A stretch of DNA of 64,000 bases, taken from contig OZ281496.1 in the NCBI GenBank assembly GCA_965637545.1, positions 24,862,001-24,926,000 of the forward strand. Direction: 5' to 3'. The notes under the pieces are model-generated. The model made no database searches. It saw nothing but the letters and a program-made list of their open reading frames with translations, and was not told where the DNA came from. The DNA comes from Phallusia mammillata (taxonomy: Eukaryota). This document shows, piece by piece, positions 1 to 64,000 of the stretch; position 1 is the first letter of the stretch, and each line of letters opens with the position of its first letter. The translations under genes and the position numbers were made by a program.

Positions 1-484
1 TGTTTTTTTTATGTTTTACACGTTCACTGCTATTATGTCACTGCACTTGCCCAAGACTTGATTGCCGTATCCATTTTAGCATCAAATCTTGTCTGCCTTC
101 CAGAGAATTGAGTCTTACCAACGATAAAGTATTCTGTTTTTTAAAGTTTGTTGGAAAAACGAGATACACACAACGGAGAACAAAAAAAAATTGTCACAAT
201 TGTTCCGCTATACATTGGCTTTGAGTAGAAAATGTTGAAAGTAAACAAAAACTGAACTAGACGGAAAACAAACAACAGTGACGATACGTTGTGTCAAGGT
301 ATTAGCAAGTACATGTACGAATACCTCGCCTGTCTCTGCGATATAACATGATTGAATTTTGTCAACGATTTGTGTATAAATACTGTTTTGAAACCAACAA
401 AAACAAAACAAGCAAGTTTTCGATTACAGAAAAGGCCAGGACTGGCTTCACAGTCCTAAAAAATACAAAACATAAACCACAGAA

Positions 485-3340
485 TCATGTGCCGTTTGCG
501 TATTCAGTTCCATGTAAGCCACGGCAAATTAGAGCAAAGTCTTTGACGGTGTCGCGGTATTTTCTCTTGCTTTTGACCTCTCGAAGAAGCTGTTTATGAA
601 ATGTGTTTCTCTTTGCAACCTCCACTTTGGTGTTTGGAATATCAGGTTGAGCCAACAGCTCAGTCATCCAACGGTTAAAGCTTTCAAATGCAATCTTGGA
701 CAAGCAAAACAGAATGTCCGCAAAATTGTCCATGCAAGTCCGAGGCGATTGACCACCAATAGCTTTTAAAGTGACTTTCGTTAGCTCCTTGCCAGACTTC
801 TCAATTGATGCTGCAACAGTGGAATCAGTTTGGTACAGACCTAGAAGCTCGATCACAAAGTTTGACCCTGCTTTGGCCGATTCCGTGTCTGGCATGCTTA
901 GCGTTAGTATGCCACAATGGAATATGTCCAGGGTGCTCGGTTTGCCGTTTTTTGTCACGTGATGGAAGAGTTCGGCTTGCTTGCGACACACAACGGACAT
1001 CAAATACATAAATCCATGGGCAATGTCAGGGTGATCAACATAAATGCGGTTTTCAAATACCTTCATTGATGTGGTCATAATAACTTGTAACAATGCTGCA
1101 ACAGTTTCCAGTTCTTGAGGATCTGACCCAAAGACCAGTGTAATTTGTTGTGCCAAATCAAGAACTGAATAGTAAGGGTATGCTTGATATAATGTGGATA
1201 GCATTTCACACAAATGGTGCAGAAGAGGCTTAAATGCACTTACTAGAGTTCGAATTGCCTTGTTATACAAACTGCACAGGGTTTGCACCACAGTTGAATC
1301 CCTAACCCAATGGTTTAAAATCTCCTTGAAAATTGGCATCAATTGTTCAAGCATTACAATAACATGTTGGTTCTTGTTAACTTCTGTCTGGATTATTTCT
1401 CCATCTTCGTCTCGTTTCCGCCTGTCCAAAGTTGAAAACAGATTTGTCAAGAGGTCTAGGATTCTCAAAATGCTGTTTTTGTTTGGTGGTGAAGGATCTT
1501 CCTTCGATAAAGCATCCAGTTGATGTATGTGAAGCATTAGCAATCTTTCGACATGCTGAACATATTCCTCTTCGGGCATGATTGAGAGTATATAACCAGC
1601 TGACTGCATTAGCCAGGACTCTTCATTGGTTCGCAGTGTTCCTTGCATAAAAACATTAGAAATCTGTTCCATTAAGTTGCCGGCATAGGGTCCCATGTGT
1701 TCAGCACATTCCCGGGTTATCCTTCGCATTGTCAAAACTGCTGACAATGATAAGTCATTGTTACTTATACATGGTACAACCAACTGCAAGAGCATTCGCA
1801 AATGTTCGGGGTGTCGGCTTAACCACTCAGTGAGGGTTCCGACAGTGTATAATACAGTGTCAGCTAGTTGTATAGAAGAAATAGGAATCTGAGGAAGAAC
1901 TTGAGCTAGGCTACTTAGGCATGGTATTTCAGTGTCAGTTTCTGTTAATGTTTCAACAATGGAATGGATTCCAAACAGGCAAGTTTCAATACCATGCCAC
2001 CTTGTTTCCATGGTTGATGGGTCTTGAAGGCACGTTTTGAATTGTTCGAAAATAAACAATAAAACTTGAATGCCAAGCATTTCCAGCACATACATTAGGG
2101 TGTCTGAGATGTCTATGCGATATATTCTGTGCTGTTCTTTCTCATCTGCAGACCAACCGTTATGGGAATTGTCTGTAGGGTAACTTGCCTTTCTTAGCAG
2201 CACATTTAGTAGTTGATAAAAGAAGGGCAGCACATGTTGCCTAACTTGCATGTTTTCCTCGGCACTCAAGGCTTGAAGTTCATCTTGCAAGGAATACCAA
2301 AATGTGAATGATATAGGGCTTGAAACTTCATCAGTAGGATATTGAAGTGGCACATTGGTGCATATCATCACCAAGTTTATCAGGCCAAGCCCACATTGGG
2401 GATCTGTACATGTATTGACAATTATTTTTGTCTGATTTTCAGCAAGGCTGCATATAAGCTTGGTCAATCCAAGAATATTTTCACAGTCCTGTTCTTCAAT
2501 GGCTTTTTCCAACATTGGCTGCATTGACAAAATAATTGGCACAAACTTTTTCACAGTCTCTGGGTATTCACTTAAAATTGGTGAACAAAATGCATTTAAC
2601 ATACACTCGATACTCTTCTCAAAGAACTCCGGTTGCTTAACACACTCAAGGATGTTTAATAACAAGTCCTCACATTCAGTCATTGGAGTGCCAAGGGATA
2701 TCCAACTTGAAAGGCAGTTTATGACCTTTAGTTTTAAACCAGCAACTTGAAACAAACTTTTTAGCAATCTTGTGATTTGTGACATCCCATCACGAAGCAT
2801 GTTCATCACAATACCTCTCTTGTACTTGTCCAAATGTGAGGTCTGGTATTCTTCAGGCAACACAGTAAGAATTTCAAGCAACGCAAGGTAGTTGTGGTTG
2901 CCTGAGTTAATAGATGCTGTTGTTTGCAGTTTTTCTATTATGTCGCTTAGAGCTGTTGTCCACATATTTCGTATCACACAATTTATTACAAATGATGAAA
3001 ACGCTACACAAAGCCGAGTAAGAACAATTCTTTTTTCTGGCATTTGACAAAAATACAATAACTGTTCGTATAAGTGATCCCTTAGAATATGTACGTCACT
3101 TTCAACAACATCATTCCATGATGCTGATATTTTGCTAACCAAAGAGCTAGCACCGAAATACTGAACCTCTGTGGCTTTGCCTGGTTGTAATAAGGTCCAT
3201 GCAAATTTCCATGCTTCATTAGCTCGCTGTGCTTTAGTCAACCACTGTTGAGCAACATCTTTGGTGCTGACAGAAGGGTCGAAGTATAATTGGTAAAGAG
3301 CCTTTTCAACATTTTCAGCAGAAAATTCAGGTTCAGTCAT
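485..3340 (-). CDS. IPO13: Importin-13 (karyopherin-beta family, HEAT repeats), single-exon, 951 aa
   Basis: Uninterrupted 951-aa ORF. N-terminus FSAENVEKALYQLYFDP...AQQWL..AQ...AWKFAWTLLQPGK..EVQYFGASSL matches the importin-13 N-terminal domain as recalled; helical HEAT-like throughout. Confidence 0.96.
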   Translation of the reverse strand: MTEPEFSAENVEKALYQLYFDPSVSTKDVAQQWLTKAQRANEAWKFAWTLLQPGKATEVQYFGASSLVSKISASWNDVVESDVHILRDHLYEQLLYFCQMPEKRIVLTRLCVAFSSFVINCVIRNMWTTALSDIIEKLQTTASINSGNHNYLALLEILTVLPEEYQTSHLDKYKRGIVMNMLRDGMSQITRLLKSLFQVAGLKLKVINCLSSWISLGTPMTECEDLLLNILECVKQPEFFEKSIECMLNAFCSPILSEYPETVKKFVPIILSMQPMLEKAIEEQDCENILGLTKLICSLAENQTKIIVNTCTDPQCGLGLINLVMICTNVPLQYPTDEVSSPISFTFWYSLQDELQALSAEENMQVRQHVLPFFYQLLNVLLRKASYPTDNSHNGWSADEKEQHRIYRIDISDTLMYVLEMLGIQVLLFIFEQFKTCLQDPSTMETRWHGIETCLFGIHSIVETLTETDTEIPCLSSLAQVLPQIPISSIQLADTVLYTVGTLTEWLSRHPEHLRMLLQLVVPCISNNDLSLSAVLTMRRITRECAEHMGPYAGNLMEQISNVFMQGTLRTNEESWLMQSAGYILSIMPEEEYVQHVERLLMLHIHQLDALSKEDPSPPNKNSILRILDLLTNLFSTLDRRKRDEDGEIIQTEVNKNQHVIVMLEQLMPIFKEILNHWVRDSTVVQTLCSLYNKAIRTLVSAFKPLLHHLCEMLSTLYQAYPYYSVLDLAQQITLVFGSDPQELETVAALLQVIMTTSMKVFENRIYVDHPDIAHGFMYLMSVVCRKQAELFHHVTKNGKPSTLDIFHCGILTLSMPDTESAKAGSNFVIELLGLYQTDSTVAASIEKSGKELTKVTLKAIGGQSPRTCMDNFADILFCLSKIAFESFNRWMTELLAQPDIPNTKVEVAKRNTFHKQLLREVKSKRKYRDTVKDFALICRGLHGTEYANGT

Positions 3341-3360
3341 AATTGTTCAACTAATAACTC

Positions 3361-3385
3361 CTAGAATGAAAATAAAAATGTAAAC
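3361..3385 (-). promoter_or_regulatory. 3' splice acceptor (polypyrimidine tract + AG) 20 nt upstream of the IPO13 ATG; 5'UTR cis-intron or SL trans-splice site
   Basis: Minus strand reads tttacatttttattttcattctAG|gagttattagttgaacaattATG, with AG at 3362-3361. Confidence 0.6.
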
Positions 3386-3668
3386 CAGGACAATGAACAA
3401 ATCACAGATTCAGTAGTAGGTCATCCCACACACACACAATTATTAATTTTCTGAAAAACTTATACCTCAAATCCATTAATGAACAATAAAATATGTGCTG
3501 AAGTGACAATATTGACACTTTAAATCTGAACCAAACACAAACCCATCTAACAAAACCTACAAACGGTGATGCTACACAGATGCAATCAAATTGCTTAAGT
3601 AACATGAAATTTACGAAAACTTATGACAATAATAAACAAAACAACTCACATAGCAAGTGTTGAAACAA

Positions 3669-4568
3669 CTAGTCTTTATGAGTAATAACAACAACATTTG
3701 TAGGTTCTTCAATAGCTGCTAATTCTGCAGAGTTCATGAGTTCTAGCACTTGCATTTTGACCTCTTGTTTTCTATCTTCTGGTAAAGCACTTAGCTTGGG
3801 TATTAGGTTTAGGCAAAATATAGTGTCATCATCTTCTTCATCATGGGTATATTCAACTTTAGTGTTCCATGAATGCAAAGGGTAGTCTCCTTCAATGATG
3901 ACACTCAACTGTTCACCATCCTCATCATCATCACTTCCAAGACCATGGCCATCTATTTCATCATGTCTATTCCCTTTCATTTCAGTTCTAGGCAGCTTTG
4001 GTGGACGGCCTCTCCTTTTTATGTCAGGCCGATCATGCCTTTTTCGGCCAGGATGTTGTGCCATTGGATGTTCCGACGCCTCTATGACAGGATCATGAAC
4101 CAAGGGCATAGTCACACTCTCTAACAGTCCTGGTATCTGGTATTTTTTAATCTTTGGCAGGGAATACATATTGTATATTGATTGAGAAACTGGATGATTG
4201 TGGTGTAGGTTGCAGGAGAATACATACAGGCGTTCTTTCCATCGATCAGCCTTTAAAAATATATTCACTGGACAGTCAAGTCTGTATGTTTTGGTCTTTT
4301 TCCGGATACCACTTGACTTTGACTTGTACACCCCAGCATGTTTACATCTATACTTTATGTAAGAATATTTAAAAGATTCTGGAAACCTTACTTGACCTTT
4401 AGCAATAACCTTGTTTGCACGCTCAACTGACCGACTATCCGCTTTATAAAACTTGCAAAATGACATAACTTCATACATTTTTAGCCACTTTTCAAAGTCA
4501 TCAAAATCTTTAAATTCAGTTCCTGTAATGTCATCTTCCATGTCCACAAGATCCAACTTATTATCCAT
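3669..4568 (-). CDS. Single-exon 299-aa putative DNA-binding protein: ZSWIM3-N/FAR1-like (MULE-derived) Zn domain + AT-hook + C-terminal BESS-like motif
   Basis: N-terminal F.DF.DFEKWL..YE...F..F...DSRSV..AN...F...FKYSYIKYRCKHAG...TYRLDCP...L......HHNH pattern; KRRGRPPK AT-hook; acidic stretch; C-terminal DDDTIFCLNLIPKLSALPEDRKQEVKMQVLELM resembles BESS. No DDE catalytic domain. Confidence 0.8.
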   Translation of the reverse strand: MDNKLDLVDMEDDITGTEFKDFDDFEKWLKMYEVMSFCKFYKADSRSVERANKVIAKGQVRFPESFKYSYIKYRCKHAGVYKSKSSGIRKKTKTYRLDCPVNIFLKADRWKERLYVFSCNLHHNHPVSQSIYNMYSLPKIKKYQIPGLLESVTMPLVHDPVIEASEHPMAQHPGRKRHDRPDIKRRGRPPKLPRTEMKGNRHDEIDGHGLGSDDDEDGEQLSVIIEGDYPLHSWNTKVEYTHDEEDDDTIFCLNLIPKLSALPEDRKQEVKMQVLELMNSAELAAIEEPTNVVVITHKD

Positions 4569-5704
4569 GTTGTAGTGTTGAATAAAGTACTTCAGAAACG
4601 CTCAAAAACAAGTAAATCTGTTCAATACATTTTGAAACGCAACTATAGCAAATATACAGTAAGACAATTGCTATTTTTAAAACCAGTTACCAGAGGAAAT
4701 TTTTAAACCTTGATATAATGACTTTTGTAAAGCTTGTCTTTGAACATGTATTTAAATGCTTGGTAAACATAAAACATCAAGTTTTGTGAACGTAAACAGC
4801 TGAAACTGAATTTTCAGTGCGTGAAAACGAATTGTCTCGAGGATTTTGGATGAGAGAAGCGTTTTTTTTTCAGATTGTATTCTTGTAACGTGTTAAATAT
4901 CAGAACATTTGCTGTACAGCGTATAGTTTATGCAAAAAATGAACGCATTTAATACTCTTTTGAAATAGCAGTTCAAAAATGTTGCACAAAAATTGAATAA
5001 CTAACTAGATTTTATGTTTTTAACAATTATACTTCGTATATTTTAGTTGATCGGGTTGGATGTAAAGAATGGCGCAAATTCTGTCATCGGATGTCACAGT
5101 TTTGTTTGGTTTTGTTTGGGAGTAGTCAAAGTTATATGTACTAGTTAGGAGTTATCGTGATTTGTTCATGCATCAAACACAAGCTTTACTGAAAAGGTTA
5201 TCGATCAGGTTAGTGTTTTATTTTTCCAGATTGTTTGACTGTTTTGTTATCTGTTTCATTATTGGTTTTCAATCTTCTACTGTATTGCTGATTGAGCCTA
5301 AAATTGTAAGTCGTCAGATGGTACAGAGGCTAAACGAATGTAAATAAATGCCTGATTAACTTTCCCATGCCGTTTATTGGATTTATTTACAACACACGCA
5401 TACACAAAGCATGCACAGAAAAAATCTTTTAACTGCAATTGCGTTTAAACGAACCGTGGGTTTTCACTGGAGAATAAGTAGCCGCTCATATATAATATAC
5501 AAATGTAACAGTGGTTGTATGCTAAAAACTTCATAGCCAGAAGTGAAACGTTTAAAGTAAATTTGTCATTTAATTATTGAAAGTACGTTTGTTAAGCTAG
5601 GCTAGGTGTTCTAGTTAGCAGGATCGTCCAGCAAAACGGCCTGGCCAGAAGCGTAAAACTAGATTTATACATGATATTATGCTGCTAGCAATCACAAGGC
5701 TTTT

Positions 5705-8700
5705 TTAGTTTAGCGTTTGCTTCGGCTTGCGTACTGAGTTGGTTTGCATAGAGCTGCTTACAATCGACGCGCGCAAAGAGTCATTTTTTCTTCTGATCGC
5801 ATTCGGCTGGCATTTGAGAACAGCCAGCAAAGGTTGCAACCACATGTTTCTGACTCGGTTTTGTCGGACGCAGTTCACAATGAAGATGAAAATTCCCTGA
5901 AAGTACAATGTGATGAATATTTATTTATTATATGGATACTGTGAACAACGACTGGTAACGCTACAGAATTGATGTGTTGAAATATTTTGTCTCAGTTTTC
6001 GATACCAACGTGCGAGTACCGAGGGCCGATTTACACCATAAGAATACGGACAACTTTATGCCAATATTTGCTTCGGACAGTACAGCATTAAAAAACAGTT
6101 CCGCCAGGTTACTTATATCTTATTCGCTATCATGTGGAGATTACATTTTTTCGGCATGTGTGTATGCACGCCTGTACCCCGACCATGGCAGAAAAATTAG
6201 CCAATGATATACAACTAAGTACAACACTACACTTAAGTACTCGGTAATCGTACTCGGTACTCGGTATCGAAGGTATTTACATGTGGTACTCGCACTCGGT
6301 ATCGGTACTCGCTTCAAAACCTGGTATCGTCCCATCACTAAAAGTTAACCATCTTCATTCGTACCTGGGTGCAGTTGAAAATGGTAAAAAGCCAAGCCAT
6401 AACCGTTTGATAAACAACGTGATCAGCCGCAAGCATAAGAAATCCAAACACCCATGTAAGGCCCATCATAATCAGCAACATCACGGCTATCAAAAAGTCT
6501 TCTCTTCTACTTCTTTGCTTGGCTGTGGATTGAATCTGTAAAAATGTGTGCATACGCAATAGAATTGTTAAATTTTAAATTGGTTGAGTATACAGAAAAC
6601 TTTTAAATTTATCGTACCACTTTCTTGCGACAGGTTAGTTTCTTTATCACCAGGCTGAAGAAAACGATGTTAGCAATTGCCAATGCTCCAATGGGGACCA
6701 AAAAACCATAGTAAAGCGAATACTCATGCAGCCAGCACATGTGCCGCGCACGGTAAGCCGATTGAAAGAATATGTCACCTATGCAAAACAATTGAATCAT
6801 ATATAGCACACTATTGCGTTCTGGCAAAACAACGTTATTTTAAAAACTGAGGTACGTACTAAAATTTGTTGTAACCATATTCACTTTTCAATTGAGATAA
6901 AAATCATCGCAACTCAGCGCATTGTTTGGCGAATTCGTGAAAACTTACCGGGATTTGCGTTTTGATTGTCGAAGTAAAATATTGCCACACATGCGTCGAC
7001 AATCACAATCACAGACGGTGTAACGTACGCTATGATCGTCGGAATGTTGGATGGGGCTTCACCCAGCGTAACCTGTTTACGTATTCGCAACAGTTTACGT
7101 GTAATGTCTTTTAAATATGTGTATTCGCAGCACGCGGGTAAAAATTAAACAGTTTTATATCAGTGTCAGGGCTTCTGATTTTGGGTTGTACGCGGCTCAC
7201 CTGTCCTATGGAAAAATTACTTTGGATAACCGGTACCCATTTGGTAATGCGATGCGCAAGATTAAGATTTTTCATAAAACCACATTACTTTTCCCAAAAA
7301 GAAAAAGTGGGCGTAAAAGCTTAAGAAGCCCTGGCCTAAAAGTTTAATTAAATACGACACAATTGGGTGCCGCCAAACTAGCTTTGAACCGTCAGTTTAG
7401 TTTTTGTAGGTTTTTCGCCTTCGTTACGTTTTGGGGCAAATAAAAGTTGCATACCTTTGCTAGGGCCTTGTACATATTGTGTGCGTTCATTGTCATCCAG
7501 AACCACGCTGCTAGTAAGAAGTAATGTAAAAGTGCGGTGCTGATGTAACAAGCCATGCTGTCTTCGACACGAGACGATCCACTTAAAAAGACGACGTTAG
7601 CCACGAGCAGACACGCACATATGTTTACCAGAAACTTCGTTGTCTGTCGATTTCGGAGTTCTCTGTAAGCGAAAATTTGTGTGTAGGTTTCTATTTTCTC
7701 CTTTTATTGTAAAGATATAACGAATTAATTTTCTAACTTACATAAGTTTAAAGTTAAAGACTATTTAATGGGTGTAGTGTGTGTTTAACATGTGTGGCTG
7801 GCGATATGTATTTTTTCACTCATAACTTAACAAATTATTATCTTCACAAATTAGCGTTATTTGGTAACTTACGTTATTGCAAGATAAATGAGCATCGTCA
7901 GTGAAAATCCAACTATAGACAGCGAACAGCCGATGTAGCTAACGATGCCCAGGATAAAGGCTGAAGGCAAAATCTTTGTACTCTGTGGATTTTAGCAAAT
8001 GTTAAAAAATTTTGTTTCATGATTTAACACCATCACTACGAAAAAGATAGGTTCGAGTGTTTTTATGAAATGTGTAGTCAAACCCACCACTATCATTGAA
8101 AAACTCGCGAGTCGGTAACACTTGCACCGGGGCGGGGAACTTCCAGGAATAAGGGTACATCCGTTAGGTACCCATTTCCCGTCAGCTCGTTGGTATACAC
8201 TGCACTGGGTCCTCGTCACTAAAGACTAACAAACGAAAACAATGCACATGTTTGTCATTGAAAAGAAACTTTTGAATTTTGTCGAAACATCTGAGTAATA
8301 AAATGTAGGTTACTTTAATCATGAGGCTTCAGACACTCAGCATGAGCGATGGAGACAACAGTCGCGTATAATAACAGACAGAAAATTGGGTTCGAAAGTT
8401 AAAAATGTATATACATCAGTACATAAATATACCATAAACAAATGATGAATTGAAAATAAATTGTAGTAATGAAGTCAAATGGTGGAATTTGTTGAGGCTT
8501 ATCAAAGTTTTCAGTCTAGGTAATTAGTTTAAAAGAAATTGAAATAACAGTTTTCCAAAGCAAATTTCGAACCCAAAATATGTATATAGTTTTTGGTATG
8601 TGCCAATCAGGAGTTACCTGTAAGCTTCCGTTTCCAAAAGGATGCTCTCCTTGCCTATCGGTCGTGTTGGAAAATAACAAGTCGATAGCGTTGGTAGTCC

Positions 8701-11700
8701 GTGCGGGATTAAAGCCTCGAATGTTGGCAGATATGACCTGCAGATTAATGTTTTAGTTGACCACAAAACCACTCAGAATACCAAAATTTTTTACTTTGCG
8801 CCAAAATGCATAAATTTAAGGGCTTGTCTGTACTGTTGTTGGAGTTTCTGTAACGACTACAAGCGTTTCTGTACGTTTTTTTGCTGTGTGTGTTGCATAC
8901 AACGAATATTTACGGGTGATGGACATTAATGAAGTGCATTCTTATCAACCAGATTCAGCGTGTATCTCACCAACGGTGGATCTTCCGCTGCTGGAAATAG
9001 CGCCGGACTGCTGTGGAACACAAACGAGGCACGGACTGGTTGAATCGCAGGAACCACGACAGGAGGTTCCGTTTCGACAACCGGAGGCTCAGTTTCCACA
9101 ATTGGTGGATCTACAGTTTGCACTGGAGCTGGAGGATTGGTGTTTCCAACCCCGGGCGTGGACGCAGTTGTGCTGGTCGTTGTGCTCGTAGTGGTACTGG
9201 TGGTTGTGGTCGATGTCGTGGTTGTCGCTTCCATGATGCTGGCCTCAGCTTCGTCCAACAGCAAACCGGGTAAGCTGATTACTACTACTGCGGTCGGGAC
9301 AAACGTTCTAGCAAGCACTTCTCGCCCAGGAGCAAATGTTAAAGGTGAATACGGTGCCTCTGGCGATGCTTTCACGGGCTCGGTGATCTATTAAACAGTG
9401 ACATATGCTGTCATCATTTTTTAGATACGGCATATACCGAGAGAAAAAAACGCTTTAGTTCGTACGGTAATAACACCATTAACACGTAAACAAATGTTCG
9501 CAATTATGATGTATTGGCACGAACAAAATCTTATAAGGATATATTCAAATAACCTGTATTGTTGTTTGAGGCGTTTCCAGAGTTATAGTGTTTGTACCCT
9601 CGGGTAGTGTAACTCTTTGTATAAACTTTTGTAGAGCATCGTATAAAGCTTTCTTTGTCTCCGCGTTAGATCTGCAAGATGTTAGATTTTTGCAAACTTG
9701 AAAAGGCTATAGGGGCAATACTGTGGCTATTTTAACATATTTGGTGCTCAGTGCCCATCAAACCAAAAGAAGTAGCTCTTAAAATGCTCAAAATACTTAC
9801 GTTGTTGTCTCTTCTGCATCGCTGTCATCATAATTGCGGCCACCCAGTTGGTCAATGATGTTTATGACGTCAAAAAGTACGTTCACCGTGATCTAAGATT
9901 GTATTTGTTTAATTACATTCTTGTTTCGAGTTTTCAGTTATACGTATAAGTATGATCACATTTTACAATTTGGTGGAACTGGACTTGCAAAAAAATCTTA
10001 AAAAACATTCTTCTAAATATGTCAACTTTTAATGAAACAATTACGATTCTAGACAACTCTGTGGCGATTTTTACCTCGACTTGATCTTCGTCGCTCTCAA
10101 CAATGGCGATCAATGTTTTTGTGATATTTGCCACACCTTCTTGAGAAACATTGCTCTCAGCAGTTGTCAACAGCTTAAGGCTTGCAACAGTTTCTTTCGC
10201 TTGTTTGGTTGTAATGTTTTCAGTTTTAAACTGAAAGAATTCTTAGAACTTTTAATTTTTGCAAAGTTATGATGGCCTTTTGCAATGAACGCAATAAACC
10301 TACCTCTTGTGTCACTTGGTTTAAATTAGTCTCGCACTCCAAAACGTGTGGTTCGCTAAAATAGGCAAATTCAGGATATGTTTCGTTCCTCAAACAATCA
10401 ATTGATGCTTTCGCCCTGCCTAAAAATACGAAATATGCCTGTACCATAACAGAACATGTCGAAATAATTTTTTAGCCAAGGCATTTGTCTGTCGTTTCAA
10501 AGCTACAAAACCCTTTGTTGATTTGTCTTTTGTTTTAAACATGTGCTGATGTTCCAGTTATGTGTACTCACCTTTTTGGCATGTTTGGACTGACAAAGAT
10601 GTAAGATCTACTCTCGTTCTGTTAAAAGACAGGAAATCTTCTTTTCGGCCGTCGTAAATTGTAATTTCGGCACAATAAACTGGAACAAAAATAACGTTTG
10701 AATCTTTGGACGTTTATTTGGTTTTTGCCTTAATCAGCAGCATACCGTTAGTCGGCAAACTTGGTGGTAAGGCTGGCACGGTTGTTGGGGACGTTTCTAT
10801 AAAACAAAGTTGAAAACAGATCAGTTATCGATGAGTTGGACAAAAGTTTGTAAAATTGCAAATACCTTCTTCTGTTTCCTTCGTGGAATGAAAAGTATCA
10901 TCAGTGTCTATTTCAGGTTTTGTTGTCGTGTTTGTCATTGATTTTGTTTTTGCCTCTGCAGCCGTTGTCATGTGGTGCGTAGAAATGTCTGTAGATGCCA
11001 GTGCCGTCGTTTCCGTAAAAATTGTTAAACCACTGGTTGTCATATGCGATGTTGCGCCGGTTTCTGTGTAAGTTGAGGCGGAATCAGACTTATCCGTTCT
11101 AGTTGTTTTTGCTGGTGTGGTATCGGTATTAGACCCTGAAGTGATTTCATCCATTGCAACTGCAGTAGAACTTTGTAAATTCTCTGCTTTTGGTGTGACA
11201 GTACTATCTGGTCCATTAGTAGCAGAATTTGATCCTTCCATTGTGTCTGTAACTGTCTCGTGCGTATTATCTGTCGTAGGTATAGCACCAGTAGAGTCAA
11301 CCTTGGTTCCCTCCTTTGTAGCTGTTGTTGGTTTAGTATCGGTTGATGAAACGAGTGGATCTTTTGTGTTGGTAACATTCGTTGATTGACCGCTTTTGGC
11401 CAATGTAAAGGCTATCGTCTGTCGAGCAGCATTTGTGGTTCCCAAATTTTCACTGGTACCTAAAGCAAACCGACTTGTTGTAACACCATGCTTTTTTCAA
11501 TATAGGGTGATTTTAACATTTTTTGGGTAATTAAAAGAAATACAGTATAAGCATCGACTAACCTATACCATCTGTTTGTTGTGGCGTAGCATCGTCTACT
11601 GCTTCTGTTGTTACATCCTCGATTCCGTGTGGTGTTAGGTCTTCAGTTTGTTTGGTTGTTGGGTTTAGAGTTGACACTATTAGTAGGGAAGAAGAAGAGG

Positions 11701-14700
11701 TTAGGGGAATTTTAACCTCCGTGATGTGTAGTTTTTTATGATATGGTTGGACAATTTTATGTAACCAAATCCGTTACGTGGGTAAATATTCATGTTACGT
11801 TATTCGTTTCAAATTACTAAGTAACGATTTTTTCAACTGAAGTGAGTGTGATTTTGGGTTTAGTTCTTGCTTTATGCCGTTTACGAATTACATAGGTCTT
11901 CAAAACCGTACTTACGTTGGACTGATTTTTCCTCGGAAGTAGTGCTAATTGCTATTGTCGCTGTGTTGGCTATGGCCAGTGAAGCACTGGTTGCGGCAGG
12001 AGCTTGAATGGTCGTTGGTACCATAGTTGTTAGTGGTTCCACAGTGGTTGTTACCAGTTCAGAGCCTGTTGAATGACTGGTTATTGTTTGTGTCGCTTCA
12101 TTCGTCGAAGTTGGTGCAGATATTGAAACTAGTTCAGTGCTTGAAACTGGTTCTGTGTTTGTTGCCGGTTGTGTGTTTGTAGATTGTGCCTTAGTAGTTT
12201 TTGCTTCTTCAGTGAATGTAACTGTTGTGGTATTTGACATCATTTCAGTACCTGTAGATGGTGTGATGGTTGTCACCAGTTCTGTGATTACAAAATGCTT
12301 TAAGTTTGAAAATGAATATTTGTGTCGGAAATGGTCGTTTCTATTTAAATTGTTAAACTATTCAAATACAACGCCGATTTTTTCCTTGTTTCTGCATAAC
12401 TGTTTTATTAAAACAATGATTTAAAGTCAGTTATGATGGTGTATAAAAGCAAAGCAAAGTTGTTTCTACCCCCAAAAGTCAGACGTCACCATCAGTTTGA
12501 TTTTCTACACCGCACGCGTTTTAACAAACAGTTTACTACTGAAAAAGGAAAAAAAATAAACGCTAGTTTACCTGCACCAGCCGTTTGTGCTGTGGCATAC
12601 TCAGTTGTCTTTGTGGTCACTTCTTCGTTTACTTGTGTCGTTGTACCTGCAGTTTGTATTGTGGTTAGGTTAACGGCCTGTATTACCGCATAACATATTG
12701 TGTTAGAATAAAATTATTGAATTATTTTCACCTCAAGGGAATTGTTTTTGTTTAACCATAAATAAAGCAATGTTGGTTGAGGTTTTCTGTTTAATTATAT
12801 ATATTTTATTGTTTTTTGAAGACAACAAACTTTAAACTGGCGGTTTTCCCCCGCTATAAACGTAACATGGATGGACAGAATAGACATATTTCAACTTTAG
12901 TTACATTTTATATTAACCCGTCGGTTTACCAATAGTTGCTGTGTATTTGGTTTGCAAGTTGGTTGATACAGCTCTTTTCTTGTCCGTTCGTGTTATCTGT
13001 AATACGAATCCCCAGACACGCTTTACTAGGATGGCCACGTCGTAAGTGTGTGTATGTGTCCCTATGATCTCAACATCGATGTTGTCTATCGGGTAACTTA
13101 AACAGGCCTCGAACTCCACGTTGACCTGTATTTCTGGGTCAGCTGTGGTGGATATGTTTTGATATCCTTCTAGCACGCTGACTAAAAAAATAGAAAAGTA
13201 CGTTGCCAGTATTCAACAGTATTGATTTTTTCCTGTCGAAAATGTTTACAAATAACAACATTCATTTACAGCTTAGTTAGAAATTGTTCGGCATTCTAAG
13301 TTACTTGTACACTGAAAACTTGTTTCTCGCATTGCTAATTTATTTCCATAAAACATAATTACCAAATTTTAAACAACACACACGATTGCTTACTATTGCT
13401 TCGCCTTTCACACACTAGGCCCTTGCTTTTTCCACAGCCTTCTGTAAACCATTGGCCATTGTTTAGTACGACGCAATTTTTATCAGCAGCAGTGCTGTTC
13501 GATTCCGATTTGCCAAATCGTGACTCGCTTGGCAACAATGGAGTTCCGTCTATCCACGTAAAGTTGCTGAAAGTTTCCGTTAAATCGAAAAGTCCAATCC
13601 AAAGTTCCACGTGAGTATCTGTTGGTGTTGTTTCAGTTATATTTTGAAACATTAGCAGCATGAGCTCAAAACGAATTTTTGACATAATCTGTATTCAGTA
13701 ATTCTTGTAATAGTTGTAATGGCAACATTTTCTTATAAAAGTTGTATCAAAGTTAAATCAACATTGCTCAATTTCGCACCTTTCGTATTAACCAGGTTAT
13801 TTATGAAGTTTGATGTATAGTTGCTTTTCACCATTGCAAGTGTCGCATTGAATCGCTGGCATTCGTTTTGAGCCTCTTCGAACTCGAAGCTTGCCGTCCC
13901 ATGTATGAAGTATTCGGTCGGTCCGCACCCGTACCACTTATCTTCTGCAAAAATACATTTTTTACATTTCCAATACCTTCGGTTTGCGCCTTTCAATTCC
14001 ATGTTATCAGTTTACAAATTTTTAAATCCAGTTAACCTTTGCTACCATTTTTTTTGTTTACGGTACATTTTTATAAAATTTGGTTTGAAAAGTTTCGAAA
14101 TCACATTTAGTGCAATTAGCAGTTGAAACTCTAATGAACCTGTAAATTGTGCTTACCGACATATGGTGCTGAAGTGGTGGTCACCAGTTTATACCTTGCG
14201 GAGGTTGACACTAGCTCAGTGGTTGTTTCTCCCAGGGTTGTTGCTGTTTTAGCGTTTGTTGGTGTTGAGGTGCTTTTCACCAGTTTAGTGGTTGTTTCTG
14301 GTGCCGTGGTTGTCTGAGGTTCAGTGGTTGTTTCCAGTTCAATTGTTGTATCTGGTACCGTTTTCGTGGTCTGTTCAGTGATTGAAACTGATGCTGTGGT
14401 TGTATCTAGTTCAATGGTTGTTGCTGGCACCGTGGTTGGCACTAGTTTATTAGTTGTATCTGGTACTGTTTTCGTCGCCTGTTCATTGCTTGTGGCTGGT
14501 GCGGTGGTTGTTGTTTCAGGAGTTGTATCGGGTAATGTGGTTGTCACAACATCAACGCTTGTCGCTGGTACTATGGTTGTCACTATTTTAGTGGTTGCAT
14601 CTGGTTCTGCGGTTGTCAACAGTCCAACACTTGTCGCTGATGCCATGGTTGTCACCATTTCAGTGGTTGGAACTGGTTCTGCGGTTGTCACTAGTTCAAC

Positions 14701-17700
14701 GCTTGTCACTGGTGCTGTAGTTGTTAATATTTTAGTGGTTATATCTGGTTCTGTGGTTGTCACCAGTCCAACGCTTGTCACTGGTGCTGTAGTTGTTAAT
14801 ATTTCAGTGGTTGTATCGGGAACTGTGGTTGTCACCAGTTCAACGCTTGTCGCTGGTGTTGTGGTTGTAACAAGTTTGGTATTTGCAAACTCCGTGGAAG
14901 TTGGAAACACTCTCGTTGTTTCCGATACCGTCGTTACGTAATCTGTTGTCCTGTCCGCGGTCGTTTCTGCGCAAATGACTTGTATTATAATATTTTTTTT
15001 TCAATAGTGGTACTAGACATTTCTCTAAAACTGTTATGTTTCCTGCAGCTGCTAAATACAGTATTTCCTTCAATTTGCTTTTTAATATTAAAAATGTTTT
15101 TGTAGTATTTCAATTAAAAAAAAATCATGTATGCAACATGTATTTGTGGAAAAATAAAATTTAGTTACCTGCATGTGTCGCTGGTCGTGTTGAGGCACCG
15201 GTGGTTTGTTTTGTGGTTACTTGGGTAGTTTCATGTGGTGTTGTGTCGGTATTTTGTTTTGTCGTTGGTTGCGTAGTTGGTGCTACCATATCACCTGTTT
15301 TAAAATGTAGTATTTTTCTTTATATACACTCAGACGTAAATTTTACGTTTTTTTGTTTTGTTTTGGAAGTCGTAAATCGATTTACTGCCATAAAAAAAAC
15401 ACCACGAGAGAACTGTCTTTATGGAATTATTAAGATTTTTTTATTTTTCGATATGTAATAGTAGTAATTTGATTTTTTAAATGGACTTACTTAGATAGGC
15501 TTTCCATTTAATCTGTAACATTGTGGAGAACCCTGGTTCGTCGTCAGTTCTAGTCAAGTTTAATGCGAATCCCCAAACATGCTTTGCCACAATGTCCAAA
15601 CTATAAGTGTAATTGGTGTCCATTTGAACCTCAACTTGTATGTCGCCAATAGCATAACTTAGACAGGCCTCATACTCCACATTGACTTCTATGGAGCGGT
15701 TAGCACTGCCGGAAATGCGCTGACATCCTTCCAGTACGCTGACTTAATACAGTAGAAAGTTTCGTTAATTGTCTTTTTGTCCAAAACAAATGTGCAACTT
15801 ATACGTTCTTAACCATATGGCTTCAACGATAGTGCAACTGACGCTGTTTTAAATGTCTTTAATTTATTACCTTTGTTATACCCTGAAAACTTGTTTACGT
15901 ATGTATAAATGGTTTATTCTCATTAAAGTTGCTGCTTACTCAATACTTAACGTTTAACATTACTTACTATTGCTCGGCCGTTCACACACCAGGCCTCTGG
16001 TAAACTTGCAGTGTCTTGAAAGCCAACCTTCCGGCTTAAGCAGCAAACATAACTCTTTCGTATCATTATGGAGCCAGTTTCCGAAGAATCGTGACTCGCT
16101 GGGAAGCAGAGGACTTCCGTCTATCCACATAAAACTATTTCCTATTCCAGTTGGGTCTATAAGCCCAATCCACATGCCGCTGGAAACATCTGATGAAGAA
16201 AACGGATAAACTGTATTAATTCAATTTAAGTCTATTACCAGTTTGCCAATTATGTTTTTACGCCAGATTTCTTGATGAATAAGAAACCCGACCTAGTTCC
16301 CATAATTTCTGCTCTTACCTTCAACCACAGTTAGGTTTTTTAAGAATTGTGATGTGTAGCTGCTTTTTATCACTGCAAGGGTTGCATTGAATTTTGCGCA
16401 TTGGTTTCGCGCCTGGTAGAAGTCGAAACCCTTGTGTGTGTATATTAGGTATTCGGTTGGTCCACATCCATACCACTTATCTTCTGCAAAAGAATGCACC
16501 AATTAAACCAACTTGTTGCCGTAACCAAAACTGAAACTAGCTAGGTTATATGGGTTGTGTATATTTTTGACCTCTGCATAAATTGCCTATGTTATAGTAA
16601 ACTGAAGCTTTACACTTACAACCAGGAAGATTCCTGTATAAGCTCAGTTTTATGATTGTCTATGTTGTTTCAAAAGATAATGATTTCGGTAACGTGTTTT
16701 TTTATATATAAAGGATAATCCCATGAACGAAAGCAGTAACAGTTTATGATGGACACACAAAATTCTCGTATGCACAACAGACACTAATGTGAAGTTGTTT
16801 TTAGGACTTTTTTCTCTAAGTGGGATATTTTAGCGACTGAGCAGATTTTGTTGGTAAAACTGTCTGTTACCCTTGCAAGTGTTTGTAAACAATTTTATTC
16901 TAAAACGGACTTTGTTGTAGCTGTTATATAAATCCACCCGGCCTATCAAATGCGACATATCGAAATCAATCACATTTTGTCCGTATGTCTAATGCAGTGG
17001 TTCTCAAACTTTTTTGTTGTCGGGACCAAATGGTAGTTTTTTAAGTGTGTAGGGAGCCGCAAAAAAACGAAACATTGAGAAAATCACTAAACATTATGAC
17101 TTTGAAAGCTAAAATACCAATGTTTGGTGGTTTTCTGAGGTCTGGTGCGAGCCGCAAAATAAGTAGTTTGGAGCCGTATGCGGCCCCGAAATCCGAGTTT
17201 GAGAACCACTGGTGTAATGGCTGATGTCATGAAAGAATATGTGTTCATCTCAGATGGTGTAACTTTTTAACGTTTTGTTAAATCAACTTTTTTGACTTTC
17301 ATGGGATAGGATTTTCAAGTTGTTACAGTTAAGATCACAATTATTTGCCTTTTTGTGTAACAAATGTTAATTAATTCATGTGAAACGTTTTTTTCACGTT
17401 TCCACAAACAATGTCGTTATCAGTATGGATTTTGTACTGAAAACAAGTTGAAATTTTCATCGAAAGTTGAGGCTTTTTGTTCATTAAATGATAAATTGGA
17501 TAGAGATAACCCAATTGGGCTTCTAAATTAGATTACACAATTAGAGTCTTACCAATGGGAGGGTTTGTCGCCAAGGCCATGCTTGTTACTGGTGGTGTAG
17601 TGGTTTCCAGTGATGCGGTGGATGCTACAAGTGAGGTTGTTGCTTTTGCGGTGGTTGCAATTGGCATTGTGCTTATTGCTTGTGCAGTGGTAACCGCTGG

Positions 17701-20700
17701 TGTTGAGAGGGTCGTTAATGCTAGCAGAAAAAAGCTTAAATTGTTTTCAATTTACAAATTACTTACAGATAAAAACTTACAGTTTGATTGGAACTACTAC
17801 AACTGATTGCAAAAAGCTTGTGTGTTATGTTAGTTGCATATAGTATATCGATTACCTACAACTTACTGAATATCCTCTTCCACTTAAGTACCAGTTTTGT
17901 TGGGAAGTCCAATCGGTCGTCAGTGCGCGTTATGTTCAATTCAAAACCCCAAAAATGCGTAGCTACGACTGTTAGGTCGTACGTAAAAGTGTGATCATAA
18001 GAAATTGTCACATTTATGTCGTATGGCATGTTGGTTTGACAGGTCTCAAAAGCCACGTATGTTGTTACTTTTCGGTCGGCTGTAGCTGTTATCCCTGTGC
18101 ATCCACGCAAGACGGTAGCTGCATATAAGAATCAAGAATATCTTGAGGTTTCAAAACAACTAAAATGGCTTACATTCTTGACATAACAACTGCAAAACAA
18201 GCGGTCGTATAATTTTGTTTTAAATTACTCACTGTTGCGTTGTCTTTGGCACACATAACTTTTCAAGTGAGTACATCTGTTTGACTGCCATTGGGCCGTT
18301 TCGAATAAAAATATAACACAGTCTCTTGATGCTCCATTGTTGTTGAGGGGATTTCCACCCTCAAACCGCCATTCGCTGGTTATCAGCGGACTTCCATCAA
18401 CCCACATAAAGTTTTCAGCTGTACCAGTTACATCTTCCAAGCCGATCCAAGCACTGGAGTAACCTTCGGTTAAAAAATGAAAAATATCTTTTACTAATAT
18501 GCGCTTTGGTGTATTACAAAGCCCAATCGACTTCAAGGGGAAGGGGAGTTTTAGTGGGTACTTATGACCCAAAAAATTAACAACATTTTGTTCAAGTTTG
18601 TAATAAAATGTATCTTTTTTGTTAAAAATATTTAGAACTAACTTTTTAGCCAGGTCAAGGAATCATTTATGATACTCAAAATATACAAAACACGGATATT
18701 ACTAAACTGCAAAACTTCTACGAAATAGTTATGAAGACCTTTTACCTAAATGGGTAAAGATGTATTGTATAAACTTTGATGTGTAGTCGTTTCTTATTGT
18801 AGCAAGCGTTCCACCAAATGTCTCGCACTTAAGGCGAGCTTCGTCGTACGACAAGCCTGGTTGATTCTGTACTAGATACTCGGTCAGGCCACATGGGTAC
18901 CACTTTTCCTCTGCGTTAAAATGAAGTAATCTTGTATTTGAAACTGGATTTGTTGTTTCAGAAAACATTTTTTTCATTTCTTTACCTGATATGCGTGGTA
19001 TCATAGAAGTATTGGTTGGCGTTTGAGTTTGGGTTGTTGTGGGTGGTGTAATTATCGCTGGTATTGTTGTTTCTGTTGTTGTTGCTGGTGCAGTCGTTTC
19101 CGCTGGTTTTGTGGTAACCGCTGGTGTACTGATGGCTTCGAATGCTGAGGAAAAGAAAACTGATTAAATGCACAGTTATAAGGGGTGATTCGTGACAATA
19201 TAATAAATCAACCTAGCCTCTACTTGTCGTTTGTGTTTATTTGGATTAGTTATTCTTTGTAAATAAGACTGTACAATGCTACTATTAACTGGTACTTACT
19301 AAACGTTCTTGTCCACTTGATTAGCAAGCTAGTTGGGAAATCCGATCGATGGTCGGTTCGCGTCAGGTTTATTTCGAAACCCCAGTCATACGTAGCTACG
19401 ACCGCCCAATCGTAAGCAAAATTACTGTGGTAGGAAATTGTCACATTAATGCCATACGGGTCGTCACTTGTACAACTCTGAAATTCAACTTCGACTGTTG
19501 TTGTTTGGTCAGCGGTAGTTGTTATGTTTGCACATCCATGCGAAACGCTAGCTGTAGAAAAAAGAGAAAATTTACAAGACGATAGAGTTTAAAAACAAGT
19601 ATAAATGTTCGGTTGTAATTTTTGTAAATTTTATAAATGTTCGGTTGTAAAAAAAAAATTAAGTAATTTTTATTTCACAATATATGCTTTTTCGGGGGCT
19701 TTGTTAGGTTACTTACTTTGAATTTGTCGTTGGCACACAAAACCTCTTGGAAAATCGCATCGTCGTACAAGCCATCCATATTCATTTGAATGCAAAACAC
19801 AGTCTTCCTCCTTTCCGTTAGCATTCGTCGGTTCGTCTCCTTCAAACTTTGACTCGATTGGCAGCAATAGACCACCATCAATCCATTTGAAGTTTTGAGT
19901 GTTACCAGATGCCGATTTTAATCCAATCCAAATATTTTTGTCAAATTCGTCTTTAAATAATAGTACAACGTATTACTTCATGGTTATTACGTTAGGATGC
20001 AGCTTTGGTGATGATTTCAGTAATGAGTACATGTACATTGTTGTTGAACTTTTAGTCATAGAATCATCCAAATGTTTTTCTCTTACTAAGTCAGGATAGT
20101 TGACACTAGAAGAACTATAAGTATGCGGCATGTATAGTTGAAGCTAAAACGTAAGTTATGATAGGAAAAAAACACTTGATTTGCACATTTGTGATGATAT
20201 ATAATTTTACGACTACAGCCGCTGCAATTGCCTATTTGTTGTACCGTTCTAAATGAAGATTAAATGGATTATTATAAAGGTTACGGTTACAGAGCTGATT
20301 CTGGAACACACTAGTTGTGATTTCTTCAAGTTCGATTACGGTTCAAACAAATTCCATTTTGTTTTTGTTTTGAGCTACTCTTGCACTTATGTGCCCTGTG
20401 TAAAGGTTGTGTCTAATTCACTATCTATCAAAAAGTAGACCACCCGGAAAGACCACTGTCGTGAGTTCGAATCCCACTGCAGGCTAGTTTTTTCTAGCTT
20501 ACGCATTGCCACATGGTCATGCTTGGTGGCCGCCTATTTCGGAATAACGCCTAAAATGGGGCTGGAGTACTGTGGTTTGTATATGAGTGTGCCGTGGTCG
20601 CTGGTGTACATATAGATACTTCACGGCTGATCCCAGTTATTAATTTATTTATGTACATCTTAACTGAATTATAAGATGCTGTACAGTACCATCAAGGCCT

Positions 20701-23700
20701 TGGATGTAGTTTATAAATTCGGACGTGTAGTTTTTCTTCAGAATTGCAAGGGTTGCGTTGAATGTCTCGCACTCAACCCGAGCTTCGTTGAAATTAAAGT
20801 TATGCTCATTATGCACCAAATACTCTTGTAAACCGCACTGGTACCACTTATCGTCTGCAATTAAAAGAGTGTATTATTCGATTGAATGTCACTGGTACAA
20901 AAATATTTTTTGTTTATTTTGAACCCCAACAAAAGTTCGATGTTGTTGTTATGACAGAACAAACCAGATATTTACCAACAATTGGTGGTGCAGCCGTCAT
21001 TGCTGGAGTTATGCCTAAAAAATTAAGCTAAGTTTGTTTGCTGTCTATTCTATGTGAAACAAACCTTATTTGCAAAACAATTCTTATCTTTAAAAACGCG
21101 TGAAAATACTGTAGTATCCAGTTTGAAAAAACGAAATTGAGTATTTAGTGTCTTTTTTACCCCAACATAATTATATTCAATGATAAATCATATTTTTTAT
21201 CAAACGTACCTGATATATTTAATCTCTGACAAATAAAGCCTCTCGGATGAAAGCAACCTCTAGAAAGCAATCGGCCATTTTGAGATAATGCTCCACAATT
21301 TTTCGCTTCTTCGTTTGTGTTTAATGGTTCCGGAGATACAAAACCTAGTTCGCTTTCTGATAATGGAGTTCCATCTAACCAGGTGAAGTTGGTTGTCGTT
21401 CCTGTGTTGTCTTGCAAACCGATCCATGGATGTTGAAATCGTTTTGCTGTTGGTTCAAGAGCATTTTGTATCATAAATACCATCAATGCAGCAATGGTTT
21501 TAGACTTTGGATTAGATATTTCGTGAAAGGTTGTTTTGTATTTTGAAAGTTGGATGGTTTGAAGAAAGCCATCACACTGCTTTTATTACAGTTTTGTCAA
21601 AGACTTTTATAATTAACAAACAAACAAACTTTTGGTCAAGTTTAAACCAACGTGTTTAACTGATGTATAGATGCGTAGCTTTTTTCCCCTGCTTTGAACA
21701 TAACATTTGTTGGAACTTTCTGCTAAGTTTTGAAATATTAAACATGTAAGTAATTTTGGTGTGCAATTTCAACAAGCGAAATTTTTGCACTTACTTCTAA
21801 AATCAGATGAAGTAAGAAAATTTGCGGTTTCATTGTTTCGTACGATGGCCAGAGATGCATTGTATGCTTCACACATCTTTCGAGCTTCGTCAAAGGAGTA
21901 GTTCGTGTTTTCATTTATCAAAAACTCGTAGTGACCAAATTGATACCATTTTTCAACTGCAAAAATATTCTACCACTTTATTCCATTCTAACTAATTTAT
22001 TTTATTTTACACAAACAATCTGATTTTATACATTATTATTTTAAAATAATTAGTATATTTTGTTTGTATTGGTTCATTATTCTATTCAAATATGATTGCA
22101 AATTGTAAAAAGTCTGTATTTAACGCAAAAGGTAATAATTCGTAATTTTTCGACATGTTGCAAGCTTATATAAAAGCAGACTTAGTTGTTGTTCAATACT
22201 TACCAAACGGCGGAGGCGGCTGAAAACCTACAACATAAAAATGACATTAATTAAAAGAAAACTAAATAAACTTCATTTTTAAATTTATGATAAAGCAACG
22301 AATGCTCGACACTTAAGTGTTGTGTACAAATTGTTTACAGCGTGCTTTCTTTGCATATGATACTGGCAACGTGGTATAAAAGCATAGAATATTCTGTCAA
22401 ATACCAGTATCGTAACCTTTCAAGCGATAGCGATTGTTGGCCAGTTCCACTCAGGTGTAGGAATAAGAAATAACTCTTACTGTAATACGCCGCCCATTTG
22501 ATCTGCGCATTGGACGGTGTTCCTGAAATGCTGTCCATTCTTATTACTAGTACATCAAATCCCCAATAGTAGATGTTCATTAACAGAGCTTCATATGTGT
22601 AACCGCCTTCAGCGATGACAAACACATCAACTGATTGCGGAGTATCAATGACGCATGTGCGAAAACGCACTGACACTATTGTAGTGTACTCCGTGCTGTT
22701 ATAGTCCTGACAACCACTGATGATATCTTTGGACACAAATGAATGTATTTAGGGCAGTTTTAAATGCAAAAAAAGTGATGCCCTACTTTACATTTTACTA
22801 TAAGCAATTTTTTTTGCTTACTTTGCTTCTTCTTTGGCAGTGTAAAATGTAGTGAATATGCACCGCTGTTATATAGTTGTGTACATGGTAAAAGTTACTG
22901 TTTTGGGCCTTTTTTAATTTGCGAAGTAAGCGATTTTCAGCATTTGATACTGGGATAAAATCATAGCGTTCTTGATTAGTTTGTTTACGCCCAAAATTGG
23001 CACTAATGTATACGAGTCATCGTTCAAATCGAAATAATACAACAATTTGAAATAGTAGAACAAAGGCCAGAGCAAACAAACCTGTCTGGTTCGTAGCCCT
23101 TTCGCAAATAAAACCTCTTCGCTGGAAGCATTGTCTAGAACTTAATTGTCCGCTATGGGACATCAGCACACAATCCACGTATGGATGATCTAAGTTAATT
23201 GGTTCCGGGGGCACAAACTTTGGTTCGCTTTCTTGAAACGAGCTTCCGTCAGGCCAGAAAAATTCGTTTGAATCTTCACCTTGGTTCCGCAGTCCTATCC
23301 ACGCGTTTACAGATGTTTCTGTGTAACATCAGATGTTGCTTGTCACATTGAATTGCAGTAAAACGTAAATTGCAATCTATGTTCATAATATCGTTTAACT
23401 CATCACTTTAAAATATATAACATGATCTCATTTATAAATATGTAAACTTGTTACTTGGTATCTCAAATATATCACAAATGTCTCGAGGACTATTTTGCGG
23501 GAAAAAAATCCTTTACATAATCAAACTAACAATATGCTTAATATGTTACTTGTGATACCTGCCAAAATGCCGAGCGAAGTAAGAAACATCACCGTTTCGT
23601 TTGTTCGTAGGAAAGCCAATGTGCCACCAAAACCTTCACAAACACTCTCAGCTTCTTCATACTTGTGATCATGGCCGGTATGAATTAGGAACTCGTTCCT

Positions 23701-23900
23701 GCCGCATTGATTCCATACTTCCACTGCATTAAAAACATCAGTTACTATAACGTAAGTTGCAGAAAATAAGGCGCATTTTTGCAGTATGGAGAAATTTTTC
23801 TATTCTGTCACAAATTGTTAATGCCAGGTTACATCCATCCCGAATTTCATTGATCTTTGCCCCAAATAGACCTTAACATCCGGGTAAATTTCTCCAAATA

Positions 23901-23937
<37 letters not shown>

Positions 23938-25304
23938 CAAGTGCAACACATAAACGTTTTGCAATTTTACTTACCTATCGGCTTAGGAGTTGCGACGAAA
24001 TCTATATTAAAAAAGACAAAGTTAAAATTAACAACTAAACCACAAACGGTTGATATATATTTTCAAACTGCACTTCTGTATTGGAATTAGTTACACTATT
24101 CGATGTTATCGTGTGTTTACCGATTCTTAAACCAACTACATGACTATATAGTGTTGTTAAATCCCTAATCACAATGCCATCTATGATTTATTTTGTGATG
24201 TGTTTCAGATTGCTACGCTGGTTTCTCCGGTTTTCCGAAAAAGTTATGAAACGTTTGCTTCTCAATGATATGTACAATTTTGGTTGAGAAAAAAAGATGA
24301 AAATCAACTTACCGAATTCCGCTGTCCAGTTTAGAAATATATCTGATTCATTCCACGATGGGTAAGTTTCTTGTTTGTTTTTTGTCTCAACCGATACCGT
24401 AATTCCACATCGGGTACTGCTAAGTAAATTTGCGGTGAGAGAATTTACCCGCATCTCATTGCCGTACAAATTCAAGGTAACGTTAATGGAGTTTTCTCCG
24501 TAACATTTGTCATAAGGAATCCAGAACGTTCGCGGCGAGGTTGTGTGTCCCGCGAAAGGTCCGACTTGTATAGTCCCGCTTAATTCTACAATGTTCTTGT
24601 TTGAAATTTTCGTTTATGATCCTCATGCAAAATGAACATGGCTTACCTTCAGGTAGCTGTGATGTGGTTGAAGCCGTTGTGTAACTGGTGTTGTTGTTTT
24701 TCGAATCTTAGAGAGAAAAAATTTGTTTATTAAATCTTTAACGAACGATTTTGTTGTTAAAGTTTTGTCACATGTGAGAGTCGCAGCGAGTTGCTTTTTT
24801 GCCAAACGACAGTTTTTTCCTGTTAAGATTTATTGTACAATCATTAAATGGAATACTTACCATAATATGCGCTCCAACTGATTGTTGGTCCATCAGCTGA
24901 CCACCAACGGTGTTGAAGTATATCGGTCATCCCGCCATAAACTTCCAGTGTAAACCCACAGTTATCACGACTTACAACTTTGTTTGTAAATGTAATGTTA
25001 TCTGCTAATGTCTCACTTCGTTCCATTCCAATCACAAAACGGTCTGGAGGGTTTTGCAAACAAGGCGATTGGTTGTATTTGACGTAAAACGTTTGAGGGT
25101 GTGTTAAATGTCCAGAAAAGGTTTCGGTTTCAAAACAGCCTCTTGCAACTGAAGCTAAAATAGAAGGAAGGTTATAAACACAGTCGATTTGGGTGGTTTA
25201 ATCCTATAATCAGTCGTATTTTACCAGTTGTACATACCATTTTGAGCTTCAGCCCGCAAGAAACTTGCTTCAAGGAATATCACAATTAATATCGTCCTTA
25301 TCAT
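5705..25304 (-). CDS. Adhesion GPCR 'A', about 47 exons, about 3000 aa: signal peptide, X-X-CTL-X-CTL-CTL-X-CTL-X-CTL-X-mucin-CTL-X, mucin stalk, HormR-like, GAIN/GPS, 7TM
   Basis: Exons (minus strand, GT-AG): SP 25304-25238 (MIRTILIVIFLEASFLRAEAQN); X 25154-24861; 24706-24647; X 24585-24313; 24001-23975; CTL 23723-23559 + 23318-23082; X 22726-22481; (22219-22204?); CTL 21956-21795 + 21446-21210; 21014-20976; CTL 20854-20690 + 19950-19717; X 19551-19300; 19144-18986; CTL 18910-18746 + 18463-18233; X 18118-17867; 17720-17553; CTL 16483-16319 + 16189-15968; X 15742-15491; 15294-15169; 14966-14157; CTL 13944-13780 + 13618-13394; X 13181-12930; mucin 12646-12572, 12281-11916, 11676-11569, 11459-10866, 10796-10746; HormR 10679-10572, 10419-10304; GAIN 10230-10075, 9892-9801, 9671-9554, 9387-8971, 8737-8618, 8225-8088; 7TM 7982-7873, 7662-7455, 7072-6949, 6778-6618, 6535-6365, 5896-5705. 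Family-2 GPCR motifs MCWL, MGLTWVFGF, FNCTQGIFIF. Confidence 0.9.
5998..6340. mobile_element. Truncated hAT-like element remnant in the last intron of A
   Basis: Right end ...GGTATCGTCCCATCACTA (TAGTGATGGG-type terminus) with repeated ggtactcg/ggtatcg subterminal motifs; no matching left end found. Confidence 0.45.
14157..14966 (-). repeat. Mucin exon of receptor A with about 5 tandem 24-aa (72-bp) repeats
   Basis: TSVELVTTTVPDTTTEILTTTAPV / TSVGLVTTTEPDITTKILTTTAPV / TSVELVTTAEPVPTTEMVTTMASA / TSVGLLTTAEPDATTKIVTTIVPA / TSVDVVTTTLPDTTPETTTTAPA. Confidence 0.9.
16995..17211. mobile_element. hAT (Charlie-like) MITE, 217 bp, in an intron of A
   Basis: 16-bp perfect terminal inverted repeat CAGTGGTTCTCAAACT; 8-bp flanks gtctaatg / gtgtaatg (7/8 match). 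Confidence 0.9.
20393..20650 (+). mobile_element. Possible tRNA-derived SINE remnant in an intron of A
   Basis: Pol III B-box-like GAGTTCGAATCCC at 20463-20475 in a GC-richer patch ending in an AT-rich tail; no convincing A box or TSD. Confidence 0.4.
23902..23936 (+). repeat. (ATT)n microsatellite
   Basis: About 11-12 perfect ATT units in an intron of A. Confidence 0.95.
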
Positions 25305-26516
25305 TTTCTATGATTAGTTTTATTGTACAAACAATTTTTTTCCATATTCAATTCGCTCTAAACAATATTAAAATCTCAGTAATTCCCAAAATGCTACATA
25401 AGTTGTTATTGTATGTACTGCGGTGTAAAAAAAATTTGGTTTTACTGAACTCAAATAAGTTTTCTCTAAATATAAAACTGCCAAGAAAAAATAATGCAAG
25501 CTGTCAATCTTTTTTGTTCAAAATCAAAAGACAAAGTTTAGCTTCCAACAAAATTTCCAAGCAAAACTGATTGTCAAGTATCTCTTTGTTTAAAATTGAA
25601 ACCCCTGTGTTTTACACAAACCTACTGACCTTTTAGTAATTTTACTTTTGTTTTTTTGGGTTTTGTGCGCATTTTAATGTGATTCATCGAGCACGGGTAT
25701 CGATCGACGCGAAACTGAATTGTGACGTAAAGGAAGTGAAATAGGCAACTTTATTAATCTATTGTTTCGATTTTTTCGCTCAGCTAAGTCATAGTACCAT
25801 TGACTTGGTCATTCCTGTGGCAGCTTTCATCCCAACCTATATCCTGTAAAGTTGCTTAGTTGTGTTCATTGCACAACCAATACACACATCAAGTCTATGA
25901 ACAATCTTTGCTCAGAACAGAAGTGTCGTATGGTATAAATAAACGGCCTTGGTTATAAATGCAATTAATTAAAAATACAGTGTTAGACATTCCTAAGAGC
26001 ATTTAAGTAGTGCTTCTTCAAATTTTCATTTATGAAACTGATGACAAGTGTAATTTTTGTTTTAAGTAAGTGCAATAATTTTCGAATCCCTTCATTAGAT
26101 CGCGCTACCAAAAAGCAGTGATTTCATCTGCATAAAATTTAATTATAGTTTTGCATCAGCAGAGCATGCATCACTCGATTTACGTGTTACCTTTATTGTG
26201 CGCATATGTATTTACAAAACAAAACACAATGTAATACGTGCACGAAAACACTAATTGATTAGCTTTATATTTACACTATCGTATGGGCAATTTCATTCTC
26301 CGCGACCAATAACCTTGAGGCTATATCCACTAAAATAAGACCATCTACTTCCCTTTTTTGTTCATGATTTTGCGCTATGAAAAATCTAATCTATGTATAA
26401 AAACCACAATCGCTTCTGTATACTGTACAAGCGTTCATTGCTCATTAAACACTAGCGCGACAAAAGTCTCTTTTAGTCTATTAAATGTCCATTCAGTCTT
26501 TAAAGTCTGATGAAAC

Positions 26517-29500
26517 TTAAGCCTTTGCTTTGCTTGTGAGTCTGCTTGTTTCCATTTCAATGGATAAGGAGCCACTTCGTCTTGCCATTCGACAGGCAAG
26601 GCATGCGAGCAATGGTCCACACCACATCTTACGCACTCGCTCTTGGCGCACGCAGTTCAGCAGGAAGATAATAAATCCCTAAAAGACAAACAAACTTGTA
26701 GTTTTTGAACCTATTGTGGATTGAATTTGTTGGTTTGGGGTATCGAACAACACATACAGACTTTTTTTTATATTTTGTTATATTTCGAGTGACGATCCCT
26801 TACGTTAATCTCACAGCTTCGACCAAATCCTTATTACTGTTATTTTTCCGGTCACGTCTAAAACTGCGGGCCCACTTGGATCACTTGGCCCGCTTGGCCC
26901 GCTTGGCCCAGCACTTGGCCCGCCTCATGCAATTGGAAAACTGCGGGCCCGCTTCTTGCAAGTATAAAAATTGTAGCCCCACTATATATCCAGTGCTTGG
27001 CCCGCCTCTCGTATCGAAAAACCGCGGGCCCACTATATCCTGTGCTTGTCGCGTCTATCGCAAGGAAAAACTGCGGGCCCACTACATCTATTGCTTGCCG
27101 TTCAGATCTTGTCGAAATCAAAATTTAATGACATGTGACAGGCGTGTCCACGGCTTTATCAAGCCGGCCCGCAGTTTTTATACTTGCATGAGGCGGGCCA
27201 AGTGCTGGGCCTAGCGGGCCCGCAGTTTCAGACGTGACCCTTATTTTTCGACTCAATTTGTTAACCAAAGGATGATGACCTTTAGATGTTTCATCGTTAT
27301 GTCTTATTCTCATACTTGAGCTGAATTGAGGATTGTGAAAAACCACGACAATATTTCTTGAGAAGTCGTTGTGTCCGCTATAAGCATGAAAAATGCGAAG
27401 ACCCAAGTCAGACCCATCATAAGGAAGATAGCCACAGCAACCAAAATCTCATCAAATGGGCTTCGGTCTTGGGCGGTGGATTGAATCTAAAAATGAAATT
27501 GCTGATTTATTTTTGTTGTCAGATAATATCAAAAACAGGGTTTCTTTCGGTGGTTTACTTTGTCTGTCGAACCCCACTTTCTTTCCTATAACGCGTGTGG
27601 TCAGTTTATACCCCCCCTCGATTGGTTCCACTAACGTCTCCCTTCCAGTCGTGTTATGCTCACAGCGCGCCAAACATTTTCTGGTGAGCTCCTGTCACAT
27701 AACGCTTTATAATATTGTGTAGCTGCAGCGCGTTTAATTATGATCCACTAATTGTGCCATCCACTTTTTGCGCCCCATAACGTCTTCACGTTGCGCAGCT
27801 ATTTCCAACTTGATGATTGTTCAATGCAATTGTGTCGGTATTTGTCCATAATACCGTGACATTGCATAACTACTGGCATATAATTTTTTGTTTTGTCATT
27901 TTTAAATGTTCGAGGTTTAATTTGCAGCTATCAGGAGATTTTGCTGGACAAGAGTAAAGCTACTACGAGTCACTAAAAACACAGTACTGTGATTTGACGA
28001 GAGCATTGTGGTGCTTGAACCATTTTACACACTATTTAATACAGCTTTCATAACACCCTAATGCCCACTTAAGATTCATGTGTCTATGTTCTTTATCACC
28101 TAAACTTACTTTTGATTTTTTGCAGGTTATATGATAGATCACCAAAACAAACATAATTATGTTGAATATGCACAAGATTCCAACGGGAAGCAGAAATCCG
28201 TAATATAAGGAGTTCCAGTGCAGCCAGCACATGTGAAATGCTTTATATGCTGATTCAAAGTATGGGTCGTCTAAAAAAAAGTTAGTTTTTTATCTGCTTT
28301 TTTCGGTGCAAATTGTAAAAAAATCTTAGTTTTACCTGCTCGGTAGTTTTTCATGTCGTAAACGAAGATTGTTACTCCGGCGTTAACGCCTACGATCAGA
28401 AAAGGAGTCATGTACGACAAAAGGCATGGAATCGTACTGGAAGAGTTACCTAAGCGCGCGACCTGACAACAAAAACAACTTATAAAAAATATAAAAGCCC
28501 CTTTTTCTAAGAATTTTTGAAACCATAGAATTAATATCATAAGACCTAATAAGAAACAGAGTTGTTTTCCAACAGCTCATCCATTTAATACCGTTTGCTT
28601 TTTGTGACACAATGTACTCACCCTTGACAAAGCCTTGTACAAATTATAAGCGTTTGCGCTCATCCAAAAGAAGGTCGCTAGCAAGAAATACTGTAGGAAT
28701 GCAGTAAATAGGTAGCAGGCCACTCTGTCTCTTACGAAACCAATTCCAGCGATGAACAGAACGTCCGCCAAGAGAAGGTTAAAACAAATGTTGAGTAGAA
28801 ATACGGTTGGTTGTCGTTTGCGAAGTTCCCTGCAAAAAGATATATTGCAGACATAACATACAAATGTACTTGACGGCCACAAGCAGGCGTACAGATTTAC
28901 AGACCCCTTGGTCATTTTTATTTGTCCGAATGGTGCGGTATGCCTGTGTTCATAGACACAAAAACCTGATGCGGATATGTACTCGGTACCGTCCTGGGTT
29001 CAAAACTCGTGAAAGAACTGGTTGTCGTTTATAGGGTTTTAAAATTATACGTTGTTTCTTCTTTCTATTTATTTGCGATCTAGCATTGCAGGTCTTAGCG
29101 TTTATTTACGTAATTTGACACAGCATGGGCCACTCTGACCATTCAGTTCACGAACCTATATATTTATGGTGGAGATAAGGGTAAGCTGCGTTCGCAAAGT
29201 GCACCAAGCTTTTAAAAGATCATGTGTCACTCTATTTTGAGGGTAACAGTGCGAGGAAACGGTGTATGATGCTTCTCGGGCCGCAAACTTCTGTGAGCAT
29301 CCGCTCATTATATTACTGTTGGGTATGTTTCAGTCAAGTACAGACCATTGCTCCTAATGCCGGAACATAAATTAGCAATTCTAGGTACCGGGTCCCGTAA
29401 CCAATCGGTCCAAACTATACTGTTTCTTTGCCTTACATGAAGGAGTGAACTATTCACAATAAAAAAGAATTGGTCAACGAAAACCCTGCTACGTTAATCC

Positions 29501-32500
29501 AATACTGACGCTGTGCAAACCACTATAAGCTACAGGCAAAAATCATTGAAGTGCTGCAACGTGGAAATACCAACCGTACATTCGACTTGTTAGTAATATA
29601 CTTTTATAGTTAACATAACTTACCTGACGGCCAGATAAACCCAAATCGTTATAATCAGGCCAAAAATGGACAGTGCCAATCCCACGTAGCTGACTATTCC
29701 AAGCTGGAACGTCGAAGGAAACACTTTCGAACTCTGCAACCAACATTTGCTTTTAGCAAACGCACAATTATACCATTGCGCCTTGATGTGTTTAAAATAT
29801 GCTCCACAAGTGTACATGGGCTTTAAAAACCTTAAGCCTATTCCATTTAGTATTTAGTCTTCATGGGTTTGTTGAAAACCTTTAGTATTTAGTCTTCATG
29901 GGTTTGTTGAATACATTTACTGTAGGAATATTACAAACATCAATTCGAATGTTGGTGTTCTCGCAATGCAAGGATTTTTGAACCGTTGAACTTGTCTATA
30001 ACTTTTTGTATGGCGAGAACGTGTTTTGATTAACTACGGCGGGTTCCGTTCACAGTTCGTAAACCTACCTTCAAGGTATACTGATAAGTTACTTATTAAT
30101 TATGGGTTTACCAGGCACTTCCTTAGTAAACTGGCCTAAAGTCAGCTCAGTCTTCCTTCCTTTATACTGCTTACCACGATCATGGAGAAGCTCGCGAGTT
30201 TGTAGCACGTACACTGTGGAGGTGACGAGTTCTTGATTAACATACATCCGTTCGGCAACCACCTGCCGTCGGCTGTCTGATAGACGTTGCACTGTGTGCG
30301 GGTAACTGTGGTCTATAACACAAAGGTAATGTTGACCTAGAACTCACTTGGGCCATTCTTTGTGCGCTTCCTTTTTTACGAAAGTTTGTGGTCAATCTAT
30401 TGCTTGTTTTAATTTAAGAAATGTGGTGCTCCAAGATGCCAGGTTTTCAACCTTATTTCCTCAGGTTTGAAACACAAAATATACCCAAATTTGACACTAT
30501 ATACTCATAATCATCTTTGATCATAAAATTTACTAAACATTTCCATTTCACTGAACGAGTTTAAATTTATCCCGATAAAGATTCTTTAACCCAGTGAATA
30601 CGTAATTTGTGATAAATGTTCCTTGCGCTTTTGTTGGCATTTTACAACGACTCAGTAGTGGGTAACGTATAATAAAACACCAATTTCTTTATGAACGATT
30701 AGGCTTGAAAGGGATATGATGAATGACTGTATGCTGGGTATTAAATCAATGTTGGGCTTAAAAACACATTACTTACTTTTAATGTCCCGTTGTTGAACGG
30801 CTTGCCCCCTTGCTTGACATTTACATAGGAGTACACGATTTGCACTCCTGTATTTGATGTAACTGGGGTATATCCTCTTATACTTATTGTCAACACCTGT
30901 AAAAAGACATGAGAATATTTATTTTAGGCGTAAATTTTGATGTATAAAGGGACTGACATCAAAGTGATTCGCTTTTACGCTTCTATTTTTGTTCATGGTG
31001 AACCGACCACTGTATTTCAATGCCCAAAGCTTCAATCAGTAGATGCCCTCGTGGGGTAATACTAAACGCGGTTTCAACCCTATATTCCTATAGTTTGTTC
31101 ATTTCACCTGAAACACCTTTATTTCAGCGCTTTTTTTAATAATATAAAATGTTACAAGGCTCATGAAGTTGTGTAAAGGGTATGGAGAGCAATTGTAAAA
31201 CATGAAGCAATTGAACTATAACTTGCATTTAAGTTCTCATATTTGTTTCATATCCGGTAACTTTTTAAACTCTACTGTTCAAATTTACATTGACAGTTTA
31301 AAAAAAGCGAAATATATGGGTCCGATAAGTACTAAACAACAAACAAATACACAAAGCACCAAATGCAGCAAGTAGGAAATATTATAACAAAATACTTTTT
31401 AATACACGATGGTTGTTTCTAATCGTTGTTATGTACCCCCTAAGTTGTTGTACATATATTTTTTGGAAACTATTAATAAAAGCGTAACGTTAGCGTCACA
31501 GCTGTTTGATAATCCGGGAAGTCTTAATTGCACGTCAGACACACAATGAACGAAAACAAACCAAAACATCACATGAATCTCATTTCCGTGCGTTACAGCC
31601 TATTAAAATTTAGGAGTAAACGGGAAGAAGTTTTGCTCGATCCGTGACGAAAACCACCTCCATAATTTACACTAAATAGACTTTATAGGAATATTTTGTT
31701 AAGTTTCGTCCATTATTATCAGTCCGTTTGTGCGGATTAATAGGATACCGCACACAAATTTTCACCAGCTAATAAACAGAGTGTTAAAGCTTTTCGTAAT
31801 CGTTTTTTCACACAGAATAACGTGGAATGTGTAGCACAATCTTGCTATTTCATGTGAAGTAAACCAGCTTACCCCCTACAATCGTGACCAGTACATTATC
31901 AAACTTGAGTTTCTTGTGAATTGTTACAACTGTTTGCTTTCAGAAATGTTTTGGTAATTGTTTGTCAAAACAGGACGCCCAAACATATGTTGCAAATAAC
32001 TTTAGTTTTAAATACATTATTGTCTCACAAAATTAGGTTGTTGGACTGCCGGGAAGAGTGCCGTCGAGGAATGGTAAACGAACGAAGTCCGAACTGGAGT
32101 AGATTGGTTTTTGGCGGCTTCATCCAACAATTTTCCTGGCACAGTTGCGGCAAACGGTGAGACCATGGTTTTGTTTGTGACCCTGACTACTGAGAAATTG
32201 GCTGAATTGTACCCAGAGGTAGTTTTGTTGGGCTCGTTGATCTACAAAGGTTTTTCATAAGTTGTGGTTGATCATGTTTGTTTATTGTGTCGTTTTAGCA
32301 CTTACCTGAAGCGTGGTGGTTGCTGTCGAAAGGGTAACGTTTGTTGCGTTGTTTGGCAAAGCCACACGATTGGCAAACGTAGTTATAAATGACACGATGT
32401 TTTGTGTTTCTTGAACTTGTTTGCTGCAATCAACAAAACAGGCAAGAGCCAGTCGTGTTATTTGTCACTTGCACTTCGCTTCCTATGAGAGGTTAGCTTC

Positions 32501-35472
32501 GCGGTATAAACTGTACTCGCGACTTTATGTGCAAACTAAACAAAGAACCGTTACAACCTCTTAATGAAAGAGACTTTGATAACTCGTTCTGTCGATTTTG
32601 TAATTCCCTACCACAAAGAGATTCATAAGGCTTTGCTATGCCCTAATGTTATTGTGTCAATACTCACGGGTTGGTGGTGGTTGTGACAGTAGGGCTAGTC
32701 TTCGCATACGTTTGTCCTAAATTGTCTGTCGTTGCCAAAACGTCGTACATTGTGGGAATTGTCACCTTGAAATAAATAAAATTAAGGGAATATTTGTAAT
32801 TCGTTGGTAATGCACTAAACTTACAGTAACTGTTTTGGGGTTGGTTTGGCTCAGTGAAGTTAATGCTTGTGTAATATTGGCCACTTCGGTAGTTGATAGG
32901 TTTCCTGGTTGTGATGACAAAAGCTTGATATTGGTGATCGAATCTTTTACTGATTGACTTGTTGCATTTTGTACATTTATCTGAAAATGGATGAAAAAAT
33001 TGAAAGTGGGTACTTAGATACTATTTTCTGCAAAGCCTACCTGGCTTAAGACAGTTGACAATGTTGTGGAGCAGTTAAACAGGAAAGGTGGTCCGAAAAA
33101 CGGTTTGTTTATGTTTGAAATGTTGCGCACACATGCCACTGATGCGGCGGGAACACCTGTGTTAAAGGCAACTTAAAGTAGACAATGCTAATTTTTTATT
33201 GTTACCACAGATAAGTTGTTACATGGTGTACATTTTTGACCCACCATAAGCTATTTCTTTTTTTTATTTAAGTCATCAGAACATATATTATTGTAACATG
33301 TTTCTCACTTAGTTACCTGTACCGCTGCAGTTTTCCTTCGAAACAGATGTTTGTCCCTCGAAGGTTGCGCCGAACGTGTAGTTGACATTTCTACTTGGCA
33401 CGTAGATTGTGGCTAATCCACAGAACGCTACAACAAGAAATAATTTGCTGAAGTGCAACTATTAGTCACATCCGCATGATACTAATCTATCAAAATACTA
33501 CACATTGCTGATACGTAGGCGGCTAAAGGTTATTGTCATCGGTTTTAGCCCATTTTAGTTTTATTCTTACGATAAAGTTTTGGTAGAATTGGCGGAACTG
33601 TTGGTATAGTTGTAGCTTCTACCGCACCTGGCAATAGAAATTGAACATAATTTTAATGTTTTTGTTTACAAATTCTGATTCAACAGATTTCAGTATAATT
33701 TTAACATTTTCTGTAAATAATTGTGTAAACTACTTACTAGTGGTTGCCGATGGTGTAGTGGTCACGGGGCACGTCTGTTTTGGAACAGTTACTGAAAAAT
33801 TACAATGCATCAAACAATACTCTTGTTTCGTAGTGTCATGTAATTATATTTACAATCTATGTATTAGTTATATCTATAACACTTTTCACCTCCGCGTGAT
33901 ATATTTCAGCTTTTCTGTTACCTAAGTCTATTTTCAATTCTAGTTACCGTTAACTACTTGATAGAAAAGGCTTAGTTGATTGCTCCAGCCCGAATTTGTG
34001 TCCGTCCTTGTTATAATCGCTACAAACTTTGTGTCACATATGCTTGTAACCGTTGAAGTAAAGCTTTGGTTCGCGTTGCCGGTGACCACAATCATAACAT
34101 TAGCAGTTGTATTGATAGGTGAGCTGAATGCAACCTCAACAGATTTATTCTGTAATGCGCTTGCAGCGACTGCGACCGTTCCTGACAGCAAAGCTAGAAC
34201 CAACGAAACAGTTATTAGACATTTGCGTGGGGTACAAACTTACTATCGTGGTCTTTAATCTGCCCCTTGTTAAAAACAATTGATAGTGGTAAGTGGGAGT
34301 TTTTGCTCGCCTTGCTGTTACACATGCGTTTTTTTATTTTTTTTTGAAATAGCTAGGATGGTTTAACACAAACAGTTAAAAAACGAATCCACGCACAAAA
34401 TAAATGACGAATTTCAACAAACATTGCCAAAACATAGCCCTTGCTTGAGCTTCATAATTTCGTAATTGAAAAAATAGTAATATACATTTATCTACTACGT
34501 ATGATGGTTAGGTATCTGTAATCAATCATTGTTATTCTTACCTGCGGCTGTAGTAGCTATTGAGGTGCTTGCTACTGTTGTCGGCGATGCTGTAGTAGCT
34601 AAAAAAACATAACAATAAATGTGAAATTTAGCTATTTTCTCGCGAAGTTTGTTAGGATAAAAACGTTTTCAAATCGAAATAAAAAATATGTTGTTTTATT
34701 ATACCCACTTCAATTCACTCTTTTTGTAAAAGATTCGTTTTATTTAATTAGTTTCAATCTACGGATTGTGCAAAGTGTGTACATTTCAATACACTCGAAA
34801 TGTTTTGTCAATGGACTACTGGTACCAACTTACGGTAAACTGGACTCCAGTTAAGCACTACACTGCTCGGTGCGTCCACCCGGGTGTCAGTTCTATTGAT
34901 AGTGGCTTTAAATCCCCAGCTGTAGATCGATGTCATGGTAAATGTAAAACTAAAGTTGGACTGCACCGTAAATGTCCCATGAATATCGATTGGCGTTGGG
35001 ACAGAGCAGTTGTAAAATGTGATCACCACATTTTTGCTCGCTGCAACCGACTGAGTGCCAGAGTAAACGATATAACTTGAGGTTTGGCCTGTAAATAAAC
35101 AACCAATGATGAACCATACATACAGTTGTGTTTTTATACATTTGGTTGAAAATGCATCGAAACTTTTTTAATGCGTGTGCTTTGGTGGGTGTAAGAGCTT
35201 TTTGTCTCCTATACTCACTATATCAACGGGAAACTATACGCCAATAACAAAGCGGATGTTTTTAATCAGTTAAGTTCGGCTTTTGAAACGCGTTGTTTGC
35301 GCTGCAGCAACGACCGCCAGTCGATGCATGCTTTAGGAATTATAAATGTACCTTTCTGGGCAAAGATACTTGCATCAGGAATTACACACACATTAAACAA
35401 ACATCATTACGTTTATATACCTGATGCGACGACTGCAAACAAAGCAACTTCGAGTAGGTTGATTAGTAGCAT
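26517..35472 (-). CDS. Adhesion GPCR 'B', 20 exons, about 909 aa: SP, X, Thr linker, X, Thr/Pro linkers, HormR-like, GAIN/GPS, 7TM
   Basis: Exons: 35472-35421 (MLLINLLEVALFAVVAS), X 35088-34834, 34598-34542, X 34193-33948, 33791-33738, 33627-33571, 33427-33317, 33156-33041, 32980-32825, 32765-32668, 32423-32306, 32241-32029, 30896-30777, GPS 30312-30175, 7TM 29733-29624, 28829-28622, 28462-28336, 28270-28110, 27486-27316, 26678-26517. All phases are compatible. Confidence 0.92.
26849..27240. mobile_element. Mutator/MULE-type MITE, 392 bp, in the last intron of B
   Basis: Terminal inverted repeat GGTCACGTCT(A/G)AAACTGCGGGCCC plus an inner 24-bp inverted repeat CAGCACTTGGCCCGCCTCATGCAA; perfect 9-bp TSD TTATTTTTC at 26840-26848 and 27241-27249. 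Confidence 0.85.
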
Positions 35473-36116
35473 TGTTTTGGTTACTTTTATCTTTCAGCAA
35501 ATCGCTGTAACAGTTTGTACAAACAACCAAAGTTTGTTATTTCCAACTAAAACACATAAACATAACGTTCATGGCAGAGCGATTGTTGTGATGATATATG
35601 GTAACTACTACCGCTCTTATTCAAGCTGCCTATAAACGTAGTTTCCACACTTTTTTGCAGTAAGGCATAACCGAAGAACACTATTTTTTTGTCTCACTAA
35701 GTTGCACATGGGCATTTATTATGATAAATATGAAATCAAAGATAAAGGGTTTGATACTAATTTGTATGTTTAAAATACTTTGAGGACCATGGACATGTTT
35801 TCACTGACCCCCTAATACTATCACACACTCCTTATGGATTTGCAAGGTCTAGTCTGGTAAATACTGCTGTATATGTCACCGTTTCAGCAAACTAAACTCA
35901 AAATACAAGATCAACTGCATTTTTTATGAATAACCTATCTCTTAAACAGATTAAAACAAAGTAGTTTATTTAGTACTGCTATGTCTGCTTGTAGCAAAAC
36001 CTGCGTAAATAACCAATACATAAGTCAGTGGTATAAATTACCATCCCTACCTCAGCCTACGGTCATCGTAAGCAATTTGGACTTCCGCGTTTCTTGCGCC
36101 AACCCAACGACGAACT

Positions 36117-36161
36117 ACAGTGGAAGTTGGTGTTTTTCTGTGCGTCATGTTAAGCGGAACA
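36117..36161. promoter_or_regulatory. 45-bp conserved non-coding block upstream of B (copy at 53657-53701 upstream of D)
   Basis: acagtggaagt(t/a)ggtgtttttctgtgcgtcatgttaagcggaaca, 44/45 identical between the two copies while flanks are clearly more diverged. Confidence 0.45.
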
Positions 36162-36756
36162 TATACATAACTATGCTATCATTCTTAAACAGTTAATTCA
36201 GTGGAGGTACAAGCGCAGCAGTTATTACTGATGTGACGCACTGTAAAAATGGATATTCTGTGGCTATTCCTAAAGTTGTTCACTTTGTGTATAAATGCAC
36301 CAGCAACCTTAATCTAACTTAATAATGTATTTAATTACCTCATGTTTGATTCAATTTTTTTTTATTTACTTTTTCTTTAACATTTGTGACAAAGACTTTC
36401 TAACCATATTTCGACCTTATTGGGCAAAAAAACTTAAACTTAGAAATAAACATTTCTTCCCGTTTAATTTAACCTATATCTTTTTACGAACAGTAAAGTT
36501 TTGGTTTAGGCTGTATTGTAACAATAAAAATTTTGTTTTTCATGGAGAGGGTTACCAAAAGTTCCGATTTTTTTTATTTATAACAAAACTCATTTTGCAA
36601 ATCAGACGAATAATCGAATTCTTAACGATTTTTACAACTTTCTAGTAATAGTTTTATTCTCTTAAGCTTAGTCAATTCTTGACTTCCTAATCCATATCTA
36701 AGCTTACAATATGTTATAGTTGTGTCGATTACGATATCATTGTTTAGAGATGGTCG

Positions 36757-39700
36757 TTACTCGTTATCTCTGCATGTGACGCAGGCCACCAAGTTTCCCC
36801 ACCATAAAGTTCGGATCTTCGTTTGTAGTAAACAGTACAAAGCAAACATCAGCAAACCCTGCAAAAATAACCTAGAACTTAAAAAAGAGTCAAAAATTAT
36901 TTTGCAAACAACTGATGTTAATATTTGGTTCCAAGCTTATTGTTGGAAGCCCGTTGATTCTTACCAGCCTGTGTGTTTTCCTATAGAATAGTTGTCCTAA
37001 AATAATTTGGATACTCATTTTCACAGCCAAAAACTAGATGTTTTGGGCTTCCCAAGAGTTAAATAACGATTCGGACATTTGTTTTTGTTTGCTGTGTCCA
37101 TCTGAGAAATACTGACCAGTAGTGCACTGAAGACGGTAAAAAGCCAACTCATGGTGGTTAGTTTTGTGACAGTATCTGCTTCTAACATTAAAAAGGCAAA
37201 AGTCCAGGTTATTGCCATCAAAATACAAACGAGAAATGCCACCATGAAGTCAATCTTTGCATTGTTATTTCTTGCTGTCTGGTCCTGTTTTCAAATACAC
37301 ACATTGTGTACATTACACTTATTGCAATATATGTATTTTATGTCTCAAGTTAAGTTTTTGCACCTTGTTTGTTTGGCAAGTAATCTTGCAAAGTGTCAAC
37401 AAGAAGCATATGAGAAAAAATGCCGCCAGGGTTCCAACTGGCAGAAGAAAACCAAAGTTCAGAGAGTATTTGTGAATCCAGCACATGCTTTTGGCCTTGT
37501 AAACAGATGAAAAGAAAATGTTTCCTATAAAAGAAAATGTCGAACATTTTGTATGAATATTTTAAATCAAATTTGAAACGCTGTACCTGGAAAATACCAT
37601 AGGTTATCCAATGCTGCCGACGTTCCAGCGTCAATAGCCACAATTACTAACGGCACGAAATAGCACATAACTGCAAGGGCTGTAGCTTTAATCGGTTCCA
37701 TCTAAAACCAAACGTTTGTCACAGTGAACATACGTAAATGACATTCGTTTAATCCTTCACGAAGTCTTATTTCAGTCTTTGCCACTGGGTTTTACGCACC
37801 ATTGTAAAAAAATGTATGGTATCCTAAGCCTAAACCTAGCGATATGCAATGAGACGAACCGAATCGAGGGCTTTGTATGAGTTGTAAACGTTGGCTGTCA
37901 TCCATAGCCATGTGGTAAGAAGAAAGTAATGGAGAAGTGCAGTGACCGCGTAACATCCAATCCAATTAGAGGTCCAACCAATACCGAGAATAAACACAAG
38001 TTCAGCTATTATCAGATTGAAACAAACGTTCAAAAGAAAAAAGCTGGGTTGACGTATGCGCAGTTCTCTGTAGAGGCAACAATATTTAAAATTAATACGT
38101 GGGATCGGTCTTTGCTTTTGGGAGTTAAAGTGATTTTTGGTTTTGATGTAATGAGTTGACTTTAGTGATTGCTGCAACTTCTATACATTTTATGATTGTA
38201 GCAGACTTTCAATGGTTTTTTTATTCTTTAACAGATTTGTTTATTACAAGCCAACTTCAGGCTGCTGAAATCTGTTGTCTAAACGAAAACCATCTCGTTG
38301 AAGTAACGCAGTAAATCTTCAACATTGAAACTAAGTATTGGAGGTACAGTTCTACTTACTTGTTAAGCGTGAATATTAAAATAGTAATAACCAAGCCTAT
38401 AATCGACACTGCGCAACCGATGTAGATATTGATTCCTGGTGTAAATGATGTTGGAAATATCATTGAGCTCTGTGACAGCAAAAGAACGGGCGTTGGTCGG
38501 TTGTTACATTTCTGTTTGGAAATTGGTTTGAGTGCATGGAGAAAGCTGCCAAAATATTGCAGGCGCATTTGGGTGGTGAACTGCGAGGAACCAACTTGCA
38601 ACCGTTTGGGACCCACTTGCCCAACGTGGCCTTGTAAACGCGACAGTGTGTCCTCGTAACTAAATCCTGCAAAAACCACTTGTGTTACAAAATATCGGCA
38701 ATTAAGTTCAGACAGCAAACACATGTTCGTTTTGTTTTTTCTTCTGGTGTTTTTTGAGCTAGTTTAGCTGGTACTTGGACTACGACGATGTATATTTACC
38801 TTTAAAGAACCGTTTGCAAACGAAATGTATCCTTGTATAGCTTTTATTCCGGGGAAAGTCAGATGAAGTGAATTGGTTGCCATGATGCTATTGAAACCTT
38901 TGACTATCACCGATAGTACCTAAACATAGCGGTAAATCGTTCGATTGAAAGGTTCTTTTTTTTTTCTAGAACATCGCGTCCTTCTAAAGTAGTACAAAAG
39001 TTTTTTTTTCCAAACATTTTCGAAGTATTTTTTTTCTACGTCTTGATTTAAATAGTCTGCCTACAAAACATTCTTACCATTGGGGCAGTTTGGGTTGCGG
39101 GGTATAGAATTGAGTTGGAATGAAAAATAAAACTTGCTCGGATAGTTTTGTTCATTCCAGTTGTGGCCAGATTGTCTAAAATTGATCCTGGAATCGTGGC
39201 TGTTACCATATTTGCTCCAGATATTCCACTGTTGTTTCCAGGCGAAAATGTGACACTTGGAAACTTGTTAAGCGTTGTCTTTGTTACCTGGTGGATCTGT
39301 CAAACACTCGTTGATCATAAAGTAATGTGGAAATGTTGTGTCCACTTTACACGGTTAAGCTATAGTGTTTATAATATGCAAAATTGTGCTGTGGTTACTG
39401 TGATTGTAAAAGTCTAACTCGTCGGGTTAGACCATTTAAAGTTTAAATATGGGGTATAGACCATTGTAGAAGTGGTGGGAAGCAATTTAGCTTCACCCTG
39501 TCAATAAGCAACTCTTTGTTGACCCTGTTACCCCTCTTCGCGTCAACTCACCTGGATTGTTGTCATTTTTGTAGATATAGTAACCATTGTGGTGTTCACT
39601 GGTAGGACAAGACGATTGGCAAAAGTTTCCAAACAGTTTCTTAGTGTTGCCTTGTGGCTGGCGGTTTGTCTAATAGGTATACATAGTAAAATGTAACAGG

Positions 39701-42700
39701 CTTTTCTTTCACAATGCTTACATTGCAGATGTAGTTCCCGTTTGTAGATAAGTCAAAACTTGGTCAGTTGTCGAAAGAATGTCGTGTATCGTTTTGATGG
39801 TGATCTAAAACCGATTTTACGGTGTGTTTGATGGTCTAACATTATTAAAGTTTAACTTTTTTCAACTGCTTGCAAAAGAAAATATTATGATAGCAATTCG
39901 TTTTTTTGTAGCCTATACATAAGTAATAATCGAAGAGGTAGATCGTCGTAGCGTTGCTTGAATTAATAATTTGATAATGTTTTGGAATCCAGCCACAAAG
40001 AACAATGCTGTATACCTGTACTGTTATGGGATTGGCAGCAGTCAGTTGCTTTAAGATCGCTGTGACGTTTTGAATACTTAAAGCGGTTAGATTTGACGGG
40101 ATTCCTGTTAGGACTTTAAGAGATGCAGCTATTGCTGTGACACTCGACGTGGTAAGATGTGACACGTTGACCTGTAAAAAACATTTGCTTTGTTCATGTT
40201 AATTATTCATGTTAATTTTAAGTTAGAAATGCTACATGAGTACAGCACTTTTTCGTCAAAATGAATTGTTAATAATTGGTGCAGTTCATTTTCCTCTTCA
40301 ACAGGATTTTTAAACGTGAGGTGTATGCCCCACTGGGTGACGGTGGCAAATGAACGTGGCCTAAAAGATCTAGATCCGAAGTTTTGTCAAAATTTACTTT
40401 TGTTCGTTATACCAAGGAAATGGTCTTCGAAGAAAGTTTTAAATGAAAATATTGGCGTCTCAACCTTTACGTAAACAACTTAAACAAGGTAGACTTTTCC
40501 TATTATAACATGTATGTTCAACGACAAGGGCATTTAAAATTTATCAAAAAGAGCTTAAGTAAAAAATGGAAGCCGTATACATGAAAATGATAGGCCATTT
40601 TCAATGTTTTTGAAATCTAGGATATTCGTTGACAGGCTTTAGATGTCTTCTGACACCAACATTGTTTACCTGGCTTGCAAGACTTGTTAATGTTGATCCG
40701 CAGTTGATTACAAATACCTTCCCGAAGTATGCCGTAGTTATGCTTGTGGTATTTAGGACACACGTCACTGATGCCTCTGGTATTCCTAGATTTAATTCAC
40801 ATGTGACGCGAGCATAATATCCCGTCTGATTATATTTTTCGAATGTTAAACCATTCCCAGGTTGGCAAAAACATTGCCATTGGCCTTAAACATGTTTTAT
40901 ATGATTATGCCGTTACCTGTCAAGGAACATTTCTGTTGTGAAACCGCAGTCAAACCAACTGCTGTTTTTCCGAAAGTATAGCTTTTGTTTGAAGCGATAA
41001 TCACTGACTGCTGACAAAAGACTGCAAAATAAAAGCGGTTGTGTTAACGACAATATCAAAACTAACATCTGTACATGCTGAGATTTTTAGTAAATTGGTA
41101 GCCTGACGGGAATTGGTAGCGACGAAATATTAACTAAAATAGTCAGTGGCAACTCATGACAAATGGCACATCATTGTAAAACTTAACTTAGCCTGTATGG
41201 TTGGAGGTTTTTGATCGAAACCGGTATTAGGGACATATTGTTTACTTATCAAAGATCGCGCTAAAAAAGAGTTATAGTAACAGAGGAAAATGGTAAGATT
41301 GATTGGCACTACCACTGCAACGAAGGCAAGGATGGTAAAGCTATAATTGCTTACCGGAAAATGTCGGCAGTTTGACTGGAATCGCCAATGATTGAGTGGT
41401 TCCTGAAAAACACATAACAAAGGATGTAGGTATTGGGTCACCGAAAAGTCTCATGTCCTAAAAAGATGCGCGATAAATACAAATTCTCCGCTATTAAAAC
41501 TTCAAAATCTCGTTTTTTATATATTTATAATCTATCTACGATATACAGATGTTTACCTGCTGAGATGGATAAGTTTGCGACAATAGGTAGTGACAGGTTA
41601 GAGCCTGTAAAAGCCCATAGTTATCAACGATTCTCTTATAACATTTGCTCAAAACATCCTTTTAAAACATAGATTTGCGCTAACTGTTGTGTGTTTACGC
41701 GCTGGAAACCGTTAACATTAGCCTCAGCAAGCCCAAAGCATACCAAGTAAAATTGGTCATTTACTCGGTTTTTAAGAACTACTAACACTGGTGGTTGGTT
41801 TATGCTATTTCTTAACTCGTTCCACCTAAGTCCACCCTGTCGTGTTCATTCATCCAACCATAGCCTTAGTTACATAACGATTTGTAAAAACGTTGTACTC
41901 CTAGTCAGCGCAATGATGTTTTACCAATTGTGCCTTCACTATTCGACGCTTTGCACAAAGAATATCCTTCAGTTCGGCTTGTCCTAGTGCAATTGTGTCA
42001 CTGTTTTTTTTCCACCAAGAGAAATGAGCTCCGCTTAAAAATCAAAGTGGCTATGATGCTATATCCAACACTGAACGTAACGTACCTGATATTGCCGGAA
42101 GTTTAACTGGACTCGGCAGGGAAAGGTTGTTTCCTGAAACACGATCACATAAATCAACAATCGTGCTTAAAAAGACGCGAGTTTTTAGCTTTCACTTCGT
42201 GCAACGAAGAACTATATGAAACAGAAACCACAATACGCTATAAATGTTTGCCAGATGTTGTGACTGATTGGTTCAAAACTATCACATGACAAGGAAAGTG
42301 GGAAATAGGAAACCGTCATATGAAAGCAATTTGTTAAAGGTGACTGGTTGAAGCAGTGGTTCGCAACCTTTATCGACGAATTCCTTCCTTGACAATTCAA
42401 AACATTGTAGCGCCCCTTGTCGCCTATGTTACTTACAAAGCTAGCGTTTCCGATTATCTTTTGTACGCGTTTTAAAGTAAATTCTTTCCCTGGTGTTTTC
42501 AAATTCCTTCGCGGTTGGGAACAACTGGGTTAAAGGATAAATGCGCGATAGCGTTTAGATAAACACTGTTGGGAGGAGTGTGTAAGTTTTTTGGGGTTTA
42601 ATGAAACATCACACCCCTGTTCTTGCGCCATCGATCACCTACTGGTTCCCTGGGGGCTATTTATAATTCCAAATTGTGTTTACCTGCTGAGGTGGATAAG

Positions 42701-43075
42701 TTTAGAACCGTCGGTAGCGACAGATTGGTTCCTGTAAGTACACAGTTATGAAGTTTACTGTAAAAATATTCTACTAGGCAGCAATACGACTGAAACGGAC
42801 ATTGTTGTAAGTGTAGTCTCCTTACCTGGTAGGGATAAAGGATTGAGTAAATTTGCTTGCAATTAAATAGAATCTGAACAATAAAACATAAGTTCGACTA
42901 TTCTACCTTTATAACATGAACCCACTTTTAGTTATTGTTGTATTTAGATAAATTGTATCGTTTTGTACTCTGTACTTAATTCGTGCCAAAACGATTAAAG
43001 ATGTTAAACCAAAAATGACTTACCTGCTGTGTGAACAACAAACGCAACAATTAAAATCCCACTGTACAGCATCAT
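36757..43075 (-). CDS. Adhesion GPCR 'C', about 19 exons, about 720 aa, no lectin domains: SP, short linkers, HormR-like, GAIN/GPS, 7TM with short C-tail; possibly impaired
   Basis: Exons: 43075-43024 (MMLYSGILIVAFVVHTA), 42855-42826, 42731-42684, 41604-41557, 41402-41355, 41021-40917, 40785-40670, 40171-40016, 39804-39722, 39669-39552, 39296-39078, 38919-38800, GPS 38666-38508(?), 7TM 38469-38360, 38067-37860, 37701-37587, 37524-37364, 37284-37117, 36858-36757. The GPS exon lacks the donor used by the paralogs. Confidence 0.8.
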
Positions 43076-43658
43076 TAGTTTCCTTCTTTGTAATTTTTTT
43101 CTAAGACATGGGCAAAAATAAATTTCCTTAAATTTACGTGGTCTTTTCTTAGTTTGAAACTTGCTTATGGTTAACTAAAAACCCAAATAATATAAACTAT
43201 ACATGATTAACCTGTTTCAACCAACTCAACACAAGTTTTTGGTAAATGGCAAATAATCCAATTCAACGACCCCACTATATTGTTTACACTTTCAATTGGT
43301 TTACCACCATAACAGCAACCAACGCTGGTTTACCACCATAATCGCCACTAACATAGAAAAAGAACCACCACTGGTTATTCACAGTAAAAGTATTTGTAAG
43401 TCCACCTACATCACAGCGGAACGGTGGTTTGGAAGTGAATGAATATCCGCGGATAACGCAGTTTGTTCGGGATGTCCAGGTTTTGAGTGATGTTGTCAAC
43501 GTTGGGGTAAACATGCTCTTTATCCCACTTTTATTGCATCAGATCCTTGTCCGCCTTGTTCACTACGTTGAATGTTTAAATATATTTTTACAATCTTCTT
43601 AAATAATGGTTTGCTTTACTGGTAACGCTGGAATTGCAAACAGCTTATGACGCTAACT

Positions 43659-43867
43659 CAGTGGTTCTCAACCTTTCGTGGCCCACTTTCATTGCACAAA
43701 AATTCTGTTGCCCAGTAATTTTTTATGAAAGAAGCAAAACAACTAAAAAATATTCTTGTAAAATTGAGTGTAGTGACACAAATAAAAATTCGTAAAAAAA
43801 GCTTTTCTGTTGATTGGTCTGTGGCCCAATCAAAATGCTTCCATGGCCCACTGGTTGAGAACCGCTG
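43659..43867. mobile_element. hAT MITE, 209 bp, between C and D
   Basis: TIR CAGTGGTTCTCAACC / GGTTGAGAACCGCTG; perfect 8-bp TSD CGCTAACT. Confidence 0.92.
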
Positions 43868-44379
43868 CGCTAACTGCAAAGACCTTAGTAGGATTGGCTC
43901 GTATTTCGAATTGTGTGCAAATTTCATCTCATTTCTAAGTCCCAGCTGGTGACATTTTTAATGCGGTTGGAATTAATTTACATTTTGTGCAGCAAGGACT
44001 TGTTTTGTGATAAATTTTTGTTTAAATTCTCATTAGAACGTTGTCATGCTTTTTGGATACTATAAGTTAGCTTCGATATTGGGCAATATGTCATGTTTTT
44101 GTCACTATATTCTCTGTATTGTATTTCTTAAAAGTGATCGATACTGCGTACAAAATGAAAAAAATCCACAAGGGCACAACTTCCATGCTTCTGTCTATAA
44201 AGTCAGTTTATAAAAGCATAGAAAGTTCGATAAAGTCAAGGAAGACATTACTCTTCGTCGAAACAGCAGACTTCATTTACATTCTTCAAGCAAATACATT
44301 TTTACATTGATATTCAGAAAAATGTTTGTGTCCAGATTTTTTTCAATGTTTTCTATTCAACCACTGGACTTCTACGGAA

Positions 44380-47300
44380 TTAGGTGCGAGTTGATACAAC
44401 AGAACTCCTTGGTCCTCTGTTATGTTCTTTTTTTCGGCACATGATGCAAGCTACAAAAGCTTCCCACCACAACACGCGGATCTTAGTCTGGCGCAGACAG
44501 TTCAGGACGAAAATTAGGAATCCCTGAAACACACAGAACCGAGCAAGTTTAGTCAATGAAAATAGTATTGTACAATTGTACGCGGTAGAAAAACTTACCT
44601 GTATGGAATTGAAAATGGTGAACAGCCAGCTCATTATAGTTTGGTATGTTACGTTGTCAGCAAGTAACATAAAGAACCCAAAGACCCACGTGAGGCCCAT
44701 CATGATGCAAACAGCTACTGCCACTGCAAAGTCGTCTTTGGGGTTGCGTTTTCGGGCTGACGACGATACCTACAAAAAACAGTCAGCTCAATAATATTGC
44801 ACAACAGGCACACTATCAACTCGCCAAAGTCCCCAAAGACCAAGCAGTTTTATTTTATTGTCTGTGTTGCATTGCCACGTAATCTGCCATTTCGTTGAAC
44901 ATTGCACCAACCTTAGTTCTCAGACAAGTTATCTTGCATATTACTATCACAAAGCAAGTGATGTTGCATATTGCTAAGATTCCAACTGGCAAAAGAAAGC
45001 CGTAATTGAGCGAATATTGGTCCAGCCAGCACATATTCCTTGCTTTGTAGACTGATGTAAAGAAAATGTCGTCTGAAAAAAAACGAGAATTTATAGAAAA
45101 AAAGAAGTTACATAATTGTGTTCCAAAACTTATAATAAAAAAATGACAAACGATGCTTGTTTAAAATGTACCTGGAAAGTAGTTGTGTTTATCAAATACC
45201 GCCGAAATTATGCTGTCAATAGCTACAATCACTATTGGACCAACATAACAGATAACTGCTGGGATAGTAGATGATGTACCACCAATGTAAGCCATCTAAA
45301 ACACATTTTGCTAAAATAAACCTCCCATTGTTTACCATACTTTTTCTATGTATCTAGTTCTGTGTGTATAGTTATATTGTCATATTAATAGCCCTTTGGA
45401 CTGACCTGGAATGATTTCAAAGAAATATTTGCAACTCCTTTTATTTGCAACTCCTTTTAAAATATGTGCGCGCAAAAGCGTCTATACCAGTGGTTCTCAA
45501 CCAGTGGGCCATGGTCCACTGGTGGGCCATGGAAGCATTTTAATTGGGCCACAGACCAATCAAATAGAAAGCTTTTTTTAAGAATTAACTTTCATTTGTG
45601 TCACTACACTCAATTTTACAAGAATAATGGCTTGGGGAGGAATTGAGAAGGAATGTTTTTGTTTTGTTTTTTGTTCTGAACCTATTTTATAGTTGTTTTC
45701 TTTCTATCTTAAAAATTTACTAGGCCACAGAATTTTTTTTGCAATAAAAGTGGGCCACGAAAGAAAAAAGGTTGAGAACCACTCGTCTATACTATTACCG
45801 TAGTCAGAGCTTTGTACATGTTGTACGCGTTGGCGCTCATCCAAAACCAAGTGGTAAGCAAAAAGTAATGGAGAAGACCCGTGACAATGTAACATCCAAT
45901 CGTATTTGAAGTCCAACCAACACCAAACAGGAAGATAATATCAGCTATCAGAAGGTTGAAACAGATGTTCAACAGAAACACTGTTGGTTGTCGCTGACGT
46001 AGTTCCCTGCAAAATTTGTTGTTGTGACAATCTTCCGTAAAGTAAACTGCTTGTGCCAGGGGCGTATCCAGAAATTTTTAAAGGGGGGGGGGTCCAACAA
46101 ATTTTTTTGGGGAAATCCCCAATGACGTCACACGTCGTTCAAAACGACGCGTTATGCGGCAAAGCACTTTTTCCAAAATTTCTCTACCCATCTAATTGAC
46201 AGGAAGAACAGGTAATTTTAGCGAAAGCTTTGTAGTTTTCTGATTTCGCCGCTGCTATCTAGCTTACTCAGCCAAACTGCAGCTGCAAAATAAGCGTGAC
46301 TGTCAGGTAATCAAAATCGTTGCTTAAAAAAACAGGGTCCAATTTCTAAAGAACTAAATCTCTTGCTGAAGCGGTAATCCTACTGTTAAGTTGCGCAATG
46401 TCACGAATGCACCAAAGGTGGTAACTGCAGAAGGCATAAATTGTGCCTGGCAAGTAACAAATTACCCTAATAACATAACTCGATTTCCAACGATCTAATG
46501 TTTTTGACAAACTATTACGTGTTTGGCGGATCAAAGCAACACAACATTACACGTTTTTAACACTTTTACATTGTTCAAATGCAAAAACAGTTTGAATATG
46601 TTGCACTTTAGCAAGAAACTGCTACCAGCGTCCTAGCCGGAACGTAACTTTCCGATTGTTAGCGCATAAACCTCCTTATTAAACCCTTGTTACGTCACAA
46701 TTGGCGATTAAATAACAAGCGAATACAAGACATTGAAGGCTCGCGTCTTTGAGATAACGACTCCCTGTTATCACGTAGTGGTAAGCGGAACGTTTTTGGC
46801 CTATTTAATTTACGCACGACTTTTTGAAAATGGGGGGTCCGACCCCCAAACCCCCCCCCCCCCCCTTGGATACGCCAAGCCTTGTGCAATATTTTTTTCA
46901 CCGGAAGTAACATTCGTTTGTAGTCAATGGTTTAATTGAACTATGTCAGGGCTTTTCTTCCTGTTAACCACCGTATTTAAGGCAGCATATTGTTTAGGAC
47001 GTTTCTGCCAAAATCTCAGAAGACCAAATTGTAAACCGCCCACCTAATGTTGCGAAACCCCCAGAGTTTGATGTGTTAGAAATGTTTCTTACTTAATGCC
47101 CATGTATATTCCAATGGTGGCCGTCAATCCGAGCACCGATAATGCACAACCGATGTAACTCACAACTCCCATTGCGAAAGCGCTCGGAAGGATCTTTGTG
47201 CTCTTAAGATAATGTAATCGGTTCAGTTTTGTCGTACAACGTCAAACGACAAAAAAACCTACCACTATCATAGAAAAACTTGCCAATACTGCACATGCAC

Positions 47301-50300
47301 ATTTTGGTGGAGAACTTCCAGCAACCAATCTACAGCCGTTCGGAATCCATTTTCCGCTGGCTTGGTAAACGCTACACTGTGTCCTGGTTACGACGTCCTG
47401 TTGATTTACCCAGAAACACTTCGTTTTGTGGCAATGTAGATTCAAAGTTAATTTTGATGTTTGCTCCAAACATTTTGTTGAATTATGACACTTTAATTAC
47501 ATAGTAGTGATTTACCTTCAACGATCCGTTTGTTAATGCGACATTTCCTTGCTTTTCGCTTGTGTTCGTGAAAGTTAAGTCAATTGGTGCTTTGATTGCT
47601 CCGCCTTTGTGGCCTTTCACATTCACAGTGATTACCTAAAACGCAATTTAAATGTTTAATGATATTAACCAAATCACTTTCCAAATGTAGTTTATTGTAT
47701 AACTGTTAGTTGATCTTTCCTCCAGTTCATGATGAACACTGTTAAATGGGTTTGATGCGTTATGAACTATAGGCCTATTATACATGGATCTTAGATGCTG
47801 TCTTACCATGGGTGCTTTTTCAGCTGCAGGAAAGAGTGTTGAGCTTGAATGAAAGATAAAACTCGCTCGGACGCTTGTGTTGCCGCCTGTTGAGCCCACG
47901 GCGTCCAATACCGACCCAGGAATAGTTGCAGTAACCACATTTGTTCCTGCTATTGCGCTGTTGTTTCCAGGGGCGAATGAAACCGAAGCATACTTGTTTT
48001 GTGCAGTCTTCTTGGTTTGGCTCACCTAACAATTAATCGCATGTATATTTTGCGACACTTCGGCCATTATAAACATTTCAGCTTCAGGTTTTCATGCACC
48101 AATTGGTAAAAATATGTGTGTGTGTTCTCAAGTGTTGGTCGTAGCAATCTTGTTGTACCTGTATTGTTGTTTGGTTTGTTGATATTGTTAGGACAGTAGT
48201 GTTTGCAGGGAGCGTTACTCGGTTGGTGAATGTCTCCAAGCTTTTCGTAAGAGAAGCTTTTTGACTTGCAGCGGTCCTGAAAAAACGCATATCATGAAGG
48301 GAAATTCTGTACAACGAACCTTCAAACTTTATTGTTTTACTTACTTGCTGTTAGTGGTATTTTGGAATGTAGCCGCAACCTGGTTGGTGGTTAAAAGAAC
48401 GTCGTACATCGTGTTAACGGTAATCTTTAAAGAAAAGTAAGCATGGTTTTCTTCACGTTCTCATTTACGGCTACACCAAAATGTTTCACAACGAGCTTTC
48501 GCAAGATTTTGTCCAACCTGAACTTTTTGAGGATCCGTGGCACTTAGCTCATTGAGAGCAGCCGTGGCGTTAGCAACATCTGCCTTATTGAGTTTTGCTG
48601 GACTGCTTGTCAGCAGTTTCAGCGTTGCAACTGCCGTGGTTACACTTGACGTTGTAGCTTGTGACACATTGATCTGCAACAAGCACAACTTACGGTGACT
48701 TTAATGTCGGGTATAAATTGATTTGTAATTTTAGTTTTCATTGGATAAGGAAAGATTATAAACTTATTTTAGCACTGACGCTTGCAAATGTCGTTTTAAA
48801 TGTAGACACTTCAAAGCAACGTACACACACTAAACCAAACGCAGAACATGCAACCCATGATCATGATTAGAATACACCATAATTAGAAACGTTCAGACGG
48901 GATTGGAAAAAGAAGTTTATGCTGACGCAAGCATTCTGATATGAAATGGACCCCAACAGTGTATAAAGGATAAACATGGGCACTTTGTATCCTTAGTGGC
49001 AAGTTCATTTACCGTTGTTGACAAGCTTCCTAATGTTGTTCCGCAGCTGATTACAATCGGTGTGCCGAAGTACCCAGAGTTTGCATCTGTTGCGTTTTGT
49101 AAACAGGGTGCTGATGCCTCAGGATTTCCTGTATATTTGCAAGTTGTTATGTAAGTTTCAACACTGTGTTGTACTAAAGTATTTTTAGGGATATAACACC
49201 CACTTTAACAATTCTTTGCAACACTACTTGTTTGGTAAGTTTGTCACTCACCTGTTGAAGAACATGTTTGTAGTGAAACTGCAGTTTGTCCAACCTCAGC
49301 TTGAGCGAAATTGAAGGTTTTGTTCGACGCCGATACAACTTTTGACTTGCAAAACACTGTAATACGTATGTATGGTTTTTGATAATTGCTTGCAAGTAAC
49401 ATATGAAATTTCAATAGGTTTATTCCCAAAACGACAGCAGCAACTGTTTTTGTGCACTACTAGTAAGGCCTATAATGTATGAGCCTCCATCACGGTTTAC
49501 AATACCGAAACGAGGCCTTTGCTGAAGACTGATTAACGCATCCTAATTTTCTAATTACAAAACTGAAACACACTGTTCGACATTCTACATTGGTAGGGAT
49601 TAATTAATTAGTCACTGTATTTTTTACCTGCGGGTGCTGTAGCTATTGGTGTGCTTGCAACAGTTGTCGGTAAGGCTGTAGAAGCTAAAACAAACAATTG
49701 TAATAGAATCTGTTGCTAATGACACATTGACGTTTCCTAACGGTATTGGAAAGCTTGAATAATCTACGTTTAAGAATTCTGTGTGGGTATATATGAGTAT
49801 GAGTATATTTGAATTAAGATTCAATCGCACAATATCGTGCAATGATAAAACGTGATAATTTTGAACATAGATTTGTCTAAAGCTTTGGACTATTAAAAAG
49901 CTTATCTGTGTTGTTCTTACCTGCTGCTGTAGTTGTTGGTGACGCTGTAGTAACTAAACACAAACAACGCTTTAATTGTGTTACGTACAAACTTAGATAT
50001 GCATGTATTGGTCAAAACGTTTTCGTCACATTTAGAAAATGTTAAGTTCGCTTTCTATTTTACCTACCGTTAACTACTTGATAGAAAAGGCTTAGTTGAT
50101 TGCTCCAGCCTGAATTTGTGTCCGTCCTTGTTATAATCGCTACAAACTTTGTGTCACAAATGCTTGTAACTGTTGAAGTAAAGCTTTGGTTCGCGTTGCC
50201 GGTGACCACAATCATAACATTAGCAGTTGTATTGATAGGTGAGCTGAATACAACCTCAACAGTTTTATTCTGTAATGCGCTTGCAGCGACTGTGACCGTT

Positions 50301-52973
50301 CCTGACAGCAAAGCTAGAACGAACAAAACATTATTAGGCAATTGTGTGGGGTACAAAGCTACTTAAATAATATAGTGATCTGAATTCTGCGCCTTGTTAA
50401 GAAAAAAATGGTTATGTTAGATTGGTAACTGGAAGTTTCTGTTTGCTATGCTGTTGAACGTGCGTTTTTATTTGTATTTAAGGTAGTTTGATACAAACAC
50501 GTACAGTGGAAAAGTCCTGTTGCTAATGACTATTGACATTTCCTATTCCTATTGTAACGTATTTTTAGTATACTTTTCGATAATTTGCGTAAGTACCTAG
50601 CACGGGCAATAGCTAAGATTTAATTAGCTGTGGGTAATAATTAGTTGTTGGTAACGATCTGGTAACTAAACCCATACAAAACAAATAGTTATGCACTGTA
50701 TTTTGGCATAGGTCAAATACATAGGAGTGGCAAAACGATAGAAAACATTGCGGGTGCAAACTTACATAAGCGTTTAATGGTCTAACTCAGTCGTCCCCAA
50801 CCTGGGGTTCGCGGATCCCTAAGGGGTCCGTGAGATGGTCTCAGGGTGTCCGTGGAGGCAAGCATTTGTAGTAGCATTAACAACATTACAATATTTTTTA
50901 AATTCCCAAACCGTTTTTACAAACCTGAACATGTGCAAACCGTTTTTACAAACCTGCACGAGTGCAAACTGTTTATCAAACCCTTGGATCAGAAAAACTT
51001 GTGATTATTGCCTCCATTGCGAAACCACAACACACATTAACAATAGAACTTATTGTGCTTTGTTTCGTTCGGGGTTCGCGGAACTATAAAATTTATAAAG
51101 GGGGCCGTGGCTACAAAAAGGTTGGGAACCACTAGTCTAACTAAACGTTTCAGTTAAATTTAGAATTTGTCATTACCGTAGTAAATAATTACAACTTTAA
51201 CAATATCGAAACAAAGCTTTTACTTGAGGCACGTTAACGCATCCTAAATTTGTAATTGAATTTTATATATTTGTTATCAACCACCGCCTTTCTTACCTGC
51301 TGCAGTTGTAGCTTTGCGGGGGCTTGTTACTTTTGTCGGTGATGCTGTAGTAGCTAAAACTAACAATGTCAATAAATGAGACATGTATTTCTGTCGTTTA
51401 GGAAAGTTAGAATCCAATAGAGAAGATATTTGATTTTGATTACTCTTACTTTTATGTACTTATATTTTGCAAACGCTACGTTATGATGTGGACTTCATGT
51501 TTTGGAATGTGCTGTCGTCTTACTTTTAATGTACTGAAAATGCTCGGTCAATGGAATACTCGTACCAACTTACGAGAAATTGGACTCCAGTTGAGCACTT
51601 CATTTGTAATTGAAAAATGGTATAGCACCTTTCTACTATCAAGTAGGTGAGGTTTTTTGTCAATCACTGTCTTTCTTACCTGCTGCTGTAGTAGCTATTG
51701 GGGTGCTCGCTACTGTTGTCGGTGATGCTGTAGTAGCTAAAATAAACAATGTCAATAAATTAGACATGTATTGTTTAGTCGTTTAGAAAAGTTAAAATAA
51801 AGAGATTAGAATTTGTTTACTTCCACTTTTAATACTTATATCTTGAAAACGCTACGTTATAATAGAGACTCCATGTTTTAGAATGTGCTGTCGTCATACT
51901 TTTTAATGCACTGAAAATGCTCTGTCGGTGGAATACTGTGGTACCAACTTACGGTAAATTGAACTCCAGTTGAGCACTACATTTGTATTTGAAAAATAGT
52001 AACACACCTTTCTACTATCAAGTAGGTGTGGATTTTTGTCAATCACTCTCTTTCTTACCTGCTGCTGTAGTAGCTTTGGGGGTGCTTGCTACTGTTGTCG
52101 GTGATGCTGTAGTTGCTAAAAAAAACAATGTCAATAAATGAGACATCTATTTCTGTCGTTTAGGAAAGTTAAAATAAATCCAATAAAAAAGATTTTAACT
52201 TGTTTACTTTCAATTTCATTTACTTATATCTTGAAAACGCTACGTTGCAATAAAGACGTCATGTTTTGTAATGTGCTGTCGTCTTACTTTTTATTATATT
52301 GAAAATGCTCTGTCAATGGAATACTGGTACCAACTTACCGTAAATTGGACTCCAGTTAAGCACTACACTACTAGGGGTGTCCACCTGTGTGTCAGTTCTT
52401 TTGATTGTGGCTTTAAATCCCCAGCTGTAGATTTTCGTCATGGTAAATGAAAAACTAAAGTTGGACTGCACCGTAAATGTCCCTTGAATATCGATTGGCG
52501 TTGGGACAGAGCAGTTGTAAAATGTGATGGCCACATTTTTGCTCGTTGCTGCCGGCTGAGCCCCAGAGTAAACGATATAACTTGACGGTTGACCTGTAAA
52601 TAAACAACAAATGACAAACCATACAGTTGTGTTTTCAAGAATTTAGTTTAATATGTATTAATACACATTTTCAATAAGTTTGCTATGGTGATCGTACGAG
52701 TTTTTTACCTCGTATGCTTACAATATCAACAGGAAGCTATACGCCAATAGCAAAGCGGATGGCTTCACTCATTTTAGGCCGGCTTTGAAATGCGTTCTTT
52801 GCGCTGCTCGTAGCAGCGACAGTCAGTTCACTCACGCGTTTGGATTTATCACTTTTTAAGGCAAAGATATTTGCATCAAGCATCACACACAAATTAAACA
52901 TACATCAATTGGTTGATATACCTGATGCAACGACTGCAAACATTGTAACTTCAAGTAGTATTATGAGCACCAT
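44380..52973 (-). CDS. Adhesion GPCR 'D', 22 exons, about 926 aa: SP, X, 3 Thr linkers, X, 2 linkers, HormR-like, GAIN/GPS, 7TM (B-like head, E-like core)
   Basis: Exons: 52973-52922 (MVLIILLEVTMFAVVAS), X 52593-52339, 52115-52059, 51736-51680, 51353-51297, X 50313-50068, 49953-49921, 49684-49628, 49356-49252, 49128-49013, 48673-48518, 48424-48345, 48276-48159, 48025-47807, 47635-47516, GPS 47397-47263, 7TM 47202-47093, 46006-45799, 45295-45172, 45072-44912, 44769-44599, 44523-44380. Confidence 0.92.
45488..45784. mobile_element. hAT MITE, 297 bp, same family as 43659-43867 in opposite orientation, in an intron of D
   Basis: TIR CAGTGGTTCTCAACC; perfect 8-bp TSD GTCTATAC; paralog E has a single GTCTATAC at 56895-56902 (empty site). 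Confidence 0.93.
46057..46880. mobile_element. Non-autonomous TIR element, about 824 bp, in an intron of D and absent from E
   Basis: Left end CAGGGGCGTATCCAG, degenerate right end TTGGATACGCCAAGC, G and C runs subterminally; CTTGTGC duplicated on both sides; E intron (about 57155-57175) is contiguous across the site. Confidence 0.8.
50788..51134. mobile_element. hAT MITE, 347 bp, in an intron of D
   Basis: Ends CAGTCGTCCCCAACC / GGTTGGGAACCACTA; perfect 8-bp TSD GTCTAACT. Confidence 0.88.
51297..52339 (-). repeat. Three tandem units of about 380 bp, each with a 57-nt Thr-rich linker exon; two also carry an orphan 3' fragment of the X exon
   Basis: Linker exons end at 52059, 51680 and 51297 (period 379/383); fragments GTGCTCAACTGGAGT.CAATTT..C|gtaag near 51575-51600 and 51950-51980. 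Confidence 0.88.
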
Positions 52974-53982
52974 CGCCTTGTTTGTTTGTTTTCTCTTGCA
53001 GCAAGTCGCTGTAACAGTTTACATGAAGCTTAAACTGCAAAGGAAGTTCGTTACTTTAAACAAAACTGGTTAATCATAACGTTTATCCTAGAACAGGTAT
53101 TATCATCAGGTATGATATGAACTGCTGCCGCTCTTTTTCAAGTTGCTTTCTCTCAACAAACGCGGCTTCCAAACTTTTGTAGTAACGGCTCTAGTTCATT
53201 ATTGTGTCTGCAAAACACCACGTTTTAACTGGAACTTTTTATGCACAAAGTTGTGTCGTTCGTCGAAACAATGCGGGAGAAAGAATTAGAAACAACTAAC
53301 ATCCAAAATTAATTAGTGATTTCTACGTGTATGTTTTAAATGCTTTAGGGAACATAAACATGCTTTTAAAGACACTTTAAGACTATCTTACGGACTCCTC
53401 ATGGGTTTGCGAACTCTAGTTTGGGCATACTGCTGTCTACGCGTATCGCATCACAGATAACTAAACCAAAATAAAACAATATCAACTACATCCCTTTCAT
53501 GAACTGAAAAAAACTAACCCGTCTACTGTTATGGCTACTCGTAACAAGAGCTGTGTTGTTAACCAGTTAATCAGAAACTGGTATGAATAAACGCCCTAAC
53601 CCAAGCTTTATCGTAGGCAAGTTGAACATCCGTGTTGCCCATACGACGACGTATCCACAGTGGAAGTAGGTGTTTTTCTGTGCGTCATGTTAAGCGGAAC
53701 AAAAACACGCGAACTTATGCATAACTAAAAACTAAATTCTTAAACGGTTATCGATTATTAGATGTTCAAGCACAGTAGTTATTACTACTTGTAAGTAACA
53801 CACTGCAAAAAAGCCATTTTTAAAGTTGTTCACTTTGTGTATTATTGCACTCATACTGTGTATTAGAATTGGAAGCCTTCTTATTCTGTGTCCTTAATTG
53901 TTTTAAAAATCAATTACCGAGCTGAGTAGATGTTGCTCGACTTAACCTTAATGTCCAAGACCTAAAACGTCTCGTTTTAGAC

Positions 53983-54567
53983 CAGGGGTGGGGAACCTGC
54001 GGCCTAAAGGCCGCATGCGGCCTTTTAGGGTACTGAGTGCGGCCTTTGATGTCAAAATACATTTTAGGATGTTGATATTACAGAACGCACCAGGCACTGA
54101 AAAATAGACATAAACGTTTTTTTACCTTTATTCCACAATACTATTTGATTAGTTCTAGAGCAATGGTTTTCAAACTAGAGCCAAATGTTCCCGTAGTGGT
54201 ACACAGAGCGAATACCGTAGGACTTTCAAAAGTCCAAGGTTTAACAATCTTACTTTGCAAAAGAACAATTGTTTGCACATAATCGAATGTCTTAAACTCG
54301 TCTGTGATGTCATGAGGTGCTCTTAGATCATTGAATTTGTAGACAAGTGAGTTTCTTGGTTAAAAAATCTTAAATGTTGTAGTAAAGACGGAAATGTAGT
54401 GAGGCATTTTATTTAGCTTGGACCGTAAGTCGTACAACTCTACAAGGGAATAGCAAAACGACCATTCTGTAAGTCAAAAGAACGCCTGGAAAATAGTCTA
54501 TGCGGCCTAAACGAATGTCGATGAACCGTTTAGTAGCCTTTATAAACAAACAGGTTTCCCACCCCTG
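53983..54567. mobile_element. hAT MITE, 585 bp, between D and E
   Basis: TIR CAGGGGTGGG(G)AACC / GGTTTCCCACCCCTG; perfect 8-bp TSD TTTTAGAC. Confidence 0.9.
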
Positions 54568-55074
54568 TTTTAGACAATGTCTATTGTGTATGTCTTCTTT
54601 ATAAAATGCCTGTCAATCGAACTTTTGGGCATAAACGGTCTTCTTCGGGCTGATACTTTCGGGTTTCGGTCGGGTTCGGATTTCGGGCCCGTTTACTGTT
54701 ACTATTTTCATTCTTCCAGTTATTTTGACAAAGGCTTCCTAACCGGATTTCCACCTTGTTTAGCAATGAAGAAATCAACCTTTCTTTGAAGAAAAATCTG
54801 CAAAATTCCAAGTGCCAAATAATTACACTTGCGTCATTACTCTTATGACGACTCAGACAAGTCTTTATTTATTTTTTTGCAGTATAGTTTATTTACAAAA
54901 CTCCCTGTGCAAATCACCCGATCAATCATCGAATTAACGCCTTTGCAATTCTAATAATAATTTTATTTAAATTTAGCTTGGTTTCAAACTTAACTATTTC
55001 CTGACTTCCTATTCCATATTTACGACACATTTAGAACTGATTTTGAGTCATTTCTGCTCTTGTTTAAACATTTG

Positions 55075-55165
55075 TTTCTCTCTGCATGTCATCAGACCAC
55101 CAAGTTTCCCCACGATAAAGTTTGGATTTTGGTTTGTAGTAAACAGTATGAAGCAAATATTAAAT
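55075..55165 (-). pseudogene. Orphan degenerate copy of receptor C's last coding exon
   Basis: Reads FASYCLLQTKIQTLSWGNLVV* versus C FALYCLLQTKIRTLWWGNLVACVTCRDNE*; 1-nt deletion, stop, no splice acceptor; downstream flank resembles 36590-36720. Confidence 0.85.
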
Positions 55166-55651
55166 TCTTCTTAATAATGTTTCGCTTACTGGTAAGGCTG
55201 GAATTACACACAGTCTCTAAAGCTATCTGCAACCACTTTGGCGGCTTTGGCTCGTATTTCAAATTGGATGCAAAATTCATCTTATTCCTCTCAGCTGGTC
55301 GCATTTTTACGTTTTGCGTGGCAAGGATTTGTTTTGTGATTAATGCATGTTTGAATTTCTGTTTGATTGTTGTCATGTTTTTAGATACTCGAGGTTTGCT
55401 GTTTACCGTATGTCAACTTCTGTCACTGTAGCCTATTCCCGCAATGTTATTCACATAGTACTAGATGTTGAAAGTCTGTGAGCGGTTTAATGCGTTTTTA
55501 GAATGTACTACTCGTGGCGAAAAACACATGGAAACAAATTTGTTTATCCGTGGTTCTGTTTTAATAGAATCAAACAGGGCAAAATTCTTCGACACAGCGG
55601 TACAGATTTTTTCAATGTTTTTTATTCAACCTTGTCAATTCTTTTATGGAA

Positions 55652-58600
55652 TTAGATGCGAGTTGAAACTGATCCTGAAGAACTCCTTGGTCCTCGTTTG
55701 TGTTGTTCCTTTCGGCACGTGATGCAAGCTACAAAAGCTCCCCACCACAAAACACGGATCTTAGTTTGTCGTAGGCAGTTTAGGACAAAAATGAGGAATC
55801 CCTGGGACACACAAAAACGAACAACTTTAATCAATGAAAAAAGTATTGTATAATTGTACGCCATGGGAAAAACTTACCTGCGTGGAATTGAAAATTGTGA
55901 ACAGCCAGCTCATTATAGTTTGGTATGTTACGTTGTCAGCAAGTAACATAAAGAATCCAAAGACCCAAGTGAGGCCCATCATGATGCAAACAGCAACTGC
56001 CACCGCAAAGTCGTCTTTGGGGTTGCGTTTTCGGGCTGACGAGGATACCTGCAAAATTTTAAAATGTAAAGTTACAAAACGTGTAAGATAAAGTTTATCT
56101 CGACGTCATACACTTTAGTAGGGTGCTTTAAAGTACTTTGGAAGCATTTACAGCGCTACCGATTTGCTTACAAGTATTACGACTGGCAAATGTCAAGTTG
56201 CAGAAATCCCAAGCACCCACTAGTTATGTTTTTGCTTTACCGACTGTAGTACGTAGTCAGACATAGCCTTCGGAACCTAGTCTTCCATTTTGTTGAACGG
56301 GAGAGCCATGATTTGAAATTATTAGGTTTGTTTTTTTTGCTACCAACCTTAGTTCTTAGACAAGTTATCTTGCATATTACTATCACAAAGCAAGCGATAT
56401 TGCACATTGCCAAGATTCCAACTGGCAACAGAAACCCGTAATTAAGCGAATATTCGTTTAACCAGCACATATTCCTCGCTTTGTAGACCGATGTAAAGAA
56501 AATGTCATCTGAAAAAATATGGAAGGAAATAAGTTTTCCAAACAATTTTCAAACTGATAAAACAGTCGATGTTTAAACTCGCGTTCAAAATTCACAATCG
56601 TAGACGATTGAAAAAAAAACGATAACTGTGTCGAAATGTACCTGGAAAGTAGTTGTTTTTATCAAATACCGCCGAAATTGTGCTGTCGATGGCTATAATC
56701 ACTATTGGACCAACATAACAAATGACTGCTGGTATGGTTGATGATGTGCCACCGATGTAAGCCATCTAAAACAGCGTTTGCTTAATTAAATTTTCGATAT
56801 TCGATTTTTAAACATCATTTTCCAACATGTCTAGTTTAGCGTGTATACTTCTATTGTCATATTGATAGCCCTTTGTAATGACTTGGAATATAGTGTCTAT
56901 ACTATTACCGTAGTCAGAGCTTTGTACATGTTGTAAGCGTTGGCGCTCATCCAAAACCAAGTGGTGAGCAAAAAGTAATGGAGAAGACCCGTGACAATGT
57001 AACATCCGATCGTATTTGAAGTCCATCCAACACCAAACAGGAAGATAATATCAGCTATCAGAAGGTTGAAACAGATGTTCAACAGGAACACTGTTGGTTG
57101 TCGTCGACGTAGTTCCCTGCAAAATGTGTTGTTTATGACATTTGTCCGTAAAGTAAACTTCTGGTGCAATATATTTTCTCATCAACAGTAACTTTAAATC
57201 CGTCTATAGTCTACGGTCGGCTTTTACTCTATCAGGGCTCTTCATCCTGTGTACCTCTTTGTTTTGCACAGCTTTTTAATAAGAATGTTTTGCAAACGAA
57301 CAAAATCGAATTCTCGTTTTGCGAAACGCCCACCTAACGTTACAGCATCCCGTTTACTCTCATTTATTTAGCACAGTTTGTAATAAGTATTGTTTTGCCA
57401 ACGAACGGCTCAAGTGCAAACCGCCCGCTTGTATTGCAAAACCACCACAGTGGCCATTACCACCCGTTAAAAACCTTTACTTACTTGATGCCCATGTATA
57501 TTCCAATGGTGGCTATCAAGCCGAGCACCGATAATGCACAACCGATGTAACTAACAACTCCCATTGCGAAAGCGCTCGGAAGAATCTTTGTGCTCTTAAA
57601 GATAACATATCGGCTAAATTTTGTCGTACAACATACATCTATGATAGAAAATATAGAACCTACCACTATCATAGAGAAACTTGCCAAAACTGCACATGCA
57701 CATTTCGGTGGAGAACTTCCAGCAATCAATCTACAGCCGTTCGGAATCCATTTTCCGCTGGCTTGGTAGACGCTACACTGTGTCCTGGTTACAACGTCCT
57801 GTTGATTTACCCACAAATCGCTTCGTATTAATTTGTTGCAATGTAGACCTAAATTAATGTATCCGAAATGTATAATAGTATTTTCCTGTCCAGCACAGAC
57901 ATTTTGAGTCAATATTAATTCGGAAACGCAGAACAACAATGTTTTCTATGTGTTGGGTTTGTTCGAAATCGTTTGTAGAAAGTCATGGCACTGGTAGTAC
58001 ACCTTAGTGATTTACCTTTAACGATCCGTTTGTTAATGGAACATTTCCTTGTTTTTCGCTTGTGTTCGTAAAAGTTAAGTCAATTGGTGCTTTGATTGCT
58101 CCGCCTTTGTGGCCTTTCACATTTACAGTGATTACCTGAAACGCGACTCAAAGGTTCAATCAAATAGTAATGTTATCCAATTTTGTAATGGTTAGTTGAT
58201 CTTTTCTCTAGTTGATGATGGACAATTTAAGTCTAATTGATTTGATGCTTTATAAACTATAGGCCTACATATATGGATGTTTGGATGTTGTCTTACCATG
58301 GGTGCTTTCTCAGCTGCAGGAAAAAGTGTTGAGCTTGAATGAAAGATAAAACTCGCTCGGACGCTTGTGTTACCGCCTGTTGAGCCCACGGCGTCCAATA
58401 CCGACCCAGGAATAGTTGCTGTTACCACATTTGTTCCCGTTATTGCGCTGTTGTTTCCAGGGGCAAATGAAACTGGAGCATACTTGTTTTGTGCAGTCTT
58501 CTTAGTTTGGCTCACCTAACAAATAATCACGTGCATATATTGCGACACTTTATAGACTCGTGGGCTTAAGGTTTTCCTACAGCAATTTGATAAAAAAGCC

Positions 58601-61600
58601 GTGTGTGTTTGTGTGTCTTTAAAATCTGGTTGTAGTATTCTTTTTGTACCTGTATTGTTGTTTGGTTTGTTGATATTGTTAGGACAGTTGTGTTTGCAGG
58701 CAACGTTACTCGGTTAGTGAATGTCTCCAAGCTTTTGGTAAGAGAAGCTTTTTGACTTGCAGCGGTCCTAAATAAAATACAACTCGTAAAGGAAAAATTC
58801 TACTTTAAATCTATAAACTTCCATTTTTACTTACTTGCTGTTAGTGGTATTTTGGAATGTAGCAGCAACCTGGTTGGTGGTTAAAAGAACGTCGTACATC
58901 GTGTTAACGGTAATCTTTAAAGAAAAGTATCGAAAGTATAGTTTTTACAGCTGCAAAGAAAATTTTCGTTTTACAAGATGTCTAACCTGTACTTTCTGAG
59001 GATCCGTGACACTTAGCTCATTGAGAGCAGCTGTGGCATTTGCAACATCTGCCATATTGAGTTTTGCTGGACTGCTTGTCAGCAGTTTCAGAGTTGCTAC
59101 GGTGGTGGTTACACTTGATGTTGTAGCTTGTGACACATTGATCTGCATTGAACATCACTTTTATTAACTTTACTGCAAGTCAAAATTATTAATGTGTGAT
59201 TTCAATTTTCATTGGATAAGGAAATTGATCATAAAGTTTGTCAGAAAACGAATTTATTCTAGTACTGACGGTCGCAAGTGACGGTTTTAAATACAGACAT
59301 TTCAAAACAACGCACGCACGTAATCCAAACACAGAACTTACAACGCATTTTGTAATGAGAATATAGATGAACTTTGTTATGGACTTTCGACGTTCAGACG
59401 GGATTGAGAATAAAACTGTAAACTGGCGCAAATAGTTGAAAATGATATGGACCCCAACAATGTATAAGGATATGCACTTTGTATCTTTAGTGCAAGTGCA
59501 TTTACCGTTGTTGACAAGCTTCCTAATGTTGTTCCGCAGCTGATTATAATCGGTGTGCCGAAGTACGCAAAGTTTGCATCTGTTGCGTTTTGTAAACAGG
59601 GTACTGATGCCTCAGGATTTCCTGTATAAATGCAGGTTATAAAACATTCAATAGTGCGTTGTACTTTTTGTAATTAAATAAAGAACTTTTGGCGTACATA
59701 TAGTACCGTATGCGTTTGCAACCAGTGTTGTTTCTTATTTTGTCACTTACCTGTTGAAGAACATGTTTCTTGTGAAACTGCGGTTTTTCCCACCTCGACT
59801 TGAGCGAAATTGAAGGTTTTGTTGGACGCAGAAACAACTTTTGCGTTGCAAAACACTGCAACACACATGCATGCTTTTGATTAGTGCACATCACAAGTAG
59901 TAGTAACACTCATAATATGGAGTATTATGTATTAGCCATCATCATAGTAAGAAACAAGTGTTTACCCTTTATAACAGTTGGTGTGTTAGGTTTGGGACTT
60001 GTTTTTGACAGGGCTGTCGTCGTTGCTAAGGGGGTCGTCGTCGCCAGGGGTTTCGTCGTTGCTAAGGGGGTTGTCGTCACCAGCGGTGTTGTCGTTACTA
60101 AGGGTGTCGTCGTAGCTAAGGGGTTGGTGGTCACCAGGGGTGTCGTCGTTGCTAAGGGTGTCGTCGTGGCTAAGGGCGTAGTTGTTGCCAGGGGGGTGGT
60201 TGTAGCAGGCGGGTAGTCTGTTATTGTATGCTTGTTTTATGTTTTACCTGATTTAAACACTAGCAGTCTATTCATGTCACTTACAAAGTTGGGCTGTGTA
60301 TTGGATCGAAAGCTGATTGGGAAATGTTGCTTTTTTGTCTAGCCTGTTTATCGTGGTCTTGAAACCCCATGCTTCAGCCAGTGTAGCGGTAGCGATAAAC
60401 TTGTATCCAACAGCAGTCGCCGTGACTGTGATCGATAGAGGGGCGGGGTTTTGGCATACTTCAAATGGGATCGATGCATTCACTTGTGGCTTTGTCCGGT
60501 TTCCATATAATACCGTGTAGGTTCCGCTTAAGGTTGCTGAAAACGACACGATTAGCAATTAATAACAATACAAGACAAGTTTGTTTGTAAAACTAATCCA
60601 ACAACCACAAGGAATACAATTTGGTTTGGCTTTTGTACGTCTTGTTAAAAGTATGCAAAACAAAAAAAATCTGCATTCTTCATCGAACAACGGTATCATT
60701 TCTTCATCGAACCACGGTAAACGCTAAATAGGAAGTTTACTTTACATGACGCATGGCACATCGCTGAAGGATGGGGATTTTTCATGTTGAGTGTTAATTA
60801 GTTGTACGTGGGGGTGGCGCGTTTCCGTAGTTTTGTGTTTGCTGCTCAAATTATTTTTTGCAAACCTTTTTAATGCATGGGTCAGCTTTTGTGTATAATT
60901 ATACACTATAGTATAAATTACTCTCACTATAGTTTTGTAATGTTAAAATCGCCACATGATATGAAATATTTATTAAATGAAAAACCCAAATTAACGTTTT
61001 ATGGTCTTGTTACATTTGCATGAAAGTGGACTAAGAGACTATTATGTCTGTACATAACGCAAGTGTTCCCCAATACTATCCTAAGTTAGGTCGCAAAAAC
61101 ATGTTTATGTATGCAAAACAGTTTAAGCTGCGTAATAAAGTTTTTTTTTTTCAAAACTGACCCAGCATTGAATTGTCTTGATATTGTTTAGTTTCTTCAA
61201 AAACACTGTAGCAAATCTATGGTCTACATGCTACTGTTGGTATAGTGTTTGGTATAATTTAACAACGTGGTCCATCAAAACTCCAGAATCGTTTTTATTT
61301 AAACTTACTTGGCCTCCTTCTCTGACACAAACTGGGCTTTAATTGTTGGCAATCCCTTGCTGCCCATGACGAATATTTTCCCACAGCAACGCAGTCAGGT
61401 TTTGCTTTGTTGTTGTTTGTAATCTGACCGCCCGCAAAATTTTTTTCGCTTTCCAGCAACGGCGTGCCATCAATCCAAGTAAAGTTTGTTGCAGTGCCGC
61501 CTTTGTCCTGCAAGCCAATCCACGTTGGCACTGCATAAAATCAACTTAAGTTATAACTATTTGAAACCCAATTTAAGATGGACCGTTTTGGCCGAAATGT

Positions 61601-62122
61601 CATAATAGCTGACTATCTGGATTATTATCTCGCGAATGAACAACTCTCATGTGCGTTGCTGCGTGTACAGACTTTTACGAAAGTCAGAATTGCCTTTTTA
61701 TGTTTGTAGCAACTATGTGCGACAAAATATTCGAACGCCCGCTTTTGCTTTATAAAACCAAGATACTTTTAATTAACTTGTTCGACACTAAAAAACAATA
61801 CCTGTAACTATTTGTGTCCATTTAAGAAACGTTGTTGTACCAGACGACTTTATTATTGCCAACGTTCCGTTTAGAGACTTGCATTTCAAAGTGGCATCAG
61901 TAAAATTTAAAATTGTCGAATCAACCGCATACTCAAGTGTTCCGTTGGAAAACCAAGTCATACCTGAAAAATTGAATAACACAAGATGACACTTTACTTT
62001 GGCAGTAATTAAAACTATGTATAGAACAACGTAATTACATAATAAGAAACCACATTCTTACCCAAACTGGTGCTTTGACTCGTTATTACGAGGCAGACAA
62101 ACAGCCAAAGATTTCCTCGCAT
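55652..62122 (-). CDS. Adhesion GPCR 'E', 19 exons, about 973 aa: SP, CTL, X, (PLATTT)n mucin, HormR-like, GAIN/GPS, 7TM
   Basis: Exons: 62122-62062 (MRGNLWLFVCLVITSQSTSL), CTL 61963-61802 + 61530-61309, X 60536-60285, mucin 60217-59966, 59855-59751, 59621-59506, 59142-58987, 58914-58835, 58767-58650, 58515-58297, 58135-58016, GPS 57798-57664, 7TM 57594-57485, 57116-56909, 56765-56642, 56508-56348, 56048-55878, 55801-55652. Confidence 0.92.
60010..60200 (-). repeat. 18-bp coding tandem repeat, PL(A/V)TT(T) x10, stalk of receptor E
   Basis: Translation PLATTT PLATTT PLATTT PLVTTN PLATTT PLVTTT PLVTTT PLATTK PLATTT PLATTT. Confidence 0.93.
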
Positions 62123-64000
62123 CTTGGTCTTAACGATTGAATAATAGATAACTATATCAATTTTTGTCTAAACTTCAAGAAAAATCAGGTTGACGAAAAA
62201 GCTTATTGATTTCAAAATTTATCTTAGTAATATAAGTCTCATATCACTCGCAAAAACAATGACATTTCGCTTGCTGCAAGCCGGCGCTCTGTGTTCAAAT
62301 AACCTATTCATACCTTTCATTAACCTGAATCTCGCCCTTCACCACACAATCTCCGTGGATTTTTCTCGATTTGGTTTTCCTTTCACTTAGGCTGTCGTAA
62401 CGAGCAGTTTTGCACTGAGACTGTTTTTACTTCCAGCTCATCATAAGTTTAATTCCCTCTAAGCAACATTAAACCTGTGGTCTGTTATGCCCCTTTTCCT
62501 GGGTTTCATATATTGAAATGTGCAAATTCCTAAGCACAGCTGCGCGAACTGTCGGTATCTTCCTGTTATAGGCAAACGGGATGAGGATGTTTGTGTTTCG
62601 TTGGTCGTTTATCGATGAAGCACCCAGGACTTGCGATGTGTTGCGAGCGGGCTGGGCCGTGCTTGTATTAGCTGGAAATAGTTAATGATCGATTACCTGT
62701 CTAACAAGACCTGTAGTATCCCACCTTCGATTTTTTGTGGTCGCAGTTAAAGGTTATAAACGTCGTGCTAAAAAATGATCTTTAATTTAGTCTCTCTATA
62801 ATGGTAGTACATCTCTCTCTGCCGACTAATTCTATTCCTTTTTCGTTCCAGGAACATTGATAACACGTTTCCCTTCATTGGCTTCAGTTTTTGTTGACTC
62901 GGCTATCAGTTAAAAGTAAATGATGCACTATATATTGCCTATTTGTCCCGTCAGCAATATTAAAGTTGAAATATCAGTCATTACGTTTAACTAGAAGTCA
63001 AAAGTATGATCTGCAAATCAAATACTACTGAAACTTATTTGGTAATTAAAATTTGAAAATCTTGTGATTGCATTGAGAGGGTAAAAGTATGGTAAGCGAA
63101 TCAAACAGTACTGAAGATTATGTTGGTCATTGAAGTTTGAAAGCATTTTGATTGAATTGTGGTGAATTGACGGATTATCACATCTATTATTTCATGGCGT
63201 GACTTTTTGACTTCTATTGTTCGCAAAGGGTGCGTTGCAACATGATATCATCACATTTTTGTTTCTCTTTCACACAAAACAGATATTTCTGTAATATGTA
63301 CGCAATGCTAGTACAATATTATTTCTGTAGCATTCTGAACAATCTGTTTGTTTTATGTTTTGAACCCTCGCCCAATAGTAATTTAAAACAAGTCATTTGC
63401 AATTAACGTCCTGTTTACACAATATCTACTACACTATTTTACTATGCGTTTGAAACATCATATACGCTTTCATTAGATTTATTTACATTTCCGATAACAA
63501 TGCAGTCCACTTATAGTTCCAATTAATTGTTACTTGATAATAGTATTTGGTATGGATTCGCGATTTTGGTATGCACGATCGCTGTTTAAATAGTAAAACT
63601 AGAATGTAGATAACAAAATCTGAACTTAAACACACACACACGTTTACGCAGTTTAAACACTTTTCTCTAACGGTCTACGTTTTCCACAGTATGTACACGT
63701 TTTACATTTGGCTACATTTAAACCAACAATGGAAAACAACACTTTAGAAAAACATTAAACACAAAAATGTAACCCAAACTTGCACCAAAGTATGCTTTTG
63801 CAAGCAGGCCATACAATGTTTGAAATTTTTTTTACAACATTTTTGTGACAGAGACCGTGTTTGATTTACGATTCGATTGTCGTTCAGTTTTTGGATGCGC
63901 ATGAGTAAGATTGTTATTGGTCAAATATTAACATCGATTCCATATTGTCGTTAACATGTGGGTCGTAGACTCGTATTATACACGGTAAACAGGTAAGAAA

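What the first reader, a model, noticed from the sequence alone, without database searches (positions are those of the whole stretch)
5705..62122. Tandem array of five adhesion GPCRs with mix-and-match lectin-like ectodomains
Seen: five co-oriented genes with the same 14-exon HormR/GAIN/7TM core but different heads (A: 7X+6CTL; B: 2X; C: none; D: 2X; E: CTL+X) and different stalk lengths. Essentially all ectodomain exons are phase 1-1, so they can be shuffled or skipped in frame. Inference: a diversifying family of glycan or microbe sensors coupled directly to G-protein signalling, analogous to expanded innate-immune receptor arrays. I do not recognise this architecture from vertebrate aGPCR subfamilies.
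Basis: partly seen in the sequence, partly recalled or inferred. Interest (0 to 1): 0.88.

Follow-up and report, generated by a model that had tools for sequence, protein, structure and literature searches.

The report
Five sea-squirt lectin-headed adhesion GPCR genes
Five neighbouring, intact sea-squirt genes encode GPR128-like adhesion receptors with the same 14-exon body but different outer heads built from two lectin-type modules, a clear case of exon shuffling; what they bind and whether they are expressed remain unknown.

Summary
On the minus strand, 5705-62122 carries five co-oriented adhesion GPCR genes, A to E. My models have 40, 20, 15, 22 and 19 exons and encode 2925, 909, 660, 926 and 973 aa. 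Every junction is AG/GT and no model has an internal stop.

All five share a 14-exon core with conserved intron phases.

Corrections:
- The core is not HormR. It runs collinear with vertebrate ADGRG7/GPR128.
- "X" has no sequence family, but two AlphaFold models match H-type lectins (Z 8.1-8.7).
- The C-type lectin domains lack the canonical EPN/QPD and WND sugar-site motifs.
- The GPS site lacks the catalytic His and Thr, so these receptors probably stay uncleaved.

D is a chimera of a B-type head on an E-type core (dS 0.23 for both halves). D/E dN/dS is 0.11, which indicates purifying selection.

No RNA support was found, so the immune-sensor reading is untested. The scan had already found H-type-lectin-like adhesion GPCRs 19.9 kb beyond this window in the same genome (s1-405476).

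The parts
5705..25304 (-). Gene A: 40 exons, 2925 aa. Order: signal peptide, X, X, CTL, X, CTL, CTL, X, stalk, CTL, X, stalk, CTL, X, stalk, CTL, X, three stalk exons, 14-exon core.
25238..25304 (-). A signal-peptide exon (phase 0-1)
24861..25154 (-). A Xa, an H-type-lectin-fold module, phase 1-1
24313..24585 (-). A Xb. The acceptor is weak; 24564 is the alternative.
23082..23744 (-). A CTL1, two exons (23550-23744 and 23082-23318)
22481..22726 (-). A Xc
21210..21956 (-). A CTL2 (21795-21956 and 21210-21446); no X follows it
19717..20854 (-). A CTL3 (20657-20854 and 19717-19950)
19300..19551 (-). A Xd
18986..19144 (-). A stalk exon (Ser/Thr/Pro 56%)
18233..18910 (-). A CTL4 (18746-18910 and 18233-18463)
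17867..18118 (-). A Xe, the sequence used for the first AlphaFold model
17553..17720 (-). A stalk exon
15968..16483 (-). A CTL5 (16319-16483 and 15968-16189)
15491..15742 (-). A Xf
14157..14966 (-). A large mucin-like stalk exon (810 nt) holding 72-nt tandem repeats
13394..13944 (-). A CTL6 (13780-13944 and 13394-13618)
12918..13181 (-). A Xg
10866..12281 (-). A membrane-proximal stalk exons (11916-12281, 11563-11676, 10866-11459)
8088..10679 (-). A core exons c1-c8 (GPR128_N-like, GAIN, GPS); c6 carries a Thr/Ser/Pro-rich insert
5705..7982 (-). A core exons c9-c14 (7TM and tail)
26517..35472 (-). Gene B: 20 exons, 909 aa. Order: signal peptide, X1, stalk, X2, two stalk exons, core.
35421..35472 (-). 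B signal-peptide exon
34834..35088 (-). B X1
33948..34193 (-). B X2, a subtype without the Cys pair or the WGF motif
33571..34598 (-). B stalk mini-exons (34542-34598, 33738-33791, 33571-33627); this span also contains the X2 exon
30175..33427 (-). B core c1-c8
26517..29733 (-). B core c9-c14 (7TM)
36757..43075 (-). Gene C: 15 exons, 660 aa. The signal peptide is joined directly to the core; there is no head.
43024..43075 (-). C signal-peptide exon (donor CAG|GTAAGT, phase 1). Its junction to c1 is inferred, not shown by RNA.
38508..41021 (-). C core c1-c8; c8 is 21 nt longer than in the other genes
36757..38469 (-). C core c9-c14 (7TM)
44380..52973 (-). Gene D: 22 exons, 926 aa. A B-type head on an E-type core.
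52922..52973 (-). D signal-peptide exon
52339..52593 (-). D X1
51269..52367 (-). 379-bp tandem unit x2.9. Each unit carries one 57-nt stalk mini-exon (52059-52115, 51680-51736, 51297-51353).
50068..50313 (-). D X2
49628..49953 (-). D stalk mini-exons (49921-49953 and 49628-49684)
47263..49356 (-). D core c1-c8
44380..47202 (-). D core c9-c14 (7TM)
55652..62122 (-). Gene E: 19 exons, 973 aa. Order: signal peptide, CTL, X, stalk, core.
62062..62122 (-). E signal-peptide exon
61309..61963 (-). E CTL (61802-61963 and 61309-61530); Pfam Lectin_C E 2.6e-10
60285..60536 (-). E X
59966..60217 (-). E Pro/Thr-rich stalk exon with an 18-nt repeat, about 10 copies
57664..59855 (-). E core c1-c8; c1 gives a weak GPR128_N match and c8 a GPS match
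55652..57594 (-). E core c9-c14 (7TM)
55098..55163 (-). Fossil of a C-type last exon between E and D (82% aa identity to C c14, 59% to E, 50% to D)

Best explanation
These are five functional, tandemly duplicated paralogues of an ascidian adhesion GPCR lineage. The body of each protein (N-terminal GPR128_N-like domain, GAIN/GPS, 7TM) is collinear with vertebrate ADGRG7/GPR128.

Each protein has a signal peptide, then a gene-specific head, then the conserved core. The head holds 0 to 7 copies of an ~83-residue six-stranded beta-sandwich with the H-type-lectin fold ('X') and 0 to 6 C-type-lectin-like domains. These sit on Ser/Thr/Pro-rich, presumably O-glycosylated, stalks of very different length.

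The GPS site has lost the catalytic His(-2) and Thr(+1), so the receptors probably remain single uncleaved chains. The tethered-agonist-like segment (xFSMIV) is kept. The inferred mechanism is that ligand binding or pulling on the head changes the GAIN/7TM interface and switches on G-protein signalling without cleavage.

Head diversity arose in the germline by duplication, loss and recombination of symmetric phase-1 exons. CTL-X cassettes were duplicated inside A. Stalks grew by three kinds of tandem repeat. D was made by one unequal crossover that put a B-type promoter and head on an E-type core.

Shown here: gene structure, domain content, fold similarity, loss of the cleavage residues, the chimera and purifying selection. 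Inferred: expression, that head and core sit on one transcript, the ligand (glycan or protein), and signalling.
For: Gene structure. All five full-length models are intact, every splice site is AG/GT, and the 14 core exons and their phases are conserved.

Domains. Pfam finds 7tm_2, GPS and Lectin_C on single exons. c1 matches GPR128_N at E 4e-4 in C and E, and c3 matches GPR128_GAIN_subdomA at E 0.012. By phmmer, the C core aligns to frog ADGRG7 over query 12-421 / target 103-500 and again over the 7TM, full E 6e-28. The best vertebrate hits of the Phallusia relative P0002 are all ADGRG7.

X fold. Two AlphaFold models (pLDDT 87 and 84) each cover the whole domain. They match Helix pomatia agglutinin (Z 8.6 and 8.7), discoidin I residues 158-251 (8.5 and 8.1), SLL-2 (7.4 and 8.1), and phage tailspike and pyocin fibre tip domains (up to 9.3). 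Clearly unrelated folds score 6.4 or less.

GPS. The alignment shows V/K/I/R in place of His and A in place of Thr in all five genes.

Phylogeny. A-E are monophyletic (97/94) with branching order A,(B,(C,(D,E))).

Chimera. The D core is 79-94% identical to E at DNA level, introns included, and the D head is 70-87% identical to B. dS is 0.227 for D/E core and 0.228 for B/D X1. A fossil C-type last exon lies between E and D, where the crossover model predicts it.

Selection. dN/dS is 0.11 for D/E core and 0.30-0.33 for the B/D X exons.

Stalk repeats are documented.
Against: No transcript evidence. Four RNA-like public runs laid on 41300-47299 gave contigs only on intronic or intergenic repeats and none on D's exons. 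No protein of 425-1351 aa matching B-E exists in the 5.8-billion-protein collection.

Every junction, including signal peptide to head to c1, is predicted from sequence only. Several acceptors have weak polypyrimidine tracts (E c3 and c8, B c9, A c11, A Xb).

The GPR128-specific Pfam hits are below their gathering scores, and the 7TM tree does not resolve a sister relation to ADGRG7.

X has no sequence-level link to H_lectin. Z values of 8-9 are only moderately above background for small beta-sandwiches.

The C-type lectin domains lack EPN/QPD and WND.
Confidence: 0.72

Rival explanations
1. One reading: the array is a diversifying family of glycan or microbe sensors wired directly to G proteins, analogous to expanded innate-immune receptor arrays.
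For: Both head modules have lectin-type folds. Head architecture differs between all non-recombinant copies, and the head exons are frame-neutral cassettes. The cluster continues beyond the window with more X-array receptors (earlier scan note s1-405476).
Against: The C-type lectin domains lack the canonical sugar and Ca2+ ligands. X resembles H-type lectins in fold only, and its binding residues were not tested. dN/dS is 0.11-0.33, which gives no sign of positive selection at this resolution. No expression data were obtained, and none after microbial challenge.
Confidence: 0.2
2. The heads bind endogenous partners, such as matrix, tunic or cell-surface glycoproteins. On this reading the receptors act in cell adhesion, mechanosensing or morphogenesis, as most characterised adhesion GPCRs do. 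The stalk sets the reach of the head.
For: Non-canonical C-type lectin domains usually bind proteins (established knowledge of the CTLD superfamily), and these lack the sugar motifs. Stalk length varies widely. Relatives in Phallusia, Ciona and Styela carry EGF heads typical of matrix and adhesion proteins. Selection is purifying.
Against: Nothing direct. The fast turnover of head architecture among tandem copies is unusual for receptors with fixed endogenous ligands.
Confidence: 0.3
3. Gene-model artefact: the lectin and mucin exons upstream of each core belong to separate secreted-lectin or mucin genes, and the true receptors are all short like C.
For: No RNA evidence joins head to core. C shows that a signal exon spliced straight to c1 gives a complete receptor.
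Against: All head exons lie on the same strand and are phase 1-1, matching c1's incoming phase 1. No head ends in a terminal exon with a stop, and no signal-peptide exon was found directly upstream of c1 in A, B, D or E. The recombination that made D kept head and core together as one unit with equal dS. X-array adhesion GPCRs were also reported next door (s1-405476).
Confidence: 0.1
4. Most copies are unexpressed, decaying duplicates, and only one or two function.
For: No exon-covering RNA contigs for D in four runs. B-E are absent from public protein sets. A C-type copy between E and D has already decayed to a fossil exon.
Against: There are 116 exons with no stop, frameshift or broken splice site. 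dN/dS is 0.11 between the youngest pair at dS 0.23. A-C have diverged to 40-56% identity yet remain intact.
Confidence: 0.08

Closest known systems
Vertebrate ADGRG7 / GPR128
   Same: Collinear body of GPR128_N-type domain, GAIN subdomains A and B, GPS and 7tm_2. About 30% identity over about 580 residues. Best vertebrate match.
   Different: ADGRG7 has only a short N-terminus, with EGF-like matches only below the Pfam cut-off, and keeps H-T|T at the GPS site. The genes here carry X, C-type lectin and mucin heads and have lost His and Thr. Sister status is not resolved by the 7TM tree.
Ascidian-specific adhesion GPCR radiations: '24 unclassified Ciona Adhesion' (PMC2396169) and the unassigned families ADGRN/ADGRX in Ciona and lancelet (PMC8584163)
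   Same: Lineage-specific, tandemly expanded tunicate adhesion GPCRs without clear vertebrate orthologues. Same clade as the EGF-headed proteins of Phallusia, Ciona and Styela.
   Different: Those papers describe mostly GPS-only or simple ectodomains. They mention no C-type lectin or H-type-lectin-fold heads and no head swapping.
Amphioxus adhesion GPCRs with Lectin C-type domains (PMC2246102)
   Same: C-type lectin domain fused to a GPS/7TM adhesion receptor in an invertebrate chordate.
   Different: Different lineage and core. No X module, no repeated CTL-X cassettes, no tandem head variation described.
H-type lectins (Helix pomatia agglutinin, SLL-2, discoidin I/II C-terminal domain)
   Same: Six-stranded beta-sandwich of the same size. 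Z 7.4-8.7, rmsd 2.5-2.9 A over 80-87 residues, covering the whole domain.
   Different: No detectable sequence similarity. Those lectins are soluble trimers that bind GalNAc at subunit interfaces. Here the domain is a monomeric bead in a receptor chain, and its binding residues were not tested.
Polycystin-1 and sea-urchin REJ receptors
   Same: C-type lectin domains and a GAIN/GPS module ahead of a multi-pass membrane region (established knowledge; PMC9672506 was listed but not read).
   Different: 11-TM polycystin-type membrane part with PKD/REJ domains, not a class-B 7TM. No homology of the bodies.

Membership tests
Adhesion GPCR (class B2) | Secretin-type 7TM domain (Pfam 7tm_2) | tested here: met
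   E exons c10, c12 and c13 match 7tm_2 (best 40.2 bits against a cut-off of 20.6). All five align to P0002's 7TM.
Adhesion GPCR (class B2) | GPS motif with its four cysteines directly before TM1, inside a GAIN domain | tested here: met
   C c8 gives GPS 25.2 bits (cut-off 22.5). E c8 gives 20.5 bits, just under that cut-off. The GAIN region is collinear with ADGRG7 GAIN A and B.
Adhesion GPCR (class B2) | Autoproteolytic triad H-L|T/S at the GPS site | tested here: not met
   All five have [VKIR]-L|A. This is not disqualifying, because several accepted adhesion GPCRs are uncleaved, but it predicts that no NTF/CTF split occurs.
ADGRG7 / GPR128 family | GPR128_N domain (PF22257) | tested here: inconclusive
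   c1 of C and E scores 21 bits, E 4e-4, below the cut-off of 27.2. A scores 13 bits and B gives no hit. Only single exons could be scanned.
ADGRG7 / GPR128 family | GPR128 GAIN subdomains A and B (PF22259, PF22261) | tested here: inconclusive
   C c3 scores 16.5 bits against a cut-off of 22. Full-length phmmer collinearity with five ADGRG7 proteins supports the relation.
ADGRG7 / GPR128 family | 7TM groups with ADGRG7 in a tree | tested here: inconclusive
   The deep split has 65/79 support only, and few other ADGR families were available.
C-type lectin-like domain | Pfam Lectin_C above cut-off, WIGL motif, conserved cysteine framework | tested here: met
   41.4 bits against 22.6.
C-type lectin-like domain | Ca2+-dependent sugar site (EPN or QPD, plus WND) | tested here: not met
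   The corresponding positions read EPI, EPL, EPT, NPL, WLH, SES, QIT and LSS, LLS, WLV, WQS, WLS, WFT, WAA.
H-type lectin | Six-stranded beta-sandwich fold of HPA and discoidin | tested here: met
   Two AlphaFold models match HPA at Z 8.6 and 8.7, discoidin I at 8.5 and 8.1, and SLL-2 at 7.4 and 8.1, over the full domain. These are predictions, not solved structures.
H-type lectin | Sequence membership (Pfam H_lectin) | tested here: not met
   No hit at E up to 10 for any of the 12 X domains. The X profile finds nothing in PDB sequences.
H-type lectin | GalNAc-binding residues and trimeric assembly | not tested
   This needs a residue-level superposition and experiments.
HormR (HRM) containing adhesion or secretin receptors | Pfam HRM (PF02793) ahead of GAIN | tested here: not met
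   No HRM hit on any core exon at E up to 1, nor on the full-length relative P0002.

The most novel reading that the evidence does not exclude
The window is part of a larger ascidian locus in which H-type-lectin-fold and C-type-lectin cassettes are shuffled between tandem adhesion GPCR genes by unequal crossover. On this reading the locus gives each individual or haplotype a variable repertoire of lectin-headed, uncleaved GPCRs used for non-self recognition (microbial or allogeneic). That would be a germline-diversified recognition system coupled directly to G proteins.
Probability: 0.15. Interest if true: 0.85.

Novelty: new variant of a known kind. Interest (0 to 1): 0.55.

Why it matters
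Adhesion GPCRs are a large and poorly understood receptor class. How their ectodomains acquire new modules is mostly inferred from distant comparisons. Here the process is visible inside 57 kb:
- One conserved GPR128-like body carries five different heads.
- Every head exon is frame-neutral.
- One gene (D) was made by a datable unequal crossover. Its head and body have equal dS, and a fossil exon lies where the model predicts.

The head combines a C-type lectin domain with a module that has the H-type lectin fold. I found no paper describing that combination on a GPCR. The whole clade has lost the GAIN cleavage residues while keeping the tethered-agonist-like segment, which makes it a natural test case for cleavage-independent activation. 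If the heads bind glycans, this would be a compact and tractable model for lectin-to-G-protein signalling in a chordate.

Tried and rejected
1. Automatic exon-chain models were misled by intron-level similarity between D/E and B/D. I replaced them with curation exon by exon.
2. HormR was rejected: no HRM hit anywhere.
3. RNA evidence. The run search found only DNA-like holders plus RNA-like runs at 0.04-0.05 share. Laying four of them on 41300-47299 showed that the share came from repeats at 42353-42406, 43700-43899, 45488-45783 and 46060-46836, not from exons. No more reads could be laid, so A, B, C and E were not tested.
4. Sequence identification of X failed with Pfam, with PDB sequences using the profile, and with the 5.8-billion-protein collection for lengths 46-145 aa.
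5. The representative-library search with the E GPS/TM1 exon gave only 10 hits. That was enough to find the Phallusia and Ciona relatives but no close orthologue.
6. Loci L001-L003, reached from the short protein P0011, hold a homologous receptor gene with no DNA similarity to the window: another ascidian, or a distant paralogue elsewhere in this genome. I did not pursue them.
7. Species. The importin-13 ORF places the genome among ascidians (Clavelina 54%, Ciona 52-53%, Styela 47%) but gives no exact named match. The name Phallusia mammillata comes from earlier scan reports and was not verified here.
8. Positive selection. Coarse Nei-Gojobori values show none. Site models were not run.
9. A Toxoplasma paper that mentions both an H-type lectin and adhesion GPCRs refers to different proteins, so it is not a precedent.
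Full report
Observation. Six-frame open segments of the window that resemble each other fall into five co-linear sets on the minus strand. Pfam scans of single exons of the rightmost gene gave Lectin_C (41 bits), GPS and three 7tm_2 pieces. The stretch therefore holds adhesion GPCR genes transcribed from high to low coordinates.

Gene models. I curated exon boundaries by comparing the paralogues exon by exon and requiring AG/GT sites and consistent phases.
- All five genes have the same 14 core exons (c1-c14).
- Exon lengths are nearly identical: c2 116, c3 156, c5 118, c7 120, c9 110, c10 208, c12 161 nt.
- Phases are identical: c1 1-1, c2 1-0, c3 0-0, c4 0-2, c5 2-0, c6-c8 0-0, c9 0-2, c10 2-0, c11 0-1, c12 1-0, c13 0-0, c14 0-stop.
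- Adding the heads gives A 40 exons/2925 aa, B 20/909, C 15/660, D 22/926 and E 19/973.
- Every intron is AG..GT, no model has an internal stop, and each starts with a hydrophobic signal exon.
- The finding's limits are exact: 5705 is the end of A's stop codon and 62122 is E's ATG.

Heads. Each X is one exon of 246-294 nt.

Stalks. Between the modules, and before c1, lie Ser/Thr/Pro-rich stalk exons (35-70% S+T+P) totalling from 0 (C) to about 770 residues (A). Every head and stalk exon is phase 1-1, so each could be gained, lost or skipped in frame. Stalks grew in three ways:
- 72-nt repeats inside A's 810-nt exon;
- a 379-bp genomic unit repeated 2.9 times in D, each unit holding one 57-nt mini-exon;
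- an 18-nt repeat of about 10 copies inside E's stalk exon.

What the core is. No exon matches HRM. Exon c1 of C and E matches GPR128_N (E 4e-4, below the cut-off), and c3 of C matches GPR128 GAIN subdomain A (E 0.012).
- A search of 1.84 billion representatives with E's GPS/TM1 exon found a Phallusia mammillata protein (P0002, 772 aa) and a Ciona protein (P0008). Both have EGF heads on the same body.
- Using P0002's GPS-7TM region as query, the named vertebrate relatives are all ADGRG7/GPR128.
- In a local phmmer run the C core aligns to frog ADGRG7 over residues 12-421 against 103-500 and again over the 7TM (E 6e-28). It aligns likewise to four other ADGRG7 proteins. Identity is about 30% over about 580 residues.
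- The body is therefore GPR128-like. A 7TM tree does not resolve this (65/79 support), partly because few other families were at hand.
- The same tree shows A-E as one clade (97/94) with order A,(B,(C,(D,E))). They sit next to the EGF-headed Phallusia protein, inside an ascidian clade (96/96).

GPS site. Styela and a JGI relative keep the canonical H-L|T, and ADGRG7 has H-T|T. All five window genes and P0002 have V/K/I/R-L|A. Both catalytic residues are missing, so autoproteolysis is unlikely. The following segment (xFSMIV) still resembles a tethered agonist.

What X is. The twelve X exons align with a conserved pattern but match no Pfam family. The X profile matches no PDB sequence and no short protein in the large collection.
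- AlphaFold2 on the alignment gave a confident six-stranded beta-sandwich (pLDDT 87).
- Foldseek's best small-protein hits were Helix pomatia agglutinin, SLL-2 and discoidin II (E 3e-3 to 1e-2).
- An exhaustive VIA-align search gave phage LKA1 tailspike tip Z 9.3, R1 pyocin fibre tip 8.8, Helix pomatia agglutinin 8.6, discoidin I residues 158-251 8.5 and SLL-2 7.4. Each match covers 80 or more of the 83 residues. Clearly unrelated folds score 6.4 or less.
- The most divergent copy (A's tip domain, 10-24% identical to the others) gave the same list, with values 9.0, 8.7, 8.1 and 8.1.
- X therefore has the H-type-lectin fold. Whether it binds sugar was not tested.
- After reaching this result I found that the scan had reported adhesion GPCRs with arrays of an H-type-lectin-like module 19.9 kb beyond this window in the same genome (s1-405476). 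That agrees with my result and means the array is larger than five genes.

C-type lectin domains. All seven keep WIGL and the cysteine framework. The EPN/QPD position reads EPI, EPL, EPT, NPL, WLH, SES or QIT, and WND is replaced in every copy. They are C-type-lectin-like domains without the canonical Ca2+/sugar site.

History.
- At DNA level the D core matches the E core, introns included (79-94%), and the D head matches the B head (70-87%).
- Synonymous divergence is the same for both halves: D/E core 0.227 and B/D X1 0.228.
- An unequal crossover between a B-type and an E-type gene predicts a duplicated C-type gene between E and D. A fossil of a C-type last exon lies exactly there, at 55098-55163, with 82% aa identity to C against 59% to E and 50% to D.
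- Inside A, CTL-X cassettes were duplicated in pairs (13794-13952 against 16333-16491; 17861-18121 against 19294-19554).

Constraint. dN/dS is 0.11 for D/E core and 0.30-0.33 for the B/D X exons. The older copies are 40-56% identical yet intact. This argues for function and gives no sign of diversifying selection at this coarse level.

Expression.
- The run search found DNA-like holders, and RNA-like runs holding only about 5% of the words.
- Laid on 41300-47299, those contigs cover intronic and intergenic repeats only.
- Expression is therefore unshown. This is weak negative evidence, because the runs are small assemblies and only part of C and D was laid.
- No protein matching B-E is in the public collection in the searched length range.

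Literature.
- Ciona was reported to have 24 unclassified adhesion GPCRs, mostly with only a GPS domain (PMC2396169).
- Two unassigned radiating families (ADGRN, ADGRX) were reported in Ciona and lancelet, and ADGRG7 was proposed as a family of its own (PMC8584163).
- C-type lectin domains on adhesion GPCRs were reported in amphioxus (PMC2246102).
- I found no paper joining an H-type lectin module to an adhesion GPCR.

Limits. Exons were searched singly by reference. Joined models were used only inside the closed script environment for alignment, tree and dN/dS. This weakens the domain scores for split domains (GPR128_N, GAIN, the C-type lectin domain). Some acceptor sites are weak, and A's Xb start and a few small stalk exons are tentative.

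Verdict. This is a new variant of a known kind of receptor, of moderate interest.

Noticed in passing
window 485-3340 (-): A single uninterrupted 951-aa ORF encodes a complete importin-13 (six Pfam importin-13/TNPO3 domains above cut-off). The nearest named relatives are Clavelina 54%, Ciona 52-53% and Styela 47%. It appears intronless here, directly downstream of gene A.
   Followed up: partly
window 3669-4568 (-): A 299-aa ORF with ZSWIM3_N, DUF5575_N and FAR1 DNA-binding domain matches. It is probably a transposase-derived gene or a transposon remnant between importin-13 and gene A.
   Followed up: no
window 42353-42406: A 54-nt element in the long first intron of gene C (between the signal exon and c1) is present in many contigs of all four RNA-like runs at high summed depth, flanked by unrelated sequence. 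It is a short, high-copy, transcribed repeat.
   Followed up: no
window 43700-43899, 45488-45783, 46060-46836: Repeats in the C-D spacer and in D's introns are covered by contigs from three studies at 88-99% identity. Translated segments at 43661-43957 (-) and 45461-45643 (+) are an inverted pair of related copies.
   Followed up: no
window 55098-55163 (-): An isolated remnant of a C-type last exon lies between genes E and D, with about 70% DNA identity to 36573-36849. It is the footprint expected from the unequal crossover that made D.
   Followed up: yes
window 51269-52367: A 379-bp unit is repeated 2.9 times. Each copy holds a 57-nt Thr/Ser/Pro mini-exon and a remnant of the 3' end of the X1 exon. 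The stalk here is lengthened by genomic tandem duplication of an exon plus its intron.
   Followed up: partly
L001 and L002 (ENA metagenome assemblies ERZ27241786 and ERZ27241785), about 3900-18000: These contigs carry a homologous adhesion GPCR gene whose core exons are 31-72% identical in protein to A and B, with no DNA similarity to the window. It comes from another ascidian, or is a distant paralogue of this genome, sequenced within a metagenome.
   Followed up: partly
window 26985-27097: A 49-nt tandem repeat (2.3 copies, GC-rich) lies in the last intron of gene B.
   Followed up: no

Follow-up and report, generated by a model that had tools for sequence, protein, structure and literature searches.

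Does the array of lectin-type exons on the minus strand of this stretch of Phallusia mammillata DNA (the window, 64,000 nucleotides) form the ectodomain of one giant receptor, or does it belong to a separate secreted product? We modelled the locus, gene A, from position 25304 to 5705 as a gene of about 45 exons whose ~3,010 codons are open throughout (Table 1). In 5'-to-3' order, it begins with a signal peptide and a pair of N-terminal X-like domains and continues with six C-type lectin-like domains (CTLDs), linkers and mucin segments, the GPS motif and a 7TM region of the secretin type; an X exon directly follows five of the six CTLDs, cassette 2 being the exception. From the ATG to TM3, 41 modelled exons hold 2,799 codons with no stop, canonical splice sites and agreeing phases; another ~215 codons come from the last four exons. 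All ectodomain exons, from Xn1 through the one at 10572, have phase 1-1. The ectodomain comes to about 2,690 aa and the whole protein to about 3,000 residues. Between the last exon of gene B (~26520) and Xn1, no ATG other than that of exon 1 combines a hydrophobic run with a phase-1 GT donor. The earlier note had described an ectodomain of about 2300 aa ending at 10866; accordingly, 2254 codons without a stop lie between 25304 and that position, which is also an exact RNA-supported exon border. With moderate confidence, we regard gene A as a single intact, transcribed adhesion-GPCR gene in which a mucin-spaced lectin array leads to the 7TM region, the upstream cassettes being taken from the model.

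Table 1. Exons of gene A in 5'-to-3' order, with window positions and the support for each
Feature	Position	Strand	Support
Exon 1, ATG and hydrophobic stretch resembling a signal peptide, phase 1 at its end	25238..25304	-	predicted
Xn1, H-type-lectin-like, 294 nt	24861..25154	-	alternative acceptors 25148 or 25139 possible; no Pfam match
Short Thr/Ser linker exon, 60 nt	24647..24706	-	predicted
Xn2, second N-terminal H-type-lectin-like exon, 252 nt	24313..24564	-	alternative acceptor 24585; AlphaFold pLDDT 88.7
CTL-a1, 165 nt	23559..23723	-	Lectin_C profile positions 3-34
CTL-b1, 237 nt	23082..23318	-	Lectin_C 33.9 bits, profile positions 38-107
X1, H-type-lectin-like, 246 nt	22481..22726	-	model
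CTL-a2, 162 nt	21795..21956	-	Lectin_C 25.3 bits
CTL-b2, 237 nt, no X after it	21210..21446	-	Lectin_C 34.5 bits
Short Pro/Thr linker before cassette 3, 39 nt	20976..21014	-	predicted
CTL-a3, 165 nt	20690..20854	-	Lectin_C
CTL-b3, 234 nt	19717..19950	-	Lectin_C 34.5 bits
X3, 252 nt	19300..19551	-	model
Linker before cassette 4, 159 nt	18986..19144	-	56% Ser/Thr/Pro
CTL-a4, 165 nt	18746..18910	-	Lectin_C
CTL-b4, 231 nt	18233..18463	-	Lectin_C 40.0 bits
X4, 252 nt	17867..18118	-	model
Linker before cassette 5, 168 nt	17553..17720	-	51% Ser/Thr/Pro
CTL-a5, 165 nt	16319..16483	-	Lectin_C
CTL-b5, 222 nt	15968..16189	-	Lectin_C 30.8 bits
X5, 252 nt, copy used for folding	15491..15742	-	AlphaFold pLDDT 92.3, six strands
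Linker exon before cassette 6, 126 nt	15169..15294	-	model
Mid-array mucin exon, 822 nt, 273 aa, 98 Thr	14157..14978	-	alternative acceptor 14966; 72-nt (24-aa) tandem repeats
CTL-a6, 165 nt	13780..13944	-	Lectin_C 23.2 bits, profile positions 4-37
CTL-b6, 225 nt	13394..13618	-	Lectin_C 43.6 bits; X6 RNA contigs reach its 3' end
X6, 252 nt	12930..13181	-	RNA contigs, four runs; junctions 13181/13394 and 12646/12930
Stalk linker exon, 75 nt	12572..12646	-	RNA junctions
Stalk mucin exon, 366 nt, 48% Ser/Thr/Pro	11916..12281	-	RNA junctions; composition
Stalk exon, 114 nt	11563..11676	-	RNA junctions
Stalk mucin exon, 594 nt, 43% Ser/Thr/Pro	10866..11459	-	RNA junctions; composition
Stalk exon, Pro/Thr-rich, 51 nt	10746..10796	-	RNA junctions
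First juxtamembrane exon without mucin, 108 nt, two Cys; the phase 1-1 series ends here	10572..10679	-	RNA junctions
GAIN-region exon	10304..10419	-	RNA junctions
GAIN-region exon	10075..10230	-	RNA junctions
GAIN-region exon	9801..9892	-	RNA junctions
GAIN-region exon	9554..9671	-	RNA junctions
GAIN-region exon that includes a Thr/Ser run of its own and a short repeat of Pro/Val/Glu	8971..9387	-	RNA junctions
GAIN-region exon	8618..8737	-	RNA junctions
GPS-motif exon	8088..8225	-	Pfam GPS 27.2 bits; RNA junctions
TM1 exon	7873..7982	-	RNA junctions
TM2-TM3 exon	7455..7662	-	7tm_2 43.2 bits; RNA junction 7662/7873; loose end to 7072
TM4 exon	6949..7072	-	start RNA-supported, end predicted
TM5 exon	6618..6778	-	7tm_2 20.2 bits; borders predicted, 6621 alternative
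TM6 exon	6350..6535	-	7tm_2 24.7 bits; borders predicted, 6365 alternative
TM7, cytoplasmic tail and stop codon	5705..5896	-	model

The a and b exons encode complementary halves of the Pfam Lectin_C profile (positions 2-37 and 36-107, respectively), which was matched in each a/b pair. All six b exons alone scored above the gathering cutoff of 22.6 bits (30.8-43.6 bits). In the alignment, each b exon has the WIGL motif, and the four core cysteines are divided into one in the helix of a and three in b. The same alignment of the six CTLDs contained no EPN/QPD triplet, with EPIN, EPLN, EPTN, NPLN or nothing comparable in its place, and no WND motif, as Asn-Asp does not follow the conserved Trp. 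Because both motifs are missing, canonical calcium-dependent sugar binding by the six CTLDs appears unlikely.

X is predicted to be a divergent H-type lectin domain. AlphaFold gave six strands for both X5 and Xn2. The X5 model aligned with Helix pomatia agglutinin with Z 9.1 and an rmsd of 2.3 A over 80/83 residues. The best solved matches to X were the Helix pomatia and Helix aspersa agglutinins, coral SLL-2, discoidins I and II, and gp53-like phage/pyocin fibre knobs (Z 8.3-10.1, rmsd 1.9-2.5 A over 80/83 residues), and the top 14 solved matches to the X models all had the H-type/gp53-like fold. Similarly, the R1 pyocin knob and Helix pomatia agglutinin were the top Foldseek matches to Xn2 (TM 0.70), an H_lectin cluster of the ESM Atlas matched X with TM 0.80, and the language-model look-alikes of Xn1 were H_lectin clusters (score 0.94). 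Identity between X and H-type lectins in the structural alignments was 10-17%, and no sequence match of X to any solved structure was found. A Pfam scan of the seven X and X-like copies of gene A gave no match at E up to 1. The sequence link from X to H_lectin (PF09458) is transitive only, in that the X profile matches proteins bearing PF09458 at the same place; hhalign gave 99% probability. In a search of 1.84 billion proteins, this profile matched only 44, led by ascidian ones, and many of the matches carry H_lectin above threshold at the corresponding position (86-164 vs 101-151 in P0011, 546-623 vs 561-624 in P0033, and 27-109 vs 48-92 in P0022). The best database match for X was Phallusia P0001, auto-named 'CD97 antigen-like'. 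A near-invariant Gly-Phe ... Arg-x-Asp signature is kept across ascidian X-family copies. Known H-type lectins bind sugar at trimer interfaces, a mode not obviously available to single H-type-like domains strung along one chain.

With two extra X-like exons upstream of cassette 1, the six CTLDs and seven H-type-like domains make thirteen lectin-fold modules, the number given in the earlier note. All the exon sizes that it listed for a, b and X were recovered on the minus strand, each exon having AG/GT borders and phase 1-1. Its four-exon cassette (linker, a, b, X) fits four of the six cassettes, since a Thr/Pro-rich linker (39, 159, 168 and 126 nt) precedes cassettes 3-6 only; cassettes 1 and 2 have no linker exon. 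The cassette said to lack X is cassette 2, and the X model detected no remnant between 21210 and 20854. Copies within the gene have diverged strongly, as claimed: protein identity is 23-57%, and DNA could be aligned between copies in exons only, not in introns, with 68-76% identity or below detection. The array expanded as entire cassettes, each a CTLD with an H-type-lectin-like (HTL) domain, were duplicated. In separate exon trees, cassettes 1 and 2 cluster together, as do 5 and 6, and paralogue E has a single a-b-X cassette at its head.

These domain assignments leave room for a reading that we judge unlikely but worth weighing, in which the gene is as modelled but its modules do not bind sugar, serving in protein-protein adhesion or as rigid spacers, perhaps where cells touch or where self is told from non-self. 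Many CTLDs act in these ways rather than as sugar binders, and the lack of EPN/QPD and WND in all six CTLDs points in the same direction, together with the distance of X from sugar-binding H-type lectins, the divergence among the copies, and the use of the same fold by phage and pyocin fibres as a trimerising or receptor-binding knob. The near-invariance of the Gly-Phe ... Arg-x-Asp signature argues for sugar binding instead, as do the several X relatives above the Pfam H_lectin threshold and the pairing of two lectin folds with mucin spacers, which is typical of glycan-binding receptors, although none of these is decisive.

We then turned to RNA. In four runs of a single study, spliced contigs supported 15 GT-AG junctions, extending from the TM2/3 exon through X6 into b6. 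This evidence consists of overlapping short contigs chained together, not of one long molecule, and spans about 6 kb; the exons upstream of b6 are joined in the model by open frame and splice phases. The loose end of the X6 contig at 13181 mapped to 13394-13423, the 3' end of b6. The contigs thus join b6, X6, the stalk, the GAIN region, GPS and TM1-3, and therefore the last cassette belongs to the receptor mRNA. The earlier note had named, as the finding that would overturn its proposal, a lectin array not spliced to the GAIN-7TM exons; for the last cassette, the RNA joins the two. Continuity from 25304 to 5705 is accordingly observed from b6/X6 to the GPS and 7TM exons, and the model predicts that cassettes 1-5 and the two N-terminal domains (about 1,700 codons) lie in the same mRNA. 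The uniform phase 1-1 permits the combinatorial isoforms that had been suggested, but in the ~6 kb covered by RNA no skipping of the symmetric stalk exons was seen, and no alternative junctions, each occurring in a single form; contigs can hide rare forms. Word searches with the upstream exons found no protein fragments and were uninformative either way.

Because RNA support ends at b6, the limit of the region covered, the locus might instead make two products: cassettes 1-5, with the mid-array mucin, mostly as a separate secreted poly-lectin, and a shorter receptor from an internal promoter near cassette 6. The 822-nt mucin exon does divide the array into five cassettes and one. In addition, the small predicted Ciona protein P0037 carries X and the first part of a CTLD together with a signal peptide, suggesting that short secreted forms of the X-CTLD pair may exist. 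However, a phase 1-1 exon needs a dedicated first exon to start a protein, and the stretch from 25304 to 10572 has no stop codon, second signal-peptide-like exon or phase break; moreover, the contig crossing from X6 into b6 continues for 159-179 nt without ending. We therefore consider two products improbable. That the array is a product of duplication in decay or without function (a pseudogene or disused exons), to which the loss of X from one cassette might point, is largely refuted and very improbable, given ~3,010 codons without stops, every splice site intact, protein similarity retained despite the low or undetectable DNA identity of the copies, and expression of the 3' half in four runs.

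In the favoured single receptor gene, the long mucin stalk described earlier is made by the mucin exons below the array, and a second block lies inside the array. The mucin-type segments are Cys-poor, with 43-56% Ser/Thr/Pro over ~850 aa in total and a 72-nt repeat present 6.9 times; of the two long blocks, the one separating cassettes 5 and 6 spans ~315 aa and the one preceding the GAIN region ~395 aa. These Thr/Ser/Pro-rich spacers are presumably O-glycosylated. Pfam GPS (PF01825; cutoff 22.5 bits) was matched in an exon spliced to the TM1 exon in RNA, and three exons matched complementary parts of 7tm_2 (PF00002). The GAIN exons upstream of GPS, each searched singly, had no Pfam match. At the GPS cleavage position, gene A has Arg-Leu/Ala, not His-Leu/Ser-or-Thr; Ala at +1 is shared by paralogues B, D and E, which likewise lack His at -2. 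Since uncleaved adhesion GPCRs are known, the missing consensus is no bar to membership. Having neither the catalytic His nor the Ser/Thr nucleophile, the receptor is probably uncleaved and stays in one piece, as read from these two residues.

We propose that the mucin segments would keep the 13 lectin-fold modules well away from the membrane. Arrayed in this multivalent form, the modules would bind repetitive ligands with low affinity but through avidity, for example glycans displayed by cells, particles or microbes. An uncleaved receptor would signal without shedding its outer fragment, and force or conformational change could pass via the intact GAIN domain to the 7TM region.

Two alternating lectin-type folds, six C-type and seven predicted H-type-like, on an adhesion GPCR appear to be a combination not described before; no report of an H-type lectin fold in adhesion GPCRs was found in the searchable literature. 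Vertebrate latrophilins (ADGRL) carry a rhamnose-binding/SUEL-type lectin domain and an olfactomedin domain. Amphioxus adhesion GPCRs carry Lectin C-type domains (PMC2246102). Gene A shares with both groups a secretin-like 7TM region after GPS/GAIN and, as modelled, a long modular N-terminus with lectin folds, in a lineage-specific domain combination built by exon shuffling. Unlike them, gene A has 13 lectin-fold modules of two alternating kinds, ~3,000 aa and a GPS without cleavage residues. With the H-type lectins (Helix pomatia agglutinin, coral SLL-2 and the C-terminal domains of Dictyostelium discoidins; PF09458), X shares a predicted six-stranded beta-sandwich of ~85 residues (Z 8.3-9.1). 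H-type lectins have been described as little characterised, with no expansion in molluscs or brachiopods (PMC8878817); by contrast, the X domain is hugely expanded in P. mammillata, with at least 136 exons in the genome. Whereas known H-type lectins are small, soluble, trimeric GalNAc binders, X is below the Pfam threshold and forms a single-chain string in a membrane receptor.

The mannose receptor family (MRC1, DEC-205, PLA2R and Endo180) uses 8-10 tandem CTLDs, most without sugar-binding motifs, for multivalent recognition; its members are endocytic receptors that span the membrane once and lack H-type domains, mucin spacers and G-protein-coupled output. To the shared tandem CTLD ectodomain, gene A adds H-type-like domains, mucin spacers and a 7TM region. 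EGF-TM7 receptors (CD97/ADGRE5 and EMR) place EGF heads on a Ser/Thr-rich stalk above a GAIN-7TM unit with a cleaved GPS, and their genes form tandem clusters that swap heads. Gene A likewise carries its modules on a Ser/Thr-rich stalk above a GAIN-7TM unit and belongs to a tandem cluster of this kind, but its heads are lectin folds, mucin also lies inside the array, and its GPS is probably uncleavable. Further parallels are on the same contig, 50-90 kb away: giant H-type-lectin adhesion GPCRs of the same domain family and receptor type, which have up to ~83 near-identical HTL exons and no CTLDs, whereas gene A has few, old and strongly diverged copies alternating with CTLDs.

The window is free of N runs; the contig to which it belongs measures 32 Mb, in an ascidian genome of 240 Mb. 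In gene A, an adhesion-GPCR-type gene on the minus strand (25304-5705), the open reading segments encode three recurring kinds of peptide, and exon borders were assigned by placing AG/GT on each segment. The exon sizes proposed in an earlier note were borne out: exons a and b, which together encode one C-type lectin-like domain (CTLD), measure 162-165 nt and 222-237 nt, respectively, and the following exon, X, measures 246-252 nt; each of these exons has phase 1 at both ends. Six a-b pairs are present, five of which are followed by X. The cassette said to lack X is cassette 2, and a model built from five X copies found no remnant between b2 and a3. Upstream of cassette 1 are two X-like exons, Xn1 and Xn2 (294 and 252 nt), and the first exon (67 nt), which begins with the ATG at 25304, codes for a hydrophobic leader and ends in phase 1. 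Ahead of cassettes 3 to 6 lie exons rich in Thr, Ser and Pro (39-168 nt), and a mucin exon of 822 nt with 24-aa tandem repeats lies between cassettes 5 and 6. Exons were searched and folded singly, and the frame across them is phase arithmetic only: tracked exon by exon, the 41 exons that run from the ATG through TM2-3 give 2,799 codons with zero stops. The remaining four 3' exons add about 215 codons; the TM4-TM7 exon borders are ambiguous, with a few GT donors as candidates.

On the upstream side, the last exons of paralogue B (26438-27486, minus strand) stop about 1.1 kb before the start codon of gene A, with a short intergenic or promoter region at 25305-26437. Just downstream of gene A, 4002-4601 (minus strand) holds a 200-codon open frame with Cys/His-rich motifs, which gives the impression of a transposase-type DNA-binding domain.

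Among sequencing runs matching the window, two contained the whole stretch and were DNA-like, and four small runs from one study contained 36-40% of its words. Contigs of these four runs were compared with gene A over 7395-13394. They skip 15 intervals with ends reading CT..AC on the plus strand, that is, GT..AG on the minus strand, indicating that the contigs are spliced RNA of this minus-strand gene. The RNA support consists of overlapping short contigs, one of which (1,792 nt) covers 9153-12123, and their junctions chain the exons from X6 to TM2-3 (Table). Loose ends past 13181 and below 7455 map to the 3' end of b6 and to 7072, respectively. Every junction had one form only, although contigs can hide rare isoforms. 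The earlier note had considered that the lectin array might be a separate secreted gene, not spliced to the GAIN-7TM exons. The junctions from b6/X6 through the stalk to the GPS and 7TM exons refute this for the last cassette; cassettes 1-5 are joined to it by the predicted gene model. Exons b2 and X4 were used in word searches for translated RNA fragments bearing upstream junctions; no candidates were returned, and the outcome was uninformative. In three of the four runs, contigs depart from gene A at 7438 and 13149 into sequence absent from the window; these branches could be transcripts of paralogues that are identical to gene A over short stretches, or alternative exons that have gone unseen.

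Table. Exons of gene A chained by RNA, and GPS motifs of gene A and its paralogues.
Feature	Position in window	Strand	Basis or detail
TM2-3 exon	7455-7662	minus	contig junctions
TM1 exon	7873-7982	minus	contig junctions
GPS exon	8088-8225	minus	contig junctions
Six GAIN-region exons, between GPS exon and stalk		minus	contig junctions
Six stalk exons	10572-12646	minus	contig junctions
X6	12930-13181	minus	contig junctions
GPS motif, gene A	7995-8225	minus	ends Leu-Ala-Ser-Phe-Ser-Met-Ile-Val-Val, no His before Leu
GPS motif, gene B	30145-30312	minus	same ending, no His before Leu
GPS motif, gene D	47245-47496	minus	same ending, no His before Leu
GPS motif, gene E	57484-57945	minus	same ending, no His before Leu

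Pfam Lectin_C is matched in two complementary halves, one by the a exons and the other by the b exons, and all six b exons exceed its curated threshold on their own. The CTLDs contain WIGL and the core cysteines but not the calcium/sugar motifs; the EPN/QPD position reads EPIN, EPLN, EPTN or NPLN, and the WND motif was sought in the CTLDs and is absent. Pfam GPS and 7tm_2 were found in the expected exons. At the GPS cleavage position, gene A reads Arg-Leu/Ala instead of the expected His-Leu/Ser-or-Thr, suggesting, together with established knowledge of GAIN autoproteolysis, that the receptor is probably not cleaved. Paralogues B, D and E also carry Ala at +1 and lack the His, so that the entire local family looks uncleavable at the GPS; the peptide that follows the cleavage position is strictly conserved among all four genes. 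One GAIN-region exon (8971-9387, minus strand) has its own Thr/Ser run and short Pro/Val/Glu repeats, a mucin-like insert near the membrane.

A Pfam scan of the seven X and X-like copies of gene A found nothing at E up to 1, and X was therefore identified through its fold and a profile. AlphaFold modeled X confidently as a six-stranded sandwich (pLDDT 92.3), whose best solved matches in Foldseek were Helix pomatia agglutinin, coral SLL-2, Helix aspersa agglutinin and phage or pyocin fibre knobs. On re-alignment, X matched Helix pomatia agglutinin with Z 9.1 (rmsd 2.3 A, 80 of 83 residues), the R1 pyocin knob with Z 10.1 and discoidins with Z 8.5-8.8; Z values for unrelated folds were well under these. 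Searching the ESM Atlas with X returned H_lectin and gp53-like clusters (TM 0.72-0.83). The model of Xn2 has the same topology (pLDDT 88.7) and matched the same solved structures, and Xn1 resembles H_lectin clusters in language-model features.

Twelve copies of X in the window were aligned, of which gene A contributed seven and its paralogues B, D and E five. Among 1.84 billion proteins, just 44 matched the X profile at E up to 0.001, the top ones being ascidian (Phallusia, Clavelina and Ciona). Many of the matches bear an above-threshold Pfam H_lectin (PF09458) exactly at the matched place, and a profile-profile comparison gave 99% probability. Sequence searches of solved structures with the X profile, with a profile of its database relatives and with a relative bearing a strong H_lectin match gave nothing significant. 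Three profile matches, P0003 (MBG repeats), P0013 (Sushi repeats) and P0040 (bacterial Ig-like), were rejected as compositional or repeat artefacts. Taken together, the predicted fold and the profile matches identify X as a divergent H-type lectin domain; on this assignment, the modules of gene A are six CTLDs and seven H-type domains.

Module copies in gene A are 23-57% identical, and their DNA aligns only within exons (68-76%), indicating that the duplications are old. A per-domain phylogeny had been proposed to order them. Maximum-likelihood trees, made separately for a, b and X with all rows kept, gave moderate support to three pairings, a1+a2 (88/90), b1+b2 (84/89) and X5+X6 (84/96); the remaining branches were unresolved and no order was obtained. 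Identities pair 3 with 4 in both a and X. These pairings fit a history of whole-cassette duplication.

Relatives of X extend well beyond gene A. Paralogue E has a single a-b-X cassette, and B and D each have two X-like exons and no CTLD. Profile matches place at least 136 X-like exons in this genome. On the same contig, 50-91 kb past the window end (24,976,390-25,017,414), lies a highly regular array, in which a 2,349-bp unit with about five X-like exons is repeated at least eight times (L001:1-10000; lag identity 0.63); the Phallusia mammillata protein P0006 matches this array at 81-88%. Some 45 X-like exons, lying on both strands, form a second cluster at 18.18-18.31 Mb of contig C5, and smaller groups are found on contigs C8 and C2. 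A Phallusia mammillata 'Notch precursor' (P0002, 717 aa) has X-like stretches between EGF domains. In Ciona intestinalis, the predicted protein XP_018667397.1 (P0037, 189 aa) has a signal peptide followed by a single X and then the N-terminal half of a CTLD, indicating that the X/CTLD pair is not confined to Phallusia mammillata; this protein probably represents a related gene whose model is truncated. Here the H-type fold is a heavily expanded building block of ascidian (chordate) surface receptors, invisible to Pfam-based annotation.

Beyond the established gene structure and domain identity of gene A, we infer a ligand class, avidity, non-cleavage and signalling. On the reading that fits best, its product would be a single-chain, probably uncleaved adhesion GPCR, on which extended mucin spacers would carry a multivalent array of two lectin folds; repetitive ligands would engage the array, and the receptor would signal through the intact GAIN-7TM. 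The make-up of the ectodomain, almost entirely two lectin folds carried on mucin spacers, points to glycans as the candidate ligand class. Known H-type lectins form trimers with the sugar site at the trimer interface, and the CTLDs of gene A have no sugar motifs, so the array may instead bind protein or be purely structural. It is rather unlikely, in our judgement, that each CTLD and H-type pair is a composite binding unit, that the receptor assembles via its H-type domains, that the 13-module array senses how repetitive glycans are spaced on microbes or on neighbouring cells, and that ligand-driven clustering activates the uncleavable GAIN-7TM; if true, gene A would encode a pattern-recognition lectin of a chordate with a direct link to G-protein signalling.

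Among the large GPCR classes, that of the adhesion GPCRs is the least understood; for most of its members no ligand is known, and lineage-specific modular ectodomains are expected among them. Gene A is a naturally occurring example in which a GAIN domain that is probably uncleavable carries a very long ectodomain, and bears on whether such receptors must shed the outer fragment for signalling. Lectins with the H-type fold are usually viewed as a small family, with members in snails, corals and slime moulds, and our full-text literature searches returned no paper that connects H-type lectins to adhesion GPCRs in animals, or to ascidians. In a 2008 survey of Ciona, 21 of 24 unclassified adhesion receptors had GPS domains only (PMC2396169). 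As in gene A, adhesion GPCRs of amphioxus have been reported to carry Lectin C-type domains on the receptor (PMC2246102). H-type lectins are described as a poorly characterised family without expansion in molluscs or brachiopods (PMC8878817), whereas this ascidian genome contains at least 136 X-like exons.

What the first reader, a model, noticed from the sequence alone, without database searches (positions are those of the whole stretch)
12930..60536. Unassigned 82-98 aa single-exon domain 'X' (H-type-lectin-like) repeated 12 times
Seen: homologous exons at 25154-24861, 24585-24313, 22726-22481, 19551-19300, 18118-17867, 15742-15491, 13181-12930 (A), 35088-34834, 34193-33948 (B), 52593-52339, 50313-50068 (D), 60536-60285 (E). 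Consensus: G...V.V.F..C...P..I.V.I......TY...V.....WGF...I.R.D....FP..L...W. Most A copies have a G-C...F-x-x-C cysteine pair; several copies keep a single Cys. Inference: the V.F...P.V....V..GF.V.....W pattern resembles H-type lectin (PF09458) and phage tail-fibre C-terminal beta-sandwiches, which are trimeric, so the domain may bind GalNAc-type sugars and cluster receptors. I know of no H-type lectin domain described in an adhesion GPCR.
Basis: partly seen in the sequence, partly recalled or inferred. Interest (0 to 1): 0.9.

Follow-up and report, generated by a model that had tools for sequence, protein, structure and literature searches.

The report
H-type lectin domains on adhesion GPCRs
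Twelve single-exon copies of an unannotated ~83-residue domain in four neighbouring sea-squirt adhesion GPCR genes are a divergent branch of the H-type lectin family (snail agglutinin, slime-mould discoidin, phage tail-fibre tips), a sugar-binding module I found no report of in this receptor class.

Summary
All 12 exons lie at the stated coordinates on the minus strand, are AG/GT-bounded and phase 1-1. A profile built only from paralogs outside the window recovers exactly these 12 and nothing else. Spliced RNA contigs reproduce the boundaries they cover for the three exons they reach.

No copy reaches Pfam PF09458. However, AlphaFold models (pLDDT 89 and 86) match Helix pomatia agglutinin, discoidin I/II, coral SLL-2 and phage or pyocin fibre tips. 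A profile of the domain finds 337 proteins; most of those I scanned carry PF09458 on or next to the matched residues. hhalign against such domains gives 99% probability (E 9e-18).

The genome is the ascidian Phallusia mammillata. It holds at least 138 such exons. The domain is the first mature module of receptors A, B and D, and alternates with C-type lectin domains in A.

Not supported: GalNAc specificity, because the canonical pocket tryptophan is replaced within a family-specific R-T-D…G-W loop. Trimerisation is also unsupported; the complex prediction gave no answer.

The same module was noted by this scan 20 kb away (s1-405476). Verdict: a new variant of a known kind, of moderate interest.

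The parts
24861..25154 (-). X copy A1, the first mature domain of receptor A. Divergent, 97 aa, no RxD motif.
   Evidence: Open phase 1-1 exon. Independent HMM iE 1e-4. AF2 pLDDT 85.6, top Foldseek hit HPA 2ccv.
24313..24585 (-). X copy A2 (90 aa, divergent, no RxD motif)
   Evidence: Independent HMM iE 1.3e-11.
22481..22726 (-). X copy A3
   Evidence: Independent HMM iE 2e-15; PF09458-derived HMM 1e-4.
19300..19551 (-). X copy A4, the copy that was modelled
   Evidence: RNA joint 19144|19300 and contig end at 19551. AF2 pLDDT 89.3. Fold matches.
17867..18118 (-). X copy A5
   Evidence: RNA joints 17720|17867 and 18118|18233..
15491..15742 (-). X copy A6
   Evidence: RNA joint 15742|15968..
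12930..13181 (-). X copy A7
34834..35088 (-). X copy B1, the first mature domain of receptor B
   Evidence: Candidate signal-peptide exon just upstream.
33948..34193 (-). X copy B2, closest to canonical H_lectin (ITRTDTNSGW)
   Evidence: HMM of PF09458-positive domains iE 7e-15.
52339..52593 (-). X copy D1 (85% aa identity to B1)
50068..50313 (-). X copy D2 (96% aa identity to B2)
60285..60536 (-). X copy E1, which follows a C-type lectin domain in receptor E
   Evidence: Lectin_C at 61298-61540.
25238..25304 (-). Candidate signal-peptide exon of receptor A (ATG at 25304, phase-1 GT donor)
   Evidence: inferred; no RNA evidence.
35421..35472 (-). Candidate signal-peptide exon of receptor B; its counterpart in D is 52922-52973
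   Evidence: The block is conserved between B and D.
18233..18910 (-). One two-exon C-type lectin domain of receptor A (exons 18744-18910 and 18233-18461), lying between X copies A4 and A5
   Evidence: RNA joints. Lectin_C Pfam matches were tested on the equivalent exons at 13362-14011.
15968..16483 (-). Another two-exon C-type lectin domain of receptor A (16319-16483 and 15968-16189)
   Evidence: RNA joints.
7995..8225 (-). GPS motif of receptor A
   Evidence: PF01825 27.2 bits. The motif reads C-K-C-Y-R-L|A-S-F-S-M.
5708..7703 (-). 7TM exons of receptor A
   Evidence: PF00002 matches at 7395-7703 and 6341-6574. ORF listing.

Best explanation
[quoted passage not shown] Each copy is encoded by one phase 1-1 exon and has been shuffled and amplified in the ascidian Phallusia mammillata.

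In this window it forms the extracellular head of four of five tandem adhesion-GPCR paralogs:
- A: signal peptide, X-X, then (C-type lectin - X) cassettes with interspersed mucin exons, a long mucin stalk, GAIN, 7TM.
- B and D: signal peptide, X-X, GAIN, 7TM.
- E: C-type lectin, X, mucin, GAIN, 7TM.

Shown: the exons are real, spliced and under purifying selection, and both fold and profile-level sequence homology point to H-type lectins.

Inferred: X is a ligand-recognition module, most likely for glycans. Binding would use the distal loops L1/L3/L5, as in other members of the fold. The family's invariant R-x-D...(G)W motif sits in loop L5, the loop that carries the sugar-contacting aromatic residues in HPA and discoidin. 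Ligand engagement at the tip of the stalk would then be passed to the GAIN/7TM unit.

The specificity is not that of the canonical GalNAc pocket and is unknown.
For: - Exons and expression.
- Fold: AF2 pLDDT 89.3 and 85.6.
- Foldseek top hits: 4ru5, HPA 2cgy/2ccv/2ce6, HAA 4q56, SLL-2 3wmp, R1 pyocin fibre 6cxb, discoidin II.
- VIA-align over 48,161 chains: 6cxb Z 9.3, 4ru4 8.3, discoidin I residues 158-251 Z 8.2, HPA Z 8.1.
- ESM Atlas shape search: H_lectin and Gp53-like_C clusters at TM 0.75-0.82. Language-model features: score 0.93 to an H_lectin cluster.
- Sequence: a profile of 43 copies finds 337 proteins at E<=1e-3. Of the 36 hits I scanned, 28 match PF09458 (21 at or above its 24-bit cut-off), usually on or adjacent to the residues the X profile matched, e.g. 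P0006, P0011, P0005, P0060.
- hhalign of X against 23 such domains: probability 99.0%, E 8.8e-18. An HMM of those domains hits 9 of the 12 window exons directly, B2 and D2 at 1e-14. That same profile reaches HPA in the PDB at E 0.0025.
- Loop mapping: X R64/T65/D66/F71 align to HPA T82/W83/H84/Y89 through. This is loop L5 of the sugar-binding distal loop network (PMC6363177, table 2). The discoidin pocket aromatics W235 and Y241 are required for binding (bioRxiv 10.64898/2026.06.18.733164).
- Position: X follows the predicted signal peptide in A, B and D, and each copy carries 1-4 N-glycosylation sequons.
- Receptor context: Lectin_C, GPS and 7tm_2 matches.
- A full-length public protein, P0001 (Phallusia 'CD97 antigen-like'), has X4-mucin-GPS-7TM from a gene about 50 kb away.
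- Lectin-type company elsewhere: X plus Fibrinogen_C in Ciona ficolin-like proteins, and X plus LDLa plus Lectin_C in amphioxus.
Against: - No single copy, nor P0001, reaches Pfam PF09458 even at E 10. A six-frame scan of the genome with PF09458 finds nothing.
- The canonical pocket is not conserved. The tryptophan position is Thr. By my recollection of the HPA site (Arg63, Asp26), those positions are not kept either.
- The Y89-equivalent aromatic residue is present in only 6 of the 12 window copies.
- The strong conservation of R-x-D...W from bacteria to ascidians could reflect a structural role rather than ligand binding.
- No binding data exist.
- The trimer prediction gave no support.
- The loop mapping rests on profile alignments, not on superposed coordinates.
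Confidence: 0.72

Rival explanations
1. X has the H-type lectin fold by descent but no longer binds sugar. It would serve as a rigid spacer, a protein-binding module or an oligomerisation module that spaces and presents the C-type lectin domains and the stalk.
For: - The canonical pocket Trp is replaced.
- In receptor A, X alternates regularly with C-type lectin domains that could be the real sugar binders.
- The N-terminal copies A1 and A2 lack even the RxD motif.
- In Ciona ficolin-like proteins X sits where ficolins carry their collagen-like trimerising region (the comparison with ficolin architecture is from general knowledge).
Against: - B and D have X-X as their only recognisable module apart from GAIN, so there X must be the ligand-facing part.
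- Members of the fold with known function bind glycans through the same loops.
- The R, D and W of loop L5 are typical sugar-contact residues and are the best-conserved surface positions.
Confidence: 0.22
2. X is an unrelated small beta-sandwich (Ig/FN3/SEA-like or a new fold) that resembles H-type lectins only by convergence.
For: Pairwise identities to solved H-type lectins are only 10-20%. Pfam is silent on every copy.
Against: - Profile-to-sequence hits down to E 1e-24 against proteins that carry PF09458.
- hhalign probability of 99%.
- Shared framework motifs (G in strand 1, V.F, GF, RxD, GW, W.A) with PF09458-positive bacterial domains.
- No Ig, FN3 or SEA structure appears among the top fold matches.
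Confidence: 0.03
3. The exons are not functional coding sequence: decayed duplicates, transposon-borne ORFs or chance open frames.
For: The family is highly amplified, including near-identical tandem units nearby. RNA depth is low, about 4-6.
Against: - All 12 copies are open with consensus splice sites and matching phase.
- Spliced contigs from four samples join three of them in frame to the neighbouring C-type lectin and mucin exons.
- dN/dS is 0.25-0.33.
- A public transcript-derived protein contains four copies joined to a 7TM domain.
Confidence: 0.03

Closest known systems
H-type lectins (Pfam PF09458): Helix pomatia and Helix aspersa agglutinins, coral SLL-2, C-terminal domain of Dictyostelium discoidin I/II
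   Same: Six-stranded beta-sandwich of about 85-100 residues. Same framework motifs (G in strand 1, V.F, GF, W.A). Profile-level homology. Extracellular glycoprotein context in animals.
   Different: X is below the Pfam threshold and has shorter L1 and L3 loops (83 aa against 101 in HPA). It has an R-T-D...G-W loop L5 in place of the T-W-H...Y of HPA. It occurs as tandem single-exon modules inside a membrane receptor rather than as a small secreted trimer. Trimer formation and GalNAc binding are not shown.
Phage and tailocin receptor-binding tips (Pfam Gp53-like_C PF21882; R1/R2 pyocin fibre foot; LKA1 gp49, phi297 and AP22 tailspike C-termini)
   Same: These are the best structural matches (Z up to 9.3, TM 0.76). 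The PF09458-positive hits with the same RxD...GWxQ motif include many domains at the extreme C-terminus of long proteins, the position these domains occupy in fibres and tailspikes.
   Different: Those domains are held in obligate trimers by the fibre shaft and bind LPS or capsule. X is in a eukaryotic single-chain receptor.
Lectin-bearing adhesion GPCRs: latrophilin/CIRL (rhamnose-binding lectin domain) and amphioxus adhesion GPCRs with C-type lectin domains (PMC2246102)
   Same: A carbohydrate-recognition-type domain placed distally on a GAIN-7TM receptor. Receptors A and E here also carry C-type lectin domains.
   Different: The lectin family differs. I found no report of an H-type lectin module in this receptor class.
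Ascidian 'unclassified' adhesion GPCRs of Ciona (Kamesh et al. 2008, PMC2396169)
   Same: Lineage-specific, tandemly duplicated receptors without vertebrate orthologues. 21 of 24 were reported with 'only the GPS domain' in the N-terminus.
   Different: Here the supposedly empty N-terminus is filled by a domain that Pfam does not see. Whether the Ciona receptors carry it was not testable with the tools available.

Membership tests
H-type lectin domain (PF09458 superfamily) | Six-stranded antiparallel beta-sandwich with the HPA/discoidin topology | tested here: met
   AF2 models of A4 (pLDDT 89.3, six strands) and A1 (85.6). HPA, HAA, SLL-2 and discoidin I/II are among the top matches in Foldseek and VIA-align (Z 8.1-8.2), together with phage fibre tips. 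Atlas clusters H_lectin and Gp53-like_C at TM 0.75-0.82.
H-type lectin domain (PF09458 superfamily) | Match to the Pfam PF09458 model at its gathering score | tested here: not met
   0 of 43 copies at E<=10. P0001 has no H_lectin hit. A six-frame scan of the whole genome gave 0 matches.
H-type lectin domain (PF09458 superfamily) | Profile-level sequence homology to bona fide PF09458 domains | tested here: met
   The X profile hits proteins that carry PF09458, usually on or next to the matched residues. hhalign A2 vs A3: probability 99.0%, E 8.8e-18. The A3 HMM hits 9 of 12 window exons. The A3 profile reaches HPA at E 0.0025. Caveat: the A3 members were chosen from hits of the X profile.
H-type lectin domain (PF09458 superfamily) | Canonical Gal/GalNAc pocket residues (HPA W83, H84, Y89; discoidin W235, Y241) | tested here: not met
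   Through the alignments, W83 corresponds to Thr65, H84 to Asp66 and Y89 to W/F. The aromatic residue is kept in about 31 of 43 family members but in only 6 of the 12 window copies. The pocket aromatics are required for discoidin binding.
H-type lectin domain (PF09458 superfamily) | Homotrimer with binding sites at protomer interfaces | tested here: inconclusive
   Complex prediction with three copies scored 0.02 against a mark of 0.32: 'no answer'.
H-type lectin domain (PF09458 superfamily) | Carbohydrate binding | not testable with these tools
   Needs recombinant protein and glycan arrays.
Gp53-like_C (PF21882) phage tail-fibre tip | Match to the Pfam model | tested here: not met
   Only 1 of 43 copies matches, at E 0.016 and below the cut-off. 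The structural similarity is strong nonetheless.
Adhesion GPCR (the host proteins) | GPS motif followed by a 7tm_2 domain | tested here: met
   For receptor A: PF01825 at 7995-8225, PF00002 at 7395-7703 and 6341-6574. For receptor E: a GPS match at E 7e-4, 20.5 bits, just under the 22.5-bit cut-off. The same motif is read in all five genes.
Adhesion GPCR (the host proteins) | Autoproteolytic H-L|T/S cleavage triad in the GPS | tested here: not met
   All five read C-x-C-x-[RKIV]-L|A-[SA]-F-S-M, with no His at -2 and Ala at +1. The triad requirement is from general knowledge of GAIN domains.

The most novel reading that the evidence does not exclude
The X heads define an ascidian-specific class of pattern-recognition adhesion GPCRs. 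In this reading a diversifying H-type-lectin repertoire (at least 138 exons, three sublineages, and arrays of dozens of copies) reads microbial or allogeneic glycans through a new R-x-D...W binding site. It would couple recognition directly to G-protein signalling, possibly through lectin-driven clustering of receptors whose GAIN domains are not cleaved.
Probability: 0.2. Interest if true: 0.75.

Novelty: new variant of a known kind. Interest (0 to 1): 0.55.

Why it matters
Adhesion GPCRs are defined by their extracellular adhesive modules, and most remain orphan receptors. Ascidian-specific members were described as having almost empty N-termini (PMC2396169).

This finding shows that, in at least one ascidian, that space is filled by a domain invisible to Pfam but demonstrably of the H-type lectin family. 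That adds a lectin class to the adhesion-GPCR domain repertoire and gives these orphans a concrete, testable ligand hypothesis: glycans.

It also extends PF09458 by a large animal subfamily with its own loop L5 motif. An HMM of this subfamily would improve annotation of tunicate and amphioxus proteins, including ficolin-like and 'Notch'-annotated proteins.

Tried and rejected
- Pfam on single copies and on all 43 family members: only chance-level hits.
- Sequence profiles of X against PDB sequences: nothing. The link to HPA appears only through the intermediate PF09458-positive profile.
- PF09458 six-frame scan of the whole genome: no match, and the control genomes were silent too, so it is uninformative.
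- Complex prediction, three copies of X: no answer (score 0.02 against a mark of 0.32). This is neither for nor against trimerisation.
- The look-up of encoding contigs for P0001: not on record.
- The search for homologous proteins with P0001, whole and 7TM region: only itself and a distant nematode latrophilin. The spread of X-bearing GPCRs to other tunicates could therefore not be tested.
- Among the 169 fetched hit proteins, only P0001 has a 7TM region.
- Literature searches for H-type lectin together with adhesion GPCR, GPCR or ascidian: no description of this architecture.
- A paper giving the HPA contact residues by number was not found. Those residues (Asp26, Arg63, Trp83, His84, Tyr89) are from my recollection of Sanchez et al. 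2006. The loop boundaries are from PMC6363177.
- Rejected readings: Ig/FN3/SEA fold, chance ORFs and pseudogenes (see rival explanations).


Full report
**1. The observation**

Translating the 12 intervals from their first base gives stop-ridden frames, because every exon is phase 1-1. Reading from the third base, all 12 are open on the minus strand. Each is preceded by a polypyrimidine tract plus AG and followed by GT(A/R)(A/G)GT-like donors.

They align over about 83 columns with G5, F/Y23, C26, V/I34, G57-F58, R64, D66 and W79 (numbering of copy A4) as the best-kept positions.

To exclude circularity I built an HMM from 31 paralogs taken from elsewhere in the genome and ran it over all six frames of the window. 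Eleven score between 2e-17 and 6e-11. The most divergent, A1 at 24861-25154, scores 1e-4.

RNA evidence exists. Contigs from four runs of one study are spliced with GT..AG introns at 15742|15968, 17720|17867, 18118|18233 and 19144|19300, and one contig ends at 19551. These are the stated boundaries they cover for copies A4, A5 and A6. The contigs join those copies in frame to C-type lectin and mucin exons.

Pairwise dN/dS between copies is 0.25-0.33. The cysteine pattern is as described.

**2. Context**

The window carries five tandem minus-strand adhesion-GPCR paralogs (ORF map; Lectin_C, GPS and 7tm_2 matches).

| Receptor | Span | Layout |
|---|---|---|
| A | about 5708-25304 | predicted signal peptide, X-X, then (two-exon C-type lectin domain - X) cassettes with interspersed Thr-rich mucin exons, a long mucin stalk, GAIN/GPS, 7TM |
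| B | about 27313-35472 | signal peptide, X-X, GAIN, 7TM |
| C | about 36760-41000 | no X found |
| D | about 44383-52973 | signal peptide, X-X, GAIN, 7TM |
| E | about 55655-62122 | signal peptide, C-type lectin domain, X, mucin, GAIN, 7TM |

The signal-peptide exons are predictions. If they are right, X is the most distal mature domain of A, B and D. Each copy carries 1-4 N-glycosylation sequons.

**3. The organism and the size of the family**

The genome (240 Mb) holds at least 138 X exons, with clusters on contigs C3, C5, C8 and C2. These include a run of 2349-bp tandem units at C3:24.98-25.02 Mb.

A public protein, P0001 (1086 aa), is named 'CD97 antigen-like' from Phallusia mammillata. 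It is 100% identical to an exon of this genome about 50 kb from the window. It reads X-X-X-X, mucin, a GPS-like motif, then hydrophobic segments consistent with a 7TM region. The genome is therefore P. mammillata, or something indistinguishable from it: an ascidian.

**4. What the domain is**

Pfam gives nothing for any of 43 copies, and sequence profiles do not reach the PDB.

*Structure.* AlphaFold2 on the 43-sequence alignment gives a confident six-stranded sandwich (pLDDT 89.3).
- Foldseek against the PDB ranks the phi297 and LKA1 tailspike C-termini, HPA (2cgy, 2ccv, 2ce6), Helix aspersa agglutinin, coral SLL-2, the R1 pyocin fibre foot and discoidin II at the top.
- An exhaustive VIA-align run gives R1 pyocin fibre Z 9.3, LKA1 gp49 8.3, discoidin I residues 158-251 8.2 and HPA 8.1. 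The first rows from outside this fold group score about 6.5 and below.
- ESM Atlas shape search (TM 0.75-0.82) and language-model features (0.93) both point to H_lectin and Gp53-like_C clusters.
- The most divergent copy, A1, modelled separately (pLDDT 85.6), again has HPA as its best hit.

*Sequence.* A profile of the 43 copies, scored against 1.84 billion representatives, finds 337 proteins at E<=1e-3.
- Of the 36 hits I scanned with Pfam, 28 match PF09458 and 21 reach its 24-bit cut-off.
- The match usually lies on or next to the residues the X profile matched, for example P0006 273-340, P0011 561-624, P0005, P0045 and P0060 607-671.
- Several hits also match Gp53-like_C.
- Twenty-three such domains share the consensus TGFxxNVxRxDxxxGWGQxLxLDWxA, which is recognisably the X motif WGFxxxxxRTDxxxGWxxxxxLxWxA.
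- hhalign between the two alignments gives probability 99.0%, E 8.8e-18 over 86 columns.
- An HMM of the PF09458-positive set hits 9 of the 12 window exons directly, B2 and D2 at 1e-14. The same profile reaches HPA and HAA in the PDB at E 0.0025-0.009.
- In a maximum-likelihood tree the sampled canonical domains nest inside the X family, next to B2/D2 and the array copies. The window copies fall into three sublineages: (A1, A2), (A3-A7, B1/D1, E1) and (B2/D2). Resolution is limited.

X is thus a divergent subfamily of the H-type lectin family. It is not a new fold, and it is not an Ig, FN3 or SEA domain.

**5. How it probably works**

In HPA, discoidin, SLL-2 and the phage or pyocin tips, sugars are bound by the distal loops L1, L3 and L5. 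In HPA these are G10-L31, Q53-V64 and T82-S90; in discoidin I, L5 is T234-S242 (PMC6363177, table 2). The discoidin pocket aromatics W235 and Y241 are needed for glycan binding.

Chaining the alignments gives these correspondences:

| X (copy A4) | HPA |
|---|---|
| R64 | T82 |
| T65 | W83 |
| D66 | H84 |
| F71 (W in most paralogs) | Y89 |
| W79 | W95 |

The hallmark R-T-D...(G)W of X is therefore loop L5, the same loop that lines the sugar site. Its chemistry differs, however. The stacking tryptophan is gone, an Arg/Asp pair is invariant, and the second aromatic residue is kept in about 31 of 43 family members but in only 6 of the 12 window copies. L1 and L3 are much shorter than in HPA and are variable.

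My reading is that X is a ligand-recognition head, most likely for a glycan, presented at the tip of a mucin stalk, alone (B, D) or interleaved with C-type lectin domains (A, E). Engagement would be transmitted to the GAIN/7TM unit. This step is inferred, not shown.

GalNAc specificity is not supported. Trimerisation is untested in effect, since the complex prediction returned 'no answer'.

The main rival is that sugar binding was lost and X is a spacer, protein-binding or oligomerising module. The regular CTLD-X alternation in A fits this, as does the position of X in Ciona ficolin-like proteins (X followed by Fibrinogen_C).

**6. Comparison and novelty**

C-type lectin and rhamnose-binding lectin domains are known in adhesion GPCRs (PMC2246102; PMC6900090). 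I found no report of an H-type lectin domain in one.

For Ciona, 21 of 24 lineage-specific adhesion GPCRs were reported to have only a GPS domain in the N-terminus (PMC2396169). A Pfam-invisible domain like X is an obvious candidate to fill such N-termini, but I could not test Ciona receptors.

Some related ascidian proteins (Clavelina) are already auto-named 'H-type lectin domain-containing'. The family link is therefore not unknown to databases; what is new is the receptor context and this subfamily.

A neighbouring window of this scan carries a first-reader note of the same module in adhesion GPCRs (s1-405476).

I rate this a new variant of a known kind, of moderate interest.

Noticed in passing
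window 7995-8225, 30145-30312, 38463-38684, 47245-47496, 57484-57945 (minus strand): The GPS motifs of all five receptors read C-x-C-x-[RKIV]-L|A-[SA]-F-S-M. The usual His at -2 and the Thr/Ser nucleophile at +1 are missing, so these GAIN domains are probably not autoproteolytically cleaved. A Stachel-like A-S-F-S-M-I-V segment is kept.
   Followed up: partly
genome C3:24,981,000-25,017,400 (55-91 kb beyond the window end; loci L016, L019-L026): A very large tandem array of X exons. It includes at least 8 near-identical 2349-bp units, each with about five X exons separated by short introns. The public fragment P0003 comes from it. Whether it ends in a GAIN/7TM unit was not checked.
   Followed up: partly
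window 16951-17232: A short stretch inside an intron of receptor A is covered by RNA contigs at 130-800x, against 4-6x for the exons. The contigs have many variants and loose ends running into unrelated sequence, as expected of an abundantly transcribed repeat or transposon fragment.
   Followed up: no
window 488-3346 (minus strand): A 953-aa intronless ORF with full importin-13/transportin-3 architecture. An uninterrupted ORF of this size, next to intron-rich genes, suggests a retrogene or an unusually compact gene.
   Followed up: no
window 3672-4601 (minus strand): A 310-aa ORF with ZSWIM3_N, DUF5575_N and FAR1 DNA-binding domain matches, typical of a domesticated or resident MULE/FAR1-type transposase fragment.
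   Followed up: no
window 33932-35516 versus 50052-53020: The heads of B and D (signal-peptide exon, X1, X2 and their flanks) are 81-94% identical at the DNA level. The rest of the two genes shows almost no DNA similarity.
   Followed up: partly
whole genome: A six-frame scan with 7tm_2 gives at least 401 candidate exons, of which 158 scored matches. Many lie in dense clusters on contig C1, indicating a very large expansion of adhesion/secretin-type receptors in this ascidian.
   Followed up: no
proteins P0059 and P0062 (Ciona intestinalis), P0002 (Phallusia), P0034 (Branchiostoma): The same domain occurs in other architectures: in front of Fibrinogen_C in Ciona 'ficolin-like' proteins, with EGF repeats in a Phallusia protein named 'Notch', and with LDLa plus a C-type lectin domain in amphioxus. 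In none of the four did Pfam report H_lectin.
   Followed up: partly

What the first reader, a model, noticed from the sequence alone, without database searches (positions are those of the whole stretch)
44380..55165. Receptor D is a chimera: B's lectin head and promoter on an E-like signalling core
Seen: D vs B proximal X domain 79/82 aa identical, with homologous signal peptide, introns and upstream DNA (33.9-36.9 kb vs 50.0-55.2 kb). D vs B TM6-7 exon is only 34/57 identical, whereas D vs E is 56/57, and D/E introns and 3' flanks align (43.9-49.4 kb vs 55.2-59.9 kb). The switch falls in the intron at about 49390-49620. Inference: recent ectodomain swap by unequal recombination, rewiring ligand specificity and expression onto a different 7TM.
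Basis: partly seen in the sequence, partly recalled or inferred. Interest (0 to 1): 0.85.

Follow-up and report, generated by a model that had tools for sequence, protein, structure and literature searches.

The report
Chimeric adhesion GPCR from duplication junction
In a sea-squirt cluster of five tandem adhesion receptor genes, gene D is a genuine, intact hybrid whose outer lectin-like part comes from gene B and whose signalling part comes from gene E. It is old rather than recent, and it resembles the known human EMR2 chimera.

Summary
D (44380-52973, minus strand) reads as an intact 922-aa ORF over 22 exons, and all 21 introns are GT-AG.

- **Head:** the signal peptide, X1, mucin cassette, X2, their introns and about 880 bp of upstream DNA match B (176/199 aa).
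- **Core:** the GAIN+7TM core, its introns and 3' flank match E (620/654 aa, against 46% to B).
- **Switch:** it lies between 50057 and 49389. The 660 bp between hold two mucin mini-exons of internal origin.
- **Age:** every duplicated block has the same age (dS 0.20 and 0.23; non-coding K2P 0.27-0.45).
- **Fossil:** a dead C-type last exon sits at 54888-55160, exactly where the E/D flank homology ends.

Best reading: one roughly 14-kb tandem duplication (E core - C - B head) created D at its junction, and the extra C copy was then deleted. Because all head exons are phase 1-1, the fusion was in frame. Purifying selection has acted since (omega 0.11 core, 0.28 head).

"Recent" is wrong. "Lectin" means only an H-type-lectin-like fold, because D has no C-type lectin. 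No transcript evidence was found. Earlier notes from this scan, on this window only, had flagged the fossil. This is a new member of a known kind (EMR2-type chimera).

The parts
44380..52973 (-). Gene D, ATG to stop: 22 exons, 922-aa intact ORF, all 21 introns GT-AG
   Evidence: Exon model built from paralogue-conserved blocks and splice phases
52922..52973 (-). D signal-peptide exon (MVLIILLEVTMFAVVAS-), phase-1 donor. B counterpart is 35421-35472
52339..52593 (-). D X1 exon (H-lectin-like domain, subfamily I), 71/84 aa identical to B X1 (34834-35088)
51270..52367 (-). Three tandem ~380-bp cassettes, each with an intact 57-nt phase 1-1 mucin mini-exon (Ma 52059-52115, Mb 51680-51736, Mc 51297-51353). 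B has one (34542-34598)
50068..50301 (-). D X2 ('proximal X') exon, 74/77 aa and 97.4% nt identical to B X2 (33948-34181). The AF2 model has an H-type-lectin-like fold
49390..50057 (-). Switch region, like neither B nor E. It holds mucin mini-exons Md (49921-49953) and Me (49628-49684). 49496-49698 is a copy of the Mc cassette (51197-51367)
44380..49389 (-). E-type part of D: 33 nt of intron plus exons c1-c13 (GPR128_N-like, GAIN, GPS, 7TM, tail). 620/654 aa identical to E (55652-59855), with homologous introns
43588..44379 (-). D 3' flank, homologous to the E 3' flank (55160-55651) and interrupted by a repeat insertion at 43660-43851
52974..53850 (-). D upstream DNA homologous to B upstream DNA (35473-36300), about 70% identity, with a ~60-nt island of ~93% identity at about 53650-53710 (B 36110-36170)
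54888..55160 (-). Fossil: the last 23 codons of a C-type terminal exon (frameshift and stop, no acceptor) plus C-type 3' flank. It matches 36573-36849
55160..55651 (-). E 3' flank. Its homology to the D 3' flank ends at 55160, exactly where the fossil starts, which marks the deletion junction of the lost C copy

Best explanation
D is a real chimeric adhesion GPCR gene that selection has maintained. It was born at the junction of one tandem duplication inside the array.

The ancestral order, in the direction of transcription, was E - C - B - A. A single unequal exchange or replication template switch joined a point just after B's X2 exon to a point just before E's first core exon (c1). That duplicated about 14 kb (E core + 3' flank, C, C-B spacer, B promoter region and head) and gave E - C' - [B head | E core] - C - B - A. 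The extra C' copy was then deleted over about 6.7 kb, or skipped in the same complex event. All that remains is its last 23 codons and 3' flank, between E and D.

Every ectodomain exon in these genes is phase 1-1, so the join was automatically in frame. Two mucin mini-exons copied from D's own cassette now fill the junction.

The product would present B-type H-lectin-like X1/X2 domains, probably under B-type upstream control DNA, on an E-type GAIN/7TM module.

Shown: mosaic ancestry, equal ages, the fossil, the intact ORF and purifying selection. Inferred: the order of events, transcription, ligand binding and signalling.
For: - **Mosaic identity:** the D-B head is 176/199 aa identical, while the D-B core is 46% and the D-E core 620/654. 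c12 is 56/57 against 34/57.
- **Trees:** in the core tree D+E has 98/99 support and A+B 99/99. Forcing D+B together is rejected (p-AU 4e-5). In the X-domain tree D_X1+B_X1 has 99/98 and D_X2+B_X2 99/97 support, and E's X is distant.
- **Non-coding homology:** introns and flanks are homologous in the same pattern as the exons.
- **Equal ages:** dS is 0.203 [0.13-0.30] for the head and 0.227 [0.18-0.28] for the core. K2P is 0.31 for head introns, 0.35 for core introns, 0.38 for B/D upstream DNA, 0.31 for C 3' end against the fossil, and 0.27-0.45 for the D/E 3' flank.
- **Fossil:** it matches C's last exon best, and the E-flank/D-flank homology ends exactly at its edge (55160 <-> 43588).
- **Collinearity:** D core + flank + C follows the order expected of the ancestral E core + flank + C.
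- **Phases:** all head exons are phase 1-1.
- **Intactness and selection:** 922-aa ORF with 21 GT-AG introns. Omega is 0.11 in the core and 0.28 in the head. D and E core branches are equal (0.028 and 0.027), and 12 against 7 polarised changes is not significant.
- **Assembly:** a 992-nt unitig with 0 mismatches spans 49103-50094 at single-copy depth in two DNA samples.
Against: - No transcript evidence. None of the RNA-type runs offered held D exons, and no database protein matches B, D or E closely.
- The junction is not a clean two-part join. 660 bp of other origin lies between the B-like and E-like parts, so at least one further rearrangement is needed.
- The deletion of C' is a second, assumed event.
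- Equal divergence is compatible with two events close in time, not only with a single event.
- The two DNA runs come from one study and may not be independent of the assembly.
- No outgroup species was available to polarise which architecture is ancestral.
Confidence: 0.7

Rival explanations
1. Two-step origin. E first duplicated in tandem, giving an E-like gene D0 with a CTL-X head. Later an ectopic exchange or gene conversion overwrote D0's head and upstream DNA with a copy of the segment running from the 3' end of C through the B head.
For: The end state is the same: E-like core and 3' flank, B-like head, and a C-type fossil as the far edge of the imported segment.
Against: It predicts no particular relation between the age of the D/E split and the age of the B/D split, yet all blocks have overlapping divergence. 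No relic of a CTL or E-type X exon is left near D. It also needs an import whose left edge falls inside another gene's last exon.
Confidence: 0.15
2. EMR2-style concerted evolution. D began as a full B-type duplicate (from a C-B tandem duplication), and its core and 3' flank were later converted by the neighbouring gene E.
For: This is the mechanism proposed for the known chimera EMR2 (PMC10055975). D and E are adjacent, and their exons are 85-99% identical.
Against: The tract would have to cover 5.8 kb, including every intron and about 0.8 kb of 3' flank. D/E introns are as diverged as B/D introns, so there is no recent or ongoing homogenisation. No B-type core remnant is present.
Confidence: 0.06
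3. D is not one working gene. Either the head and the core are separate or untranscribed relics, or the join is an assembly artefact.
For: No RNA support was found. D/E exons are similar enough for cross-mapping. A contig joint that skips 49557-49913 was reported.
Against: An intact 2.77-kb ORF across 22 exons is not expected of a pseudogene after about 0.16 substitutions per site on its lineage, and omega is well below 1 in both parts. D differs from B and E by 5-30%, so it cannot be a collapse of their alleles. A 992-nt error-free unitig at single-copy depth bridges the switch in two samples. The joint rests on only 20 nt and matches the sister cassettes.
Confidence: 0.08

Closest known systems
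EMR2/ADGRE2, the human EGF-TM7 chimera of CD97/ADGRE5 and EMR3/ADGRE3
   Same: It is an adhesion GPCR whose ectodomain is nearly identical to one linked paralogue (EGF domains 97% to CD97) and whose 7TM is nearly identical to another (~90% to EMR3). It is read as duplication plus conversion that couples one ligand specificity to another signalling module (PMC10055975, citing Kwakkenbos et al. 2006).
   Different: In D, all parts, introns included, show equal and substantial divergence, so there is no sign of ongoing concerted evolution. A fossil of the co-duplicated neighbouring gene documents the mechanism. The head is made of H-lectin-like X domains, not EGF domains. The GPS lacks the His-Leu/Thr cleavage consensus. 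The organism is an ascidian.
Chimeric genes formed at tandem-duplication junctions, and exon shuffling through symmetric phase 1-1 exons (general knowledge, not retrieved here)
   Same: The 5' part of one gene, with its promoter, is fused to the 3' part of another at a duplication breakpoint inside introns. In-frame joining is guaranteed by matching intron phases.
   Different: Here both parents, the chimera and a relic of the intervening gene all survive side by side in one 30-kb stretch.
Lineage-specific 'unclassified' adhesion GPCRs of ascidians (Ciona: 24 of 30, PMC2396169) and Phallusia mammillata 'CD97 antigen-like' protein P0002
   Same: The architecture is the same: X domains, Ser/Thr-rich stalk, GPR128_N-like region, GAIN/GPS and 7tm_2. 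P0002 is 30-40% identical to the window genes.
   Different: No close orthologue of B, D or E is in the protein collections searched. The Ciona survey reported mostly GPS-only N-termini and no chimeras.

Membership tests
Adhesion GPCR (class B2) | Secretin-type 7TM domain (Pfam 7tm_2) | tested here: met
   Exon c9 of D hits PF00002 at E 7.5e-08, 32.4 bits against a cutoff of 20.6. The full model has 7 hydrophobic segments.
Adhesion GPCR (class B2) | GAIN domain with a GPS motif directly before TM1 | tested here: inconclusive
   PF01825 GPS scores 22.4 bits against a cutoff of 22.5 on exon c7. GPR128 GAIN subdomain A is weak (E 0.048). The position before TM1 and the Cys pattern fit.
Adhesion GPCR (class B2) | Autoproteolysis consensus His-Leu | Thr/Ser at the GPS | tested here: not met
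   D and E read ...CACAVL|ASFSMIV and B reads ...CTCYKL|ASF, with neither the His nor the Thr/Ser. They are probably uncleaved receptors. This is not required for membership.
EMR2-type paralogue chimera | Ectodomain closest to one linked paralogue, 7TM closest to another | tested here: met
   Head 88% to B and core 95% to E, against 46% to B. The trees agree, and the AU test rejects D+B for the core.
EMR2-type paralogue chimera | Identity maintained by continuing gene conversion (concerted evolution) | tested here: not met
   Introns and flanks of all blocks are equally diverged, K2P 0.27-0.45, and there are no near-identical tracts outside exons.
H-type lectin domain (Pfam PF09458) | Sequence match to the family model | tested here: not met
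   No Pfam hit on the X1 or X2 exons themselves. There is only an indirect link: X2 finds bacterial or phage proteins at E 4.5e-08 to 4e-04, and the matched stretch is their H_lectin domain.
H-type lectin domain (Pfam PF09458) | Six-stranded beta-sandwich fold like Helix pomatia agglutinin | tested here: inconclusive
   The AF2 model has pLDDT 93 and six strands. The Foldseek top hits are phage tailspike C-terminal domains, R-pyocin fibre, SLL-2 and Helix agglutinins at probability 0.93-1.0 and TM 0.55-0.71, but with E only 0.15-0.4.
H-type lectin domain (Pfam PF09458) | Sugar-binding residues and trimeric assembly | not tested
   No residue-level comparison or binding data.
C-type lectin head (as in genes A and E) | Pfam Lectin_C domain in the ectodomain | tested here: not met
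   Lectin_C is found in exons of A and E (E 1e-10 and 4e-10) but in none of B or D. No CTL-like block lies in 49.4-53.9 kb.

The most novel reading that the evidence does not exclude
The array works as a cassette-shuffling system. The genes are tandem, all ectodomain exons (H-lectin-like X, C-type lectin halves, mucin mini-exons) are phase 1-1, and mucin cassettes duplicate locally. Unequal exchanges would therefore repeatedly create new in-frame head/7TM combinations, some of which selection keeps. D would be a dated, fully documented instance of that process. Ascidian adhesion GPCR clusters would then be a diversifying glycan- or pattern-recognition repertoire rather than a static family.
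Probability: 0.2. Interest if true: 0.65.

Novelty: new member of a known kind. Interest (0 to 1): 0.45.

Why it matters
How adhesion GPCRs acquired their many ectodomain architectures is usually inferred only from domain catalogues. At this locus both parent genes, the hybrid, the relic of the co-duplicated neighbour and the matching intron phases are all still readable. The mechanism can therefore be reconstructed step by step and dated relative to the parents.

The locus also offers a natural domain-swap experiment. The same H-lectin-like head sits on two very different GAIN/7TM modules (B and D, 46% identical), and the same module carries two different heads (D and E). That could be used to separate ligand recognition from signalling in an orphan receptor family.

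It is not a new principle, because EMR2 is a well-known precedent. Function and expression remain untested.

Tried and rejected
- **RNA evidence.** Expression therefore stays open.
- **Database relatives.** The exhaustive search with X2 gave only 11 hits at 41% identity or less, about 30% for the Phallusia relatives. The word-based search with the core of P0002 found only P0002 itself. No orthologues from other species could be used to polarise the events.
- **AU test on the head.** Forcing D_X1 and E_X together is not rejected (p 0.20). The test is uninformative, because E's single X domain is a long branch that can attach anywhere. The head argument therefore rests on architecture, on 85-96% against about 30% identity, and on intron and flank homology.
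- **Gene conversion as the reason X2 is so conserved (97.4% nt).** Rejected. The adjoining intron is at ordinary divergence, and the difference from X1 lies in replacements (3 against 13), not in silent sites (3 against 6).
- **My first impression that B/D introns (70%) are older than D/E introns (79%).** Rejected. That came from BLAST pieces. Like-for-like alignments gave overlapping K2P intervals.
- **The hydrophobic stretch before X1 as a signal peptide.** Rejected. It is the translated polypyrimidine tract of the acceptor. The real signal-peptide exon lies 330 nt upstream.
- **The contig joint 49556->49914.** Not accepted as a deletion allele. Only 20 nt anchor one side, and those 20 nt are identical in the sister cassettes.
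Full report
**Context.** The window (38% G+C, no N) carries five adhesion GPCR genes in tandem on the minus strand.
- A: core 5.7-10.4 kb, with a giant head of C-type-lectin + X cassettes up to about 23.8 kb.
- B: 26517-35472.
- C: 36760 to about 43075.
- D: 44380-52973.
- E: 55652 to about 62122.

Self-BLAST and an all-against-all comparison of stop-to-stop translations define 13-14 conserved core exons in each gene. Pfam recognises 7tm_2, GPS (borderline) and weakly a GPR128-type GAIN subdomain A in D's exons. Lectin_C is found only in exons of A and E.

The nearest database proteins are Phallusia mammillata sequences at only 30-40% identity. The best is P0002, 'CD97 antigen-like', which has four X domains, a stalk, GAIN and 7TM. 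The genome is therefore an ascidian's.

**Gene models.** I built the models from paralogue conservation, GT-AG sites and phase continuity.
- D is an intact 922-aa ORF in 22 exons: signal peptide, X1, three mucin mini-exons, X2, two more mucin mini-exons and core exons c1-c13. All 21 introns are GT-AG.
- B is intact at 892 aa and has the same plan with one inter-X mucin exon.
- E's core is intact, and E uses the same splice sites as D.
- Every ectodomain exon in B, D and E starts in phase 1 and ends in phase 1.

- Head: over signal peptide + X1 + mucin + X2, D and B are 176/199 aa identical (X1 71/84, X2 74/77).
- Core: D and E are 620/654 aa identical, D and B only 296/638.
- Introns and flanks follow the same pattern. 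B's head introns and about 880 bp upstream of its ATG align to D's. D's core introns and 3' flank align to E's.
- In an ML tree of the cores, D+E (98/99) and A+B (99/99) are separate clades, and forcing D+B together is rejected (p-AU 4e-5).
- In a tree of X domains, D_X1 pairs with B_X1 (99/98) and D_X2 with B_X2 (99/97). E's only X domain is remote, and E's head has a different architecture: C-type lectin in two exons, one X and one long mucin exon.

**Breakpoints.**
- Collinear B~D homology stops 10-16 nt after the X2 donor, at about 50052-50057.
- D~E homology begins at 49389, 33 nt before the c1 acceptor at 49356.
- The 660 bp between them resemble neither B nor E at the corresponding place. 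They carry two phase 1-1 mucin mini-exons. One of these, with its downstream intron (49496-49698), is a copy of D's own cassette at 51197-51367.
- The join is therefore a three-part mosaic. No homology that could have guided a crossover is visible.

**The fossil and the flanks.** Between E and D, 54888-55160 aligns to 36573-36849, which is the end of gene C and its 3' flank. The fossil keeps the last 23 codons of a C-type terminal exon, closest to C among the five genes. It has no acceptor, and a frameshift leads to a stop. E's 3' flank is homologous to D's 3' flank, and that homology ends at 55160 <-> 43588, exactly at the edge of the fossil. Downstream of 43588 the D flank runs on into C's upstream region and C's signal-peptide exon at about 43075.

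**Dating.**
- Synonymous divergence is 0.203 [0.13-0.30] for B/D heads and 0.227 [0.18-0.28] for D/E cores.
- Like-for-like non-coding alignments give K2P 0.31 [0.26-0.37] for head introns and 0.35 [0.31-0.39] for core introns.
- They give 0.38 for the B/D upstream DNA, 0.31 [0.24-0.40] for C's 3' end against the fossil, and 0.27-0.45 for the D/E 3' flank.

All four duplicated blocks have the same age within error, and that age is far beyond polymorphism. The swap is not recent.

**Most likely history.** The ancestral order was E - C - B - A. One unequal exchange or template switch joined B just after X2 to E just before c1. This duplicated about 14 kb and produced E - C' - [B head | E core] - C - B - A. 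A deletion of about 6.7 kb, or a second switch in the same event, removed C' except for its tail.

This single scheme explains five things:
- the mosaic itself;
- the B-type upstream DNA of D;
- the C-type fossil;
- the exact end of the flank homology;
- the collinearity of D core - flank - C with the ancestral E core - flank - C, and the equal ages.

The matching intron phases explain why the product was in frame.

The alternatives are less parsimonious, and neither predicts equal ages. One is an E-like duplicate whose head was later overwritten. The other is a B-like duplicate whose core was converted by E, as proposed for EMR2. The conversion model is also contradicted by the fact that D/E introns are as diverged as everything else.

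**Is D alive?**
- Omega is 0.11 [0.07-0.16] for the core and 0.28 [0.17-0.45] for the head.
- The D and E core branches are equal (0.028 and 0.027). Polarised replacements are 12 on D against 7 on E, which is not significant.
- At about 0.16 substitutions per site on its own lineage, an unconstrained 2.77-kb ORF would be expected to have collected many stops. It has none (inference).
- D has therefore been under purifying selection for most of its existence.
- Direct expression evidence is lacking. No RNA run held D's exons, and the RNA-type contigs that did map cover only a high-copy repeat in two introns.

**Assembly.** In two DNA samples of one study, which share 0.83-0.85 of the region's 31-mers, a 992-nt unitig without mismatch covers 49103-50094 at the same depth as neighbouring single-copy pieces. 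That range runs from E-type exon c2 into B-type exon X2. The whole 6 kb laid is covered. D differs from B and E by 5-30%, so it cannot be a collapse of their alleles.

**What the head is.** X domains have no Pfam hit of their own. Even so, X2 finds bacterial and phage proteins through their H_lectin domains. An AlphaFold model built on 22 X-domain sequences (pLDDT 93) is a six-stranded sandwich. Its best Foldseek matches are phage tailspike C-terminal domains, R-pyocin fibre, the coral lectin SLL-2 and the Helix agglutinins, at probability 0.93-1.0 but E only 0.15-0.4. 'Lectin-like' is thus a statement about fold. Sugar binding is untested, and D has no C-type lectin.

**Upstream DNA.** The shared upstream DNA is about 70% identical. 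It contains one island of about 60 nt at roughly 93% identity, about 700 nt before the ATG. It also has a conserved ...TGTTACAG acceptor-like site just before the ATG. Together these suggest a shared first exon, or a trans-splice site, and a shared control element. This is inference only.

**Comparison with what is known.** The closest precedent is human EMR2/ADGRE2. Its EGF domains are 97% identical to CD97 and its 7TM is about 90% identical to EMR3, and it is interpreted as duplication plus conversion (PMC10055975). D shares the defining mosaic but not the concerted-evolution component, and it adds a preserved mechanistic trace. Ascidians are known to have many lineage-specific, unclassified adhesion GPCRs (PMC2396169). 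A full-text search found no paper linking H-type lectin domains with adhesion GPCRs.

**Verdict.** This is a new member of a known kind and a neat textbook case, not a new principle.

Noticed in passing
window 51270-52367: D carries three tandem ~380-bp cassettes (about 83% identical to one another). Each has an intact 57-nt phase 1-1 mucin mini-exon with AG/GT sites and a truncated copy of the 3' end of the X1 exon. B has one cassette. The stalk length of D may vary through splicing or copy number.
   Followed up: partly
window 45480-46840 and 43660-43851: A high-copy repeat lies in D's c8-c9 and c9-c10 introns (summed contig depth 10^4-10^5 against about 10^2 for its neighbours), and an inverted copy lies in D's 3' flank. 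It is absent from the matching E introns (1086 against 368 nt), so it was inserted after the duplication. It is the only part of the region present in the RNA-type runs.
   Followed up: partly
window 47263-47300 (D), 57664-57700 (E), 30175-30215 (B): The GPS region reads CACAVL|ASFSMIV in D and E and CTCYKL|ASF in B. The His at -2 and the Thr/Ser at +1 needed for GAIN autoproteolysis are missing, so these receptors are probably uncleaved.
   Followed up: no
window 53650-53710 and 36110-36170: A ~60-nt island of ~93% identity sits within B/D upstream DNA that is otherwise about 70% identical, roughly 700 nt before the ATG. It is a candidate shared promoter, first exon or enhancer.
   Followed up: no
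window 52339-52593 vs 50068-50301: After the fusion, X1 collected 13 replacements against B and X2 only 3 (nt differences 27 of 255 against 6 of 234 on whole-exon alignments, Fisher p 4e-4), while silent changes are similar. The ML tree puts all of these changes on D's branch and none on B's, although the outgroups are remote.
   Followed up: partly
window 49556-49914: Both DNA runs contain a contig that joins 49556 to 49914 (skipping 357 nt, which would remove mini-exon Me) at single-copy depth, but with only 20 nt on one side. It is probably a cross-mapped sister cassette. An allele lacking Me is not excluded.
   Followed up: partly
window 53850-54888: About 1 kb of D's upstream region has no counterpart in B (273 nt at the matching place) and no other copy in the window. 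It is probably an insertion.
   Followed up: no
window 41000-43100: Gene C's head has a signal-peptide exon at about 43075 and short exons with a repeated ...LSLP..V.L...G motif (41549-41608 resembles 42676-42735). It has no X, C-type lectin or Pfam domain, so it is a third head type in the array.
   Followed up: no
window 32766-32980 (B) and 10007-10230 (A): B and A have one fused exon where D, E and probably C have two (c3 + c3b). This intron loss or gain fits the A+B clade of the core tree.
   Followed up: no
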